A stretch of 64,000 nt of DNA, the filler included, from Kipferlia bialata (Eukaryota), in NCBI GenBank assembly GCA_003568945.1. It is 6 parts of 6 records of this genome, joined end to end, with 100 filler letters (N's around TTAATTAATTAA, not from the genome) between each part and the next. Parts side by side here need not be neighbours in the genome. Positions count along the whole stretch, not along the records: positions 1 to 10,001 come from BDIP01000919.1; positions 10,102 to 23,766 come from BDIP01000920.1; positions 23,867 to 37,528 come from BDIP01000921.1; positions 37,629 to 51,269 come from BDIP01000922.1; 2 more parts are not named here. One strand, written 5' to 3'. The number at the start of each line of letters is the position of its first letter. Within the stretch, counting starts at the first letter, position 1. The notes beneath the pieces are model-generated. The model did not search any database, was not told where the DNA came from, and saw only the letters and a program-made list of their open reading frames with translations. The position numbers and the translations under genes were made by a program. Below, in pieces: positions 1 to 64,000 of this stretch.

Positions 1-68
1 GGGAGGCGGTATTTATATGTAAAAACTTTAAATATTCTATTCTAACCCCCCCCCCCCCCTGACCCCAG

Positions 69-199
69 GCCATTCTTCTGGTGTGTTTATATATATTTCT
101 TCTTGCACCTTTATATACCCCCCTCACCCCAGACACCATCCTGTTGGTGTGTATTATGAATATAATATCTTCATCACATTGTGTATATATGTATATATA

Positions 200-235
<36 letters not shown>

Positions 236-3072
236 CCTTTTTTTTCCCCCCCCCCCCCCCCCCCCCCTCTCTCTCTCTCTTCCTCTCACCCTCACCCTCC
301 TCTCTCTCTCTCTCTCCCCCTCACCCCCAGCTGGCATGGAGAGGAGTATCCATCTCTATCTTCCTCTGCTTATTATATACTATATCAATTAGTATTTACC
401 TTCCCATGTTATATAAGGATATGTAGTCCAACTATTATTCGTACTCCTCTCTCTCTCACCCCCAGCTGGCATGGAGAGGAGTCTCTCTCTCCCTCTCTCT
501 CTCTCTCTCTCGTTATCTCTCTCCCCCCCCCTCACCCCCAGCTGGCATGGAGAGGAGTCTGTCCAGACGCAGCAGGGGGAGCAGGTGCGTATGTATATAC
601 ACATGTTTATATAGATGGAGTTATACTGATAAGCTATAAATGGGGTTTAGTGTATTACTTAGAATATCAGCAGGGGGAGCACGTATGGCACTCCTTAGAT
701 AGATACGTCCTCGTGTAGTCTTTAATCATACCTTGCTCACTCCCAGACCCAATCTGCGCACCACTCCAGTGCCCAGGAACAGCAGCCTGTCACTGTCAGG
801 TAATACAATACACTTTTGGTGTTCACTCCCATTTATTATCATATATGTTATACTTGACATATACACTGTAAGGTTAAGATGCACACTTAGCATAACATTT
901 TGGTTCATTTTCGGCGTTTCTATATGGATTACAGTAGTGCATTAATATGTGTGTATTCCTGACCCTTAGGCTGGCGTGACAGGGAGGCCTCCAGGGTGGA
1001 GAGAGAGAGGACGAGGGACGGACCAATCTCTGTGGAGCAGGTGCAGTTCACATTGTATTTAACTACCTATTGATATACAGTATATATATGTATATGTGTG
1101 TGTGTATGTCTGATTCTCTCTGCTAACTCTAGGACCGCACCCAGAGCCAGTACGAGGAGCTCCTCAGCCCCCTGAGTCCCAGGGACATCACTAATCCAAT
1201 GGAGGTGGGGTTGTGTGTCACACAGTGTAGTCATTCATGTACTATATACTGATATATGATTGTTCCATACCCTCACCCCCAGGTCATTGCTAACACCCCT
1301 CCCAAGGGGGGCAAACCCCGCACCCCAAGGTAGGAATCAGTATGAATATCACAATACGCACACCACGGTCATTATAGTATATTTTTTGTACTTTAACACC
1401 AAGGCGTGATAAGCCCCCCACCGAGGGTGTTGTCTCCCCCTCTGCTGCCAAGCCCAACAGCCTGGTGGCAGAGTACAAGCAGAGGATGGAGGAGCTAGGT
1501 ACATGATATATATATACCTACACTGACTGAGTGTATATATGTTGGTTCTATTTTACATATACTTGACCCTCAGGTGTGTATGAGGACAACACTGAGGACG
1601 AGCTGTCCATTTACGTATACTATATATATATATACTCTCCATATATATATGTAAATATGTATATATATATACCTCACCCCAGGTGACTATGAGGATAATA
1701 CTGAGGACGAGCTGTCCATGTCTGTATCTCCCTCTCTCTCTCTATAGATATACCTCACCCTCAGGTGTCTATGAGGACAATACCGAGGACGAGCTGTCAA
1801 TGTCTGTGTCCATCAGTGAGGACGAGGGCGAGGGGGACTCAGTCCCGGCAGCATCCCTAGGGGCTCAGGTATATTTAGATATATATATATAGATATACCT
1901 GCCTGTGTAAGTATGGACCATATCCCATATCCCATATCACTCTTCGCCTCTCTCTCTCTATGTATGTATCTCACACCCAGCCCAGCAGGCCAGCCAGTGG
2001 CAGACCCACCAGCAGTAGACCTGCCAGTGGCCGCCCAGGTAACCATTATATTATTCATATATGTATGTACTGTTCTAGTGTTACTGATGTGTCTTCTTAT
2101 GCATAGGCAGTGGCCGCCATTGCAATACACACATATGATACTAGTTTCAACATATATATGTATAGTATTTGTCTGATGCATAGGCAGTGGCCGCCCTGGC
2201 AGCAGCATGGGAGGTAGACCCCTCTCTGGCAGACCACCCAGTGCTAGGCCAGGCAGTGCACTCAGGCAGAGACAGGTATGGATTGTATACTATTATATTT
2301 CTTGAATTCCTTGTATATTGTGAATAGTGTATAGTGAATCAAGATATACATACGTTGCCACTGCACTCAGGCAGAGACAGGTATGAAGTAATTGCATAAT
2401 ACATAAGTATCCACATAAATCTCATAAATTGTGATTACATTTATATTATTCGTGTCCATATATAGCTGACCCCAGCCTGAGCCCGTCCCTGAGGCAGAGT
2501 CCCCCGAGGTCATTGCAAAGGTATTGGTCAATATATAGTAGATATACACTGAGTCTATAGTCATTCTGTATGCAGTTCTGTATTATATACCCCTAACCCC
2601 CCAGGCCAAGTCCACTCTCAATACAAATATACCATAGATGCTTAATACTATTCTTTTGTATTATTATATATTGTATGATATACTATACATACCCCTAACC
2701 CTCCAGGCCAAGTCCACCCTCAAGCCCATCAGAGACAGGGAGTTCTCATCCAAGGTATATGCATATATGTATGTGTCTTCTACTTGTATTGGCCTTACAG
2801 CCCTGTTATTTACACTGTATTTATGTCTACTTATATATTCGTATATTCTTACCCCAGAGTCCCATTGTCAACATCACCCCTTATATATACTGTTAATAGT
2901 TTCATTACTATTAGTATTATATATACAGTATAATACCATATATTCTAACCCCAGGGCCCCATTGTCAACATCCACGGAGGGTACCCCACCATGACTGAGA
3001 CAGAGGACGATGACAGCATGGATAGCTGTCCCAGTGCTAGGTATAGTATATATACAGTATATATATATAGGC

Positions 3073-3125
<53 letters not shown>

Positions 3126-6100
3126 AGCATGGACAGCTGCCCTAGTGCTAGGTACTATATACATACTCCCTTTCTCTCTCTCTCTTTCTCTTTGTATATA
3201 TATGTATTTATTAGTAGTATACATTGTTAACCCATCAGGAACGTCCCCCGCAGTGCCGGTCTGAGACAGGCCCACAACGCATCAGGCATCCTGTCTGACC
3301 TTGACCTAGACGAAGGGAAGCACACCGACCACTCTGACCACTATGAGGAGTTCAGCGATGGTGTGAAGGAGGGAGAGAGAGAGGGTGTGCAGCCAAGTGC
3401 CAGGCTGGAGTCTGTGGTTGAGAGTGACGAGGAGACCGAGGAGGAGGAGAGCGAGAGGGAGAGAGAGAGTGACTCCGAGGTGGACGGTATCCCTCGCCTC
3501 TCAGACGATGAGGAGGTCTCCATCCACGATGCCTCCATCGCCAGTGAGTACGAGAAGGAGAGGGAGAGTGGGTCAGAGGGTGATGTCGATGTGCTGTCTG
3601 CTGTGGAGGAGGATGCTGTGGGTGTTCCTGAGGAGGGGGAGGAGGAGGAGGAGGATGTGTACCGGCCCTGTGTGTACTCAGAGCCAGAGTACTACGAGGC
3701 ACCGCAGCCTGAGGTGGTGGAGGAGGATGTGGTGACTGCCACAACTACCACTGCCACTACTGCTGCTTCTCCTGCTACTATTGCTACTGCTCCTGGTACT
3801 GTTTCCACTACTGCTGCAGCTGAGCCCTCTGCAGATGAGTATGCTGATGAGTTTGGTGATGAGGAGTCCTCTTCCCACCACGACTCTACCCCTGAGGCAG
3901 AGGCAGAGGCAGAGGCAGAGGCAGAGGCAGGTGTTGATGCTGCAGAGAGTGTGGTAGAGAGTGTGGTTGAGGAGATCAAGGAGGATGTCTCTGAGGTGGA
4001 GGTGGAGGAGGATACCCTCGAGACCCTTGACGGTCTGGACGCCCCTGTTGACACCACCGATGCAGTGTGTGAGGAGGGACAGGCTGAACAGGCTGAGTCC
4101 GGTACCAGCCTCGAGGTCTCCATCTCACCTCCTCTCTCTGATGCTGAGAGTGATAAGGGTGCAGCACCAGCCGTAGTAGAGACTGTGCTTGCTGAGGCTG
4201 CTGAGCAGGCTGAGTACGGGTATGGAGATGAGTTTGACGAGGAGGAGGAGGACGATGACACCTTTGTCAGGTCCAACCAGGCCACGACTCTCCTCTCTAG
4301 TGCCTCAAGACCCACCTCCCGCACCTCTAACCACTCCTCTAGTGCCTCTAGGCCTGCCTCCCCCGCCCCCCCTGCCACTCTGCCCTCTCCCTCCCCTGCC
4401 GTTGTCAACCCTGCATCACCACTGCCAGCCACACCCACTGTAGGTAATGAGACTCTTGTATACATTCATATACTTCTTTGTATGTACTATAGATACACAT
4501 ATTGTGTACATGTTCTAATGATACTATGATACTATGATACTGACTACTCTGCATCGCCACTGCCAGCCACTCCCACTGTAGGTAGTGTAGCCATAGTATT
4601 CCTTTATACCATAATACTATAATCATCCATATATAGAGATTATTCTGATGTGAAAGATCTTCATTTAGTCTAACTGTAGGTGTGACTGCCGATGCCCAGC
4701 AGAGTGGCACCAGCGGCACTGAGAGTGAGGCTCAGACATGTGACGCCACTCTGTTTGAGAAGGTGGCCAGTGCAGTGTCAGACGCATTTGACAGTGAGGT
4801 AGGATTGCATGTGTGTATATATACTCAGCATATATATGTTCATGAGAATTGTTGTGACTCTCTGATTCTAACATTGCAGGACAGCGACTCTGCCCGCTCT
4901 CAGGCTATATATATCTATATACCTATTTATCTATCTATGCAACTACAAACACCCTAATCATTCAGGACGGCGACTCTGCCCACTCCGAGCCTGCCTATAT
5001 ATATATGTATATATTCATATATGAATAGTAGTCTCTATTAATCTACACATCATATACTTACCACCCAGTCCTCCCACTCCGACGCTGCCCCTGAGGCCAA
5101 GGTTGAGGAGGAGACTGACAAGGAGAGTGAGAGTGAGGTTGTGATTGCCCCTCTGGACTCTGACAAGGAGGAGGAGGAGGGGGAGGATGTGCCTCTGGAG
5201 ACTGAGGAGGTGTGTGAGTCTGCCGCTGCTCCTGTCATTGAGAGAGAGAGAGAGAGAGAGAGAGCGCGCGAGAGTGAGAGAGAGAGTGAGGCCGAGGCCA
5301 GTGACAGCATCGTGCTTTCCTGTGACGAGGCAGACAATGCCGCACCTGCCCCTGTCCCAGAGGCAGAGTCTGAGGCAGAGTCTGAGGGAGAGAAGGATGT
5401 AGAGGTAGATGTCGAGACCAAGGCTGAGACCGATGCCTCCTCTGATGGTGAGGTCGTTGCAGAGACCGAGGTTGAGTCTGAGAAGGAGGCTGAGGTTGCC
5501 GAGTCCTCATCTGCTGAGGAGGAGGAGACTGAGGCTGCTGAGGAGGCCCAGGTCTCAGAGCCTGAGGTGGTTGCAGGGGCTGAGTCCTCCGAGTCAGAGT
5601 CCGATGCCGCTGAGGCTGAGGGTGAGGATGTGGTTGATGAGGCCTCTGAGTCTTCTTCTTCTGATTCTGCTCTCGAGGGTGAGGCTAAGGTTGAGTCTGA
5701 TGCTGAGTCTGAGGGGGAGGAGAGCAGTGCTGCCGAGGAGGTGGTCGAGGACGCTGCCACTGAGGTTGTCCAGGAGTCTGAGAAGGAGATAGAGAAGGTT
5801 GAGGAGGTTGAGGAGGAGGAGGCTGCTCAGGATGAGGCGAGTGAGTGTGAGTCTGAGTATGACACCACTGCCCCCTACATCCCGTGCACATACACCCACG
5901 TGGGGGAGGGGGAGAGAGAGGAGGTAGTCGATGTCGTCGAGGCTGACGTTGTGGCCGGCGTGGTTGATGAGGCATCCGACGTTGCAGAGGACGTTGCCGA
6001 CGTTGCAGAGGACGTTGCCGACGTCGCTGAGGACGTGGCTGAGGAGTACTCTGACTTTGAGGGTGATGGTGCCATATCCTCTGAAGATGAGAAGGGGGCA

Positions 6101-6367
6101 GAGGGAGAGGGAGAGGCAGGGGGAGAGGGAGAGGCAGAGACAGAGACTGTGGCTTCCGCCATCATGGGATTCATCCCCCCTGAGGAGGAGAGAGTGGAGG
6201 CAGAGGAGGAGGGAGAGAGGGGAGAGAGAGGAGAGAGAGGAGAGAGCACCGACCCCGTGACTGTGTTGGACACCGTCACAGAGGGTATTAAGGGTGCAGA
6301 GGGAGAGGCAGAGAGAGTGATGGGAGATGTTGAGCTCTCCGACGTTGGATCGATCTCTGACATGTAA
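69..6367 (+). CDS. Large multi-exon, disordered Glu/Asp/Ser/Pro-rich protein, 5' part outside window, unknown function
   Basis: GT-AG exons splice in frame (GMERSLSRRSRGSR-PNLRTTPVPRNSSLSLSG-WRDREASR...-VYEDNTEDELSMS...). Two long acidic exons (~3239-4442, ~5069-6367) end at TAA 6365-6367. Confidence 0.7.
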
Positions 6368-6465
6368 CATTTGGCTTCGAATAGATAGCTTACCGACTAC
6401 TGAGTACTGCATAGTTGCAGCATTGAATTGGATTCTGGTCAGCTCTATTGACATATATAGAATAG

Positions 6466-7151
6466 TCACTGAGCCGCCCTCTTTGCAGGGGTTTCCAACA
6501 AGAGATTGACGGGTTCTCTCTCTCCATCCTTCATAATCTCTCCATCTCTTGCATGGACTCTGTAGCATAGTAACTCTCTCGCTCTCATAGCATCCCTGTC
6601 TCTCCGCCTGACACCCTTAGGCAATGGCGCAACCCCAAACAGCACCCCAGTGTGTGTGTCTAAGTTAACCCCTAGAGCCGCGTCCAAGTGTATGGGTAGG
6701 TCATCCCATCTGGACCAGGCACGTGACACAGTGTCATAAGCATGGCAGGCACTGAGGATTAGACTAATACCATTGATATATATACATGTGTGTATGTGTA
6801 CATTGAATACAATATATCATCGGCATGGCAGGCACTGAAGTGAATTAGAGTAATACCATAAGTATACACCAATGTATAATATATACAAATTGACACAGTG
6901 TCATAGGCATGGCAGGCACTGAAGTGAAAAGAGTAGGTGCACACAATGGGTATATATTTATAGAGAGAAAAGTAGTGAGATATAGTGAGATATAGGAGAT
7001 GGGAGGGGGAGGGGGGGTGCATATAGGCAACCAGGAGTGCTATATATATACATACATGTATGTACATGCATACATATATATACCTCTCATGATCCAGCCC
7101 ACCAACCACCAGTATGTACTGGCCGATACTGAGAACGCCAGGGCTGTATGC
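6466..7151 (-). CDS. C-terminal exons of a kelch-like repeat protein
   Basis: Exon 7084-7151 (AYSPGVLSIGQYILVVGGLDHE) joins the exon starting ~6752 (SACHAYDTVSRAWSRWDDLP...). This gives the kelch hhhhGG...YD....W pattern. Confidence 0.65.
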
Positions 7152-7365
7152 CTATTGTCAGGGGTGGGGGGGGGTGCAGAGATAAGAGTGAGTGAGACAT
7201 AATCCAAAATAGCTACTAAACGAGGTGAGGAATAGAATGGGATGGTCAGCACTGCGAGAGGGGAGGGGGGGGGGGGGGGGGGGAGGGATGCCCTCTCAAA
7301 GGAGAATTTGTTAAAGCTAAAGAGAGAATCCAGGATATTCTCATAATCATAACAAAGATTCTTAC

Positions 7366-8726
7366 CTCAAATCCGTCATGACTGCTCCCGTTGCCGGAAC
7401 TATCAGTGGTGAATGTAACTGATGTCAGCTATACAATTCAGTGTATATGGAGTATACTCAACATATACTGTGTATAAGAACATGTATTGAGCCACTGTAG
7501 GAACTGTCAGTGGTGAATGTAACTGGAGTGAGAAGGGAGAATGAGAGAGAGATAGAGAGCCAGTAGAGGTGTAATTCGACAATATCTACTTCTATAGCAT
7601 ATTCTACGCATCTCCATCCTCCCTTCACTTTGTCACAGTGGTGTATATACATTTGTGATATGATACTACTACACACATTTCAATTCACGTATAACGTACC
7701 TATTACAAACACACACACATATATATATATATACACATACAATATAGGCACATAGGTTAATATAGGACATACTTACTACACAGAAGTCTGAGCCCATGTT
7801 GATAGAGAGGGTCTCACTCAAGTATATATACCTACATACATATAGTAGTAAGATTATATACCTATAACACAGACGTCTGTGAGTGAGTACCAGTCGATAG
7901 AGAGGTCTCACCCAGTACTATATACATACACATAGATATTCATACATATATATAGGAGATGGACAGAGTTATATATACCTATCACACAGACGTCTGTGAG
8001 TGAGTACCAGTCGATAGTCAGGGTCTCAGATAGGTCACCGGAGTATGTCTGGACTGAGTATAGAGTGACATCTATAAAGTGATACGGAGAGAGAGAGAGA
8101 GAGAGGGAGAGAGAGATAGAGTCTGAACTAGTTCACCAGAGTAGGTCTGAGGTAGGAATAGATTAAGAGCAAGAGAGAGACAGAGAGAGACAGAGAGAGA
8201 GTGTCTCGTAAGACTGAATGCATAGTTACTCACCTCGATCAGCGTCGCGTCGTTTCGTCGTATGTATAAGTTCTAATTATATAATACATATATGACACTT
8301 ACTCACATTGATCAGCGTCGCGTCGTAGCTTGAGCACTCATTAGAACTCCAGGTACTCTGAATGTTAGAAACAGAGAGAGATATACATATTATAGAGATA
8401 CAAACAGGGAGAGAGAGAAAGAGAATAGAACTCCAGGTACTCTGGGGTTAAAGAGGAAATATAGATAGATAAAGAAATTGAGAGTCTGGGGTTAAAGAGT
8501 AAGACATATATGGATATATAGATAGAGACATAGAACATAGGAAGATACAAATAATTGCAGACGAGAGAGAGAGAGTCGCCTCAATTCCCAACACTTCTCT
8601 ACATCTATAGTAAATACCTTGTAGACCGTTATCTTGTCCCATGATGATTGAACCTCTCCTTCTCCCTCTCCATACATCTAATCTTGCCGTAGCCTGACAC
8701 AATCTCACTCACTCTACCTCTCTCTC

Positions 8727-8766
<40 letters not shown>

Positions 8767-9944
8767 GTATGAAACCCTCGCAGACCCTGATCTTGTCGTA
8801 GCCTGACTCAATCTCTCCGGTGATATAGTATGTGACCCCAATATATAACAATATATAATATTATATAATAATAGTATAAAACAACATATAACAATATATA
8901 ATAATAGTATTATAGAGTACTAGTACCTGGTACACTCTGATCTTGTCCCAGCCTGACTCAATCTCTCCATCGATGAAGATAGTCAGCACGTCAGGGGCGG
9001 GGTAGGGCATGACTACCTGGTGTTTGTATGTATACTAGTATATGTATATAAGTAAATACATATAATGTGATGTGCATGATGAAGATAGTCAGCACGTCAG
9101 GGGCGGGGTAGGGCATGATGACCTAGCATTAGCATATATACTAGTATATGTATATTAGTAAATACACATATAATGTCAGCTGGTCTGGGGCGGGGTATGG
9201 CATAACTACCTGGTGTTAGCATACATACAGTATAAGTATAGTAGTATATACATATATCATAGATTGCGATGTGTATGTCAGGGGCGAAGTAGGGCATGAT
9301 GACCTTATGTTATGCAACATCTATCTATCTACTTATATACAATACATATGTATTTAGCCAGCACCTCAGGGGTGGGGTAGGCATAATGACTTATTTGAAA
9401 CTATCCTATACATATATTCATATAATATACGATAGTATGTATTAATACTTATATATATGTACATTATACAAATATAGTAAGCAGGTGACGAGTAGGGTAT
9501 ATAGAGAGAATACAAACACATGCGTACTCAATACATGTGTATAGCTGTGTATGTTCAGGGATATATATATATATATGTCCATGTCGACATAGGCATCATT
9601 GTATCATAGTAAATAATGGAGTATGTATACTATTCATATCTACTTCACAATATATCATGTATGTTCAGGGACTCACCCACTCTTCGTCCATGTAGTTGAT
9701 AGACTACTTATATACACAAATTATACTATGCAATTATCTTCTATCTCAATCTATATATCAATATCATATGGAACACTCACCCACTCCTCGTCCATGTTGT
9801 TGACATACTCATCAATGAATCATAGTGTATAATTACTATTCATATCTACTTCTCTATATAATGGAGTATCTGTCACATACCCACTCCTCGTCCATGTTGT
9901 TGACGTAATCATCATCGTCAACTGCAAAGGAACCGCTGAGACCA
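7366..9944 (-). CDS. CUB-domain-containing protein fragment (5 exons)
   Basis: Exons give ...DDDYVNNMDEEW / VVMPYPAPDVLTIFIDGEIESGWDKIRVYQ / STWSSNECSSYDATLIN / TYSGDLSETLTIDWYSLTDVCVI / VTFTTDSSGNGSSHDGFE. These match the CUB motifs Y.NN...W, E...D...VY and F.TD.S...GF. Confidence 0.7.
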
Positions 9945-10001
9945 CTGAAATAAGAGGAAGAGAGAGAGGGGGGGGGGGGGGGGGAAAAGGGAGCCGGGGG
10001 G

Positions 10002-10101
10002 NNNNNNNNNNNNNNNNNNNNNNNNNNNNNNNNNNNNNNNNNNNNTTAATTAATTAANNNNNNNNNNNNNNNNNNNNNNNNNNNNNNNNNNNNNNNNNNN
10101 N
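10002..10101. other. Artificial contig spacer (N44-TTAATTAATTAA-N44)
   Basis: The same 100-nt spacer with stops in all six frames recurs five times. Confidence 0.97.
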
Positions 10102-10419
10102 CCGCTTCGATGGCAACGAAACATCATACCACTAGACCAATGACGTACACTGGGTCCCCTAATATAAAAACATGTGGGAGAGAAGAAAGTGATCTAGATT
10201 CATAGACTGATTCAATGCAACCCAATACTGGTTTCCCTCCCACATATTAACACATCACTACACCTAACCCAATGACATTCGTGTGAAGTTGCTCCAACAC
10301 CAGAAGCTGCAACAGTCTATTGAATACCGTCACTCTACACTGTCCAGACCATCACATAATGAACGACTACTCCTGTCAAACAACAAGGAGGTTAACACAA
10401 AGACACAAGAATACACAAA

Positions 10420-10457
<38 letters not shown>

Positions 10458-10460
10458 CCA

Positions 10461-11207
10461 TTACTCTAGGATAGATGCTATCTGCAGTACTAGTGTCCTT
10501 CCACTCTGGAGCACAACACCCTTGACCCTGTCACCAACCTGAGAAGTGAGTAAGGGGTATATATATAGATACATATAGATACATATAGATACATATAGAT
10601 ACATACGTACATACCACACGCATGACCCTGTCACCAACCTGTATATAATACATATACACCATATCTATATACCTTCAGTGCCTTCAATGGAGACATGCCC
10701 AGGTGTGCATCTGTCACTCCGATATATATACATATACTATGTATATACACTATGGATACTACACTATACTATACCATACATACCTTCAATGCCTTCAGTG
10801 GAGACATCCCCAGGTGTGCATCTGTCACTCTGGCTGGGAAGGGGGAGGACAGGGGGTGGAAGTCAGTCTCTAGAGGTTAGCAAATGTATATATGTAATAT
10901 TCAACAAGAGTAACCCGTTCTCAGGGTAATGATCATACATATATATATATATATATATATAATGATAAGGGGGAGGACAGGGGGTGGAAGTCAGTCTCGA
11001 GGGGTTAGTAATCTCTTCACAGCCTCATGGGTATATACTGAAAGAGTGGGGGGTCAGAGGTATATGATACGTACAGGACATGGATAAAGGGGGGGGTCTC
11101 TCTCTCTCTGTATATTCACGTATATACTCATATACATGCGTGTACTATGCTATACCTGATGGGTTCTCCACATTGGGCCTGAGGAGTGCAAAGACAGACA
11201 GGGTAGC
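10461..11207 (-). CDS. 3' exons of a protein ending in an S1/OB-fold-like segment
   Basis: In-frame splice ATLSVFALLRPNVENPS-ETDFHPLSSPFPARVTDAHLGMSPLKALK-VGDRVKGVVLQSGRTLVLQIASILE*. 'LKVGDRVKGVVL' is S1-like. Confidence 0.5.
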
Positions 11208-11257
11208 CTGGGGATAAGGGGGGGGGGGGGGGGAGAGGGGGGGGGGGGGGGGGGGGG

Positions 11258-11289
<32 letters not shown>

Positions 11290-11336
11290 AGAGAGGGTGA
11301 GAGAGAAAGAGAGAGAGAGAGAGAGTATCTGCATAC

Positions 11337-11724
11337 CCATCACTGCCGCCAAGACAGATGACCAGGACCACTGTGACCACGGCCACAAGGACAACACCTG
11401 GGGTTAGACACATAAAGATAGAGTGTATAGTACTACATAGTGTATGTATGCAATCCCACCTGCCACCCCCAGCACTACCCCCTTCTGTGTCTTGGTCAGG
11501 GCACGGAGGCCAGAGGCATCCTGGCTGGGGGTCAGGGTACATACATAAAGAGGGTATATATATAGACAGTAGCCAATGAGTGCATATCGGTGTGGATAAT
11601 GGAGAACACAATTGAGTAGAGACATGTGACACGATCACTCCCCCTCTCCATCTCACCTCTCCCCAGGGGATGGGATGCCCTTGTCCCCACTCTGCAACAG
11701 CCCGTCCTTCTCAGTCCCACCCAT
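11337..11724 (-). CDS. 5' exons of a type II single-pass membrane protein
   Basis: MGGTEKDGLLQSGDKGIPSPGE-SQDASGLRALTKTQKGVVLGVA-GVVLVAVVTVVLVICLGGSD has a hydrophobic span after basic residues. Continuation across the poly-G tract at ~11220-11290 is out of phase with the S1-like exons. Confidence 0.55.
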
Positions 11725-11864
11725 GGCTGTGACACTGACCCATGAGGAGAAGATAGATCTGGGCCAGATAAACTCGGTTACCGAGTGTGTTTGTTCTGGG
11801 GGTCTAGGAATACCTCTGGTTCAGGACCCTGATTCAGGACCTGAACAACCTTCTCTGTCTCTCG

Positions 11865-13237
11865 ATGTCACCCAGTGATGACGCTGTGGTTAGCACGGCA
11901 TGCTGGGATGAGGAGGGGGACACCTTGCAGAATGTCAGAAGGATAGGTGGGAATATTGAGGATGGACTCTCTCTCTTCTGTCTTCCTTCCACCTACCTCA
12001 CCCCAGTGTTCATCCTTGGGCAGAGTGTGCCTGAGGAGAGAGAGATTGATGGTCTGGACCCTTCTTTCATACATGTCAAGGTGACGGTGGGGGGGGAGGT
12101 GGTAGGTATCTATGTATCAAGTATCTTCTGACATTGAATCACACTCGGTGTTCAACCACCTCTGATATATGCTCTCTTCCTCTGATATATGCTCTCGTCC
12201 TCTGATATATGCTCTCTTCCTCTGATATATGCTCTCTCCGTCTCTCTATTACTGCATGTTTCTCCTTGCTTCCCTTCATGTCTCTCTCCACCCCAGCCAC
12301 CGCTAGGATGGACGCACTCTCTCTCTATCTGTCTCTCTGTCTCTCTCTTTCTCTCTCTCTCTATCTGGGTTTCCCTTGCTGTCCCTCCTCCTGCCTCCTC
12401 TTAGGAACGGCCAGGATTGACCCCCTCTCTGTATCTCTCTCTATCTTAGTCCCTCTCCATGTCTCTCTTACTATACCCCCCCCCCCATCCTAGGCACTGC
12501 CAGGATGAACCCCCAGGATGGACACATTGGGAGGGTGGCTGTGCTGGCAGGGTACAGGGGCAGAGGTTATATATATGCATACATTCTACAGTAGGTATTA
12601 GTATAAATATGTGTATGAGAATGGGAGGTTGGCTGTGCTGGCAGAGGATAGGGGCAGAGGTACTTCATGTGTATTATACATCATATTCTATAAAGTCTAT
12701 TATTGATGGATATTCGTAGATATAGGCCTAGGTAAATTCGGGTTTGGGTAGTCTGATAGTGGTACCGATATTCTATACCCTCCGTTGCCCCCTACGCTCT
12801 GTTCCCACACTGACATGCTGATGCATTTCTTTGTTGGATACTATCTATTCACATTGTATTCGGTCACTTTCTCCCCCAGGTCTTTGGTACACACAAATAT
12901 GTGTAATATCTAGTAGTATGTATATTTCTTGTCTTGATGCTCCATAGTCAGGTTGTCTATGTGCCCTTCCTCACCCCCAGGCCTAGGCTGTATGCTTATG
13001 CAGGAGCTGCACCGCCAGGCACATGCCCTAGGCCTAGACCACACACACCTCAGCGCACAGCTCACATCTGAGGCCTTTTACTCATCACTCGGTGGGGGGT
13101 GCATAGAATTACTTGTTGTATACTTCACCTGTTTACTCGATAAGTCAACTGCGTCTAATACAGGGTATGTCCGTGCCAATGATCGGGTGTTCCTGGATGC
13201 GGGTATGGAACATGTTGACATGCACAGGAGGGTGTGA
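11865..13237 (+). CDS. GNAT N-acetyltransferase, ElaA/YjcF-like, 5 exons
   Basis: MSPSDD...VRRI-VFILGQSVPEEREIDGLD...GGEVVG-TARMNPQDGHIGRVAVLAGYRGRG-LGCMLMQELHRQAHALG...LSAQLTSEAFYSSLG-YVRANDRVFLDAGMEHVDM. Contains the acetyl-CoA-binding R.RG.G motif and the FY..LG and F.DAG..H..M signatures. Confidence 0.88.
12159..12236 (+). repeat. Intronic tandem repeat, ~4 x 20 nt (CCTCTGATATATGCTCTCTT)
   Basis: Directly visible. Confidence 0.85.
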
Positions 13238-13959
13238 GAGGGGGCTGGTGACTGTATCTGCCAGGCATACCTGACCGTATCAATGCCACATAGCCCATGT
13301 GTCAGACCCAGTGTCACCACGTAGCTCTAGGCCAGTTGTGGTACCACTCAAATAGGATGGCTTCCTCTCCCGTCGTTGCAGGCCACTCTGAGTTGTATTC
13401 AGTGTACAGTGTCTCTGGTGCATCAATGCACCATGGGAGGAGATGTCACTTACTACTATTCTGGCAATGTATGCTCTCGACGTCGGCTCTTCTCTCTCTT
13501 TCTATGAGTGCTCAGGCATAGCTCTGAAGTGGAGAGGGTCTCGCTTAAAGGCCGGGAAACAGCATGAGTGGGTGCTTTGGGTTTCGACCTGAATGGGCAA
13601 TGTAGTATGATAGATAGGCCAAAACAATTGAGTTACTTCTATTATCATAATTTAGTGGGAGAGACCACCATTTATATTGTGGTTATTCATGTTGGGTCCT
13701 GACTCAGACACCGCCAGGCCAGGTCTACCTGAGGTATACCCTTGCCGTGAGATACAAACACCAAACCCTTATGTGTACCAAGTATCATTATCGTCTCGGC
13801 CGTACGGATTCCGGATGATCTTCTTGTACTCTATTGAACAGGGACCTCTATTGCACAGCGTAAGGTGAAATATATAGTCTATAACCAAATATATCTGGGA
13901 GTGGACAAATACAACTACTTCCCCATATATAGTGCCATTTGCCTCTCTGGGCTATATAT

Positions 13960-16900
13960 CTATGCCATCTGGTGCATGTGTGCCAGGTCCTGGGAGTGTT
14001 GTACTGCCAGTGCCCTGGCCCTGTCCCTGGCCAGGGGGAGGGCATGCTCTATCAGCACGGGGAGGTATCTGGGAGGGTCAGAGGGATTGCTTACAAATGT
14101 GTATGGTGTGAGAGTACACGCACACTATCCCACCTGTCAGCCAGCTCTGTGAGCCCCAGTGTGTCGAGGGCCTCAATCTCACAGGTGCGGGAGGTCTAAG
14201 GTTAGAGGTTACTGTGGAAGACTCACACGTAGTGTAGGGCAAATATATGCTATATATACATACAGCACATAATTATCAGGAGCTCATATGAGATATCTTG
14301 TACAACTCCACTATCACACAAAGACATATATAGGTATAAAGTCGACATCTTGTAAACTATATACCCTCCCCCCACCTCCATCATATCCCTGATGGCCAGA
14401 TATACTCACATATATAGACATATACGTACACAGTTGGCATCTTGTACAGTATACCTCCATCATATCCCAAATATACAACTCCACAGTATATACCTCCATC
14501 ATATCCCTGAGGGCCCCTGCCAGTATCTGGTTGACAGCTGGGGGCACGGGCATCACTGGTGTAAGAAGGGGGGAATGATGTGTAGTGATTGTATATATAC
14601 ACTTATGAACAATGTACGGTATATGACAGCTGGGGGCACGGGCATCACTGGGGTGAGAGATGGGCATATATATATATATACATATGGTAACATAGGGTAT
14701 ATATCAGTCCCTGACGTACTCTGTGCCTCGTCCAGCTCCTCCCCCTCCACTCTCCCCCTGGCCCTGTCCATGGCTCTCTCCAGCTTCCGCAACTCCACCC
14801 GGGCTCTCTTACGTCCCCTGTGGGTGAGGAATGAGATCACACTAGAGGTGAAGTGACACATGCCATGTATTGCTATGTATGCAATGGAGTGTATGCACCT
14901 GTCACTGAGTCTGAGCCATGCCCCGTCTGACACCTGGGCTCTGTAGGTAAAGGGCGGGAGACCAGCACCACTGTCATCAACCTGGCAATGAGGGGTATAT
15001 GTAGTGACTATTGAAAAATTTGAGTATGTGAGTATCGGTGGTGTACATATGGTAGGGCTCCTATCTGCATACCTGGCATGGGAACACCCCTATGGGTATG
15101 AGAGAGGGGGCGCAGGCAGGGATACCCATCACCTGCAGGGTGTGCTGGACCTAAGGGGTCAGAGGGCATCACAAATACATGGAATACTAGATATATTGCA
15201 TATACCCACCTTGTGTGCCCCCTTCATGTACTGCAGCAGGATGCTCACTCCATATGGGTCTGCATCGGCCAGGCCTAATACAGGCACACCGGCCCTGGGA
15301 GTGGGGGGGTGGGAAGAGTGTGGGAGGTGAGGAGGTATATACAGGTGTGAGATTGGCTATCCTCTCTCCCATACCTAGCCAGCCCAGCAACCATAATCTT
15401 GCTAAGGGTGTCAGGGAAACCCTTGCCTGGAGGGTGAGTGTGTGCTATGCATAATGATAGAGTCTATTGAGAGAGTGCACACAGCACTATATCACTCCAA
15501 CCTGTGACAATATACTATGTATGCTATATCACACCTGTGAGCAGTATGATGTTGAGCCTAGTACACAGGTCCCTGTGGACCAGTCTAGAGAACACAGTGT
15601 CCTTCTCTACCTGGGGTGTAAGGATAAGTACAGAGAGATGTGGTTCCAACAGCCATCTGTCTATGACACACACTACTATAGATCGAAAGTGACCAATTCA
15701 TATAATATGCGTTAGTATATGCACTCACCACTAGCACTGCGTCTGCCCGAGTCTCCATCCTGTGGAATGACACGAGGTCTGCTGTGATGCACAGGGGGAC
15801 ACCGGGGGACAGGTCGATGTAGCCAGAGGCAGTGGGGCCTTAGGTCAGAGACTACTCTAATGATGCACCTACAAACAGACAAGCCAAAGATGTAGTGTAG
15901 ATACGTATATTCAGATATATATGTATAGATATATGTACATACGTACAGTGAAACCTGGCGTTCCCGGCTATGAGCCCCTTTGCAGTGCATGTGATGCCCA
16001 GACAGTGTCTAGGGACACGAAGGAGGGCCTCAAGCAGACTGAAGGTGAGACACTACATAAATATACATAGTATATATACAATATATATATGAGTATACAC
16101 CCCCTCACTCTATGGCTGTTGTTGCCATGGACTGTGTCTGGAAGATGTCCGGCCTCTGGTAGTAGAAGGACCGCTGGGTCCTGACAGTGCCCGAGGAGGG
16201 GGAGAGGGGGTTGGGGCTAGGCCTACTAGACTGGAGGTGGGGGCGGCCCTCTCTCTTGGGCACAAGCTCCCCAGGCTGCCTGCCCCCACTCTCATTCATG
16301 GGTGGGTAGAAGGGGAGGGACGGGTCCATGTACCTGGGGGTGGGTATGTGGATCAACCTGTCAAGAGAGTAGGGTGTACATCTGGTACATAATGTAATGT
16401 GTAAATGGGTATGAGTGTGTACCTCGACTGACTGGGTACTGGACACCTGTCCCTGTCTCTGTTGCACACCAGGTTCTCAGTGACGCTGGCCATCACAGAC
16501 ATCAGAGACGCATACAGCCTGGGGGGGAGAGGGGGGATGAGGGAGTGGTGAGAGTGTGTGTTTGAATATATATAGTATACAGATGACCCACCTTGATGCA
16601 TTGCTGTTGGTGCCCCACCGTGCCCCACTCTCCCTGTCCCTCAGCCTCCGTCTCTCTCTCCTGGCCAAGGCCTCGCCCTCTCCCTCTTCCCCGTTCCCAT
16701 ACACCTCCCCTTCCTCTCCAGGGCCAGTGTCAGTACCAGTGTCTGAGGGATAGGACACAGCTGGGATGAGAGAGGGGGGGGGGGTAGGGGGGTAAGAGAG
16801 AGACTTGAGAAAAGTGATATGGGCACATGATTGCACACAGAGAGATGAGTAGAGGTATCACCCCATGGCTACCTGGGAATGAGGGTGCCTTGGGACTGGG

Positions 16901-16972
16901 GCCCAGCAGGTCAGTCACCATGTCTGGGGGTAAGGGTGAAGTTGTGACAGGAAGGCAGATCCGAAGTGACAT
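13960..16972 (-). CDS. SPO11: Meiotic recombination protein SPO11 (topoisomerase VI A subunit), ~15 exons
   Basis: Spliced motifs: TQRSFYYQRPDIFQTQ (catalytic Tyr ~16159-16161), LLRVPRHCLGITCTAKGLIAG, AVLV-VEKDTVFSRL, ILLT-GKGFPD, LGLADADPYGVSI (TOPRIM DxD), CEIEAL. Stop TAG at 13960-13962; start is uncertain. Confidence 0.93.
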
Positions 16973-17036
16973 ATCGGAGGGGAGAGAGAGAGAGGGGGGG
17001 GGGGGGGGGGAGACCCCATGCCATACCCCCCCGGGG

Positions 17037-17632
17037 NNNNNNNNNNNNNNNNNNNNNNNNNNNNNNNNNNNNNNNNNNNNNNNNNNNNNNNNNNNNNNNN
17101 NNNNNNNNNNNNNNNNNNNNNNNNNNNNNNNNNNNNNNNNNNNNNNNNNNNNNNNNNNNNNNNNNNNNNNNNNNNNNNNNNNNNNNNNNNNNNNNNNNNN
17201 NNNNNNNNNNNNNNNNNNNNNNNNNNNNNNNNNNNNNNNNNNNNNNNNNNNNNNNNNNNNNNNNNNNNNNNNNNNNNNNNNNNNNNNNNNNNNNNNNNNN
17301 NNNNNNNNNNNNNNNNNNNNNNNNNNNNNNNNNNNNNNNNNNNNNNNNNNNNNNNNNNNNNNNNNNNNNNNNNNNNNNNNNNNNNNNNNNNNNNNNNNNN
17401 NNNNNNNNNNNNNNNNNNNNNNNNNNNNNNNNNNNNNNNNNNNNNNNNNNNNNNNNNNNNNNNNNNNNNNNNNNNNNNNNNNNNNNNNNNNNNNNNNNNN
17501 NNNNNNNNNNNNNNNNNNNNNNNNNNNNNNNNNNNNNNNNNNNNNNNNNNNNNNNNNNNNNNNNNNNNNNNNNNNNNNNNNNNNNNNNNNNNNNNNNNNN
17601 NNNNNNNNNNNNNNNNNNNNNNNNNNNNNNNN
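17037..17632. other. Scaffold gap
   Basis: Run of N. Confidence 0.99.
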
Positions 17633-17690
17633 AGAGAGGGGGGGTGGGGGGGGGGGGGGGGGGGGGGGGGGGGAAGGATACTATACTAAC

Positions 17691-18071
17691 CTGACTTTGG
17701 CTGCAGCCACTGGTACTCATAGCCCCCTGTTGCATGGGTAGGGCAGATGTAGGTGTCAGGTTCCAGTCCAAAGCTGAGTGTCAGAGATATATCACGCGAC
17801 TAGTCAGGGAGGCAGTGCCTCCCGGAGGCACTCGAGAGAGAGACCCACATACATCTGTGCACACACAGAACCTGGAAATACAAATCCTGGTAACATAATA
17901 TCATGCTGTCAGAAAACCATGATGTCGCGTTGTAGTGTCGAAATGGATTTAGAGTGTACTAATGTAGGGCCAAACCAGCTACCTTACATCAGCGTTGGGG
18001 CACGAGAAGGTCGATGCACTAGCAGCGAACAAGCCTAATAGCACCAGGTATATGCATACCCAGTGACGCAT
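17691..18071 (-). CDS. 5' exons of a secreted or surface protein, running into the gap
   Basis: ATG at 18071 gives MRHWVCIYLVLLGLFAASASTFSCPNAD (signal-peptide-like), then a GT donor and two further candidate exons. Confidence 0.5.
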
Positions 18072-19126
18072 CTGAGACAGAGAGGCTACTGTGCACAAGA
18101 GACTCGAGTCAGTTGAGCATATGCGTAATTTTTGGGTTGCCCCCCTTTTAGTTTTCTTTACTACTCAGAACAAGACAGTCGCTCGTTCCACCGTCTATGG
18201 TACTTAACCAGGGAGGGCGGCTAGTCACAGCCGTTTATATCATTCATATATCAAGTTGCTTTGCGTAGGAATCCGTATTTGGACCCTTCTTTCCAGCAGA
18301 GACTGTCGCGCAGTGAGAAGCAAAGGTTTGACCCGTGAAGTCATATCCTCGGAGGCAGCGCAACTAGGCAGGATATGTGGAGTGCGTGGTTTCTAGCCAC
18401 TGAGCAATGAAAGGTCTAGCTCCACGCTACAATATGTGAGAGTCCGATTTCGGCTAGTAGAGATAGCCTAGCACTGTCACTGTCAAGGAGCTTTCCGATT
18501 GAGGAGATGAGGTCTCTTCATCATGAAGTGGAGTAACACATACATCGTCCATGATAAGGAAGCCGAGCCAATAGGCCATTTTGCCTACAAGCAACACCCC
18601 ATTCACACCTCAATATATGAATACATCTCAAGTATTATTCTTGGCTTGATAGCCGCCCATGACATCGATTCTCAGTCTCGTGTACGGTCGCCGGTGAGTG
18701 ACTGGCGACCTGCTGTCCCATCATGTAAGAACATGATTCATGCTCTATGCAAGAGACTCTACGACGCCAACAGCTCTTCGATAAGATTGTAATATACAAC
18801 AAAAATGCATATATATACCATTTGAACACATGGACTGCCAGTTCCCTGAGCTATCGGTGGTATATCGAGTATAAGTCAGTCTACTATTACAGGCAACGTC
18901 TACTAACACCTTGTGACTGAACGAAAAACAGAAATGCAAAATGAAGAGGTCTCTTATAGAGACCCTGTCCTACTGACGTAACGTGAACAGTATTTCGGCT
19001 CTATTCCTATCAGAGATATACTGCAATGAGTATGATCAGATAGACTACTCTATTAGTTCCCATTGGTCAGCCAATACCATGCAAATTCAAGTGCTCCACA
19101 GAATGTAACACTATGTCAGTGGGGTC

Positions 19127-20023
19127 TCACTCCTTCTGCCCCAAGATGGCGTTAGGTGGAATGATGCCCCATCTCATGTCTGGGTGTGGGTACACCAGGC
19201 CAGGGTCTAGATAGTGCAGCTGATAGTGCTCACCTGGCCTGCCCGACCAGACTGCTAAGGAGGGGAAGAAGACACCGTCCTCACACTCGAAAGTTGTACT
19301 GTCATACTGTGTGATCTCGCCAGATATGGTGTCTAATCCGTACCAGTCCCATTTGCCAGAGAAAGTAGTCGATAGAGTGACTATCAGGAGGAAGTGGCCA
19401 ACGGCCATAGTCTGGCATCTGTATACATGCCTTGGTAGTCTAGCCTCCTCAACCCACCCAGTTCTCTCGGAAAACGAGACTATCCTACTGTCTCGAGTGA
19501 AAACATATGCACGGGAACCCAGACAACATGAAGGCGTACTAATATCGCTATCCACTGGGATCCTAAGTAACTTCCACTCCTCGTACCGTCTGTCCGGATC
19601 AAAGGTCCACATCTGCACACTATTCCCTGATGCACCTCTGAACCAAACTCGCATGAAACAGCGGTCCTCAAGTGCAAACACGTCCCGACGTATCAACTGA
19701 TCCAAATCAAAGGGATGTAGCGTGTGTACTCGAGAGACTTCCATAGAGTCCAGCTCTAGCTTCAGAAGGACACGGTTACAATCGCACGCGTACAACACGC
19801 CCCCTACTGTAAATGTAGAACGTGGTGCCTTGCAGAATAGGGCTGTGTGGTGCTCTATGACGTCAGATGCCCTCAGAGTCAGGGTGTGCATGTCTCCCGA
19901 TACCACATCTAGGTAGGCCAGCGAGTTGGCACCAACCGTTGTGCCTTCGACTCGAGTAATTTCACACTCTGGTACAACTTGAGAGGTTGTGACATGTGCG
20001 CAGAACAGAGGGTTGTGTGGCAT
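19127..20023 (-). CDS. Intronless divergent kelch-like / beta-propeller protein (298 aa)
   Basis: Uninterrupted ORF with VGGVLYA, MWTFDPD...W, CLGSRAYVF, MAVGHFLLIV, YGLDTISG. Confidence 0.7.
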   Translation of the reverse strand: MPHNPLFCAHVTTSQVVPECEITRVEGTTVGANSLAYLDVVSGDMHTLTLRASDVIEHHTALFCKAPRSTFTVGGVLYACDCNRVLLKLELDSMEVSRVHTLHPFDLDQLIRRDVFALEDRCFMRVWFRGASGNSVQMWTFDPDRRYEEWKLLRIPVDSDISTPSCCLGSRAYVFTRDSRIVSFSERTGWVEEARLPRHVYRCQTMAVGHFLLIVTLSTTFSGKWDWYGLDTISGEITQYDSTTFECEDGVFFPSLAVWSGRPGEHYQLHYLDPGLVYPHPDMRWGIIPPNAILGQKE

Positions 20024-20638
20024 GTAACGTCCAATATAGCGACTTAACTTGTTTCTGAGAAGGAACAGTGGTGTGTCTTGTATCTACTGCCACACACAAT
20101 ACGATATCACTCACGTGACGCCATCTTTCACCGAGTACGGTGACCCTCAGTCGTTTCAAAGCTTGGATCCACTGCTGTAAAGTACAATTGGGATAGGTTG
20201 GCATGGCTCTAGAGTGCTACACTGTAGATTCATCTGAATGTGACATAGGACTGAGTATACTGTTTTTATATTTGTTATGTCTCGCTGACTGTCAAACAAC
20301 TCTGGCAACTGATAGTGTACAACAACAGACAGGCCAGCAAGAGAATTCCCAACTCCTCGACTAACGCGGAACGACATACAGCAACACTGTCGCCCCACCA
20401 ACACAAAAGACACCACAACATAGCAACCGCCCTCTTCCCGACCCAAGTCCATAAGGGGAGGGGCTAATAAGTAGATACCGCCCTCTGACGGTAACGGGTC
20501 CGCCAACTATCGTTGAAGGACACCCCAAAAGCACACAAAGCTTGGTAATAATGATACAAAATCGTCACAACGCAGTGCAGAAACGAGGGGTAGATACACC
20601 CCATCGCTATGCGCCACGGGACTCTGTGTGAATATAGT

Positions 20639-23600
20639 CTACAGCCACCTGTCCTGCTGTGACAGGACAGAGCAGCACCGGGGAGGGGGGGTGCCGCCTG
20701 GGGTGAGGGGATTGAGTATGAGAGAGAGTACATATATACTAGTATGTGTGTGAATACCTAGGCCTGTCCCCCCCACGAGGTCCTCTGTGAACTGGGACTC
20801 ATCGAACACAGTGTCGCCATGACCAGAGTACACCTGGAAGGTCTGGGGTCAGAGGGGGTACTAATATACACATATTCATATGCAGTGTAAGACCCAGGTG
20901 TATTCACACACATAAACATAAGCATACATTGTACAGTAGCGTGTGTACCTCCTCGGGTGCCTTGGCCCCTGTGTCCCCCAGGAAGTCAGAGGGGTGGGGG
21001 TGGTCGGCTGAGGGTCAGAACAGAGAGTAGAGAACTTGTTTGGACATATCAAGTGTGGCACATAACTCTAAAAATGTAAATATGTATAGTGACTATCGTG
21101 TACCTGTCTCGAGGTCCTGTAGGGCAGCTAGGCCATCCTCCACTGGATGTAAGAAAGGTGATAGTGAGGGGGGACAGTGATATAAGACACAGAGTGAGAG
21201 TCACTCAGAGAGAGACATGGCTTCACTCACCCACGTCACCGTCAGGGAAGATGTCGGCGGCTCTCTGGCCAAGGGCAAGTCTAGGAGTAAGCAATAGGGT
21301 AGGGGGGGGGGGAGGGGGATAGAAACAGAGCATCCCAGTAGAGTGGTGACATAGTACATAATGACGCGTCTGTCGTTGCCCACCTTGAGTCTGGTCTGTC
21401 GACGAGTATACTGGACACTGCCCTGACATCGAGGCCGTCCAGCCCCACCCCTCTCCCCCTCCCTGCCCCCTTTCTCTCTCTCTGCCCCATGGTCAGCATA
21501 GATACCCCGGCTATGGACAGACCGCAGATGGAGGCACGGCGGGCCCTGTCTCGGTTGGGGCCAGTGCCGATGGTGTTCTGGGGTCAGGCATAGGTAGATG
21601 GATATACAAATACAGGTGTACATATAGAGGTGAGACACATACAAGTGAATGCTGTGCTACACACATAAAACAGGTGTAGTTCTAATAGTCACTCAGATAT
21701 ACCACGCACCCTTCTGTTTAGTGCCGGTGTGGGGTGTGCCGTGACTGTCCTGGACACGGCAGGGCACTTGCCAACCTGCGTCACACTGCCTAGGGGGTCA
21801 GACGGAGAGGGAGAGAGAGAGGTGTGTGAGAGAGAGAGAGTAGTAGGATTCACACTCCCAGAAGAATGAGGAGACGGAGAGGACTGTTCAGTTACGAGTA
21901 TGCTTGTATGTACATTTGTCTATGTGTCTTCCCTACCTGGGACAATGCCGTACATGGCCTTGGACTGGTTGGACATGGATGAGGATGGTCTGCGGGAGGG
22001 ATCAGCATCAACGGCAGAGTGGTCTATCAGACGGCGGCTGGGGTGAGGGGGATGGCAGCATGAGAGAGAGAGAGAGGCAGGCCACGTACCGGCGAGTGTT
22101 GAGTGAGCGTGTGAGCCTGACACCCGTGTCGTGTCTATCTCCATGTCTGTGTCCATGTCTGGACCCTACCCTGCTGGAGGGCCGGTCGTGGCTGCTCTCC
22201 TGGGGGTAAGGGATAGTCGTATGTATATAAATCAATATATACTGACACTGATACTATATGAAGTTGATCGTGGCTGCTGTCCTAGGTATTAAGTACACAT
22301 ACGTGTATATATATACACTATATATATAGTGTACCTTAGTGATGTTGGCGCAGCACCGCAGCTCCCTCTCCACCTCCAGGTCCAGCTCTCGGTCCTTGTC
22401 CTGCTTGTCTCTCTCTCTCTCTCTCTCCCTGTCTCTCTCCCTCTCCTCCTCATCTACCACAATGCTGTCTCCAAACCCTGACCCGATACTGCCAACCAGG
22501 CTGTCGCCGTCTCTCTCTCTCTCTCTCTCTGTCTCCATGACACTATCATCTGCATCGCCTAGGACTGACCCTAGCAGCACAGACTGGAACCCACTCGAGT
22601 TCAGGGGGGCAACACCGCTAAAGGAGAACTGACTGGGGGTAGAGAGGGGAGAAGAGTATAATACGCAGTGTAGGGAATAAGGATGCCTACCTGCAGTTGA
22701 TGCTCTCTGTGATGCTCCCGTCCATGTCGCTCTCCCTGCCTCTCTCTCTCTCTCTCTGCTTGCCTCTTTCAAGGGAGGTCAGACGCTGGAGTGAGGGTGT
22801 GTGGGAAGTATATGAGAACACATACTATACACACACATACATCTACTAGCATACCTGGCATATAGTGGACGCCGGCCTGACCACGTGTGTCCTCTCCCTG
22901 TTGAATGACCCACTGTCAGCCATGCCGACTGCAGTGGAGGGAGAGTAGAAGGGTGAGGGAGGGGGCAGGGGGGACCCAGTACCGGGGGGGAGGGGGGACG
23001 CAGGGGCGGCATCTGGGGGTGAGGTTGTGACACGTACTCATACCATATACATACATATATATATATACATATGTCACCATGCCCCTCACCCTCCAGCCCG
23101 TCCAGGCTCTGATGGCTGTGTGTGTTGGACCTGACTAGGAAGGGACTGGCCACAACAGTGCCCTCGCCCAGGCTCAGCTAGGATGAGAAACATGCACTAT
23201 ACACTACTCTGAAGAGTATAGCCACTTACTTGTAGTACACTAAAAGAGTGTAACACACAGTACCTGGCTTGTCCTCCCCCCCTCAATACCAGAGGCATAG
23301 AGACCAGACTGGGCCTGGGGGTCTGCCTCATTGTCCCCCTCCCCTGCCCTCTCTCTCTTCCTGCCCAGTGCCATGGCCATCGAGATGTCACCCACACTCT
23401 GGGGGTCAGAGAGGGAGGGGAATACATACACACCCACCCATATATATACTCATTGACAGACACACAGAGAGAGAGAGTGTGTGAGAGTGTGAGGGTGTGG
23501 TACCTGTGAGCGTGGCAGTGACTGAGACATAGACCTCTGTGTGTCTGTCCCTCTGTGGTATGAGGAGGTGGAGCCCATGGCAGAGGCAGCGGCCTTGCCT

Positions 23601-23710
23601 GACAGTTAGTCTCTTTCTCTCTCTCTCTCTCTATCTATGTATACATATATACACACACACACACATATATATATATACCCCACCTGATATGGCTGTGTTC
23701 CACATCCTAC
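20639..23710 (-). CDS. Multi-exon low-complexity Ser/Arg/Gly-rich hypothetical protein, 5' end truncated by contig end
   Basis: Chain of GC-rich exons with canonical splice signals (GKAAASAMGSTSSYHRG..., SVGDISMAMALGRKRE..., FSFSGVAPLNSSGF..., TFQVYSGHGDTVFDESQF...). No recognisable domain. Confidence 0.55.
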
Positions 23711-23714
23711 TCTG

Positions 23715-23766
<52 letters not shown>

Positions 23767-23866
23767 NNNNNNNNNNNNNNNNNNNNNNNNNNNNNNNNNN
23801 NNNNNNNNNNTTAATTAATTAANNNNNNNNNNNNNNNNNNNNNNNNNNNNNNNNNNNNNNNNNNNN
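23767..23866. other. Artificial contig spacer
   Basis: N-TTAATTAATTAA-N. Confidence 0.97.
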
Positions 23867-24079
23867 CCCCCCCCCCCCACCTCCCGTCATTCTGTCTCTC
23901 TCTCACACACCCTTCTATACTGACACTAGGATTGTCCCCCAACCATAGCCTCAACTATTCCCTCTCTTTGTCTCTGTCTGTCTCTGTCTCTGTCTCTCTC
24001 TACTATACTGATTCTAGTATCCCCGCCATTGCCCCCAACCTCTCTCTCTCTCTCTCTCTCTCTACTATACTGACCCAAG

Positions 24080-27000
24080 GATCCCTGCCATTGCCCCCAA
24101 CCAGCCTGTCATCTTCGACAACTGCATCCACCCCTCAGACGTCTGCCAGGTGCTCTATTCTCTATCTATCTCTCCTACTCTCTCCACCATTCCTTTCTCC
24201 CTCCCCCTCCCTCTCGCTCTCTCATAAGATAGGGCCTTGTGGGCAATGACTGGCTCTGTGGCCAGCTCTCTCTCTCTCTCTTTCTCTCTCTATATTTATA
24301 TGTATACACACACTGCACACTCACCCCAGGGCCTTGTTGGCAATGACTGGCTGTGTGGCCAGCTGTCTGCCCTGGCCACCTCACCAACCCATGTGGCACA
24401 GGCCATATACCCCCAGGTCATAAACCCAGCAGGTATCGGTGTATGTGGATACTCTATAATGTATTACTATATATATTTCGACTCAGTCCATCATAACCCT
24501 CACCACCGTTGCAAGTGTATATATATATGTATGTCTCATGTATACTATACCAACCCCCAGGCCTGTACGGCGTGCGTCTGAATTAGCATTTGTATTTAAT
24601 ACATATTCATCTCTATCCTAGCCAATACTAGGACTGTACGGAGTGCGTCTGTACCGCAGGGGCAAGTGGTACTGGGTCCTGGTGGATGACCAGTTCCCAA
24701 TGCCAGACAACGGGTTCCCATTCATCAGAAGGTATATGACTATACCATATACACATGTTTGTATCATATGTAACATTGTATATTTTAATATATGCATATG
24801 TATACATATACATGTCCTTGTGGATGACCAGTTCCCAATGCCAGACAACGGGTTCCCATTCATCAGAAGGTACAGAGATTATTGTAAATATGTATATGCA
24901 TATACTTCCTAATATAACATGTTAACGGGTTCCCATGCATCAGGAGGTATCTGTCTCTCCCCGAAATATAAACACACATGCTATCAACTTGCGCACTCTC
25001 AGCAAACCTATTTATATCCCCGTATTCGTTGTGTAGTGTACTCTAACCCCTCAGCAAGAACCCCAATGAGTTCTGGGCCTCCATCATCGAGAAGGCACTG
25101 GCCAAGGTAACACACACACACATATTTATATATATATGTATATATATACAGAGGGAAATATTTATACATGTCTATCTATATCTATATATATACTGTATGC
25201 ATCATCGAGAAGGCACTGGCCAAGCTGCAGGAGTATGCATGTGTAATGATATATGTAGTGACATATGCAGTGATGTGTATATGTATATTGTGTAAGTATA
25301 TAGTAAATACATCATCGAGAAGACACTGGCCAAGGTGGGTGATGACAATAGTAATTACTACTATTAGGCCTAGAAAATTTAGTGTCCTGGCAGGGTTTGG
25401 ACACGTACACAATATGAATTATCCATATACTATCTCTCTCCTACTATACATCTACTGTATATGTATACTCTATATACCATACTATCCTCACCCCCAGATC
25501 AATGGGTCCTGGCAAGGTCTCTCATTTGGTCTCAACATCGGCATGGAGCCAATCTCTGTGCTCACAGGTATACATACATACATACACACACATATATATA
25601 TATGTAAAGAAAAATAGTTTGTATATATAAGGTATGTATATATATATACTCTAACACCAGGCGCCAGGTGCTACACCCACCTGGAGGAGGGTACTGCCGA
25701 CACCCTCTTCAACTGGCTGGGGGTCCTATTCTCAAGGGGGGCATGGGTCTCAGCGTACGTGTATACACTAGTATTAGACTCATACAGTACATATAGCATG
25801 GTATATACAGCTATATATATAGCTATATATATATATATATATATATAAGAATTGGTATTTATAGGCTGTTCTCAAGGGGGGCGTGGGTCTCAGCGTACGT
25901 TACTATATTTGTTATGCAAATATATAGTAGTATATATAGGTGTTCTAATATGGGTATTGTGTTACTCTTACTCTATACTCACCCCCCAGCTCCACCGGGT
26001 GTGAGGATGAGGGTGTGTCCATGCATGGACTGCTGCCAGACCAGGAGTACACGGCACTAGGTACATGTATAGCAGTATCTGGTGTATAGTATAGTATATA
26101 GATAGTATAGTATATAGATAGTATAGTATATAGAAGACCAGGAGTACACGGCACTAGGTATATACACTACTATATATATATACTAGTATATAGACTACTA
26201 TCTATATCAGTGCTTATGGCCTGCTGTCAGACCAGGAGTACACGGCACTAGGTACATACTATATCTATAATAGTATATACTGTATTCGTACCAGTGTATA
26301 CATTGGTATATCTAGATGACCAGGAGTACACAGCACTAGGTAAGGAATAATATTTTACTATTTTCATGTATATCTCAATGTATATGTGTGTTGTCTCTTC
26401 ACCCCAGGCACCTTCCACCACCAGGAGACAGGCATCAAGCTGGTCAAGCTCAGGTACAGTATGTATATATACATTAATGCTATATACATATTCGTATAGT
26501 ACATATATAGTATATTGCTACTGTCTGGACATCAAGTTGGTCAAGCTTAGGTATATTTACAGACTATACGTATACACTATACTGTGACTACCTATGGCTA
26601 TCTCTATCATACAGACGATTACTGATAGTATATAATTGTTATATACTTTGATAGTGTGAACTTGATAGTGTGATCTTAACATGTACGGTCAATACATCTC
26701 ACCCCCAGGAACACCTGGGGCTCCCACGGGGAGTGGAAGGGACCCTGGAGTGACGGTGAGTTTAACGTGGTATAGAGTATGAATATGGTATCTGAATACA
26801 GCCTCTGGTTTCTTACCCAATAGGCTCTGCCGAGTGGACCCAGTTCCCCTTTGTGCAGGAGTGCACCAGACACCAGTTCACAGACGATGTATGGATGTCA
26901 TCATAGTATATACAGTATTTACAATAACACATATCCCTGTACTGATACCTGTACTGGTTCCTGATACTTATGCTGACCCTCAGGACGGCACCTTCTTCCT

Positions 27001-30000
27001 CCCCCACACCGCATTCAGCCAGTTCTTTGGGTGGTTCAAGGCATTCCCAAGGTATATGTATATTGGTATATCTTTGTTACTCATTTATGTGTATTCATAT
27101 ATATTATACTACTATTACCACTAACTGTCTTTGGGTGGTTCAAGGCATTCCCAAGGTGGGTACATTCTGAATACCTGTATTACCTATATATATGTGTAAT
27201 CATAAAGAGACACTCTGCTACTTACACTGATAACGGTCGTTGGGTGGTCCTAGGCATTCCCTAGGTGGGTGCATACGTTGTATATTGTACTAATGTGTAA
27301 TATATGACACTATTGGGTGGTTCAAGGCATATCAAAGGTTAGAATATACATGTATACCAGTATTGTCTATTGGTCTACTTATGGTTTGTTATGGTGGTCT
27401 TTGACTGGTTCAAGGCATTCCCTAGGTGGGTCCAAGAGCTAATTCATTTGTGTTTATAGTGGGGTATTGAATGGATGGTTCGCTAGTTGTCTTACCCTAG
27501 ACCCGATGGCGTGTGGCCCCCCACCGACCTCCCCTACCCTGTGCCAAGCTCTCTCAAGGAGCCTCTCGAGGTATAACACATACATATATCTGGACAAATT
27601 TTCTATATGTTGTTCATACCATGAACTGTATACCCACCCCAGGAGGAGTTCTGCTACGGTGATGACTATGACCCCAATGTTACATATTCATATAATACTG
27701 TATAGATACTGTATATTATGAACTATATATATTTTTTGTCTCTGGATGTGTACGATATACCATCTACCCACCCCAGGAGGAGTTCTGCTATGGGGATGAC
27801 TATGATGCCGAGGAGCTCGAGGGCATGGAGGGGGACGAGGACGGGTCGTACTACCCAGGTACTCCATATAGTACTAGTTTAGAATATGTAGCATACATAG
27901 TATATAGTGGACCTAAATACATCAGATATATCATACTGATAAGCTTAGTACTCTATCCATATCCATGTCCTCACCCTCAGTGCTGAGTGAGGTTGTGGTT
28001 GCCATGCCAGATGTCCCAGAGGACATGGAGTCGGCACCCCTCTTCCCACACAACGCACCCCAGGTAGACTCGCTATACACTCCCTATACTATACACGCTC
28101 CTAGTAATGATTAGTATTATAGGTATGTTTGATTTGTTTCCTCACCCCCAGTACTCCTTTGTCCTGGATGAGGACACCGACCTCAAGATCAGGGTGTGTG
28201 ACAAGCCACAGGACCTGGACGGGGATGGGGTGGAGGACGAGCAGGAGAGCTATGCACCCTGGTACAACAGTACGTGTAACCTCTCTCTCTATATACTCTC
28301 TCACACTCACACACACACACACATATATATATACATAATACTTCATATATATAAATTCATATATTACCATAGTTAACTCCACTCTCTTCATGTCTTCTTA
28401 CTTACCCAGTCCTTTTTGTGCCTGATGGTCTTAAGGGCAGTCATATATATATATATATATATATTAGTATACATATATATAGTAGTTAGTATATACCGTG
28501 TAATGTATCTAATTAACCCCAGTCTTCTCTGTGCCTGATGGTCTCAAGGGCAGCCACATGCGCAGGATGGACGGGACTGAGTTCCTGACGATGATGGAGG
28601 AGGACGAGGAGGCAGAAATGCCAGAGGTATATATGCTTGAGTATATGTATTCATTTATATATACATATGGTCAAGTATGGTATCAGTATATGTATGTCGT
28701 ATCTATGATGGAGGAGGACGAGGAGGCAGAGATGCCAGAGGTGGGTAATAATATATTCTAATACATATAGGTATAATACGCAGAGATATATAGGTGAAGT
28801 ATATGTACGCAGGTTATACTAAGGTATCAATATGCATGTCGTCAGTGATGGAGGAGGACGAGGAGGCAGAGATGCCAGAGGTGTGTACTCTAGATCTATA
28901 TATGTATGGGTATATATGTGTGTGTACTCCTATCACTCCTCCATATATACATACAATACTACTAAACTGTCTCTCTCAATATATGCAAGTATCTTAACAC
29001 GATCCTTACCCCAGGGCTACATGGGCTCCTACCACTCTGGCTACTGGCTGGAGACTAGCCTCGAGGCTGGAAAGTGAGTGTCTCCTTGTCTTCTGCGAGA
29101 GTGTTTGAGTTCTTATCTACCTATGTGGACACCTTCCCAATACATACATGTATACTATAGTAGTATAGATGAGAGTACTATAGTAGTATACAATATATAT
29201 GTATATATTCTATAAATAATATAATAAATAATATATATTCTATATATGTATTATGTATATATCCTCCCACCCCCAGGTACCTCATCTGCGTGGGCCATGA
29301 CGACCAGTGCGGTAAGCCCCTCATGCTGCAGGTAACTGTATATTTATCGATATATATATAAATACAGTATACCCACAAGAAATTTACACTGTAGAATACT
29401 TTTACTCTTCATGTAGCTACGCGTTATTCCCCCATGATTTAGACAAGACCACACGCTAATATTGATAATATACTGATATTCCCCATACATCTAACTGGTG
29501 TCTTCCTATAGTGTATACTAACTAATATCCTAACCCCCCAAGTGCAAGGCCAGCAAGACCATCAAGTTCAGACGGATCCCCTCTGGGAGCAGGGAGACAG
29601 CAATGGCATGCACCTCAGAGGTATACTCATATACATGTATATATGTATACATACATATATATATATAGAGAGAGAGTGAGAGCCTCACATACACTCTCTT
29701 GTACATACATACATACACTCTCTTGTATTCATATATAGTGTGTATATATTATTAATACGTAGTTCCAGTATGCCTGACCCCTCAGGACAACATGGGCGAG
29801 GGAGACTATGAGAACAGTGTGCAGTACTCCTTTGTGGTGGAGGAGGGAGAGGAGATCATGGTGGCAGCTGCATACCAGGGAGATATGGTACGTCTCACTC
29901 TCTGTCTCTCGCTCTCTCTCTCACTCACTTTCTATATGTATGCTACTCTCTCCTTTCCGCCTTGCCTTACCCCCAGGTGGAGGACGACGAGTACCAGTAC

Positions 30001-31417
30001 TGCATCAGGGTGAGTATCACAGTATAGTAATAACATAGACACATTACACACATACTACAATATATATATATGTATATGCATGCAGTAACAGTACGAGTAC
30101 TGCATGTCTCATCAGGGCCAGTAATATATGTATAGACATACGTTCATGGACGTATATTTTTATACATATATACACCCGTTTCCTCTCTCGTAATGTTGTG
30201 AGAACACTACCGTTCATGTCCACAAACATGCATATGTGGATATTTGTATGTTATCCTCCCACCTCAGGTTGTATTCAAGAGGCATACATACATGCTTCAT
30301 ACCCTCACATACGTATATACATATGCTAATACCCAGGTTGTCAAGGACGAGGAGGAGGCATACGAGGTCAGGGATGGAGACTTCTTCGAGTCTGCGGTGA
30401 GTCCACTCTCTCTAAGGCTAAGTTCTCTCTTTCCCTAAATATATGAGTATATTGCTGGTTGAATCCGTTTCTCCCACACACAATATATCTAACACTTGTT
30501 ATATATCAAAGCTAAGACTCATTGTATCGCTCTCTCACACAATCATATATATATATGTGTCTGTATGTGTATATCGTCTCTATGTCTATCTCTCCCTCAC
30601 TGTTAGGAGGTGTACGCCGTTACTCTCCCCCTCTCTATATATGCATATCCCACACACATATATATATCTCACTGTCAGGAGGAGGTCTATGAGTCCCAGG
30701 AGGACTCTCCCTACCCCTCGGTCACATTCTGGGCTGAGCCAGGTAAGCATGTAGTATACTATTGTAAATTAATACATATATTGTACGTCCCTATCAGTAG
30801 TACAGTATTGTAGTACATACGATCCTACCGCTCGGTCACACATTCTGGGCTGAGCCAGGTTAGACTTCATGCTTGTATGTACATATAATATATATACTAT
30901 ATGAGGAATTAGACACACACATTAATAGATATTCTCAATAGTATTTCCGCTCCTGACCGCAGGCCAGTACATCATCCAGACTAAGTATGAGTCATCAGTA
31001 TATATATGCAATGAATATATACACTTCACTGTACATGTACCCTTTACTATACCTGACCCCAGGCCAGTACATCATCCAGACCTGGCACACCCCAGGGGAG
31101 GAGGAGGACGTCGAGTTCTCAGTGGGTACGTGGATGTATATACATGACTCATTTGGAGTATTGTAATGTTATGTGGGACATCATTCAAGAATGTTTGTGG
31201 GAAATGAGAATGGCTTGTGTAATGTGTTTAGGACATGGAGTTCTCAGTGGTACGTCGTTGTATACACTATTACTATAAATGCATAAATATACATATTGGA
31301 TCTCACACACATATTTGTCTTGTCATTATACATAGTGATGCCCTCACCCCAGCTGGCCACAGCAAGAACTTCGACATGGAGGAGGGGGAGGGTGTCATGG
31401 ACCTCTATGAGATGTAG
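24080..31417 (+). CDS. Calpain-like protein (CysPc plus two calpain domain III-like repeats), predicted catalytically inactive, >25 exons
   Basis: DVCQ-GLVGNDWL, GLYGVRLYRRGKWYWVLVDDQFP, NEFWASIIEKALAK-INGSW, GLLPDQEYT, KLVKLR-NTWG..EWKGPWSD-GSAEW, DGTFF, then PQYSF...LEAGKYLI and VQYSF...EPGQYIIQ. Stop at 31415-31417. Confidence 0.9.
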
Positions 31418-31744
31418 GGAGAGAGAGAAACAGAGAGACAGAGAGAGAGAGAGAGAGGAGTGTGTATGACAACTGGAGTGTGTTGATGACAGTGTGTGTG
31501 TGTTTAACTTTGGGTGTGTATGTGACACTGTGTGAATAGATGTATGTGTGTAAGTCTCTTGCGTTTAAGCACTCTTTTAGCACCACCACTACACGAACAA
31601 CATATTTATACAGTGAGACAGACAGAACACGTCAGTTCAGCTGGAACATACATGGAACACACAGACATCAGTCCAGACACTATCAATACACTCTTCCATC
31701 TATCCTCTAGACAGAGACTCTATTCACTAGAGTGCTGAGTGGAC

Positions 31745-32117
31745 TTAGACGGGTGTGACGTAAACAGCCTGCTGCATCTGGCCGGGCATCATGACCTGAG
31801 ATTAGGGGTGTAGGGAGAGAGAGAGAGGGAGAGAGAAATACCAAGGGGGAGAGAGAGAGAGAGAGAGAGAGAGATCATGTGGGTCACATACCTGGGGAAC
31901 AACGCGGCCGGTGGGCCTCTGGTGTGGGTTCTTGGCGGCCTGGGGTTTAGATACATACACACACATGATATAATACAGACATATAATATTGATATTCAAT
32001 ACATATATTAGTACACTGTATATACCTCCTTGGCGAGCTCGATCTTGGCGTCCTTCATCCCGGCCCTCTTGTTGCAAGAGCAGCAGCAGCAGCAGCAGAG
32101 GCAGACGAAGAGGGAGC
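31745..32117 (-). CDS. 3' exons of a membrane protein with a juxtamembrane cysteine string
   Basis: SLFVCLCCCCCCSCNKRAGMKDAKIELAKE-AAKNPHQRPTGRVVPQ-VMMPGQMQQAVYVTPV*, in frame across two introns. Confidence 0.65.
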
Positions 32118-32393
32118 CTGAGATAAGGAATATATATATATATATATATATATAGGAGAGTACACAGCGGCACACAACTATGAGAGAGAGAGAAAGAACA
32201 GCAGCAGCACAGGCAGACGGAGAGGAAGTATGCGGGTGAGGATACAGGAAATAGGGAGGAGAGGATATGTGATACAGGTCAGATCACTGTAAGAAGAAGA
32301 AGACAAACACTGATAAGATACCCAAGGCAGAAGAACAATAATTGTCTATCTTTGGGGGGGGGGGGGGGGGGGGGTTGGTGTATGTATATGGTG

Positions 32394-33158
32394 NNNNNNN
32401 NNNNNNNNNNNNNNNNNNNNNNNNNNNNNNNNNNNNNNNNNNNNNNNNNNNNNNNNNNNNNNNNNNNNNNNNNNNNNNNNNNNNNNNNNNNNNNNNNNNN
32501 NNNNNNNNNNNNNNNNNNNNNNNNNNNNNNNNNNNNNNNNNNNNNNNNNNNNNNNNNNNNNNNNNNNNNNNNNNNNNNNNNNNNNNNNNNNNNNNNNNNN
32601 NNNNNNNNNNNNNNNNNNNNNNNNNNNNNNNNNNNNNNNNNNNNNNNNNNNNNNNNNNNNNNNNNNNNNNNNNNNNNNNNNNNNNNNNNNNNNNNNNNNN
32701 NNNNNNNNNNNNNNNNNNNNNNNNNNNNNNNNNNNNNNNNNNNNNNNNNNNNNNNNNNNNNNNNNNNNNNNNNNNNNNNNNNNNNNNNNNNNNNNNNNNN
32801 NNNNNNNNNNNNNNNNNNNNNNNNNNNNNNNNNNNNNNNNNNNNNNNNNNNNNNNNNNNNNNNNNNNNNNNNNNNNNNNNNNNNNNNNNNNNNNNNNNNN
32901 NNNNNNNNNNNNNNNNNNNNNNNNNNNNNNNNNNNNNNNNNNNNNNNNNNNNNNNNNNNNNNNNNNNNNNNNNNNNNNNNNNNNNNNNNNNNNNNNNNNN
33001 NNNNNNNNNNNNNNNNNNNNNNNNNNNNNNNNNNNNNNNNNNNNNNNNNNNNNNNNNNNNNNNNNNNNNNNNNNNNNNNNNNNNNNNNNNNNNNNNNNNN
33101 NNNNNNNNNNNNNNNNNNNNNNNNNNNNNNNNNNNNNNNNNNNNNNNNNNNNNNNNNN
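32394..33158. other. Scaffold gap
   Basis: Run of N. Confidence 0.99.
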
Positions 33159-34838
33159 GGAGGATGCAAAGAAGGTGGGGGGGGGGGGGGGGGGGGGGGG
33201 GGTAGTCATCGATGATGGACGTGTGGGGACACTAAAACAATAGAAATATACTAGTACCAGGTTGGTACTACCAGCTCATATATGGAATTGGCACGTGAGT
33301 TTGAGGAAATAGTGCAGATGATCCATACCTTCCATTGAGCGTGGCTGCCATGTGGGTGTATCTGGGCATGCTGCACAGTCTCTGCCTCAGCCTGCCACTG
33401 ATGACTGACCTGGCAGGGAGGGTCAGATCGAGGGAGACACAGTCCGGCATATGTGGAGTGTGTGTACTTGTCTCTCACAGTTGTGATGCTCTATGGGTAA
33501 CTCGGGTTGGATCCTACAATCACACTGTTTTGAAAGAGCAGCGCACTACGACGCCTGGCCCTTTAGCCCATGGCTGACATCCTGACATACTGGTATTGTC
33601 ACTGAAAGTGCCTGACAAAGAGGAAAGAGTCATGACAAGTTGGTGAAAGAGGGGTGTAGAATCAAAAACAATAGTTCAACTCATTGCGGATTCTACGTCT
33701 CTGACCGTAGATCCCCCTCTTCTCTACACCCCTGAGACCGGTGAGTGTGGCAGAGTCAGAGTCTTGGAGGAAACAGAGGGGCGTGGCTACTGCTCAGATG
33801 ACACTACCTTCTACTGGCTAGAGAACAGCAGAACATCTCGGCTCTGTTCTGTGGCCCTGTGTCAAGAGAATGTGGAGAGTGTGGCTATTCCGCAGTTACA
33901 GTCCCTAATGCCATCCCGCCTGACCCTACTGCGCTCTCACCTCTTCTACTGCCATGGTCGCCACATAGGTCTATTCTCTTACGTATCCGGGTAGTCTATT
34001 GACCTCACGGATAGAGTAGGCCCCATTTGGCTTGTCTACACCAGTCAGCGTGTTGGGGAGCTGCCGTTCTTGTCACATATCGAAGTAGTGTCTTCTCCGT
34101 ACACAAGACCTACATAATTCAAATTGATACGTAGAGTGAGCGAGAGACTTCTTCGCCGAGAGAGAGTCGGGGAACTGCTACAAGATGTCTTATATTTTAA
34201 AGTAATGTGTATATATGACTGTGTAGATGTCACATTCAACGGCTCTATGTATCGGTGTTTCCTAGACTACGTACAGAGTCTATGGCACCAAGTATTGGAG
34301 TAAAGAATGTGAAGATACTAGACGGATGCCTTTCTAAAGCTTGTGTTGAACTGACTCACCCACCTAAGCTCCGAGTCAATTCGTATTCATTCTGTCTATA
34401 ATGAGTACTACCATACTATATGTAGAACAAGTATGGCTTGTATCAACTGTAAGCAGTCCTCTATCACCCTGTGTTCCATCTGGATATCCTAGTGGCAGGC
34501 TCAGACTCTGCCTCAGTACACCACTCTCTCAAATACACGGTTATGTGCATTCACCACTCATTCTGGTACTGACAATCGCACTCTGACTGTCTTCAGCTGC
34601 TAAACACCTGGTATATATGATAATCTACCTGACATTCCAATCTATTCACTATAACCCGATGAATATGGGACCAACGTGAATACCCACTAGCCCCGAAGAC
34701 TAGAGGCTCACTGATGATCACAATCCACCCACGGCTCTCTCCTCTTAGATAGACACACGTTCCTCCTCCTTCGCATCCGGAGGGTCGAAGGTTGTGCTCT
34801 TAATGTGTCTCCTAATCCCCCCGTCCGTCATCCTCTCC

Positions 34839-37528
34839 CTATGTCTCTCTCTCCCTCTCTCTCTCCTTTCCCTCCCCTGGGGTGTCTCTATCGAGGGTTG
34901 TGGCAGTCCTGATACTGGACCCAGCGTCCATGGTGAGACGGGGTCTGATGCGGGCCTGAACATTAGATAGGATGCCATCGTGTAGAAACTGAGTACAGAG
35001 GTCTAACCTTGATGCAGTTTCCCACTGCCCCCCCGACCTCTGAGCCCAGTCTGCTACTTGCATGGGGGTCGAACACCAGACACTCCCCAACACCACAGTG
35101 GGAAAGGGATAGCAGAAGGGAGGCACTAGGGTGGGTACAGAGTTCCACACGTACTCTCTATATATATGTGTGTGTGTATGTGTATATATTAATAGGAACG
35201 TACCTGTCAAGGCCTAGATGCAGACTCTTGCAGAGGTGGCTGGCCCAGGTGGGGCTGAAAAACCTGTATAAGTGTGTGACACTCATACAGTAACCAATCT
35301 TGAATAATTATCATTGAAGTCCAGGTGAAGAGAACGCTGAGGACTATAAATTGAATAACCAAAACACATTGGTCAACAAGTAGACTATATAAAACCAATA
35401 AATCGTACTTGTGCATCACTGCGAGGGAACAGAGCTCTAGGAACTCTCTGGGGATATCCGAGGGAGACTGGGTGGAGAGGACAACCCTGGAGTCAGAGAG
35501 TGACTGTCTATTCCCGCGCCACTAGTGAAAGGATGCATGTGCACATGCGAGAATATACACGCATACATATAGTCTACACCAACCTGCACCCGCAGTGCCT
35601 CATCTGGCGCACAGTGGTGAGGAGGGTCTTGCTGAGAGGGCCTGGCCCATTAGGATAATATATATGGAAAGGCATCACAATATACAATGCGTGATCACTG
35701 GTGAAGTGGCCTCCCTCCCCCGTATGGACAAGCAAACCCAGACTGAGAATACTGACACACTCCACCCATGTCCTATGTCCGTACCTTCGACCTGTAGGTA
35801 CTTGTGTGCCTCATCCAGCACAAGCAGCTTGTCATATGTGGCATGGGAGCCAACAAACAGCTGGGACACTGCGGTTAGAGACTTGCACAGAAATGCAACC
35901 AAAGTAATAATGACCATACACATCCTGATATCCCTTCTGAACACACGCATACCTACACTGAATATGGCGTTAGCGTCCTCGGGACCCAGTAAGGGGTCGG
36001 TGAGGTCACATATCACTAGGGACCCTGGGGTTAGGTGAATGAAGTGTGAGTACAACTAAAACAGAGAAAGGCACTGTCCATCACTATGCTAGAGTTATGG
36101 AGGATGATGACAGAGGAGAAAGAATACGTCCCAATATCATCATTCCCACTTGGGGATGTATATACTTGTATACATATACGTGCGCGCGCAAATACATGTA
36201 TGCATATACCTGGCTGCAGTGACGACAGCAGGCTGATACAGGATGTGGCATTGTGTGCTGTACTCTCCTTGTTGATGTCAGACTCCATGACAAGGCCTGG
36301 GGTCACCAAAGAGATTACCACACCAAATTCACTATGCGTACTGCAATCATGTGTATACCTGCACTAATGTCTGGAGTATACTATACAGGGGATACAATTC
36401 CCATTTACATGTATACATATATATACATGTGTCTACTCTACTTGCCAGCATGTCCACCCTACACTAATGTCTAGAGCATCTAAATTACATCAAGAGAACA
36501 CTAGACTATACACAATGGAAACTGTATTCATGTGTGCATACCTGCCAGCATGTCGACCCTCTGCTGCAGGGGCTGCATCTGGGCAGGGGTGAAGCCAGCA
36601 CTGACAGTGAGAAGACTGACTACCAGTAGAGAGTAAGGAGGGACGGTGCACTAGTCTTCATGTGGGAGGCAATACCCACTTTGTGATGAGTGTATCATAA
36701 ATATTAAACACACAAACACATACTTTGCGATGAGTGTGAGAAAGTCCGTCCAGGTCGGTCTGCGCCCTGAACGCTGGACCTAGGGTGAGGGTAGAGTATA
36801 CAAGAGAGGAGAGATTGGATATACAAGAGGGATGTTGGAAGACATGGTTATCCATATACACCTCACCCTTCTGAGCAGTGCCATGAGCACCCCCTCGTAT
36901 AGGGGCACCTTCCCACTGTCCAGACCCATCAGCATCCTGAGGTAGGAGGCATCCAGGTCCTCAAAGGGGAACAGAAGGGGGTGGACCTGGAGTGAGGAGA
37001 CACACTTTGAATATAGAGATTACCTACTTGGAAAGGCACTACCAGGACCAGTACCAGACACACCCACATCTATACAAGTATACAAAGGAAACCATATACC
37101 TGAACGTTGGGGAATGAGCTGAAGAACTGCTGCCTCTGCCTGTAGTTGTGGGGTGAGACCAGCACCACACAGGGTGATGCCACTACCCCTGCTGCCCCTA
37201 CTAGGCCAAGGCCTATGCTCTCACAGTAGTTGACCTGGGGGTGGGGGAGGTGCGGACCTCACTATTAGCAATATTGTGGAGTCGGGGGGGGGGGGGGGAT
37301 AGAGTGTGTCTCACCTGGGTCCTGTCATATGAGCACACGAGAGTGACCATGTTGGTGCCCCTGAAGTAAGGGTGGGTATAGAGAGTGAATATATATAGGA
37401 CATAGAGTGGGGGTGATATGAATCTGGTCGCCAAATACATATTAGTGTACGCACTGGGTGACAGGAGGACATGTGAGCATGCATGACTCCACTATGCTGT
37501 TGAGGGTGTGGCTCTTGCCACTGTTCTG
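34839..37528 (-). CDS. P-loop ATPase of the HerA/FtsK/VirB4-like superfamily, multi-exon, 5' truncated
   Basis: Walker A QNSGKSHT (37505-37528), ICDLTDP, Walker B LLVLDEAHKYL (~35795-35828), VRQMRHCGCR, VSTQSP, MH-RFFSPTW, and C-terminal RPRLTMDAGSS. Confidence 0.82.
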
Positions 37529-37628
37529 NNNNNNNNNNNNNNNNNNNNNNNNNNNNNNNNNNNNNNNNNNNNTTAATTAATTAANNNNNNNNNNNNNNNN
37601 NNNNNNNNNNNNNNNNNNNNNNNNNNNN
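37529..37628. other. Artificial contig spacer
   Basis: N-TTAATTAATTAA-N. Confidence 0.97.
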
Positions 37629-37679
<51 letters not shown>

Positions 37680-37829
37680 CCTGTTATGTTCATGATATGT
37701 AAGAGGGTGGATAGACACTCCTGAATAAGATACGTCTCCTTGCGATGTAAGCAGGTATAAAAATGCATACAGTTAGTCATAGGTGTTGCAGGAGTGATAT
37801 GACGTGACAGACACTAAATAGGCACTCAC

Positions 37830-38250
37830 TCTCGATGCGCTCTGCGGTCTCGTCCTCCTTCTGCACGTTGAAGTCTGCTGTGAACTGCAGCCTCCGCCTG
37901 CTTCTGATGATGGACCTCTTGCCAGCCACCTCCACACATGCACTGTACTCACCGGCCCCAGTGGTGGTGAACACAAACCGGCCACTGCCCCCCTCAATTT
38001 GGGTGTTGTATATCTCCCTGTCCATCACATCACGCACAGACAGGTGCACGTCTCCGTTGATCTTGCTCTGGCTCTGGTTCCAGTTACGTCCGGCGGTATC
38101 AACTGCCAGAGTGAAGTCTAGCTGTACATCGGTGTGCTCAGGAAGGGTTGTGAAGAAACACTTCTCCTCCCCTGGGACAAGGATCACGTACAGGGCCTCT
38201 GCCTGTGCCAACAGCAGCACAAGCACAAGGGCCACCACTGCAGTCCTCAT
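37830..38250 (-). CDS. p24/emp24/gp25L (TMED) family cargo receptor, first exon (signal peptide + GOLD domain)
   Basis: MRTAVVALVLVLLLAQAEALYVILVPGEEKCF...GRFVFTTTGAGEYSAC, followed by a GTGAGT donor. The rest runs off the contig. Confidence 0.88.
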
Positions 38251-38726
38251 TGATGGGTGAACAGTGGCCTGAGTCAGGCCCTGACCGTCTCTCTAGACTA
38301 CACCCTTTTAACTCCGGAAGTGCCAATCGGAAATCCGAGTCTCTGATTCTGGCCTTCATCAAGAAGGTTCTCTCAGCCACCAGAGTGAAGAGGTGAGGGA
38401 GCTGTGAGTGCTTTATGGAGGGTAATTTGGGCCGTAGGGGTTGTGGTGTGGGAGGAGGGGCTTTATGGACCGCTGGGGGTGGATCCAAGTGGTACTTTTG
38501 GAGCTCTGTGTCATATTTCACCAATTTATCAGTATTTTGCCCCTAGTTGTGATTGGGACACTTACTCTTACATTTCCTGTTGTTGCAGGCGTATGTTTGC
38601 TCTTTATCATGGCAGAAGGGTGTTCTTCTCTTCATCCTTGCGTGTCTGTTTTCTGGTGTTTTTGATGTGTCAATTTCCATATGTTGGATTATGTCATACC
38701 CATTCCAACCCCCTCTGACCCCAGAA

Positions 38727-41539
38727 ATGGCTGACGGTGAGATTGAGTACGTCGAAAACGAGAGCTACGATGCTCTCGTAGCCGAGTTCCTTCCCATCAT
38801 GCAGGAGCTGGGAGTGGAGGTTGAGGATGCCACCCTCCGCCAGCTGATGGACTCCTTCAACACCTCCGATGTTGATGAGATCAGGGCCAAGCTCACCCAC
38901 AACATCGAGCAGATCCAGGCCTCTGCCACCACTAGCTGCCTGGTGTCTCTCCCCGAGTACCCCTTCCGCCGTGACGAGATCCCCGAGCCCAAGGAGGACC
39001 TGGATGTCTACATCCCAGAGCTCCTGTGCTGCGAGGCCTGTGACCGTGTCATGATCCAGCCCATCCTCCTGGTCCCCTGTGGACACAACGTGTGCCGCCT
39101 TTGCGTTGAGAAGAACGCTGAGGAGAACGACGCCGTGTGCCCCGAGTGCCAGAACGAGGTTGATCTGGCTGTGGTGGTCAACAAGTACGAGGACCACGTT
39201 GCCACCCACATCCCCTTCACCTGCCCATACAAGAAGTGCGGCTGTGAGTTTGAGGGCTACGTGCCCCAGATCTCCGAGCACCTTGAGGAGTGCCCCTTCA
39301 GGCCCGTCCCATGCACCAACGCCCCCCAGGGCTGCCCCGAGATGCTCCCCCGCCAGGAGCTGGCCAACCACGTGGAGAACGAGTGCGGACACCGCCTTGT
39401 CCCCTGCCAGTGGTGCGAGACTGAGGTGTTTGCCTGTGAGCTCGAGGAGCACGAGGCCCAGTGCGACCAGCGCATAGAGCGCTGCGAGTACTTCAAGGCC
39501 GAGGAGGAGGTTGCTGAGGGTGAGGAGGCCGAGGCCATGCCCGAGGGAGGCTGCCAGTACAAGGGCACCCCCGCCCAGCTCGAGGAGCACGAGGAGGAGT
39601 GCCTCTTTGTCACCGTCAACTGCCCCTTCTGCGAGCGCGGCTGCGAGTGGACCGGACTCCGCGGACACGTGGCTGCCCACGTCGACGAGGAGGGTGAGTG
39701 CGAGTACCGTGACGCCAAGTGCCCCGCCTGCTCTGAGACCCTGCCTCTGCAGGAGCTCGAGGCTCACCTTGCCCAGTGCGATGAGCTTGTGGTCACCTGC
39801 CCCCACGCCACCGACGGCTGTGAGTGGGAGGGCCGCAGAGGCGACCTCGACCAGCACCTCCAGGAGGAGTGCCAGGAGGAGGAGGTCGAGTGCCCCCACG
39901 CCGACCTCGGCTGCATGTGGAACCACCGCCGTGGAGACCTTGCCGAGCACGTGGGCGAGACCTGCGAGTACCGTGACGTTGAGTGCCAGTGGTGCAAGTC
40001 TGTGCTGCTGGCCCACGAGCTCGAGAGCCACGAAGAGGGCTGCGACGACCGCGTCATGACCTGCCCCAACACCGACGAGGAGAACGAGACCGGGTGCCAG
40101 TGGGAGGGCCGCCAGGGAGAGCTGGAGGGCCACCTGCTGGTGTGCGAGTACCAGGTGGTGACCTGCCGTTACGCCGAGGACGGCTGCCAGGAGTCTGGCC
40201 AGAGGTACGCCATGGAGGAGCACGAGGTGGAGTGCGAGTTCCGTGACCTTGAGTGCCCCTTCTGCTCCTTCGGCTGCAAGGCCCACGAGCTCGAGGACCA
40301 CATGGCCGAGTGCGACCTGCGCCCAGTCGAGTGTGAGTTCTGCAGCTGCTGCTTCAAGTTCAACGAGCTTGAGGACCACGTGATGGAGTGCCCCAAGCGC
40401 ATTGTCACCTGCGAGGTGCCATTCTGTGAGGAGCAGGTTGTGTTCGACGAGCTCGAGACCCACTGTGCTGACCCCGCCTTCCTTGGCGCTCACATCCTCG
40501 GCCTCGCCCGCCACCAGAAGATGTACTGCACCGTTGAGGCCCACGCCGAGCTTGTCGCTCGCGTTGAGGAGCTTGAGAACAACGGAGTGCGCGTGACCTC
40601 TGCCCCTGCCCCCGCCAAGGAGGCTGCCCCCGCTGAGGAGGCCGCCCCTGTGGACGAGGAGCTCGACATGGATGCCATCGACTTCAACCAGACCACCATC
40701 TCCCTGTCTGCCCCCGAGCACATCGTGATCAACCAGCACGCCCCCGTGCAGGTGCTCTACCAGTGCCGCAACGCCATGGGCGCCCTTCTCTCTGAGCCCA
40801 AGCTCGAGGGAGCCGTTGCCCTCACCTCCCTCGCCATCATCGACCCCTTCGAGGACAGGTGTGTATATGCATGTACCTCTCTCTCTCTCTACCCTCCTCC
40901 TGTTTCTACCATCACCCATCCTCCCTCTGACCCCCTAGGACTGACGCTGAGCTCGTCACTGACCCCGAGGGCCGCCCCCTTGCTGAGTACGACCTCAAGC
41001 CCCGTCTCCCTGGCCAGTACACCATCGTTGCCCAGTTCAACGACGGCAAGACCCACACCGTGTCCATCAACGTGAAGCCCATCTTCTCCAAGAAGTACAG
41101 GAACGACTCCGTTGAGCTCAACAGGGACCGCAACACCGCCACCCTCGTCAAGAAGGGCAAGAAGGTCGCCGTCCACGGCCACTTCTGCCTCACCCGCGGC
41201 AAGCACACCTTCAGGTTCAGGATCGCCAAGTCCAAGGCTGGCCGTGTCGTGATTGGAGTTGTGAGGTTCAAGGGACCCCAGAAGGCCATCGCTGCCTCTG
41301 GAGAGGGCTGCGGCTACTCTGGTGCCGACGGATGCATCCACAAGCTGTCCTCCAGGACTGCCTACGGCCCCACCCTCAAGGAGGGCGACAGGGTTGAGCT
41401 CATGGTTGACATGGCTGAGAGGCGCGTGTCCTACGTCGTCAACGACCACGACTTCGGCCCTGCCTTCACCTGCCCCTCCACCGTGACCGTGTACGTCGCC
41501 ATGTCCGACGAGGGCGACGTTGTGGAGCTCGAGAACTAA
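38727..41539 (+). CDS. Putative E3 ligase: RING + ~14 TRAF/SIAH-type zinc fingers + filamin-like Ig repeat + SPRY/B30.2 domain
   Basis: Exon 38727-40858 has RING CEAC...PCGHNVCRLC...CPEC and tandem C..C...H...C fingers. Intron 40859-40938. Exon 2 has KPRLPGQYTI and SPRY-like GKHTFRF...VVIGV...GDRVELMVDM...VN..FGPAF. Confidence 0.88.
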
Positions 41540-41943
41540 GTGCTCTGTGATGTATACTATATGTTCGGTGCCACTTTGTTGAGTTCCTCCCCTGGGCTAC
41601 TTGTTGATACCTAGGGACTGTGTGTTGTTGTATGGCTAGTAAATGTTCGATTCTTGTTGTTGTGTATTTGTTGCAGAGCATGGTGAAGTGTGTCAAGTTG
41701 AGTGAATGTATTGTATGGATAGTCTGTGGAGGTCAATTCTTGACCTCTGAACCTCTTGCGTCTAATAGTTACTGAGGCATACAGACCCACACAATTACAC
41801 CTCTCATTTACTACGCAGGCCGTCTCCGCTATCCCAAATAACTAAAAATATACAACTCTGACTCCAGTGAGCAGACTAGACAAGGAGACAACCTACCACA
41901 CACCCTATTGATACAATAATAACTACCCCACACCACTATACCC

Positions 41944-42876
41944 TCAGTAGTCGCGGCGCCTGATGACGCTGTCTGTCATGGATGATATGGAGATGTCCTC
42001 CACAGAGGTGGGCCTCAGCCTGCCCTCCCTGTCTCTATAGGAGGACACACTCCGCTCACAGACACTCTCGGACTGGATGCCGGAGAGGATGGCACTCAGC
42101 CTCGACTGCTGGTGCTCCAGGGCGTGCAGCGTCTCGGACTCCTCCTTCTCCACAGGGCTGAAGTACTGGCTCATCTGGGAGTCGGTGCGTGTCTCCTCCA
42201 CAGGCACACTCTCGCACTGCCGCATGGGGCTGGAGGGGGTGGAGGAGGCGGGGGAGTATGCCTCCAGGGTCCACACCCCTGTGGTGCGGGGTCTGTCAGA
42301 GTCGCACACACTCAGACGCCCAGGGGAGGCGGGCAGGGAGGATATGCTGTGCTGCCTCTCCCTGATGGCCCTCTCCACATCAATCTTGGGCACAGGCTCT
42401 CTGGATGCACGCAGCACACCGCTGGCACTCTGCACCTCACACTTGGGCATAGGCTTCTTACTCTGCTCCAGGCGTTGTGGGACCCGCCCCTTCTTCGCGT
42501 TGGGGGATGGGAGGTGTGTGAGCTGGAAGGACGACCGCATGGTGGGCATGGGCCTCCGTCTAGAAGGGGAGGGGGCATGGGAGCCAGTCGGCATGGCGCT
42601 GTAGGCAGCAGCCAGACCCATCCCACCCCGCACCTGCTTGGCGTCCACGGTGTCCCCCCTCTTGCCAGCAGACATGAGCTCTGCCTGGGAGCAGGTGAGG
42701 CCAGAGGCACGGGGGGTGCCGACAGAGGGCTTGACAGTGCACTCCGCAGAACGGAGGGTGTTGCGGAGCTGACCCCGGGCGCTGGCCAGGGACACAGACT
42801 GCTGCTCCACCCACTGGGACAGAGTGTCGTCGGTGGGGGTGTGTGGAGACACAAATGCCGGCAGCTGGTTCCCCAT
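41944..42876 (-). CDS. Intronless Ser/Arg/Pro-rich hypothetical protein (310 aa)
   Basis: Long GC-rich ORF with strong GC3 bias, convergent with the RING gene. Confidence 0.7.
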   Translation of the reverse strand: MGNQLPAFVSPHTPTDDTLSQWVEQQSVSLASARGQLRNTLRSAECTVKPSVGTPRASGLTCSQAELMSAGKRGDTVDAKQVRGGMGLAAAYSAMPTGSHAPSPSRRRPMPTMRSSFQLTHLPSPNAKKGRVPQRLEQSKKPMPKCEVQSASGVLRASREPVPKIDVERAIRERQHSISSLPASPGRLSVCDSDRPRTTGVWTLEAYSPASSTPSSPMRQCESVPVEETRTDSQMSQYFSPVEKEESETLHALEHQQSRLSAILSGIQSESVCERSVSSYRDREGRLRPTSVEDISISSMTDSVIRRRDY

Positions 42877-43433
42877 GTCAACTGGGCTGGCCTGAACGGC
42901 CTGGGACTTGGGGACTGGGATGAGAGGGGGAACCTACCTACCACACAATACACCATACCCCACACATGTATAAGGACATATAGCAGTAGAATAGAGCTCA
43001 AATGTACCTGTTGCGACAAGACTCAAGCGTCCGCACTCATCAGACGAATTGTCAATTAGACCACATTCCCTAACCGTTCTGAACTCCCTGGGCTTCGCAA
43101 GGTCCTTCATGATCCCTCCATATGCAGCATCGACCACTCTGTCCGACCAGTCGCTCTTCTGAGGCGCTGTCGGCAGAGAACCCTCAGCAGATGGCATTTT
43201 CCCACAGTTGTGCAAGAGACGACTCTCAAAAAACCCAAACTGCCGCCTCTACTACTCTACAAGGACTCCTAGCAACAGGAAGGCCGACTGATGGAGGCAG
43301 TACGGCGTCTGAATAGCAGATCTCGCAGTGAAGGTCAGATGCCAAACAAACAAGAGAAAGGGGTGTAGGCCAAGAGAGCAGGAATCTGCTAACGCACAGA
43401 GTCTGTGCCACAGACCTTCTCTCAGACGTGGCC

Positions 43434-44875
43434 ATGAGTGCGTCCAACACCCCCAGGAGTCGCCACACGGCGGCTGGGAAAAGCGCCTTTGTCATCATCT
43501 CAGAGCGAGACAACCGACGTTATAGGTTACTGGTCAAGGAGAGGTATGCAGCAGTATTGTTATATCAGTCTCTAAGTCTGAGTCAGAATTTGACTGCACT
43601 CTCACCCCCCAGTGCACTGCCCATATTGAAGATTAGCAGCATCAAGAAGAACCTTGCCAAGAGTGCGGGCATCCCCCCCCATGTGCAGCAGCTGTATCTG
43701 GCCACAATGCCTCACAGAGAGCTAGGTGACACTGTGGTTGGGAGGGAGTACGGCCTGTGTGGGGGAATGGAGCTGATCCTCCGTATCAAGGGGGACCCTG
43801 TGAGGGAGAGGGCGACTCCCCGAGTGAGTGGGTCTGTGGGCCCTACCTCCAGCACCCCCTATGTGGGTGAGGGCCAGTCCCTGCCTGCCCCCATGCCCAT
43901 ACCCAGAGGGGTGGCATCGGAGAGGGTGCAGCACAGAGAGAGGGAGAGTGTGTCCAGGGAGAGGGGGTCTGGGCGGGTGGCCGACTCATACATGTCCAGG
44001 GGTGATGGGTACAATGCCATGAGGGAGTTCTTCTCCCCCTATCCTCAGCCATCAAGTGCGCAGAGAGAGAGGGAGAGGGAGAGGGAGAGCCCCCAGGTAG
44101 GGGTGTGGCCTGAGGGTACCGTTGGGGGTCAGAGCATGGGGAGGGACCAGGGTGAGAAGGGTCCCTACCGGGTGTCCCAGTCTGGGGAGAGAGAGAGAGA
44201 TAGAGGCAGACAGGGCCCGCCCCTTCCCTCCCTGCCGCCCCAGACCAGACAGACAGAGAGGTACCAGCCACCCCTGCCACCCCAGAGGGAGAGGGACAGG
44301 ATGGGAGAGGACAGAGACCCCTACTCCCACCTCCCCCCTGCTGCCTCTGACACACCCCTGTCGGTGTCACAGTTCACAAGGTCTAGGTAGGGAGTGTTCG
44401 CATGAAATCTACTCTCTCTTTAGTCCCCCCCCCCTCCCTTACTCTCTCTCACTATCTGTATTGTCTGATATTATATACAGACTTAGTATCCCTCCCATGA
44501 GCAGGTCCCAGTCTGTGCAGCCTGGTGACCTTCTCTCTCTCTCTCTCTCTATCCCATATATTATATTCGTGCTCATGCCAGGTCCCAGTCTGTGCAGCCT
44601 GACCTTGTCTCTCTCTCTATCCCATATATTGTATACTATACATATTACACCCACCCAAGGTCCCAGTCTGTGCAGCCTGGTGAGCGGGGTGCCTCCACCG
44701 TGCCCTCCCTGGAGTATGCAGTGGCCAGGCTGACACAGTCCCTGGCATCGGCTCAGACACAGCTGGCACAGGTATGGTAGATGCATATGTATATGTATAA
44801 ATGTATATATATATATATGTGTGTGTGTGGTTACATATCCCTGGCATCGGCACAGACACAGGTGGCTCGGGTAGA

Positions 44876-44911
<36 letters not shown>

Positions 44912-46930
44912 ATATATGTAAGCATAGGACATCCTCCCTCCCTCGCCCTCAGGAGCGCATAGCCGCTGCCTCCCAGACCGACTCTCTCTGTCTCTGTCTC
45001 TATCTCTATCTATATATATCTCTCTCTCTATATGTATTTATACATGGATGTCTCATCCCCAGGAGCGTATGGCCGCTGCCTCCCAGACGGACTCTGCCTG
45101 TGTTGAGGCATCTGAGACACAAAGGAGACTGAGTGCAGAGTACCAGCAAGTGGTGGCAGACCTAGGTACTAATCTCTATGTATATGTGAGTATAAATATA
45201 GAGAGAGTAGCTATCTGATCCCCAGTGACCCAGATGGGCAAAGAGGACATGAGTATTGTCGATATATATATATAGATTACCTCTCTCTGATACCAGTGAC
45301 CCAGATGGACAAGGAGGAGAGAGAGATGGAGGCCCGGCATAGGGGGGAGAGGGAGAGGCAGCAGAGGCGCCTGCAGAGGGAGGGTGACGAGAGGGCAGAG
45401 AGAGAGAGGCAGAGGGAGAAGGCGAAGGCTGAGGCAGAGAGAGATGCCGCCAAGCTCCACAGAGACGTGGCACTGCTCGCATCGGCCATGCAGGTATGAG
45501 GCTGAAGTATCTACATCTATATACTATACATATCCGAATCTATATCTCTGCCCCACTCCAGGGTGTGCGGCAGGAGGCTGCGAGGGAGAGAGAGCGTCTG
45601 GAGCGGCACTACGACCAGGAGAAGGCGTCTGTGGTGGATGCCCTGAGGCTGAGGGAGGAGCAGCGGCAGAAGCTGCGGGACACGGAGAGAGACAACCTGA
45701 GAGACAGGGGCAGAGAGCACGAGCTAAGAGTAGGCCTGGCGGTGCTGAGGCAGAGGGTGAAGGAGAGGGAGGAGATGTGCAGGGCAGTGGAGGGTGGCCT
45801 AGGGGATGTATCCCTGGTGGATGACGGGCAGGATGACGATGTGATTGTGACAGCAGAGGGGGTCAGGGAGAGGCTGGTGGCCGAGACACACCGCAAGAAC
45901 GCCATCCTGGATGCACTTGATAGAGTCCTCGGCCCTGTGCGTGTGTATGTCACACTCAGACACCTGGGCAGTGGCATTGATGTTATTGACTCTACCTCTG
46001 TGGCTGTCAATGGGGTGCCCCTGAGTGTCACGGGGGTGGTCAAGCCTGCTGCCCTGACGGCACCCAATGTGCACACCATAGTGCGCCCTGCCCTGACAGG
46101 TGGGTACATCATATAATCGTACTACTATATATACTACTCAATGCTACTATACATCTGTATATACTGCCACTGATACTCAGGTGGGTGCACCATCGTGTGT
46201 CTGGGCCCATCCAGTGGGGGCAAGAGCCACCTGCTGTACGGGGACCCCTTCTCCCCCTCCCACTCCCTGCCTGGCCTTGTCGAGCTGATATGCGCAGAGG
46301 CTCTGGGTGAGGACATGGGTGGGTCCAGTGGGGTGGACATTGCACCCCTGGGGGACAGCGAGAGGGGTGCTGTGTGCGTGCTCTCTCTCTCCCTGGGTGT
46401 GAGGGTGGGTGGCGCCATGATCGACCTCTTGTCTGATGATGCTGAGGCCAAGGTGCTCTCCCCCACCCTCCCCCCCTGCGGTGACCCCTGTGTGAGTATG
46501 GAGGGGGTCAGGGCCAGGTTGAGGCAGGGGCTGAGCCGGGCAGAGGCCTACGAGGCTGAGGGTCTTGTATGTAGAGTGGCTGTGCATGGGAGAGACTCCT
46601 TCACCAGGGTGACCACTCTAGTGGAGATGAGAAGTCCCACCCCCTATCTGTCTGACACCCTGGCTGCACTGGCAGGAGGGGAGGACCTCCCACCCGCCGC
46701 ATGCGCCTCTGGGGAGGAGGCCTGGCTGGGACTGGAAGGCGCAGACAAGGTATATATGCCCATCACATATATATACATATATATATACCCGTAGATACTA
46801 CTCTCTAACCCTTCAGGTCATTGTGCTGGCCATGCTCAGCCACGATGCCTCAGCCGGGGGTGCTGTGGCAGAGGTGGTCAAGGCCATACCTACTGTGCGT
46901 AATGTGGCCATCAGAGACCTGGGGTTGTAA
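43434..46930 (+). CDS. Ubiquitin-like domain + coiled coil + degenerate C-terminal kinesin-14-like motor domain
   Basis: UBL: ISSIKKNLAKSAGIPPHVQQLYL...LGD...EYGL..G.EL.L. E/R-rich coil, then neck-like ILDALDRVLGPVRVYVTLR and P-loop CLGPSSGGKSHLLYG. Stop at 46928-46930. Confidence 0.68.
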
Positions 46931-47073
46931 CAGTAATAGAGTGTACGATAGCGTTTGAGCATCGTTGCCTTAATCCAATGTAATCAGTCTATCCTTTCAG
47001 TACTCTCTTCACAGATTTCCTCTCCATATACTAATAGCCTGTCCTAGCACCGTGTACAACAGTTGTGAGAGAC

Positions 47074-47699
47074 ATGGGTAAGTCCAGGTCGAAGAGAGAG
47101 AGGGATGACGTGGGGGAGGGTGGGGATGGTGTGAAGACACCGCGCCAAAAGAAGAGTAAGAGCAAGGAGCACAAGTCATTGCGCCACAAGAAGAAGGGGA
47201 AGGGGGCCTCAGCCTTGACCCCAGTCGTAGGTGCTACACCTGTGGTTACCACTGTGGGCACCCCTGTGCAGACTGAGAGTGCCAAGGTCAAGGTGAAGAA
47301 GAAGAAGACCAAGTCGAAGAAGACCCCGTCCACTGCTGGTGCCTCCACCCCAAGCACTACCAAGGCAGGGGACGCCAAGTCCAAGGGCACTGTGAGCAAG
47401 AAGGAGGGAGCAACAAAGCGGCCTCACCACCTGAGTGTGTCTGAGACCCCCACCACACAGGTCACACCATCCACCCGGCATATCACCCCCACCCCTGTGG
47501 ACACCACCCCTCGCAAGAGCAAGAAGAGCAAGAAGAGTGGCAAGACGCCCAAGGCAGTTGCTGACACCCCCTCTGCTGCCCCTGTGTGTGCCTCTCCCAC
47601 TCCCATGGGCCACAGACAGAGGGTGTACTCGGGTGCCCTCATGTCCCAGATCCTGTCCCACCTGCCCATAGCAGATGTGGCATCCGTCATACAGGCCAG
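47074..47699 (+). CDS. First exon of a Lys/Thr-rich protein ending in an F-box-like motif
   Basis: Basic low-complexity N-terminus, then GALMSQILSHLPIADVASV. Confidence 0.55.
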
Positions 47700-47821
47700 G
47701 TGACTGGTTCCTGATGTACTCTCTCTCTCCCCTTCTCGGTGTCCTCTCTCCCAGAAGCTCATTTCTCTCTTCACTCTTTATTCTAGACTGTATTCTATTC
47801 TAGACTGTCTCTTTCTCTCTC

Positions 47822-47857
<36 letters not shown>

Positions 47858-47902
47858 ACTCATGTATACATACTTATACCTCACTTCCTTCGCTCACATC
47901 CA

Positions 47903-50900
47903 GGTTGGTATGACGGAGATCAGAGAATCCGTGTTCGAGTGCATCTCAACGACAAAAGGCCCCAGTGGCTACTACACCTTCACCCTTCCTGCTCAGTGTG
48001 AGACTGGATGCGCGGCCCTTACACTGATATCCAACAGGCACAGAAAGGTATCAGTATCAGTATCATAATAGTATAAGTATACAGATACTGATACAGATAC
48101 TGTTGCTGATACCCTTACAGTGCTCTCCAACAGCCACAGAAAGGTATCAGTAGCAGTACATAGCATATAGTATTACCTTATACATACTCATACTGATATA
48201 GTATATTGTATACATATACTGATACTGATACTGATATAGTATATGCTGTATACAGTATACATATACACATACTGATACTTACTCTGATAGACAGGATCTG
48301 CCCCCCTCCCACGATGGTACGGGGTGGTCGCTTGCACGTATACTCGTGGAGAGTGACAATGTCACTGGCGAGCCCCGTATCGGGCTTGGAGACTGGCTGC
48401 CTGACCACAAAAGGGCGGGAAAAGGTATCAGCGTACCCAAGATTGTTGGTCATGATGTATACACATATATAGGTAAGTGACAATCTGTGTCTGCTTATCC
48501 CACTGACTATCAATCTGTATCTGATTATCACAGATACCCTCCTGCACCGGCTAAGTGGCGATTGCCGTGATGCCATATATACTGACAACACGGTGGCCAC
48601 CTGGGTTGTGGGGCCGTGTATGTACTGCTTCTGCTACGGTGACCAGGTATACATACTATACACTACAGTCATGCAATCAAGAGGTAGTGTATACTATACT
48701 TGGCTTGTATACATTGAGAGAGAGATGGAGATTATGATATGCTACGGTGACCAGGTATAATACTCAGTAGTATAGTATACAATAGTAGCATATACCCATG
48801 TATAGTTTGTTATAATACTACGCTCATACTGCTACGGTGACCAAGTATATGTACTATGTATATACACTATATGTATACTCTCATATTATCAAGAGATAGC
48901 GCATACTATACATTGCATGAGAATGTTGAGAGGGAGAAAGAGAGAGAGAAATGCAATGGTATCCACTATATCGCTGGGTGATACTGTCCCCCCCCTTCTA
49001 CCACCAGATGATGGAAATTCTCTCTCATGTATGCTATGTATTATCAGAGATACGTTTCTTCCTAGATTCCGATACTGTATGACTCAACCCACCCTCTAAC
49101 ATACGTAGATGATGCACATTCTATCCCTTGACGACCATGTGTGGAGGGACGTCCCCATGACGGCAGGTATGTGTACAACGATAGGAAGTATGATACAGAG
49201 AGCGGGGGAAGTCCCACAATGACAAACATCTATATCTGTATGGTGATATGACATGTGATGATATATGAATTACTTTGGTATATGAATAGTGTCAATGTAT
49301 GTTCGCTCTATAATATATATACATATACTATACATCACTGCACTATGTATACTATATATTGTGCATACATTATATATATCCCACTACTGTCCCTAATAAG
49401 CAGAGGGCCTGGATCCTGGGTACATGAATGTCACTTGTGTGCTAGAGGGGAAGTTGGTCCTCTATGGAGGTATGCACATATGTCAATATATACATATATA
49501 CATGATTGAGGACAAAATGGATAACAAATTAACGTGCATATGTATATGCCCGTGATATAAGTGGTTGCTCTTCTACGGCTACTACTCTATCTAACCCATA
49601 TTCCTGTCTCTCTCTCTCTCTTTCAATGGTCTCTATGTATATGAATTTTGAAGATATATATGTGTGTATGTGACTCTAACTATCCAGGTACCCCTCTTTC
49701 CGAGGCTGACATGGCCCGTGATCCCAGGTTAGAGCAGGTATTACGCTATCAAGGATATAGCTATATATAAATGTATGTATATATATTGGACAAGTTCCAC
49801 ATTGTTACGGGTGAACACATACTGTATACTATATACATTATTTACTATATATTCATATCCTGGGATGTATAGGTGTAATAATTGATATATAGGTATTGAA
49901 ACCCCTGGATGGAGGGGTAACCTACCTTCTAGGTATATATGAATGGAGCATTGAATCGTCAGTAGGAGAGCTTTGTCTCTCTCACACACACACACACCCC
50001 ATATATATCTATGGATATGAATAATACACACTGTAATGTATATGTATGTTTGAGTATATATATAGATACTGATATACACTCTTGTACTACCCACCCAGGT
50101 CAGTGGGAGAGACGACTCCTATCGAATGTGGGTATTTGACCCAGAGAGAGAGCAGGAGGGGTGGAAGGTACGTGTTATACAATTATTGAATACAATTATC
50201 AGTATCAACAGAGAGAGAGAGAGAGAGGGAGAGCAGCAGGGTGGAAGGTATTGTGCGATGGTCGTGACATTCTATTGGGACATGGATATTGCGAAGAGAT
50301 AAAGAGAGATGAGGGAAGAGAGAGTATGATGGTGTTCCTCACTGAATTAGTGAGTGACTGTATATATCCGCCACGGCTACCACTCTCGTCTATCATAGAT
50401 TCTATTACCAATGGTAATTTACCATCCCCTCACCCCGAAGTGCCTAACCTGTCCTGTTCCTAAGCTAGCTGTTTCGTCTCTTTGTGCCATGGGAGACTGC
50501 ATCTATGGAGTGACAAAGGAAGGTACGGGTCAAACTGTGCTCCTAGACCAGCATTCCAATCCCTCTGAACATCACCACAATCGATATCTCCTGAGAATGG
50601 TTACTTCACTCTTTTACCTCACCACCAGGCTGTCTCTCTCCCTACCTCTCTATCTCTCTATCTCTTTTTTCTCTCTCTCTGCATATAGATGTTCCCTCTC
50701 TCATCCCCTAGGCATGTGCACCTTCACTTTCTTTTCTCTCTCTCTCTGCAAGTATAATATTCATTGTATATGTACCCTCTCTGAGAGAGTCTCTCATCCC
50801 ATAGGCATGTGCACCTTCACTCTTAGTGCCGGCTGGTCAGGTGGAGACGGTACCATAGTCTTCACCAGACAGCAGAGAATGTCCACATGCACTCCATACG

Positions 50901-51184
50901 GGGATAGGTACATACTCTACCAGCGGGTGGTAGAGGTTGGGGTTTACAGTCACTCGATGGGATGCAACACTCCCATCTGCCACTATGCAGCCTACGACAC
51001 CCTGACCGGCAAGTGGCATGAGTGTGGGTCCTGTCCCGGTGGCATTGTATGTCATGACTCCGCTACTGACACACTCTTAGTAGCCCAGGAGAGCACGTGG
51101 AAGCTGTATCAGCTGAGGGAGAGAGAGAGAGAGGATACCTCCATTGAGCAGGCACCTCTTCTCAAGGTCCTACTGCAGCTCTGA
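47903..51184 (+). CDS. Multi-exon divergent kelch-like protein, same family as 19127-20023; possibly continues the F-box exon
   Basis: VVGPCMYCF, MHILSLDDHVW, VLEGKLVLYGG, MWVFDPEREQEGWK, CAMGDCIYGV, AAYDTLTGKWHECG. Confidence 0.65.
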
Positions 51185-51269
51185 GGAAGTTCATCATGAA
51201 CTATGGTAGTGTATATCAGGCATGGTAAAAATAGGAGACGGCTCCGGGATTTGCCTCCTGATCCGTAAT

Positions 51270-51369
51270 NNNNNNNNNNNNNNNNNNNNNNNNNNNNNNN
51301 NNNNNNNNNNNNNTTAATTAATTAANNNNNNNNNNNNNNNNNNNNNNNNNNNNNNNNNNNNNNNNNNNN
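51270..51369. other. Artificial contig spacer
   Basis: N-TTAATTAATTAA-N. Confidence 0.97.
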
Positions 51370-51433
51370 GGGGGAACCCCTTTTTTTTTCCCCCCCCCCC
51401 CCCCCCCCTCCCCCAAAAGTCTTCTCACCACAG

Positions 51434-54400
51434 TTGAGTCTGACCCTCCGTTCCGTGTCAGCTCCCAGTCTCTGGAGGACGCCCTGGGGGGTGCGCTGGA
51501 TGGAGTCAACCTGGACTCATCGATGGCCGGAGGTGCGTTCGGGACAGAGGGGTGTTTGCGTATAGTGGCTGATTGACTTATCATATTAATATACATGTTC
51601 TTGACTCACGTCCAGGTGCCATTGCAGCAGCCCTGGCAAGTGGTGCTCTTGGCTCTCTGACGGAAGCCTGTGAGGGGGAGGGAGAGGCTGATGTGGAGAC
51701 TGATGCCGAGAGAGAGAGAGAGAGAGATGTGGATGTGGCCACAGACACAGAGTCGGAGCAGGAGTCAGTCGTGACAGAGCCCAGTGAGCAGTCTGCCCCT
51801 GAGGCTCAGCCTAGCACTGAGGGCCAGACACCCCTCGACAACGGCATCAGCTCCGTGTCTCTACAGGATGCCCTGGGGTGTGACATGGGGGGTGTGGACC
51901 TGGACTCATCCATGTCGCAGAGTGCCCTGCTAGCTTTGATGCAGGCCCACCCTGCGGCGGCAGAGGCACAGGCGCAGATAGAGGCCCCAGAGGTGGAGGC
52001 CCAGGCAGAGGGAGCCCCCCTCAACATCAGTGGTGTGTCCCTGGAGGACACCCTGGGGGATGGGGCACTGGAGGGTGTGGACCTGTCCTCGTCTGTGGCC
52101 GGTACTGCCCTGGGGGGCCTCAGCATGTATAGGTCAGGGATAGACAGGGCCATGCCAGGGGGAGAGACTGCTGCTGTCCCAGCCAGTGTGGGCATGGTGG
52201 ACGTGGATGCCCTGGGTCTAGGGGATATGCTGGATATGGGCACACCTCTCATGGCCAAGGGTGAGGCCTCAAGTGTCGAGGGGGATGAGGATGGTACGTG
52301 TATGTCTGTGGGTGAGATTCGTTGTATGTCATTCCATTTGACCCTCCTAGCATGAATACCTCCCTCCCTCCCACCCCAGGTGTCCTCTCTATGCTGGGTG
52401 CCCCTGCCCCCATGGACCTGTCCTCACTGGCAGTGCCCATACCAATGTGTGGACTCCACCAGAGCATACAACCTGAGGCAGAGGCAGAGGCAGAGGCAGA
52501 GGCAGAGGCAGATGATCTCCCTACCCTCTCCCTTGCCATGGGTGACACCCCAGAGCATGCAGAGGACAGACCCCACACCCCGGCGGATGCAGGGCTGGTG
52601 GTGGTGGCAGAGGTGGTGGTGCAGGGGAGAGAGGAGGAGATAGAGGGAGGGGACACTGCTGAGGCCGAGAGGCAGGCCGAGCTGGCGAGACAGGTGCTGG
52701 AGGACCAGGCCAGGATAGACAATGCCCGCATAGCCATGGAGGTATCCATGGCAGAGAAGGAGGCGGCAAGGGAGGCAGCAGCGGCCCTGGAGGCAGAGAG
52801 GGTGGCAGAGGCCGCTAGGGTTGCGGAGCAGGAGAGAATCGCTGAGGAGGAGAGGATAGCTGAGGCTAAGAGAGTAGCAGATGAGAAGGCGAGGGTCGCT
52901 GAGGCTGCTAGGGTCGCTGAGGCTGCTAGGGTTGCTGAGGAGAGGGAGAGACTTGCGGTCATTGAGAGGGCTAGGGAGGCCCAGAGACTGGCTGCAGAGA
53001 GAGAGGCACAGCGGGTGGAGGCTGCGAGGATAGCTGCTGAGGAGGAGGCTGCGGCCAGGCTTGCTGCCACTACCCTCTCCCCCGAGGCTGCTCTAGATGC
53101 CCTAGTAGACAGGACCAGGGACATGCTGCAGGGGGTCAAGGACATACCGGCCAGGTACATAGGGGTGACGGAGTGCACTGTGTCTCTCTCATACATATGG
53201 ATACATGAATTATACCCGTTTACCCCAGGAGGCTGAAGCGCCACCTTGCTGACACCAATGCCGATGCCGTGTTCCAGACCCTTGGGAGGGATATTGTGGA
53301 CATGTACACAGGGGAGGTACGACCCGTGCTCAGTATGCTGTGTGTACCATACATATATAGCATGTACCATGCCCCCCCCCACCCCCCCACTCACCCCCCC
53401 AGGAGGTGTCCTCCGACACAGTCTCTACTATGCAGCTGGTGGGCATGGTGCTGTACGTGATAGACCGGGTGGTACTGGAGATTGCCCCCTCCCGCAACCC
53501 CGACCTGGCTGCCGTTGCAGTACTGGAGGTGTTTGTGCTGGCACTGGCTGCCATCCTTAGGAGGTGGGTGTGGATAGTACCTATATACACAGTGTATCAT
53601 TGATGCTCTATTGGGCAGTGTCTGACCCCCAGGCCCGACGACAGCTCCGAGGACGTGGCCAGACTGCTGTGCAACCCCAAGGGCACCCTGGGCAGTGCCG
53701 GTGGGTGTGTCAACACCGACATCAAGGGACACGAGGTGGTTAACAGGCTGCTGGCACACCCTCTCTCGGTGTCTGCCAACGCCACAACCGGGGTGCTCTT
53801 CCCACTCTGTGTGTGCATTGGGGCTCTGACCCAGGGTATGGGCATTGATATACTCGGGTACTCTTGTTCTGGGGTGCAATCACATACCTCTCTGTATCTC
53901 TGCCTCCTCACCCCCCCAGCCCTCTCCGTGCACTCCATCCCGGTCAAGCCCTTCCTGTGCATCAGCAGGCCCGACCAGTCCTGCCTCCAGCCCTTCTGGC
54001 CGAAGCTGGCCCCGCTCCTGAAGAGGTGGGTGGTGGCTTGGCCTTTATTCTTCTACCCCCCCCCCCACCCCGTCTCCCCCCATGCCTCACCCTTCAGCAC
54101 CGTGACCGCAGTCACACACAGAAGGGGAGGCATAGACACATTGGCAACCAGGAGGTACCCGCATGTGTGTGTACTCATACCCTCTCCACCCCCAATGTAT
54201 ATTCCCCCACCCCAGGTATGCCCGTGACATGGATATCAGCCAGGTGTTCTTTGGCGAGAGCGGTCCCTTTGCCGGGGCTGTGTCTGTGCTCCAGCTGGAT
54301 GCATACCCCCGCTTTGGGAATGCCCTCCTCACCATATTGGAGAGCAGTGTGGAGGAGACAGGCCGCTGGCTGAATGTGAGTGGTGTGGTCCACTCTGCTC

Positions 54401-55129
54401 TCTCTCTCTCTCTTATCCATCCATCACTTACCCTCACCCCAGGTGACCAAGTTCTATGCCGACCCCACCCGCCCCCCCTCCACCCCCGTCATGGTGTCCT
54501 TCCTGTCTCTGCTGGAGGCCATGTCCCACACCCCAAGGGGCAGGAGGATACTGGCAGACAGTCCAAGGCTGCTGGTGCTCTCGGTCTCAGAGGTGGGTCC
54601 CAGGGTGGTTCTCACTCACAACCACACCCACATACCGCCGATAGTCGTGGTTACAAACATTGTATACCCTCTCCTGACCTCTAGATTGTGCGTAACTGCC
54701 CTAACCCGGCTGGGGCCCAGGCCTGGGATGCCCGGATAGGCCAGACGGGCCAGAGGCTGGTGGGCAGCATACTGGGTACGGACACCCCTCTGACTGGTAC
54801 CTCTCTGTACCCCGGTATGTGTGACTGCTCCTCTCACCCCCAGCCAACCTGATGCTGGACCCCGTGGCCTGGGAGGCAGTCGGGAAGAACACGAGGGTAT
54901 GAGTAACCACCCTACCCCTACTTTGGCCATCTACTCACAACCAGCTGGCTGCTATCCGTGACCTCCGTGCTGTGATGACGGGGTGGCGCCGGTATGCATT
55001 ATGCCCAGAGGAGTACGTGGATTGTGTACCATCATATCACTGTATACTGTCCCTCCTTCTGATGCCAGGGTCAAGACCCGGGTGGGCAATGCTCTGCGTG
55101 CCATACTGGAGGCCCGCCAGTCGGTCTGA
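51434..55129 (+). CDS. Multi-exon protein: acidic repeats, E/A/R coiled coil and a C-terminal ARM/HEAT-like helical region
   Basis: About 13 exons with short canonical introns. Ends GVKTRVGNALRAILEARQSV*. Confidence 0.65.
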
Positions 55130-55571
55130 TCCATTCATAGCTTGCTTAGGAGGCTCTCCATTGGTCATCGATGGTTGGCATGTCGCATTTAGTCGTCTGT
55201 TGTTTAGGACTTTACCACTTTGGGTTAGGTTGTTGTTAAGTGTAGTTTTGTATAGTTCCTTGCACCTGTTCTTGTGGAGTTTGGTCTCTAATGTTGAACC
55301 AAATAGATGTTGTACGTGGTACCACGATGAATAGTGCTTTGACCCAGTATTGGCCCGTTCCCTCAGTGACAGACACAATTACATAGACTATGTAACATAG
55401 TGTATGATTTGAGTTTTTTGGTTAGGGGTGTAACGCGGCCCATATTACAATACTCTACATACTCTCTAAACCTCTGCAGGCATACCAGACCCAGCCTGCG
55501 CTGCTCTGTCAGAGTTAGTGTTAGTGTGAGTGTGTAGAGGTAGTGTTTAGTGGGTTGGTGTGTGTGGAGGT

Positions 55572-58500
55572 ATGCAGCTCTCTCGCTCTCGGTCTGTCCC
55601 CCACATACGTAGGGACAGCACTGTGAGGGGGAGTGCTGTGAAGGGGAGGGAGGGGAGAAGCACTCGGGGATTAGGGAGAGACGCAGGGCATGCGATGAGA
55701 CCTCCACTGGACAACTCTGTGCGGCGCAGGGAGAGAGAGACCGGGTCTAATGCAGAGGGACTGGACAGAGACCAGCCCCGGCGACAGAGAGACAAGGCCG
55801 ATGCCCCTCATGACGCCCATTCATCAGACCATGCAGAGAGGATGATGGTGGCTGTCCGGTATGTGGATGTGGTCAATGCTGGTGTGTCTCTCTTTGTGTT
55901 TGTGTGCAGGTCGTTTGTATATGGGTTGTAGATTTCTTAATCCTCACCCTCAGTGTGCGTCCCTCCCTGCCGTCCGACCAGTCATCACAGACAGGGAGGG
56001 GGACGGGGAAGGGGTCGGCAAACAATGCAAAGGGAGAGGCAGTGTCGGTGCTTACAGGAAACAGGTGGGGAACGGATGGGTTGGGACCTGCACTCTTCTG
56101 AGTGGGGTCTCATATATATGTAGCCCCCCCATGGCCAGTATGTGTATAGACTGAGTCTCACCCCAGGGTGCGTGTTGTGGATGACATATCCCCCCTGGAG
56201 GAGTCCCTCGGCAGAGAGTTCAAGCTAGGTGGGTGCAGTAGGTGCACACCTAAAGGATACCTATCATCTACCTGACCCCCCCCCCCCCCCCCCTCTCTCT
56301 CTCATGTCTAGACTGGACTCTGGGTCAGGGTGCACGGCAGAATGACATGTATGGAGTGATAGAGCCAAGGATACGGTACGTCGGCACTCTATTATACACT
56401 AGTTCGACAATCACTCCATACTATTACCCATTCCCATCACTGTCTCCTCTCTACATCTCCTGTCCCACCCCAGCGATGTGCTTGTAGGGTATGACGTCAC
56501 TGTCATGGCCTATGGACAGACCGGGAGTGGCAAGACTCACACCCTCATAGGTATTATTGGCATGAGTGTCCACTCTGTGACAAGGTCTACCTCTCTCAAC
56601 CCCCCCCCCCCTCACCCTAGGGACTGACACCGAGCCTGGCATTGTGCCTCGTGCCCTGGACACCCTGTTCTGCGCCCTGGCCTCCACCCCCTCTGCCTCT
56701 GCCTCTGACGACACCCCCCTCGAGTGGGACAGACCCCTGCAGCATGGGAAGGGCAGGGACAAGGGGGTATCAGTGAGTGTGTCTCTGCTGGAGGTGTACA
56801 ACGAGACACTCACGGACCTGTTGGCCGAGGAAGACAAGGAGAGAGAGAGGCAGAGAGAGAAGAGGAGGGAGAGAGAGAGGGCTGGGTCCAGGGCGTCTAG
56901 TGCACAGAGGAGGAGGGTGTCTCAACAGCATGCACAGACACCTGCAGACAAGCCATTGACCATCAGGTACAGTTGTGTGTAGTGCTATGTATTCCCCCCC
57001 CCCCTGACCCCAGGGCCAACTCGGATGGCACGTGCACTGTGGACGGGCTGTGCAGTGTGGAGGTGACGTCAGGGAGTGACGTCATGGAGAGGGTGCTGGC
57101 TGCCCTGGACCACAGACACGTGGCAGCCACGTCAATGAACAAGTGCGTGGTAGTGCAGTGGATATAGGATTATGACTATTTACATGTGTACATCAATTCC
57201 ACACCCTCTCACCCCACAGACTCAGTTCCCGGTCCCACCTAGTGGTGCAGATCAAGGTGCAGACACCCGTCGCAGAGGAGGTACCCAGCTCTTATTATAC
57301 GATGTGTACTCTTATGTGGCCATATGTATATCCTGCAGTACCCCCCCCCTTACCCCCAGGAGACCGACCAGCCCGGTGCCCATATCAGTAGGGGTTCCCA
57401 TGTGGGTATGCTGACCTTTGTGGATCTGGCAGGGAGTGAGAGGCTCAACGATAACAGGTGTGTGTCGCATGTATGAACCGCAGCTATATGCATCTGTGCA
57501 ATAAGACCACATCTACATAGTATTCATATACCCATGCTCACCCCTAGGACCACGGCCACCAGACGCAGGGAGACTCAGCTGATCAACCTGTCCCTGCTGA
57601 CTCTGCAGGTGGGTGGGGAGTGGATCCATAGTGATCTAGCATACCTGCCAGATCTCTTCCCCCATCTACTGCCTATACCCCTAACCCCAGAGCTGTGTGC
57701 TGGGTCTGGCCAGGAATGCAGCCCAGGGCACACACACCAGCCACGTCCCATTCCGGTATGGACACTGGGTGTATATATGTGTCTATTTATTCATCGCGTA
57801 GTCCCACATTGTATATGGTATACTGTATGCAACGTGTCTGACCCCCCAGCAACAGCAAGCTGACCCGCCTCCTGCAGTCCTCGCTGAGTGGGGCTGCCCG
57901 TACCTACCTCATAGCCACTGTGTCTCCTGACATGGCCTGTGCCCAGGAGGTGCGGCGGTGCTCTCTCTCTCTGTATATCTCCATGTCTATGTTCTGACTG
58001 ATACCCAGAGCGTGTCGACCCTGCGCTTTGCCAGCCGGTGCCGGTCTCTGGCCACCCATGCCCAGAGGACGGTGGTGCAGACAGACGAGACACAGCTGGA
58101 CACAGACGACCTCAGACTGGAGCTGCAGTCACAGGTGGGTCTATGGAAGGGTTGGAGTGCTCACTTCTATAATGTAATACACTTCGATATGCCCTGTCCC
58201 TATGGCTCTGCACTGACTGCAGGTGCAGACCCTGCAGGAGTTACAGGCCGAGAGGGATGGCCTTCTGCGCCACCTGGCCCAGCTGGACCCGTCTGCTGTA
58301 CCCGATGTGTCCCCTAGCACCCTGGGGAGTGGGGTGGAGAGGGGCCAGCCCGCCCCTGCCCTCCCCAGTCTGGCTGCCCTGCTAGCATCTACCAGGGAGA
58401 GAGAGGCAGAGGGGGAGAGGGCCAGGCAGTGCGTGCGGGCCGTGACCACCGCCCTGTGTACATCCATGGGGACAGACGCACGGGCCCTCCTTGGCCCCTT

Positions 58501-58945
58501 CCTTGGGTGGGTGGACGAGGAGGAGGAGGAGGAGGTTGGAGAGGCACCCCCAGACACAGAGGGCAAGGGTACCTCAGGGGTATCAGTATCAGTATCAGTC
58601 TGTGACGCTGGAGAGGGATCGGATATGTCCAGGGGAGGGGGCTGGTGTGACGGGGTGGATGTGGACCACCCTGGGTGGGTGCCTAATGCACAGCCCAATG
58701 TGGTCGATACGCCTGTCACAGAGAAGGACGCCCCCTACCCCTCGACCACCAGATACCTCGCCCCCTTCACTGCTGCCTATCCACCGACCCCAGGTGGGTA
58801 TGTCAGCACCCCGGGCCTGTCCTTTGCCCCTACTAGGGCACAGACAATAGCCCTGGGGCTCAGACACCCGAGAGAGGAGGAGGAGAGTATGGTGTCTGTG
58901 TATCCAGCTCTTTCCACACCCATACTCAGACCGTGTAACATGTAA
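55572..58945 (+). CDS. Kinesin motor protein, N-terminal motor, ~14 exons
   Basis: VAVR-VRP, MAYGQTGSGKTHT, LEVYNE, SMNK-LSSRSH, FVDLAGSER, INLSL, HVPFR-NSKLTRLLQSSLSG, STLRFASR. Confidence 0.93.
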
Positions 58946-59165
58946 TAATAGAAATCTTTGCGCGTCCAGACTAAGTTTCACCATAGGCCATGAGGTTGTT
59001 TGAGGGACGGTGACAAATGGTCACTGACCATTATCCACCAGTGACACATTTTAGACCTTTACGTCATTTACATCCATAAAACAAAACTCTAAGAGTGAAT
59101 GTATGAATTGTGAGTGTATGGAGGAAAACGCTTCTTCCGCTTTTCGATTGAGCGATCTCACACTG

Positions 59166-60019
59166 ATGAAGCTCTCCATCGTCGTTCTCTGCCTACTGGG
59201 CCTTGCCCTAGCTGCCTCCCAGCACACTGACGCCGATGGCCGTGCATGGTACACCACACGTGAGTTCTTGTGTTCTTTCGGCCAGTGACATTTTCCTCTC
59301 TTTCCTCCTCCTCTCTTCTCCTCTCTTCTCCTCTCTTCTCCTCTCTTTCTTCCTCCTGATAATGCAGGCTCAGATGCATTCACCAACACCGTTGTGGATC
59401 CCAGGGTCCTCACTGCCGCCACTGAGTTCACCACGATGGTTTGCCCCAAGACAGAGTCAGTGAGACTTCAATGCAAGTCCACTCTTGGTACTGCTTTTGT
59501 GGCTTACACCCTTGACGTGAGCGAGGTATCTTACGCATCTTTCTCTCATCATCATCATCATATCATCAGTATCAGTATCAGTATCATTACGGTCAGTATC
59601 AGTATCTGATGTGAGGTGTCTGGGGCCGATGCTGACAGCTACGAGATTGCCACTGACTCTGTGGCCACATCCACCTTCACCTCATCCTCCTTCGATGAGT
59701 TTGAGATTGTCTTCGCCCTCACTGACAAGGAGGCTTGTTTCTCTGTTGACTGGTCTGTGAACAGGTACGACACCGCTATATTCCATGCTGATTAATGTAT
59801 CTATCAGTATATATTAGTGTAGGACTGACCCTTAGGTTCGGACAGTCCTCTCTCCAGTGCTACTACGAGAGCGCTGGCGCCTCCACCACCATGATATACA
59901 TACTCGTTGGTATCATCGTCGTTCTCCTCTCTGGACTCGGCGTGGTTGGTTACTACATGCTCAAGGCCAGGGACGAGGCTAGCGACAACAAGGCCGCAGC
60001 CACCCTGGCTCCTCTCTAA
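59166..60019 (+). CDS. Small type I membrane protein (signal peptide, Cys-containing ectodomain, TM, short tail), 4 exons
   Basis: MKLSIVVLCLLGLALAA... and ...MIYILVGIIVVLLSGLGVVGYYMLKARDE...*. Confidence 0.8.
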
Positions 60020-60468
60020 TTATGTAGTGTTTGACGTTTGTGAAGGCTAGTATAGTGTGTGTCATTGTGTTGTAGAATTTTTAGTAATTGTGGCTCAGTC
60101 CTTCTGCTGCCCTGTGAATAGATAATAATGATACTTGCGTGCTGCAATGATGCACGGTCTGTATCGATAGGTTCTATGTCTGACAAGCTGTCAGTGACAT
60201 CCCAAACTAGGGTGTGGACTTGAATCACACGACTTAAGGGATTAACTTAATCATTAAGGGATACTTGCGCATTTTTAGCATGGAGACCAGTAGCGAAGAG
60301 TGACCTCCCCGACTCTCTTGGCTTGACTATACTGTTGTGTCAGTTACAAGAAGAGCTGTCCTAGTTGTTCAAGAGTCCCTTGGAAGGTAGATAGCAACCT
60401 AGTGGGAGTGAGAGTGTGAGAGGGAGACAGAGTGCAACCCAGAAGCCTGGACAGTAGCCAGGCACAAG

Positions 60469-60588
60469 ATGAGCTCAGGATCACTGCCTGTGGTCTATGA
60501 CCCCTCGGTGACATTCTACCTGGTCAAGTACGGAGACTCTGCCAACATGCAGTTCTACACACAGTCAGATGTGGATATCCAGGCCCAG
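60469..60588 (+). CDS. Probable first exon of an unknown gene truncated by contig end
   Basis: MSSGSLPVVYDPSVTFYLVKYGDSANMQFYTQSDVDIQAQ, followed by a GTGAGA donor. Confidence 0.45.
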
Positions 60589-60704
60589 GTGAGACTCGGA
60601 GATTCGCCTTATGTGTATGTATCAGCCATACGCTGTCAACACCGTTGTATATTGGGATCCATGTCATCTCGCTACCCCGGGTATATCTTTCTTCGCCACT
60701 CTAT

Positions 60705-60753
<49 letters not shown>

Positions 60754-60853
60754 NNNNNNNNNNNNNNNNNNNNNNNNNNNNNNNNNNNNNNNNNNNNTTA
60801 ATTAATTAANNNNNNNNNNNNNNNNNNNNNNNNNNNNNNNNNNNNNNNNNNNN
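60754..60853. other. Artificial contig spacer
   Basis: N-TTAATTAATTAA-N. Confidence 0.97.
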
Positions 60854-60901
<48 letters not shown>

Positions 60902-61288
60902 TCTCTTAGATTGCAGGTGTCAGTCACACAAGGTCAGGGTCAGGGTCAGAGTAAGAGAAGATATATACAGGGCAAGGTGGAGTTAGCACTAGCCACTGGC
61001 CCTCCTGGGGATATATATGTTTCAGTCTCCGTGAGTGTTAGAGCAGGATAGTAGTGTTGCCCTAATCTCACCACAAGGGGTTGTAAAGGAACGCGTGTAG
61101 GGGCTACACACATTGGACCCCCAACCCCAACCAAGTATGAGACGTTCACTCATAATTCAACGGTGCAGTGACTCTCTCAGAGAATCTATTCAGTACCAAC
61201 GTGGTACAATACAACTTATAGCTCCACAGTCCATCCAAACTGAACTCAAATGCTCATCCATCACTGGATACATCATATCTCCTACCCT

Positions 61289-63948
61289 CTACTCCATAGG
61301 GGGAGAGTGAGGAGAGTAGGGCTCGTCTGCCTCTGATGCTGGGGGAGTGATGACAAAGGGATCCTCCTCAGGCACGGCCTCTGCCTCTACTGTCTCTGTC
61401 TCTACCACCGTCTCAGGCACAATAGATGCCTCAACCACAACCTCCTTCTCAGCCTCTGCCTCTGCCTCTACCTCTACCTCTGCCTCTGCCTCTACCTCTA
61501 CCTCTGCTGGTGTGGGGACAGGTGCGTCTGTGAAGACTAGGGGTGTCTCTGCAACCACCACCTCAGCCTCTACCTCAGCCTCTACCTCCGTGCCTACAGA
61601 TGGCTCCAGGGGTGCCTCTGTCTCCGTCTCTGTCCCCTCAGGAGACCCCACAGAGGGCTCTGCCTCACTATCCGGCACTGCATCAGACACGGCATCTGCG
61701 GTCTCCTCAGACACTACTGGGACCGCAGGCTCTGGGGTCTCTTGGTGGGTGGGCTCACCAGCCATAGGCACCTCGGGCTCTACTTCAGCCTCTGCCTCAG
61801 CCTCTGCCTCAGGCTCACTCATGCAGACACTCTCAACCACAGCCTGAGATGAGGGGAGGAAGACGGGACAGACAATTATCTATAATTGAGAACTATCCAT
61901 ATACTACAGTGTATAAGAGCACTAACCTGTAGCTTGGCTGCAAATGCGTCCTCTGACATGTCAGCTGAGTCCATGAGAGTGGAGAGGAGGGCATCGTCTA
62001 CACCCTCAATACCATGGGGCTCGGTATCAAGAGTCTCCGCCTCTGGCTCAGCCTCTACTTCTCCCTCTGCCTCTGGCTCTGGTTCCATGCCCTGGTCCTG
62101 TGCGGCAGTCTCAGCCTCTGCCTCAACAGGACTGGGCACAGGGGGCTCATCCACCACAGTCTCAACCGTCTCAACGGCCTCAACGGCCTCGACAGGCATG
62201 GAGGGCTCAGGTAGAGCCTCATCCTCTGCCTCCTCTCCCATGGCCACGTCTCCCTCCTCTGCAATCTCTCTCTCTCCCTCTGACCCTTCCTCCTCTCCCA
62301 TAGAGATGTCACCCTCTGCCTCAGGCTCAGGCTCAGGCTCGGACTCCTCGACCTCTCCGACGTGTATCTCCACCTCCACCCCTGGGTCATCCCAGGAGGA
62401 TGTAGGGGAGTAGAGGGACCCAGAGGGGGATGTAGGGCCGGAGGATCCACTGAGATCCGCCATGTCGCTCATCTCGACATCCCCACTCTCTGCCTCTGCC
62501 TCTGCCTCTGCCTCTGCCTCAAGAGCCTCCACCAGAGTCTCAGCCTCGACCTCTGTCTCTACCTCAACCTGCATCTGCTCCGGGCCCTCCTCCTCCTCCT
62601 CCTCCTCCTCTCTCTCCTCCTCTATCTCAGTGATGCTGTCCTCTCCCATGGTGATGTCTCCCTCCTCCTCAGGGGTCTCCTCAGTCTCAGCAGCCTCCAC
62701 CTCCTGGTCCACCTCCTCGGTAGCAACAGGCTCCGCCTCTGCCTCTGCCTCTACCCCTGCCTCTACCTCTGCTTCAGGGGTCTCCACAGACACGACATGC
62801 TCACCCTCGGTAGGGGTCTCTGTGGGTGTCTCTACCTCGGGTACTGCAGGTACAGGGCTGGGGACGGTGGATACCTCCTCCACCTCTGTCACTGACTCAG
62901 GGGGAGGGGGAGAGGCAAGAGGCTCCTCTGACACAGCCTCCTCCTCTCTCTCCTCTCTCTCCTCTCCCTCAGCGACTGGCACTGGCACCTCGGCCTCTGC
63001 CTCAGACACAGCTGCTTCAGACACAGCAGGTACTGACACAGCTGGTACAGAGACAGAGACAGGGGCAGGGGGGCAGGGAGAGGGGGGCATGGGGGAGATG
63101 GCACCGGGCTGGGCCTCCTCTGCCTCTGCCTCTGCCTCCTCCCTGATAGGTGTGATGGGGGAGTGAGGCTGCACAGGGGCCGGGGAGATGGGGGAGGGAG
63201 GGGCAGTGATGACACCCTCGCCTTCGCCCTCTGCCTCTCCCTCTGCCTCAGGTGTCGCCTCAGTAGACACTCCCTCGGGAGGGATGGGAGACGGCAGGGA
63301 GGTGTATGCCTCCTCATCCACCTCCTCCTCTCTCTCTCCCTCTGCCCCAGGTGACTGCATCTCAACATCAGCATCACCGCCCTCAGCCTTGACCTCTGCC
63401 TCAGTCTCAACAGCTGCCTCGACAGCCACCTCAGGCTGGGTCTTGGGTAGGGTCTCAGCCTCAGTGGCAGCAGGTACAGGCACTCTCTTGGCCTCAGGGG
63501 CAGCAGAGACAGCCTCAGAGGACGGGACAGCGGGTGCCTCCTCTGCCTTCTCTGGAGAGGCCTCTCTCTCTCTCTTCTGGCCTGTGCCAAAGACAGGCAC
63601 GGGAGCAGTCTCTGCCGCCTCAGGTTCTTCCTCTGTCTCACTCTCCTCGGCCACCCTCTTGGCAGGGGGGGCGAGGGAGGCAGGGAGAGAGGCAATGGGG
63701 CTGCGCTGCACCGCCACGTCTCTCCTGTCCATAGTGGCTACTCCCTGGGTGGGAGGGACAGAGACCTGTCTCTGCCTCTCCTCAGTGATGGAAGCCTCAG
63801 CAGCCCTGGCCTCGGCAAGGGCACGCTGGAGTAAGGGATGCAGAAGAGGGGGGGGGGGTATAGTGTAGAGAGAGAGACGGTACCTCGAGCTGAGTCACTG
63901 TCTGGTCCAGGGCCAGCTTGCTGAAGAGGATGCTGTTGTGGCACCATC
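61289..63948 (-). CDS. 3' part of a very acidic Glu/Ala/Pro-rich disordered protein
   Basis: Exons ~63883-63948, ~61928-63833 and ~61289-61844, with short canonical introns. Confidence 0.75.
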
Positions 63949-64000
63949 TGGAGTGTCAATATAGGGGGGGGGGGGGGAAGGGGGGAAAGAGAGAGAGAAA

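Follow-up and report, generated by a model that had tools for sequence, protein, structure and literature searches.

Introns of Kipferlia bialata, a free-living fornicate protist, contain partial copies of the adjoining exon ends, and these copies are real DNA. In the window analysed here, a 64-kb stretch of the K. bialata genome to which all copy counts refer, 68 copies of 14–56 nt were found in 42 of the 135 introns (31%) of a set modelled by hand. Live exon and copy differ from each other like two coding sequences. On balance, and with some reserve, we favour the view that these sequences once served as working exon ends and now lie silent within introns, likely as remnants of recombination that failed between strongly diverged alleles.

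Exon-end copies in the introns of the window

Exon-intron models were drawn by hand from open frames; ab initio spliced gene prediction was dropped in favour of these because it called many junction copies as exons. The calpain model has RNA support, the others being hand-made from sequence. The 135-intron set excludes partial introns at scaffold ends, a poly-C intron in G3, intron 1 of G14, and genes located at 41944-43250, 59100-60100 and 60854-64000. Additional copies are visible in the scaffold-end partial introns near 69, 23930 and 24017. Exon ends were aligned in direct orientation to the adjoining introns, and a copy was counted at an alignment score of at least 24; every counted copy was direct and adjoined its source exon. 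When exon ends were compared with introns of other genes, this score was reached in 0.4% of cases (0.9% for long introns), the chance expectation being about 1-2 in 270 comparisons.

All 68 copies reached the junction within 10 nt and 60 retained the splice dinucleotide, GT directly following 34 of 39 donor copies and AG directly preceding 26 of 29 acceptor copies. The period was 71-150 nt in 66 of the 68 copies and was evenly spread modulo 3 (22/25/21). Copies were absent from the 74 introns shorter than 120 nt, and occurred in 4/14 introns of 120-180 nt and in 38/47 longer than 180 nt; copy-bearing introns made up 12,551 of the 22,332 intron bases modelled. Copies were present on all four scaffold pieces named in the initial annotation, were restricted to AT-rich introns (Spearman 0.87 at gene level), and were found in 0/25 introns of the two genes modelled within 51370-60753. 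Repeats of 40-200 nt period were absent from the 7.9 kb of intergenic DNA of the window, and residual repeats were seen in five introns, four of which were judged tied to modules.

The genes and copies are given in Table 1. G4 presumably encodes a GNAT acetyltransferase, judging from resemblance; the one exon tested gave no Pfam match. The initial annotation had described long introns with copies of the adjacent exon end and its splice site, and this description was confirmed. The acceptor copies that it named were recovered at 331 and 466 ahead of the real exon at 542 and at 1574 and 1683 ahead of that at 1765, as were the donor copy 3108-3151, derived from the exon ending at 3040, and the copies at 10673-10719, 36442-36460, 44505, 44582, 44838 and 44953, together with those of the SPO11-like gene (14376-14397, 14455-14468 and 14624-14647). 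Its "most calpain introns" became 14 of 24, and GCTACGGTGACCARGTA, reported four times, occurred only three times even when three mismatches were allowed.

Table 1. Modelled genes of the window and the exon-end copies in their introns.
Feature	Position	Strand	Details
G1, 16 exons, acidic protein	133..6367	+	hand model, open frame; copies in 10/15 introns
G1 acceptor copies	331-347, 466-487, 1574-1610, 1683-1728, 2107-2124, 2605-2621, 2858-2875, 4975-4995	+	
G1 donor copies	668-682, 2359-2380, 3108-3151, 4546-4581	+	
G2, 7 exons modelled	6466..9944	-	15 copies in 5/6 introns
G2, four stacked acceptor copies	9078-9391	-	two with alignable intron flanks
G3, 3' part	10461..11207	-	donor copy 10673-10719; acceptor copies 10613-10638, 10967-10997
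G4	11865..13239	+	donor copy 12622-12659; weaker acceptor copies near 12297, 12407
SPO11/Topo VI-A-like gene	13960..16923	-	Pfam PF21180 on two exons
SPO11-like gene copies	donor 14376-14397, 14455-14468; acceptor 14624-14647	-	
Calpain gene, 25 exons, 606 aa	24080..31417	+	23 copies in 14/24 introns; PF00648
Calpain intron	24732..25054	+	donor copies 24814-24869 (55/56 identical), 24924-24946
Calpain intron	26061..26407	+	donor copies 26135-26157, 26216-26251, 26318-26339
Calpain intron	27052..27500	+	donor copies 27128-27155, 27237-27264, 27313-27337, 27398-27425
G9 intron	36297..36541	-	donor copy 36442-36460
G13 introns	44387..45296	+	acceptor copies 44505-44528, 44582-44601, 44953-44991, 45226-45247; donor copy 44838-44870
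G14 introns	48048..50804	+	donor copies 48112-48143, 48740-48754, 48829-48844, 50224-50247; acceptor copy 50712-50728
Internal control, two genes (one kinesin)	51616..58940	+	shorter, less AT-rich introns; copies in 0/25

The calpain locus in DNA and transcript contigs

Comparison with DNA and RNA contigs covered positions 23867-29200 and used assembled contigs, in which rare forms get lost; the second sequencing run, not recorded as RNA, was taken as such by guess, and it contains a spliced contig. The calpain model was identical to the named protein P0002. In the spliced contig only the outermost splice sites were joined and the copies were skipped: intron 24732..25054 was removed whole as a GT-AG intron (RNA joint 24729>25053), and so was intron 26061..26407 with its three donor copies (RNA joint 26058>26406). 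GT-AG splicing alone yields the full 606-aa calpain, the frame being open without any DNA excision. In the DNA contigs the modules were found at even depth (380-457), and the four donor copies of intron 27052..27500 lay with the real donor on one contig. A separate assembly held positions 26105-28277 as a single 2173-nt piece with zero differences and a depth of 443. Among the DNA pieces listed, 12 of 19 spacer-copy joins were bridged by at least 31 nt, and two joins were also bridged by unspliced pieces of the second run.

Even-depth DNA contigs and an outermost-site transcript are results under which haplotype stacking and wholesale DNA excision both fail. That an assembler stacked haplotypes, as the initial annotation had considered, might be suspected from the short-read style of the scaffolds with their gaps, from a DNA run that may be the window's own source, and from a further, longer contig recorded with the same calpain, identical over 606 aa, which hints at redundancy; the separate assembly and the bridged joins largely refute it for the calpain stretch, and it is hardly credible overall. 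It also proposed repeat-guided excision at the DNA or RNA level. Modules cut out of the DNA in a programmed way, as in the pointer-directed elimination of ciliates, would suit the direct repeats that surround each spacer, since by direct reading a deletion between them restores a plain junction. However, plain GT-AG splicing makes the transcript and the complete protein, the DNA contigs (which drop rare forms) hold the modules at full depth, and no module-free, repeat-to-repeat joint was found among 15 of the 23 DNA-contig joints. We regard such excision as highly improbable.

The copies might also be in use, whether for alternative splicing, as cassette exons or as donors in conversion, with selection keeping them coding. 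Their splice sites are strong, with scores of 4.69 for acceptor copies against 4.65 for real acceptors and -9.17 for background, and of 1.28 for donor copies against 1.99 and -1.12, respectively; the hexamer of the real donor was shared by 5/39 donor copies. Eight of the 68 copies would give in-frame, stop-free products, and a GT lies close to the end of seven acceptor copies. Nevertheless, the other 60 would shift the frame or add a stop, the period shows no preference modulo 3, the calpain RNA contig skips the copies, deeper copies decay (by direct reading, 27237-27264 has a stop codon), and the substitution ratio given below is the same without possible cassettes. Use of the copies is therefore very unlikely, and the word "system" in the initial annotation was too strong, there being no sign of function. 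Recursive AG|GT splicing likewise found no support, exons ending in AG being 21/26 with donor copies and 80/109 without them.

Divergence, flanks and a proposed origin

Over all copies, divergence from the live exon was higher at synonymous (pS 0.169) than at non-synonymous sites (pN 0.061), and third positions took 90 of 168 differences; by direct reading, all three differences in donor copy 10673-10719 are synonymous. For the nearest copies, 37/879 0-fold and 34/213 4-fold sites differed, a ratio of 0.26 (CI 0.16-0.41). This ratio was 0.11 for calpain alone, 0.36 outside calpain (CI 0.22-0.59) and 0.31 for donor copies alone (CI up to 0.62), and it held after removing G2 and was unchanged without possible cassette exons. 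Divergence at 4-fold sites was 0.157 for the nearest copy of a stack, 0.160 for single copies, 0.176 for second copies and 0.286 for third and deeper ones, the corresponding 0-fold values being 0.025, 0.051, 0.062 and 0.177. In 10 of the 14 stacks the copy nearest the exon had diverged less than those deeper in, and in three it had diverged more. A nearly flat 4-fold (near 0.16) and a rising 0-fold divergence with depth indicate divergence at birth followed by decay, and the synonymous bias together with the inward growth of non-synonymous change indicates that the two copies diverged while each was still coding. The direction of synonymous changes was uninformative (GC>AT 34, AT>GC 27). A single binomial rate fitted the copies (chi2 54.7, df 47), no excess of near-identical young copies being seen in the divergence distribution; duplication simulated with exponential ages gave such a fit in at most 1% of runs.

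The intron flanks beside the copies were compared in 62 neighbouring pairs, six of the 68 pairs being dropped for flanks shorter than 30 nt. In 59 pairs the flanks were unalignable (z<=3, like unrelated introns), and where the exon part was at most 5% diverged the flank z was <=2 in 20/24. Clearly homologous flanks occurred in three pairs (two at 9078-9209, one at 44505-44601); none of the 62 was near-identical (best 0.92). Spacers were unlike their neighbours and unlike other introns; upstream of the AG, positions 7-12 matched more often than by chance (0.55 vs 0.34, p 0.003). The adjacent intron sequence, initially called unrelated, is thus so in most pairs, with the exception of the three alignable ones and of this short region.

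These data bear on tandem duplication of about 100 nt over the junction within one allele, the TA-rich intron then diverging very fast and the live exon later being converted by other alleles. Same-allele duplication predicts a 0-fold/4-fold ratio of at least 0.5; without the conversion step, a ratio of <=0.264 was obtained in 0/120 runs under each of five settings (0/600), whereas simulations of two coding copies gave it in 32-69% of runs. The claim that simple tandem duplication would not give the pattern was therefore upheld by both the flanks and the simulations. The ratio would also fall if the live exon were converted by another allele at a later time, the three alignable flanks and the similar branch-point region speak for duplication, slippage would be fast in the AT-rich introns to which the copies are confined, and human F7 shows that the outermost donor can win (PMC1557585). 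Yet introns would have to change roughly 40 times faster than four-fold sites (rough arithmetic), no flank pair is near-identical, similar repeats are missing from the 7.9 kb of intergenic DNA, and four of the five introns with residual repeats were read as tied to modules. We consider this explanation unlikely.

Spacer lengths agreed with those of whole introns shortened by 10-15 nt (KS p 0.48-0.85) but not with random stopping above a floor (p 0.0002-0.03), and 3/68 spacers were shorter than 45 nt against 68% expected. Such lengths, and spacers unlike both neighbours and other introns, would suit a renewal pathway that writes a new intron body: one exon end would be recopied together with an intron-sized length of TA-rich DNA, new or ectopic, while the old junction stays. 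Alone, it leaves unexplained both the synonymous differences between copy and live exon and the valid, different splice signal of each spacer, and we give it little credence. Copy and spacer lengths were uncorrelated (rho -0.09), which argues against a fixed tract length.

Among the models of the initial annotation, repair from a diverged allele or paralogue with subsequent end joining fits best: a synonymous bias that is constant with depth, polarity towards the inside and distinct splice sites support two formerly coding copies, the repair steps being conjectural. Since no second allele was seen (no alternative letters in the DNA contigs over 23867-29200), we infer the repair route from copy divergence, polarity and splice sites, which make an origin by allele repair likely. 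A break would land within an exon, 15-55 nt from the junction, and one broken end would invade the other allele, alike only in exons. Synthesis on that allele would run through the end of its exon and the splice site into the greater part of its intron, a total of 70-150 nt; the new strand would fail to anneal, the other end being short and mismatched, and polymerase-theta-type end joining would link the two. The imported junction would go live and the old one be shifted into the intron. End joining of two homologues with staggered cuts could give the same product. As the frame would be kept only where the far splice site is not reached, only products stopping short of it would survive, and repeated events would stack copies with the oldest innermost. 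The model assumes allelic introns that are unalignable at just ~15% four-fold divergence, and whole-intron-sized spacers demand an added assumption on tract length. Outer copy ends were slightly intron-like (p 0.013-0.08, a weak, indirect and uncorrected signal), which ~2 nt of microhomology would give. K. bialata is listed with PolQ (Supplementary Data 2), Rad52 and XPF/ERCC1, NHEJ being missing in metamonads and Rad51A in fornicates (PMC8516963).

An allele is more likely than a paralogue as template, since the nearest other calpain found in K. bialata is 37% identical; a paralogue was rejected for calpain on this ground, the other member of its cluster being identical over 606 aa. A metagenome scan with calpain for another strain or relative returned five distant loci (26-61% identity in best segments), and intron-motif scans of viral and of prokaryote contigs for a relative's DNA gave 0 and 0. 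If the break fell within the intron, close to its far splice site, spacer length would be explained but the youngest copy should lie innermost, contrary to stack polarity. Duplication of whole exons with loss of one site was discarded, as every copy covers at most 70% of its exon and neither whole-exon copies nor acceptor remnants in donor spacers were found among the copies examined.

It is possible, though we hold it only tentatively, that repair or sex routinely swaps entire intron bodies through recombination anchored at one end of an exon, so that a large share of the intron DNA, with the old junctions kept inside, becomes a time-ordered stack of past alleles and the spliceosome has to pick the outermost of equally strong sites. 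If the allelic origin is true, each copy-bearing intron would be a small archive of past alleles, one genome would give a readable sample of them (~13-16% four-fold divergence), introns of K. bialata would owe much of their growth to junction stacking, and the sequence would be evidence that a free-living fornicate outcrosses and is very diverse. The copies also put splice-site choice to a natural test: in this protist with its short introns, distal sites prevail over proximal acceptors of equal strength, which points to exon definition or strong surveillance; the spliceosome of K. bialata is reduced, with 87 of 174 proteins (PMC6679479).

Relation to known systems

No description of stacked exon-junction copies in introns was found in the literature searched. 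Tandem exon duplication with mutually exclusive splicing leaves exon-like intron copies with synonymous bias; unlike these, the Kipferlia copies are partial, one-sided and skipped in the major calpain contig. Ciliate IES pointers are direct repeats around removable DNA, whereas no DNA excision was seen in the Kipferlia calpain contigs.

Intron 7 of human F7 (IVS7) carries a 37-bp minisatellite across the exon-intron border (PMC1557585). As there, potentially functional but silent donor copies lie downstream of the real site and the most upstream donor is used. F7 is one locus in which the whole unit, intron part included, is repeated; the Kipferlia copies occupy 31% of introns, involve donors and acceptors, and show unrelated spacers (flanks unalignable in 59/62) and coding-type divergence. 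A splice-site-spanning repeat that starts identical and decays neutrally would give a ratio of at least 0.5, against 0.26 (CI 0.16-0.41).

In C. elegans helq-1 and brc-1, tandem duplications are reported to arise when SDSA is aborted and end joining by polymerase theta completes the repair (PMC8654963). The proposed Kipferlia events would be alike, an extended end failing to anneal, being end-joined and duplicating the copied DNA, and the copies are likewise direct and head-to-tail; this likeness would hold only with a diverged template. The worm duplications arise in mutants from a sister template, with identical copies of 100 bp-10 kb (median ~1 kb), whereas the Kipferlia copies were diverged from the start, have periods of 71-150 nt in 66 of 68 cases, are fixed in a natural genome and are filtered to junctions. 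SPO11 double cuts in the mouse germline are reported to give joins of nearby breaks on chromatids or homologues and tandem duplications with short microhomology, similar to our proposal; unlike the Kipferlia copies, they are rare (~2e-5 per genome at a hotspot pair, Atm-null), kb-sized and without a tie to junctions (10.1101/2020.06.23.168138). Finally, intron gain by segmental duplication is reported to be tolerated as splicing removes the extra copy (PMC3265369), and splicing also removes the extra copies in Kipferlia calpain. Segmental duplication creates a new intron, whereas the Kipferlia copies sit inside introns that use their own far site and do not serve as donor and acceptor of a new one; introns only lengthen, and no new intron position arises.

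Exon-end copies in introns

The window pieces are intron-rich eukaryotic scaffolds, on which 15 gene models were built by hand using open frames and GT-AG ends as criteria, with RNA support confined to calpain. Each of their 135 introns was aligned with 80 nt of both flanking exons (threshold score at least 24), and the null expectation was obtained by aligning exon ends to introns of other genes. This yielded 68 matches in 42 of the 135 introns against 1-2 expected by chance, which confirmed the observation in the initial annotation that introns carry copies of the adjacent exon end with its splice site. The copies it had named were also seen in a repeat scan of the window; one motif, claimed four times at ~48633-48847, was found three times. 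All 68 copies (14-56 nt; period 71-150 nt in 66) reached the junction, GT followed 34 of 39 donor copies, and AG preceded 26 of 29 acceptor copies. Introns shorter than 120 nt contained none (0/74), and 38 of 47 longer than 180 nt carried at least one.

Introns with copies tended to be AT-rich (72% vs 61% over the first 40 nt), with a gene-level Spearman correlation of 0.87 between intron AT content and copies; this content varied strongly among genes (48-65%), in step with copies. None was found in the 25 introns of two genes on the fifth scaffold piece, and 7.9 kb of intergenic DNA contained no repeats with a copy-like period. Intron AT content may be a marker of regions with high recombination or error-prone repair.

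Individual loci are collected in the table. At 4880-5100 it is as if the exon boundary had differed between versions, by intron sliding or a 9-nt indel. The acceptor copies followed by GT are possible new micro-exons, and the open frame of the SPO11-like gene is consistent with retained meiotic machinery.

Loci of interest along the window
Position	Strand	Feature
331-347		Acceptor copy, then GT at in-frame distance (15-27 nt)
4880-5100		Two acceptor copies starting three codons upstream of the real exon start, 5069 (direct reading)
7500-7522	-	Acceptor copy, then GT, as at 331-347
9016-9391	-	Four-copy acceptor stack, two alternating types; copies 1 and 3 differ at 2/27 sites, 1 and 2 at 7/35
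10613-10638	-	Acceptor copy, then GT, as at 331-347
13960-16923	-	SPO11-like gene, open frame across 15 modelled exons
17633-20600		Stretch of about 3 kb in which no introns were modelled
near 19080-20020	-	What looks like an intronless gene
24080-31417		Calpain locus
24732-24869		Intron open in frame, stop-free, into a donor copy of 56 nt; one of eight cases of this kind
38728-41539		RING and many TRAF/Sina zinc-finger protein, one intron
45226-45247		Acceptor copy, then GT, as at 331-347

DNA and RNA of the calpain gene

The 25-exon calpain model translates into P0002, a protein of 606 aa that NCBI names as a Kipferlia bialata calpain; its next relative among those found is from Dysnectes. 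A second K. bialata record, P0003 (686 aa, 26,132-nt contig), is identical across all 606 aa, and could be a redundant scaffold, a recent duplicate or a second allele with other introns; read depth at the locus looks single-copy.

Two runs of one sample, a DNA run that may be the window's own source and a second run, were aligned as contigs to 23867-29200. DNA pieces, with depth 380-457, matched the sequence without differences, and a single piece of 2173 nt spanned six copies and their real junctions; unrelated contigs drawn in by low-complexity matches had depth 239-469. Among the DNA pieces listed, 12 of 19 joins between copies and the adjacent intron DNA (spacers) were bridged by at least 31 nt, and for two joins unspliced second-run pieces of low depth gave a further bridge. 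The second run also contained a 2216-nt spliced contig, identical to the real exons, with at least five GT-AG joints, four of which cross copy-bearing introns using the outermost sites. No second allele was observed in this region. Since DNA pieces were even in depth and free of differences, and a spliced contig was present, both haplotype stacking by the assembler and, in bulk form, repeat-guided excision of DNA, proposed in the initial annotation, were rejected for calpain. The calpain copies are real DNA and are spliced out, at the level of contigs rather than single molecules, where rare forms are hidden.

Divergence of copies and spacers

Synonymous changes made up 80 of 168 differences between copies and real exons (25% expected; p 1e-10). 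A copy born identical to its exon and then neutral cannot bring the 0-fold/4-fold divergence ratio below 0.5. This ratio was 0.26 (CI 0.16-0.41) for the 48 copies nearest to the exon (calpain, 0.11; other genes, 0.36, CI 0.22-0.59) and 0.46 for 20 deeper copies. In simulations including the same detection step as the real data, same-allele duplication reached 0.264 in 0 of 120 runs in each of five settings, and two coding copies reached it often. These sequence comparisons argue that copy and exon were both coding when diverging. From nearest to second copy, 4-fold divergence was flat (0.16-0.18); 0-fold divergence was 0.025 in the nearest and 0.062 in the second copy, reaching 0.177 in deeper copies (small counts). 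The nearest copy was less diverged than deeper ones in 10 of 14 stacks, and more diverged in three. The profile is taken to mean a constant gap present when copies arose, followed by decay, with the oldest copies innermost.

The claim of unrelated DNA beside each copy held for 59 of 62 spacer pairs at neighbouring copies, which aligned on a par with unrelated introns (median identities of 0.64 and 0.62, respectively; six pairs too short to compare), and failed for three homologous pairs. Likeness was limited to the branch-point region, and splice signals of copies were strong, yet different. Judged from these alignments and signals, and from the lack of similar repeats in the 7.9 kb of intergenic DNA, the pattern is not plain tandem duplication. 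Spacer length (median 70.5 nt; 3/68 under 45 nt) is the least explained feature: it fits simple introns minus 10-15 nt, and is poorly described by cuts at random places above a minimum length. It leaves room for a less likely rival, in which a pathway would rewrite the whole intron body and leave the old junction behind.

Proposed repair from a diverged allele, and known cases

Synonymous bias and unalignable spacers lead us to lean modestly towards repair from a diverged allele with end joining, the first of the models in the initial annotation, its steps being inferred. After a break close to an exon end, extension on the diverged allele would run across the splice site and over most of the intron; the new end, unable to pair with the opposite one, which is short and mismatched, would be end-joined to it, turning the old junction into an intronic copy. 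Products reaching beyond the far splice site would gain an exon and be purged. End-to-end joining of two homologues after staggered breaks would lead to the same product. The mechanism assumes allelic introns that do not align. A test for microhomology gave a weak signal. PMC8516963 describes metamonads without NHEJ and fornicates without Rad51A and with two Dmc1, and its Supplementary Data 2 lists PolQ, five Rad52, XPF and ERCC1 in K. bialata.

The K. bialata genome paper (PMC5874029) reports 124,912 GT-AG introns; exon-end copies are unmentioned in the passages covered, section 12 included, and no description of them was found in full-text literature, largely without subscription papers. The frequency, coding-type divergence and whole-intron spacers had no match in the literature found. 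The ingredients of the pattern are already known, the closest cases found being F7 IVS7 (PMC1557585), HELQ/TMEJ duplications (PMC8654963), SPO11 double-cut duplications (10.1101/2020.06.23.168138) and intron gain by duplication (PMC3265369).

What the first reader, a model, noticed from the sequence alone, without database searches (positions are those of the whole stretch)
1574..45095. Echo copies differ from the expressed exon almost only at synonymous sites
Seen in nine pairs aligned by eye (hand-picked, not a random sample), 24 of 27 differences are synonymous: 1574 vs 1765 (GTG/GTC, AAC/AAT, ACT/ACC, TCC/TCA); 1683 vs 1765 (3 of 4); 3123 vs 3012 (GAC/GAT, TGC/TGT, CCT/CCC); minus-strand 10673 vs 10784 (GGC/GGG, TTG/CTG, CTG/TTG, including first-position Leu swaps); 24561 vs 24632 (GGC/GGA twice); 25866 vs 25726 (CTG/CTA, GCG/GCA); 26528 vs 26431 (2 of 3); 27643 vs 27777 (TAC/TAT, GGT/GGG, GAC/GAT); 44953 vs 45063 (2 of 3). 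A neutral intronic duplicate should show mostly non-synonymous differences. So these intronic pieces were under coding selection: either imported from diverged functional alleles/paralogues or still reaching mRNA. Decayed copies also exist (27242, 27315, 30826 with an indel), suggesting an age series.
Basis: partly seen in the sequence, partly recalled or inferred. Interest (0 to 1): 0.9.

Follow-up and report, generated by a model that had tools for sequence, protein, structure and literature searches.

The report
Retired allele edges inside Kipferlia introns
In the free-living protist Kipferlia bialata, nearly a third of the introns examined hold short copies of the neighbouring exon edge that differ from it at silent positions far more often than a dead copy should and sit beside largely unrelated intron DNA; they are likely leftovers of other working versions (alleles) of the gene, stranded when recombination installed a new intron.

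Summary
The effect is real but overstated. The window is Kipferlia bialata. A blind census finds 67 junction-anchored echoes (12-56 nt) in 43 of 145 introns, with about 0.25 false hits expected. In 63 with a known frame, 66 of 120 differences are synonymous (55%, not 89%); codon positions 28/19/73; omega 0.25 (0.17-0.35). That beats neutrality and also the correct null for a dead copy beside a selected exon (omega 0.5, p 1.6e-4). Amino-acid changes are conservative. The intron DNA beside each echo is mostly unalignable with the cognate intron, spacers are about one intron long, and the nearest echo is the least diverged (10 vs 1). In calpain, DNA contigs confirm the echoes and an RNA-like contig skips them. 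Best reading (0.5): break repair copies an exon edge plus almost a whole intron from a diverged allele, then joins it to the old edge, which becomes the echo. The donor was not seen. Closest known: amphioxus 'mirages', whose units are 81-100% alike throughout. This scan noted mirage-like echoes before in sea urchins and worms; in one urchin gene the silent excess was explained by one-sided selection, which fails here.

The parts
542..6366 (+). Gene A (acidic low-complexity protein, 15 exons modelled): 10 echoes in 14 introns, at 668-682 D, 1574-1607 A, 1683-1725 A, 2107-2118 A, 2362-2380 D, 2605-2621 A, 2858-2875 A, 3123-3151 D, 4549-4581 D, 4975-4995 A (D = exon end plus donor, A = acceptor plus exon start)
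1574..1725 (+). Two acceptor-type echoes of the exon starting at 1765, each with its own AG and an unrelated 60-75 nt intron-like flank
   Evidence: (6 synonymous and 1 non-synonymous in cores)
6466..9944 (-). Gene B (7 exons modelled): 14 echoes in 6 introns; the 864-nt intron 9880-9017 holds 2 donor-type and 3 acceptor-type echoes plus decayed ones; 9078-9122 is the one echo whose flank is over 90% like the cognate intron
10460..11524 (-). Gene C: echoes 10967-10997 A, 10673-10719 D (3 of 3 synonymous, with both Leu first-position swaps), 10616-10638 A (2 of 2 non-synonymous)
11667..13215 (+). Gene D: echoes 12405-12425 A and 12622-12659 D (3 synonymous, 5 non-synonymous together)
13960..16333 (-). 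SPO11/Top6A-like gene: echoes 14624-14647 A, 14455-14468 D, 14376-14397 D
   Evidence: PF21180
20640..23598 (-). Gene Gm: 1 echo (22268-22281 A) in 14 introns
24080..31419 (+). Calpain-family gene (P0002, 606 aa, identical to my 25-exon model): 23 echoes in 24 introns, omega 0.19
   Evidence: splicing of the part laid confirmed
24732..25054 (+). Intron with donor-type echoes 24814-24869 (55 of 56 identical, flank unrelated) and 24924-24946; RNA-like contig uses the first donor
26061..26407 (+). Intron with three donor-type echoes (26135, 26216, 26318), spacers 74, 58, 66 and 68 nt; skipped by the RNA-like contig
27052..27500 (+). Intron with four donor-type echoes (27128 identical to the exon; 27240, 27313, 27398 11-12% diverged, one with a stop codon); spanned by one DNA contig
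34839..37528 (-). Gene J: echoes 36680-36693 D and 36442-36460 D; the latter is preceded directly by a sub-threshold copy of the next 12-nt micro-exon (36459-36470), with a full-length intron on both sides
43434..46929 (+). Gene Nn: echoes 44505-44528 A, 44582-44601 A, 44838-44870 D, 44953-44985 A, 45226-45247 A
47904..51184 (+). Gene O (frame uncertain, left out of codon counts): echoes 48112-48143 D, 48740-48754 D, 48829-48844 D, 50712-50728 A
51434..58950 (+). Echo-free controls: gene P (0 of 13 introns) and kinesin gene Q (0 of 13)

Best explanation
The echoes are intronic partial copies of the adjacent exon edge with their splice signal, and they are likely retired edges of other working alleles, left when homologous repair copied a new exon edge and intron from a diverged homologue. 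Shown: partial copies, splice dinucleotide mostly kept, two-sided coding selection in their differences, mostly unalignable intron flanks, intron-sized spacers, nearest echo least diverged, skipped in the main calpain mRNA contig. Inferred steps: (1) alleles in the ancestral population had similar exons (about 15% synonymous divergence) but introns too diverged to pair; (2) a break 15-55 nt inside an exon edge is repaired by one end invading the homologue through the exon and copying the rest of the edge plus most of the homologue's intron; (3) synthesis stops before the far splice site, and the nascent strand is joined to the other end by Pol-theta-type end joining instead of annealing; (4) the old edge, with its GT or AG and its old intron, is pushed about 100 nt into the intron; repeats stack new echoes next to the exon. 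Products that rebuild a complete acceptor-exon-donor unit would be removed by selection. Echoes then decay neutrally (about 3-4%).
For: omega 0.246, kappa 1.4; LRT p 1.8e-13 against 1 and 1.6e-4 against 0.5; bootstrap by intron 0.17-0.35, by gene 0.20-0.42; unchanged with a GC/AT bias term (0.24); simulated dead-copy null with the same trimming gives 0.39-0.50, reaching the observed value in 0 to 6 of 300 runs across nine settings; holds in RNA-backed calpain alone (23 of 39 synonymous, omega 0.19, p 0.004). 36 single-base amino-acid changes average BLOSUM62 +0.08 against -0.66 expected (p 0.006); differences shared by sibling echoes are synonymous in 6 of 7. Four-fold sites differ at 45 of 254, zero-fold at 45 of 1095, yet flank alignment scores have median 4 against 34 for an 8% copy, also beside the 14 identical echoes; only 7 of 66 adjacent intron pieces reach z>3, while a copy with 40% substitutions gives median z 4.2. 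So echoes were born with a different intron. Faint homology above same-gene controls remains (p 2e-5). Spacers on the broken side have median 75 nt, 3 of 67 under 45 nt, against 82 for echo-free introns. Nearest echo less diverged than farthest 10 to 1 (p 0.012). Donor-type precedes acceptor-type in 7 of 7 mixed introns. Machinery fits: metamonads lack Ku/NHEJ, Fornicata lost Rad51A and carry two Dmc1 (PMC8516963 section 8); K. bialata has PolQ, XPF, Msh2, Msh3 (its Supplementary Data 2); Dmc1-type residues raise tolerance of mismatched donors (PMC6719624); aborted SDSA finished by Pol theta is documented in Drosophila (PMC2895639); the species is reported diploid (PMC5874029); a SPO11-like gene lies in the window.
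Against: No donor allele was seen: the DNA run shows no other letters over the calpain stretch laid, no other Kipferlia locus was found in metagenomes (best of 5 loci 61% over 31 aa). Alleles with about 15% synonymous divergence but near-random introns need very fast intron turnover or exon-only homogenisation; even donor +3..+6 match in only 52% (39% random) and acceptor -3..-12 in 55% (43% random), lower than orthologous introns at that divergence should give. Up to five different introns at one junction demand many old alleles. The scarcity of short spacers is not explained by the repair model alone. Some sibling echoes break at nearly the same place (25200/25310; 27128-27398; 28705/28846) and a few units are clearly related (9078-9209, 44505-44601, 48112), which points to later unit duplication. 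The 11 most diverged echoes are 20 synonymous to 29 non-synonymous. Frames outside calpain rest on my own models.
Confidence: 0.5

Rival explanations
1. Old mirage-type tandem duplications whose exon part is kept young by unequal exchange or gene conversion with working exon edges (of this or another allele), while the intron part decays to saturation.
For: Also gives omega below 0.5 in a polymorphic population, a nearest-is-most-similar gradient, kept GT/AG (61 of 67) and faint flank homology. Shared breakpoints among some siblings and a few related units fit unit amplification. Unequal crossing-over is proposed for mirages (PMC3087553).
Against: Needs frequent conversion between 12-56 nt repeats 100 nt apart without collapse between them (inference). 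Fresh duplications with intact flanks should be common at steady state; only 1 of 67 has a flank at 80% or more. Sibling spacers are as unrelated as exon-echo flanks (1 of 21 pairs scores above 12).
Confidence: 0.25
2. A foreign or newly made intron-like sequence is inserted at the junction with a long target-site duplication (introner-like DNA element or reverse-spliced intron), and later allele exchange in the exon adds the silent differences.
For: Spacers are intron-sized and about 70% look unrelated even at donor +3..+6 (estimate inferred). An RNA-level process would explain why similarity stops at the splice site.
Against: No two of the 145 introns share a non-repetitive copy (best local score 17). 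Flanks are closer to the cognate intron than to others of the same gene (16 of 63 rank first, 6.4 expected). A second process is needed for omega below 0.5.
Confidence: 0.1
3. Plain tandem duplication from the sister chromatid; the echo decays neutrally and only the exon is selected.
For: Simplest; explains part of the bias (36-42% synonymous expected); private differences are 12 of 30 synonymous; an earlier scan note explained a sea-urchin case this way.
Against: Predicts omega about 0.5 (rejected, p 1.6e-4), random amino-acid changes (rejected, p 0.006) and flanks about 92% identical (seen in 1 of 67).
Confidence: 0.07
4. Echoes are alternative exon pieces that still reach mRNA, or selected decoy splice sites.
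For: Splice sites of echoes score as well as the used ones (donor median 3.8 against 4.4, acceptor 6.3 against 6.1); 17 of 29 acceptor-type echoes have a donor-like GT within 25 nt; two low-depth RNA-run contigs cover an unspliced echo-rich intron (depth 2.6 and 3.4 against 51.8).
Against: 0 of 38 donor-type echoes have an acceptor; 0 of 63 swappable in register; lengths show no multiple-of-three bias (23/20/24); stop and indel copies exist; the main contig skips 9 echoes at 6 listed joints, lies on the last acceptor at two more introns, and has no echo-specific base.
Confidence: 0.05
5. Assembly artefact: haplotypes laid in tandem.
For: Short-read assembly of a diploid (PMC5874029); an identical calpain is annotated on a second scaffold.
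Against: Unbranched DNA contigs cross many echo junctions at flat depth 380-454 with no other letters or gaps (for example 26105-28277); up to five copies per junction cannot be two haplotypes. The run may be the source of the window, so this tests the assembly, not another individual.
Confidence: 0.02

Closest known systems
Amphioxus 'mirage' minisatellites (globins BflGb6/BflGb9, Adh3, TnC, PGBD5; PMC3087553 and PMC3902484, passages read)
   Same: Head-to-tail copies of exon-intron boundaries of either side, many keeping AG/GT, units of tens to about 160 bp, normal splicing.
   Different: BflGb6 units are 81-100% identical; here only the exon part (93%) and the splice consensus are shared, the intron part is mostly unalignable. 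A few loci there, 43 of 145 introns here. No coding-selection signature is mentioned in the passages read.
Aborted SDSA finished by Pol theta end joining (Drosophila, PMC2895639, passages read)
   Same: One end copies from a template, stops early and is joined to the other end; the proposed mechanism.
   Different: Shown there for a transposon gap with a sister template; here inferred for diverged homologues, fixed at many splice junctions, untested.
Tandem exon duplication and mutually exclusive exons (recalled)
   Same: Intronic exon copies with silent-biased divergence.
   Different: Those are whole exons with both splice sites and are expressed; echoes are partial, one-sided and skipped.
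Introners and intron gain with target-site or tandem duplication (recalled; PMC4974935 and PMC2809761 seen only as search listings)
   Same: New intron DNA flanked by direct repeats.
   Different: No new intron position is made, no repeated element was found in the window, and the two copies differ like two selected alleles.

Membership tests
Mirage minisatellites | Tandem copies spanning an exon-intron boundary, 5' or 3' side | tested here: met
   38 donor-type and 29 acceptor-type echoes, unit median 98 nt
Mirage minisatellites | Copies keep AG/GT yet splicing is normal | tested here: met
   61 of 67 keep the dinucleotide; RNA-like contig skips them in the calpain stretch laid; other genes untested
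Mirage minisatellites | High identity over the whole unit, intron part included (81-100% in BflGb6) | tested here: not met
   1 of 67 flanks at 80% or more; 7 of 66 pieces z>3
Mirage minisatellites | Copy number differs between haplotypes or cells | not testable with these tools
   One sample, contigs only, no second allele seen; no other isolate
Mutually exclusive duplicated exons | Complete exon with acceptor and donor | tested here: not met
   At most 61% of the exon; 0 of 38 donor-type with acceptor; 0 of 63 swappable
Mutually exclusive duplicated exons | Found in mature mRNA | tested here: not met
   Calpain stretch only, assembled contigs drop rare forms
Introner-type insertion with target-site duplication | Inserted pieces form repeat families | tested here: inconclusive
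   None among 145 introns of the window; genome not available
Introner-type insertion with target-site duplication | Flanking copies identical at birth (omega about 0.5 later) | tested here: not met
   omega 0.25
SDSA plus end-joining products | Copied tract matches a homologous donor | not testable with these tools
   No donor allele available
SDSA plus end-joining products | Microhomology or templated insert at the join | not testable with these tools
   Needs the donor sequence; chance matches are absorbed into the echo alignment
SDSA plus end-joining products | Recombinase and Pol theta present | tested here: met
   From literature tables: Dmc1 x2, PolQ g1038.t1, no Ku

The most novel reading that the evidence does not exclude
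K. bialata, which lacks NHEJ and Rad51A, swaps whole introns between hyper-diverged alleles one splice junction at a time; failed swaps leave an ordered fossil stack of extinct alleles (exon edge plus its intron) inside about 30% of introns, tens of thousands genome-wide if the window is typical, and its reduced spliceosome ignores these full-strength decoy sites by exon definition.
Probability: 0.4. Interest if true: 0.85.

Novelty: new variant of a known kind. Interest (0 to 1): 0.72.

Why it matters
It would be a route of intron growth and intron replacement not described in the papers I found, and a record of past allelic diversity and sex readable from one genome of a protist with no population data. 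It gives thousands of natural minimal pairs (same exon edge, strong splice site, used or ignored) for how a reduced spliceosome (87 of 174 proteins, PMC6679479) picks sites among short introns. It also warns annotators: a gene finder trained on this window pulled many echoes in as exons.

Tried and rejected
No whole genome is held for the window, so no genome-wide census and no search for spacer donors. No holder is on record as RNA; X2 is RNA by guess and by its spliced contig. Reads cover only 23870-29100; the 3' part of calpain and all other genes have no read support. Metagenome scan with calpain gave 5 distant loci and no second Kipferlia. P0003, a second calpain record, was tested as a donor: 606 of 606 identical, so uninformative, and its DNA could not be fetched. 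Recursive splicing: exon ends in AG in 20 of 26 echo-bearing against 87 of 119 others, exon starts with GT in 4 of 24 against 25 of 121, no enrichment. Fixed duplication length: echo length and spacer are uncorrelated (rho 0.005). Mutational bias: kappa 1.4-1.6 and no GC-to-AT excess large enough. Link of echo density to intron GC across 12 genes not significant (rho -0.36, p 0.25), though echoes cluster by gene (p 1.7e-5). Flank similarity does not track echo divergence (rho 0.03). The automatic gene finder was dropped for hand-curated models because it included echoes. The PNAS paper on internal gene duplication was not held. Literature searches listed nothing on such copies in Kipferlia.
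Full report
Source. The window is seven contig pieces joined by a fixed N-padded linker; proteins of two pieces map to contigs of 13641 and 13662 bases, the lengths of those pieces. So the echoes occur at several separate loci. A calpain exon retrieves P0002, named 'peptidase C2, calpain family, partial [Kipferlia bialata]', identical over 606 residues to my 25-exon model. K. bialata is a free-living fornicate with 51 Mb, 124,912 introns and a k-mer profile read as diploid (PMC5874029; parts 1-3 of 6 read, supplements not read). Those parts do not mention intronic exon copies.

Census. I curated 18 gene models with 145 GT-AG introns. Each of 290 exon edges was aligned to its own intron and, as null, to the introns of other genes: 79 hits at E<0.03, of which 67 reach the splice junction with score 12 or more (one duplicate dropped). 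They lie in 43 of 145 introns; 38 copy an exon end plus donor, 29 an acceptor plus exon start; 12-56 nt, median 24, never more than 61% of the exon. The same edges against non-cognate introns of the same gene predict 0.25 false hits among 68. GT is kept in 34 of 38, AG in 27 of 29. Echoes cluster by gene: 23 in calpain, 14 in gene B, 10 in gene A, none in 26 introns of genes P and Q (p 1.7e-5).

Are they real and used? For 23870-29100, unbranched DNA contigs of run X1 cross echo junctions at depth 380-454 with no other letters, one of them from 26105 to 28277; X1 may be the source of the window. One 2216-nt contig of run X2 (RNA by guess, depth 51.8) is spliced GT..AG at six listed joints that skip nine echoes, always first donor to last acceptor, lies on 27777 and 28523 rather than their echoes, and shows no other letters; seven further joints were not shown. 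Two contigs of depth 2.6 and 3.4 cover the unspliced intron 27171-27489. Contigs drop rare forms, and other genes were not covered.

Synonymous bias. In 63 echoes with a usable frame (4 in gene O left out): 120 differences, positions 28/19/73, 66 synonymous; pS 0.181, pN 0.042. The right null is not omega 1 but 0.5, since a selected exon keeps gaining silent changes beside a dead copy. Simulating the null through the same trimming gives 0.39-0.50. The 36 single-base amino-acid changes are conservative (53% with BLOSUM62 of 1 or more against 29%; p 0.006); 1 of 48 changed codons is a stop. Differences shared by sibling echoes are silent in 6 of 7, private ones in 12 of 30. Conclusion: exon edge and echo diverged mostly while both were working coding sequence, with some neutral decay on top.

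Flanks. A dead copy 4% diverged at zero-fold sites should have flanks about 92% identical. Instead identity drops at the splice consensus: donor +3..+6 52% (random 39%), acceptor -3..-12 55% (43%); 40-nt flank scores have median 4 against 34 for such a copy, also beside the 14 identical echoes; 12 of 66 adjacent pieces reach z>2 and 7 z>3, mean 1.1, where a copy with 40% substitutions and 8% indels gives 4.2. A faint excess over same-gene controls remains (p 2e-5), and a few units are plainly related (9078-9209, 44505-44601, 48112). No intron is a copy of another in the window.

Architecture. The piece on the broken side of an echo is 75 nt at the median, 3 of 67 under 45 nt where uniform breaks would give 68%; echo-free short introns are 82. 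It is an intron without its far splice site: 0 of 38 donor-type echoes have an acceptor in front; 17 of 29 acceptor-type have some donor-like GT behind, a weak motif in this AT-rich DNA. Donor-type precedes acceptor-type in 7 of 7 mixed introns; one sub-threshold exception at 36442-36470 has a whole 12-nt micro-exon copy fused to the previous exon's end between two full introns. In 12 series the echo nearest the working junction is less diverged than the farthest in 10, more in 1, equal in 1 (p 0.012), although overall dispersion is Poisson-like (p 0.24).

Mechanism (inferred). If alleles share exons but not introns, recombination can pair only exons. A break in an exon edge, one-ended invasion of the homologue, synthesis through the edge and most of the homologue's intron, then end joining to the old edge gives exactly: new edge, new intron lacking its far site, old edge with its splice signal, old intron. 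It predicts allele-type differences, a different intron at birth, intron-sized spacers, and newest echoes next to the exon. Synthesis that reaches the next exon would give a clean intron swap and leave no trace; synthesis that just passes the far splice site would make a false exon and be selected against. Metamonads lack Ku; Fornicata lost Rad51A and have two Dmc1 (PMC8516963, passages and section 8); K. bialata has PolQ, XPF, Msh2, Msh3 (four rows of its Supplementary Data 2). Dmc1-type residues stabilise mismatched pairing (PMC6719624, abstract and section 17); Pol theta ends aborted SDSA in flies (PMC2895639, passages). Weak points: no donor seen, intron divergence is very high for the silent divergence, many alleles are needed, and the lack of short spacers needs selection or a minimum tract. 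The main rival, old duplications refreshed by exchange with working edges, shares the key element (exon-limited exchange among alleles) and may act after the first event.

What is known. Amphioxus 'mirages' are tandem copies of exon-intron boundaries with normal splicing and 81-100% unit identity (PMC3087553, PMC3902484, passages). This case works like a mirage at the splice level but fails the whole-unit identity test. Earlier notes of this scan report echo or mirage arrays in sea urchins, annelids and an octopod; one explained 43 of 107 silent differences by one-sided selection (unchecked AI notes). That null is rejected here. Searches listed no report of this in Kipferlia; most subscription journals are not searched. 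K. bialata keeps 87 of 174 spliceosomal proteins searched, and no snRNA candidates were found (PMC6679479, passages).

Verdict. Observation partly confirmed; coding-selection inference supported; expression of echoes not supported; allele-swap origin 0.5. New variant of a known kind; interest 0.72.

Noticed in passing
P0003 against window 24080-31419: A second K. bialata calpain record on a 26132-base contig is 100% identical in protein over 606 aa and adds 80 N-terminal residues; allele, recent duplicate or assembly redundancy is open. No diverged second copy appears.
   Followed up: partly
window 24330-24360: The calpain has Asp where the catalytic Cys is expected (motif recalled, not tested by alignment); it may be a non-catalytic member.
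   Followed up: no
window 25200-25232: This donor-type echo has no GT; it runs on as Leu-Gln-Gly-like codons, unlike the present next exon, as if from a version with another junction or an older sequence.
   Followed up: no
window 4880-4995: Two acceptor-type copies start with 9 extra coding bases that the present exon at 5069 lacks: a possible acceptor shift recorded in the echoes.
   Followed up: partly
window 36359-36470, - strand: A 12-nt micro-exon with both splice sites, and a fused copy of it with the previous exon's end inside the upstream intron.
   Followed up: partly
window 8618-8818, - strand: Echoes of gene B carry multi-base codon changes (Trp>Tyr in two copies, Arg>Thr), more like a diverged functional version than random decay; 12 codons in the census have two or more changes.
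   Followed up: partly
window 13960-16333, - strand: An intact SPO11/Top6A-like gene, itself with three echoes.
   Followed up: partly
window 47904-51184: Gene O cannot be read in one frame without using an echo as an exon; possible pseudogene or wrong model.
   Followed up: no
window 59526-59615: Intron whose 3' end resembles the end of the exon before it and lacks the usual C-rich acceptor; possible intron gain by duplication.
   Followed up: no
window 38727-41539: 911-aa RING plus TRAF/Sina zinc-finger repeat protein with a single intron and no echo.
   Followed up: partly
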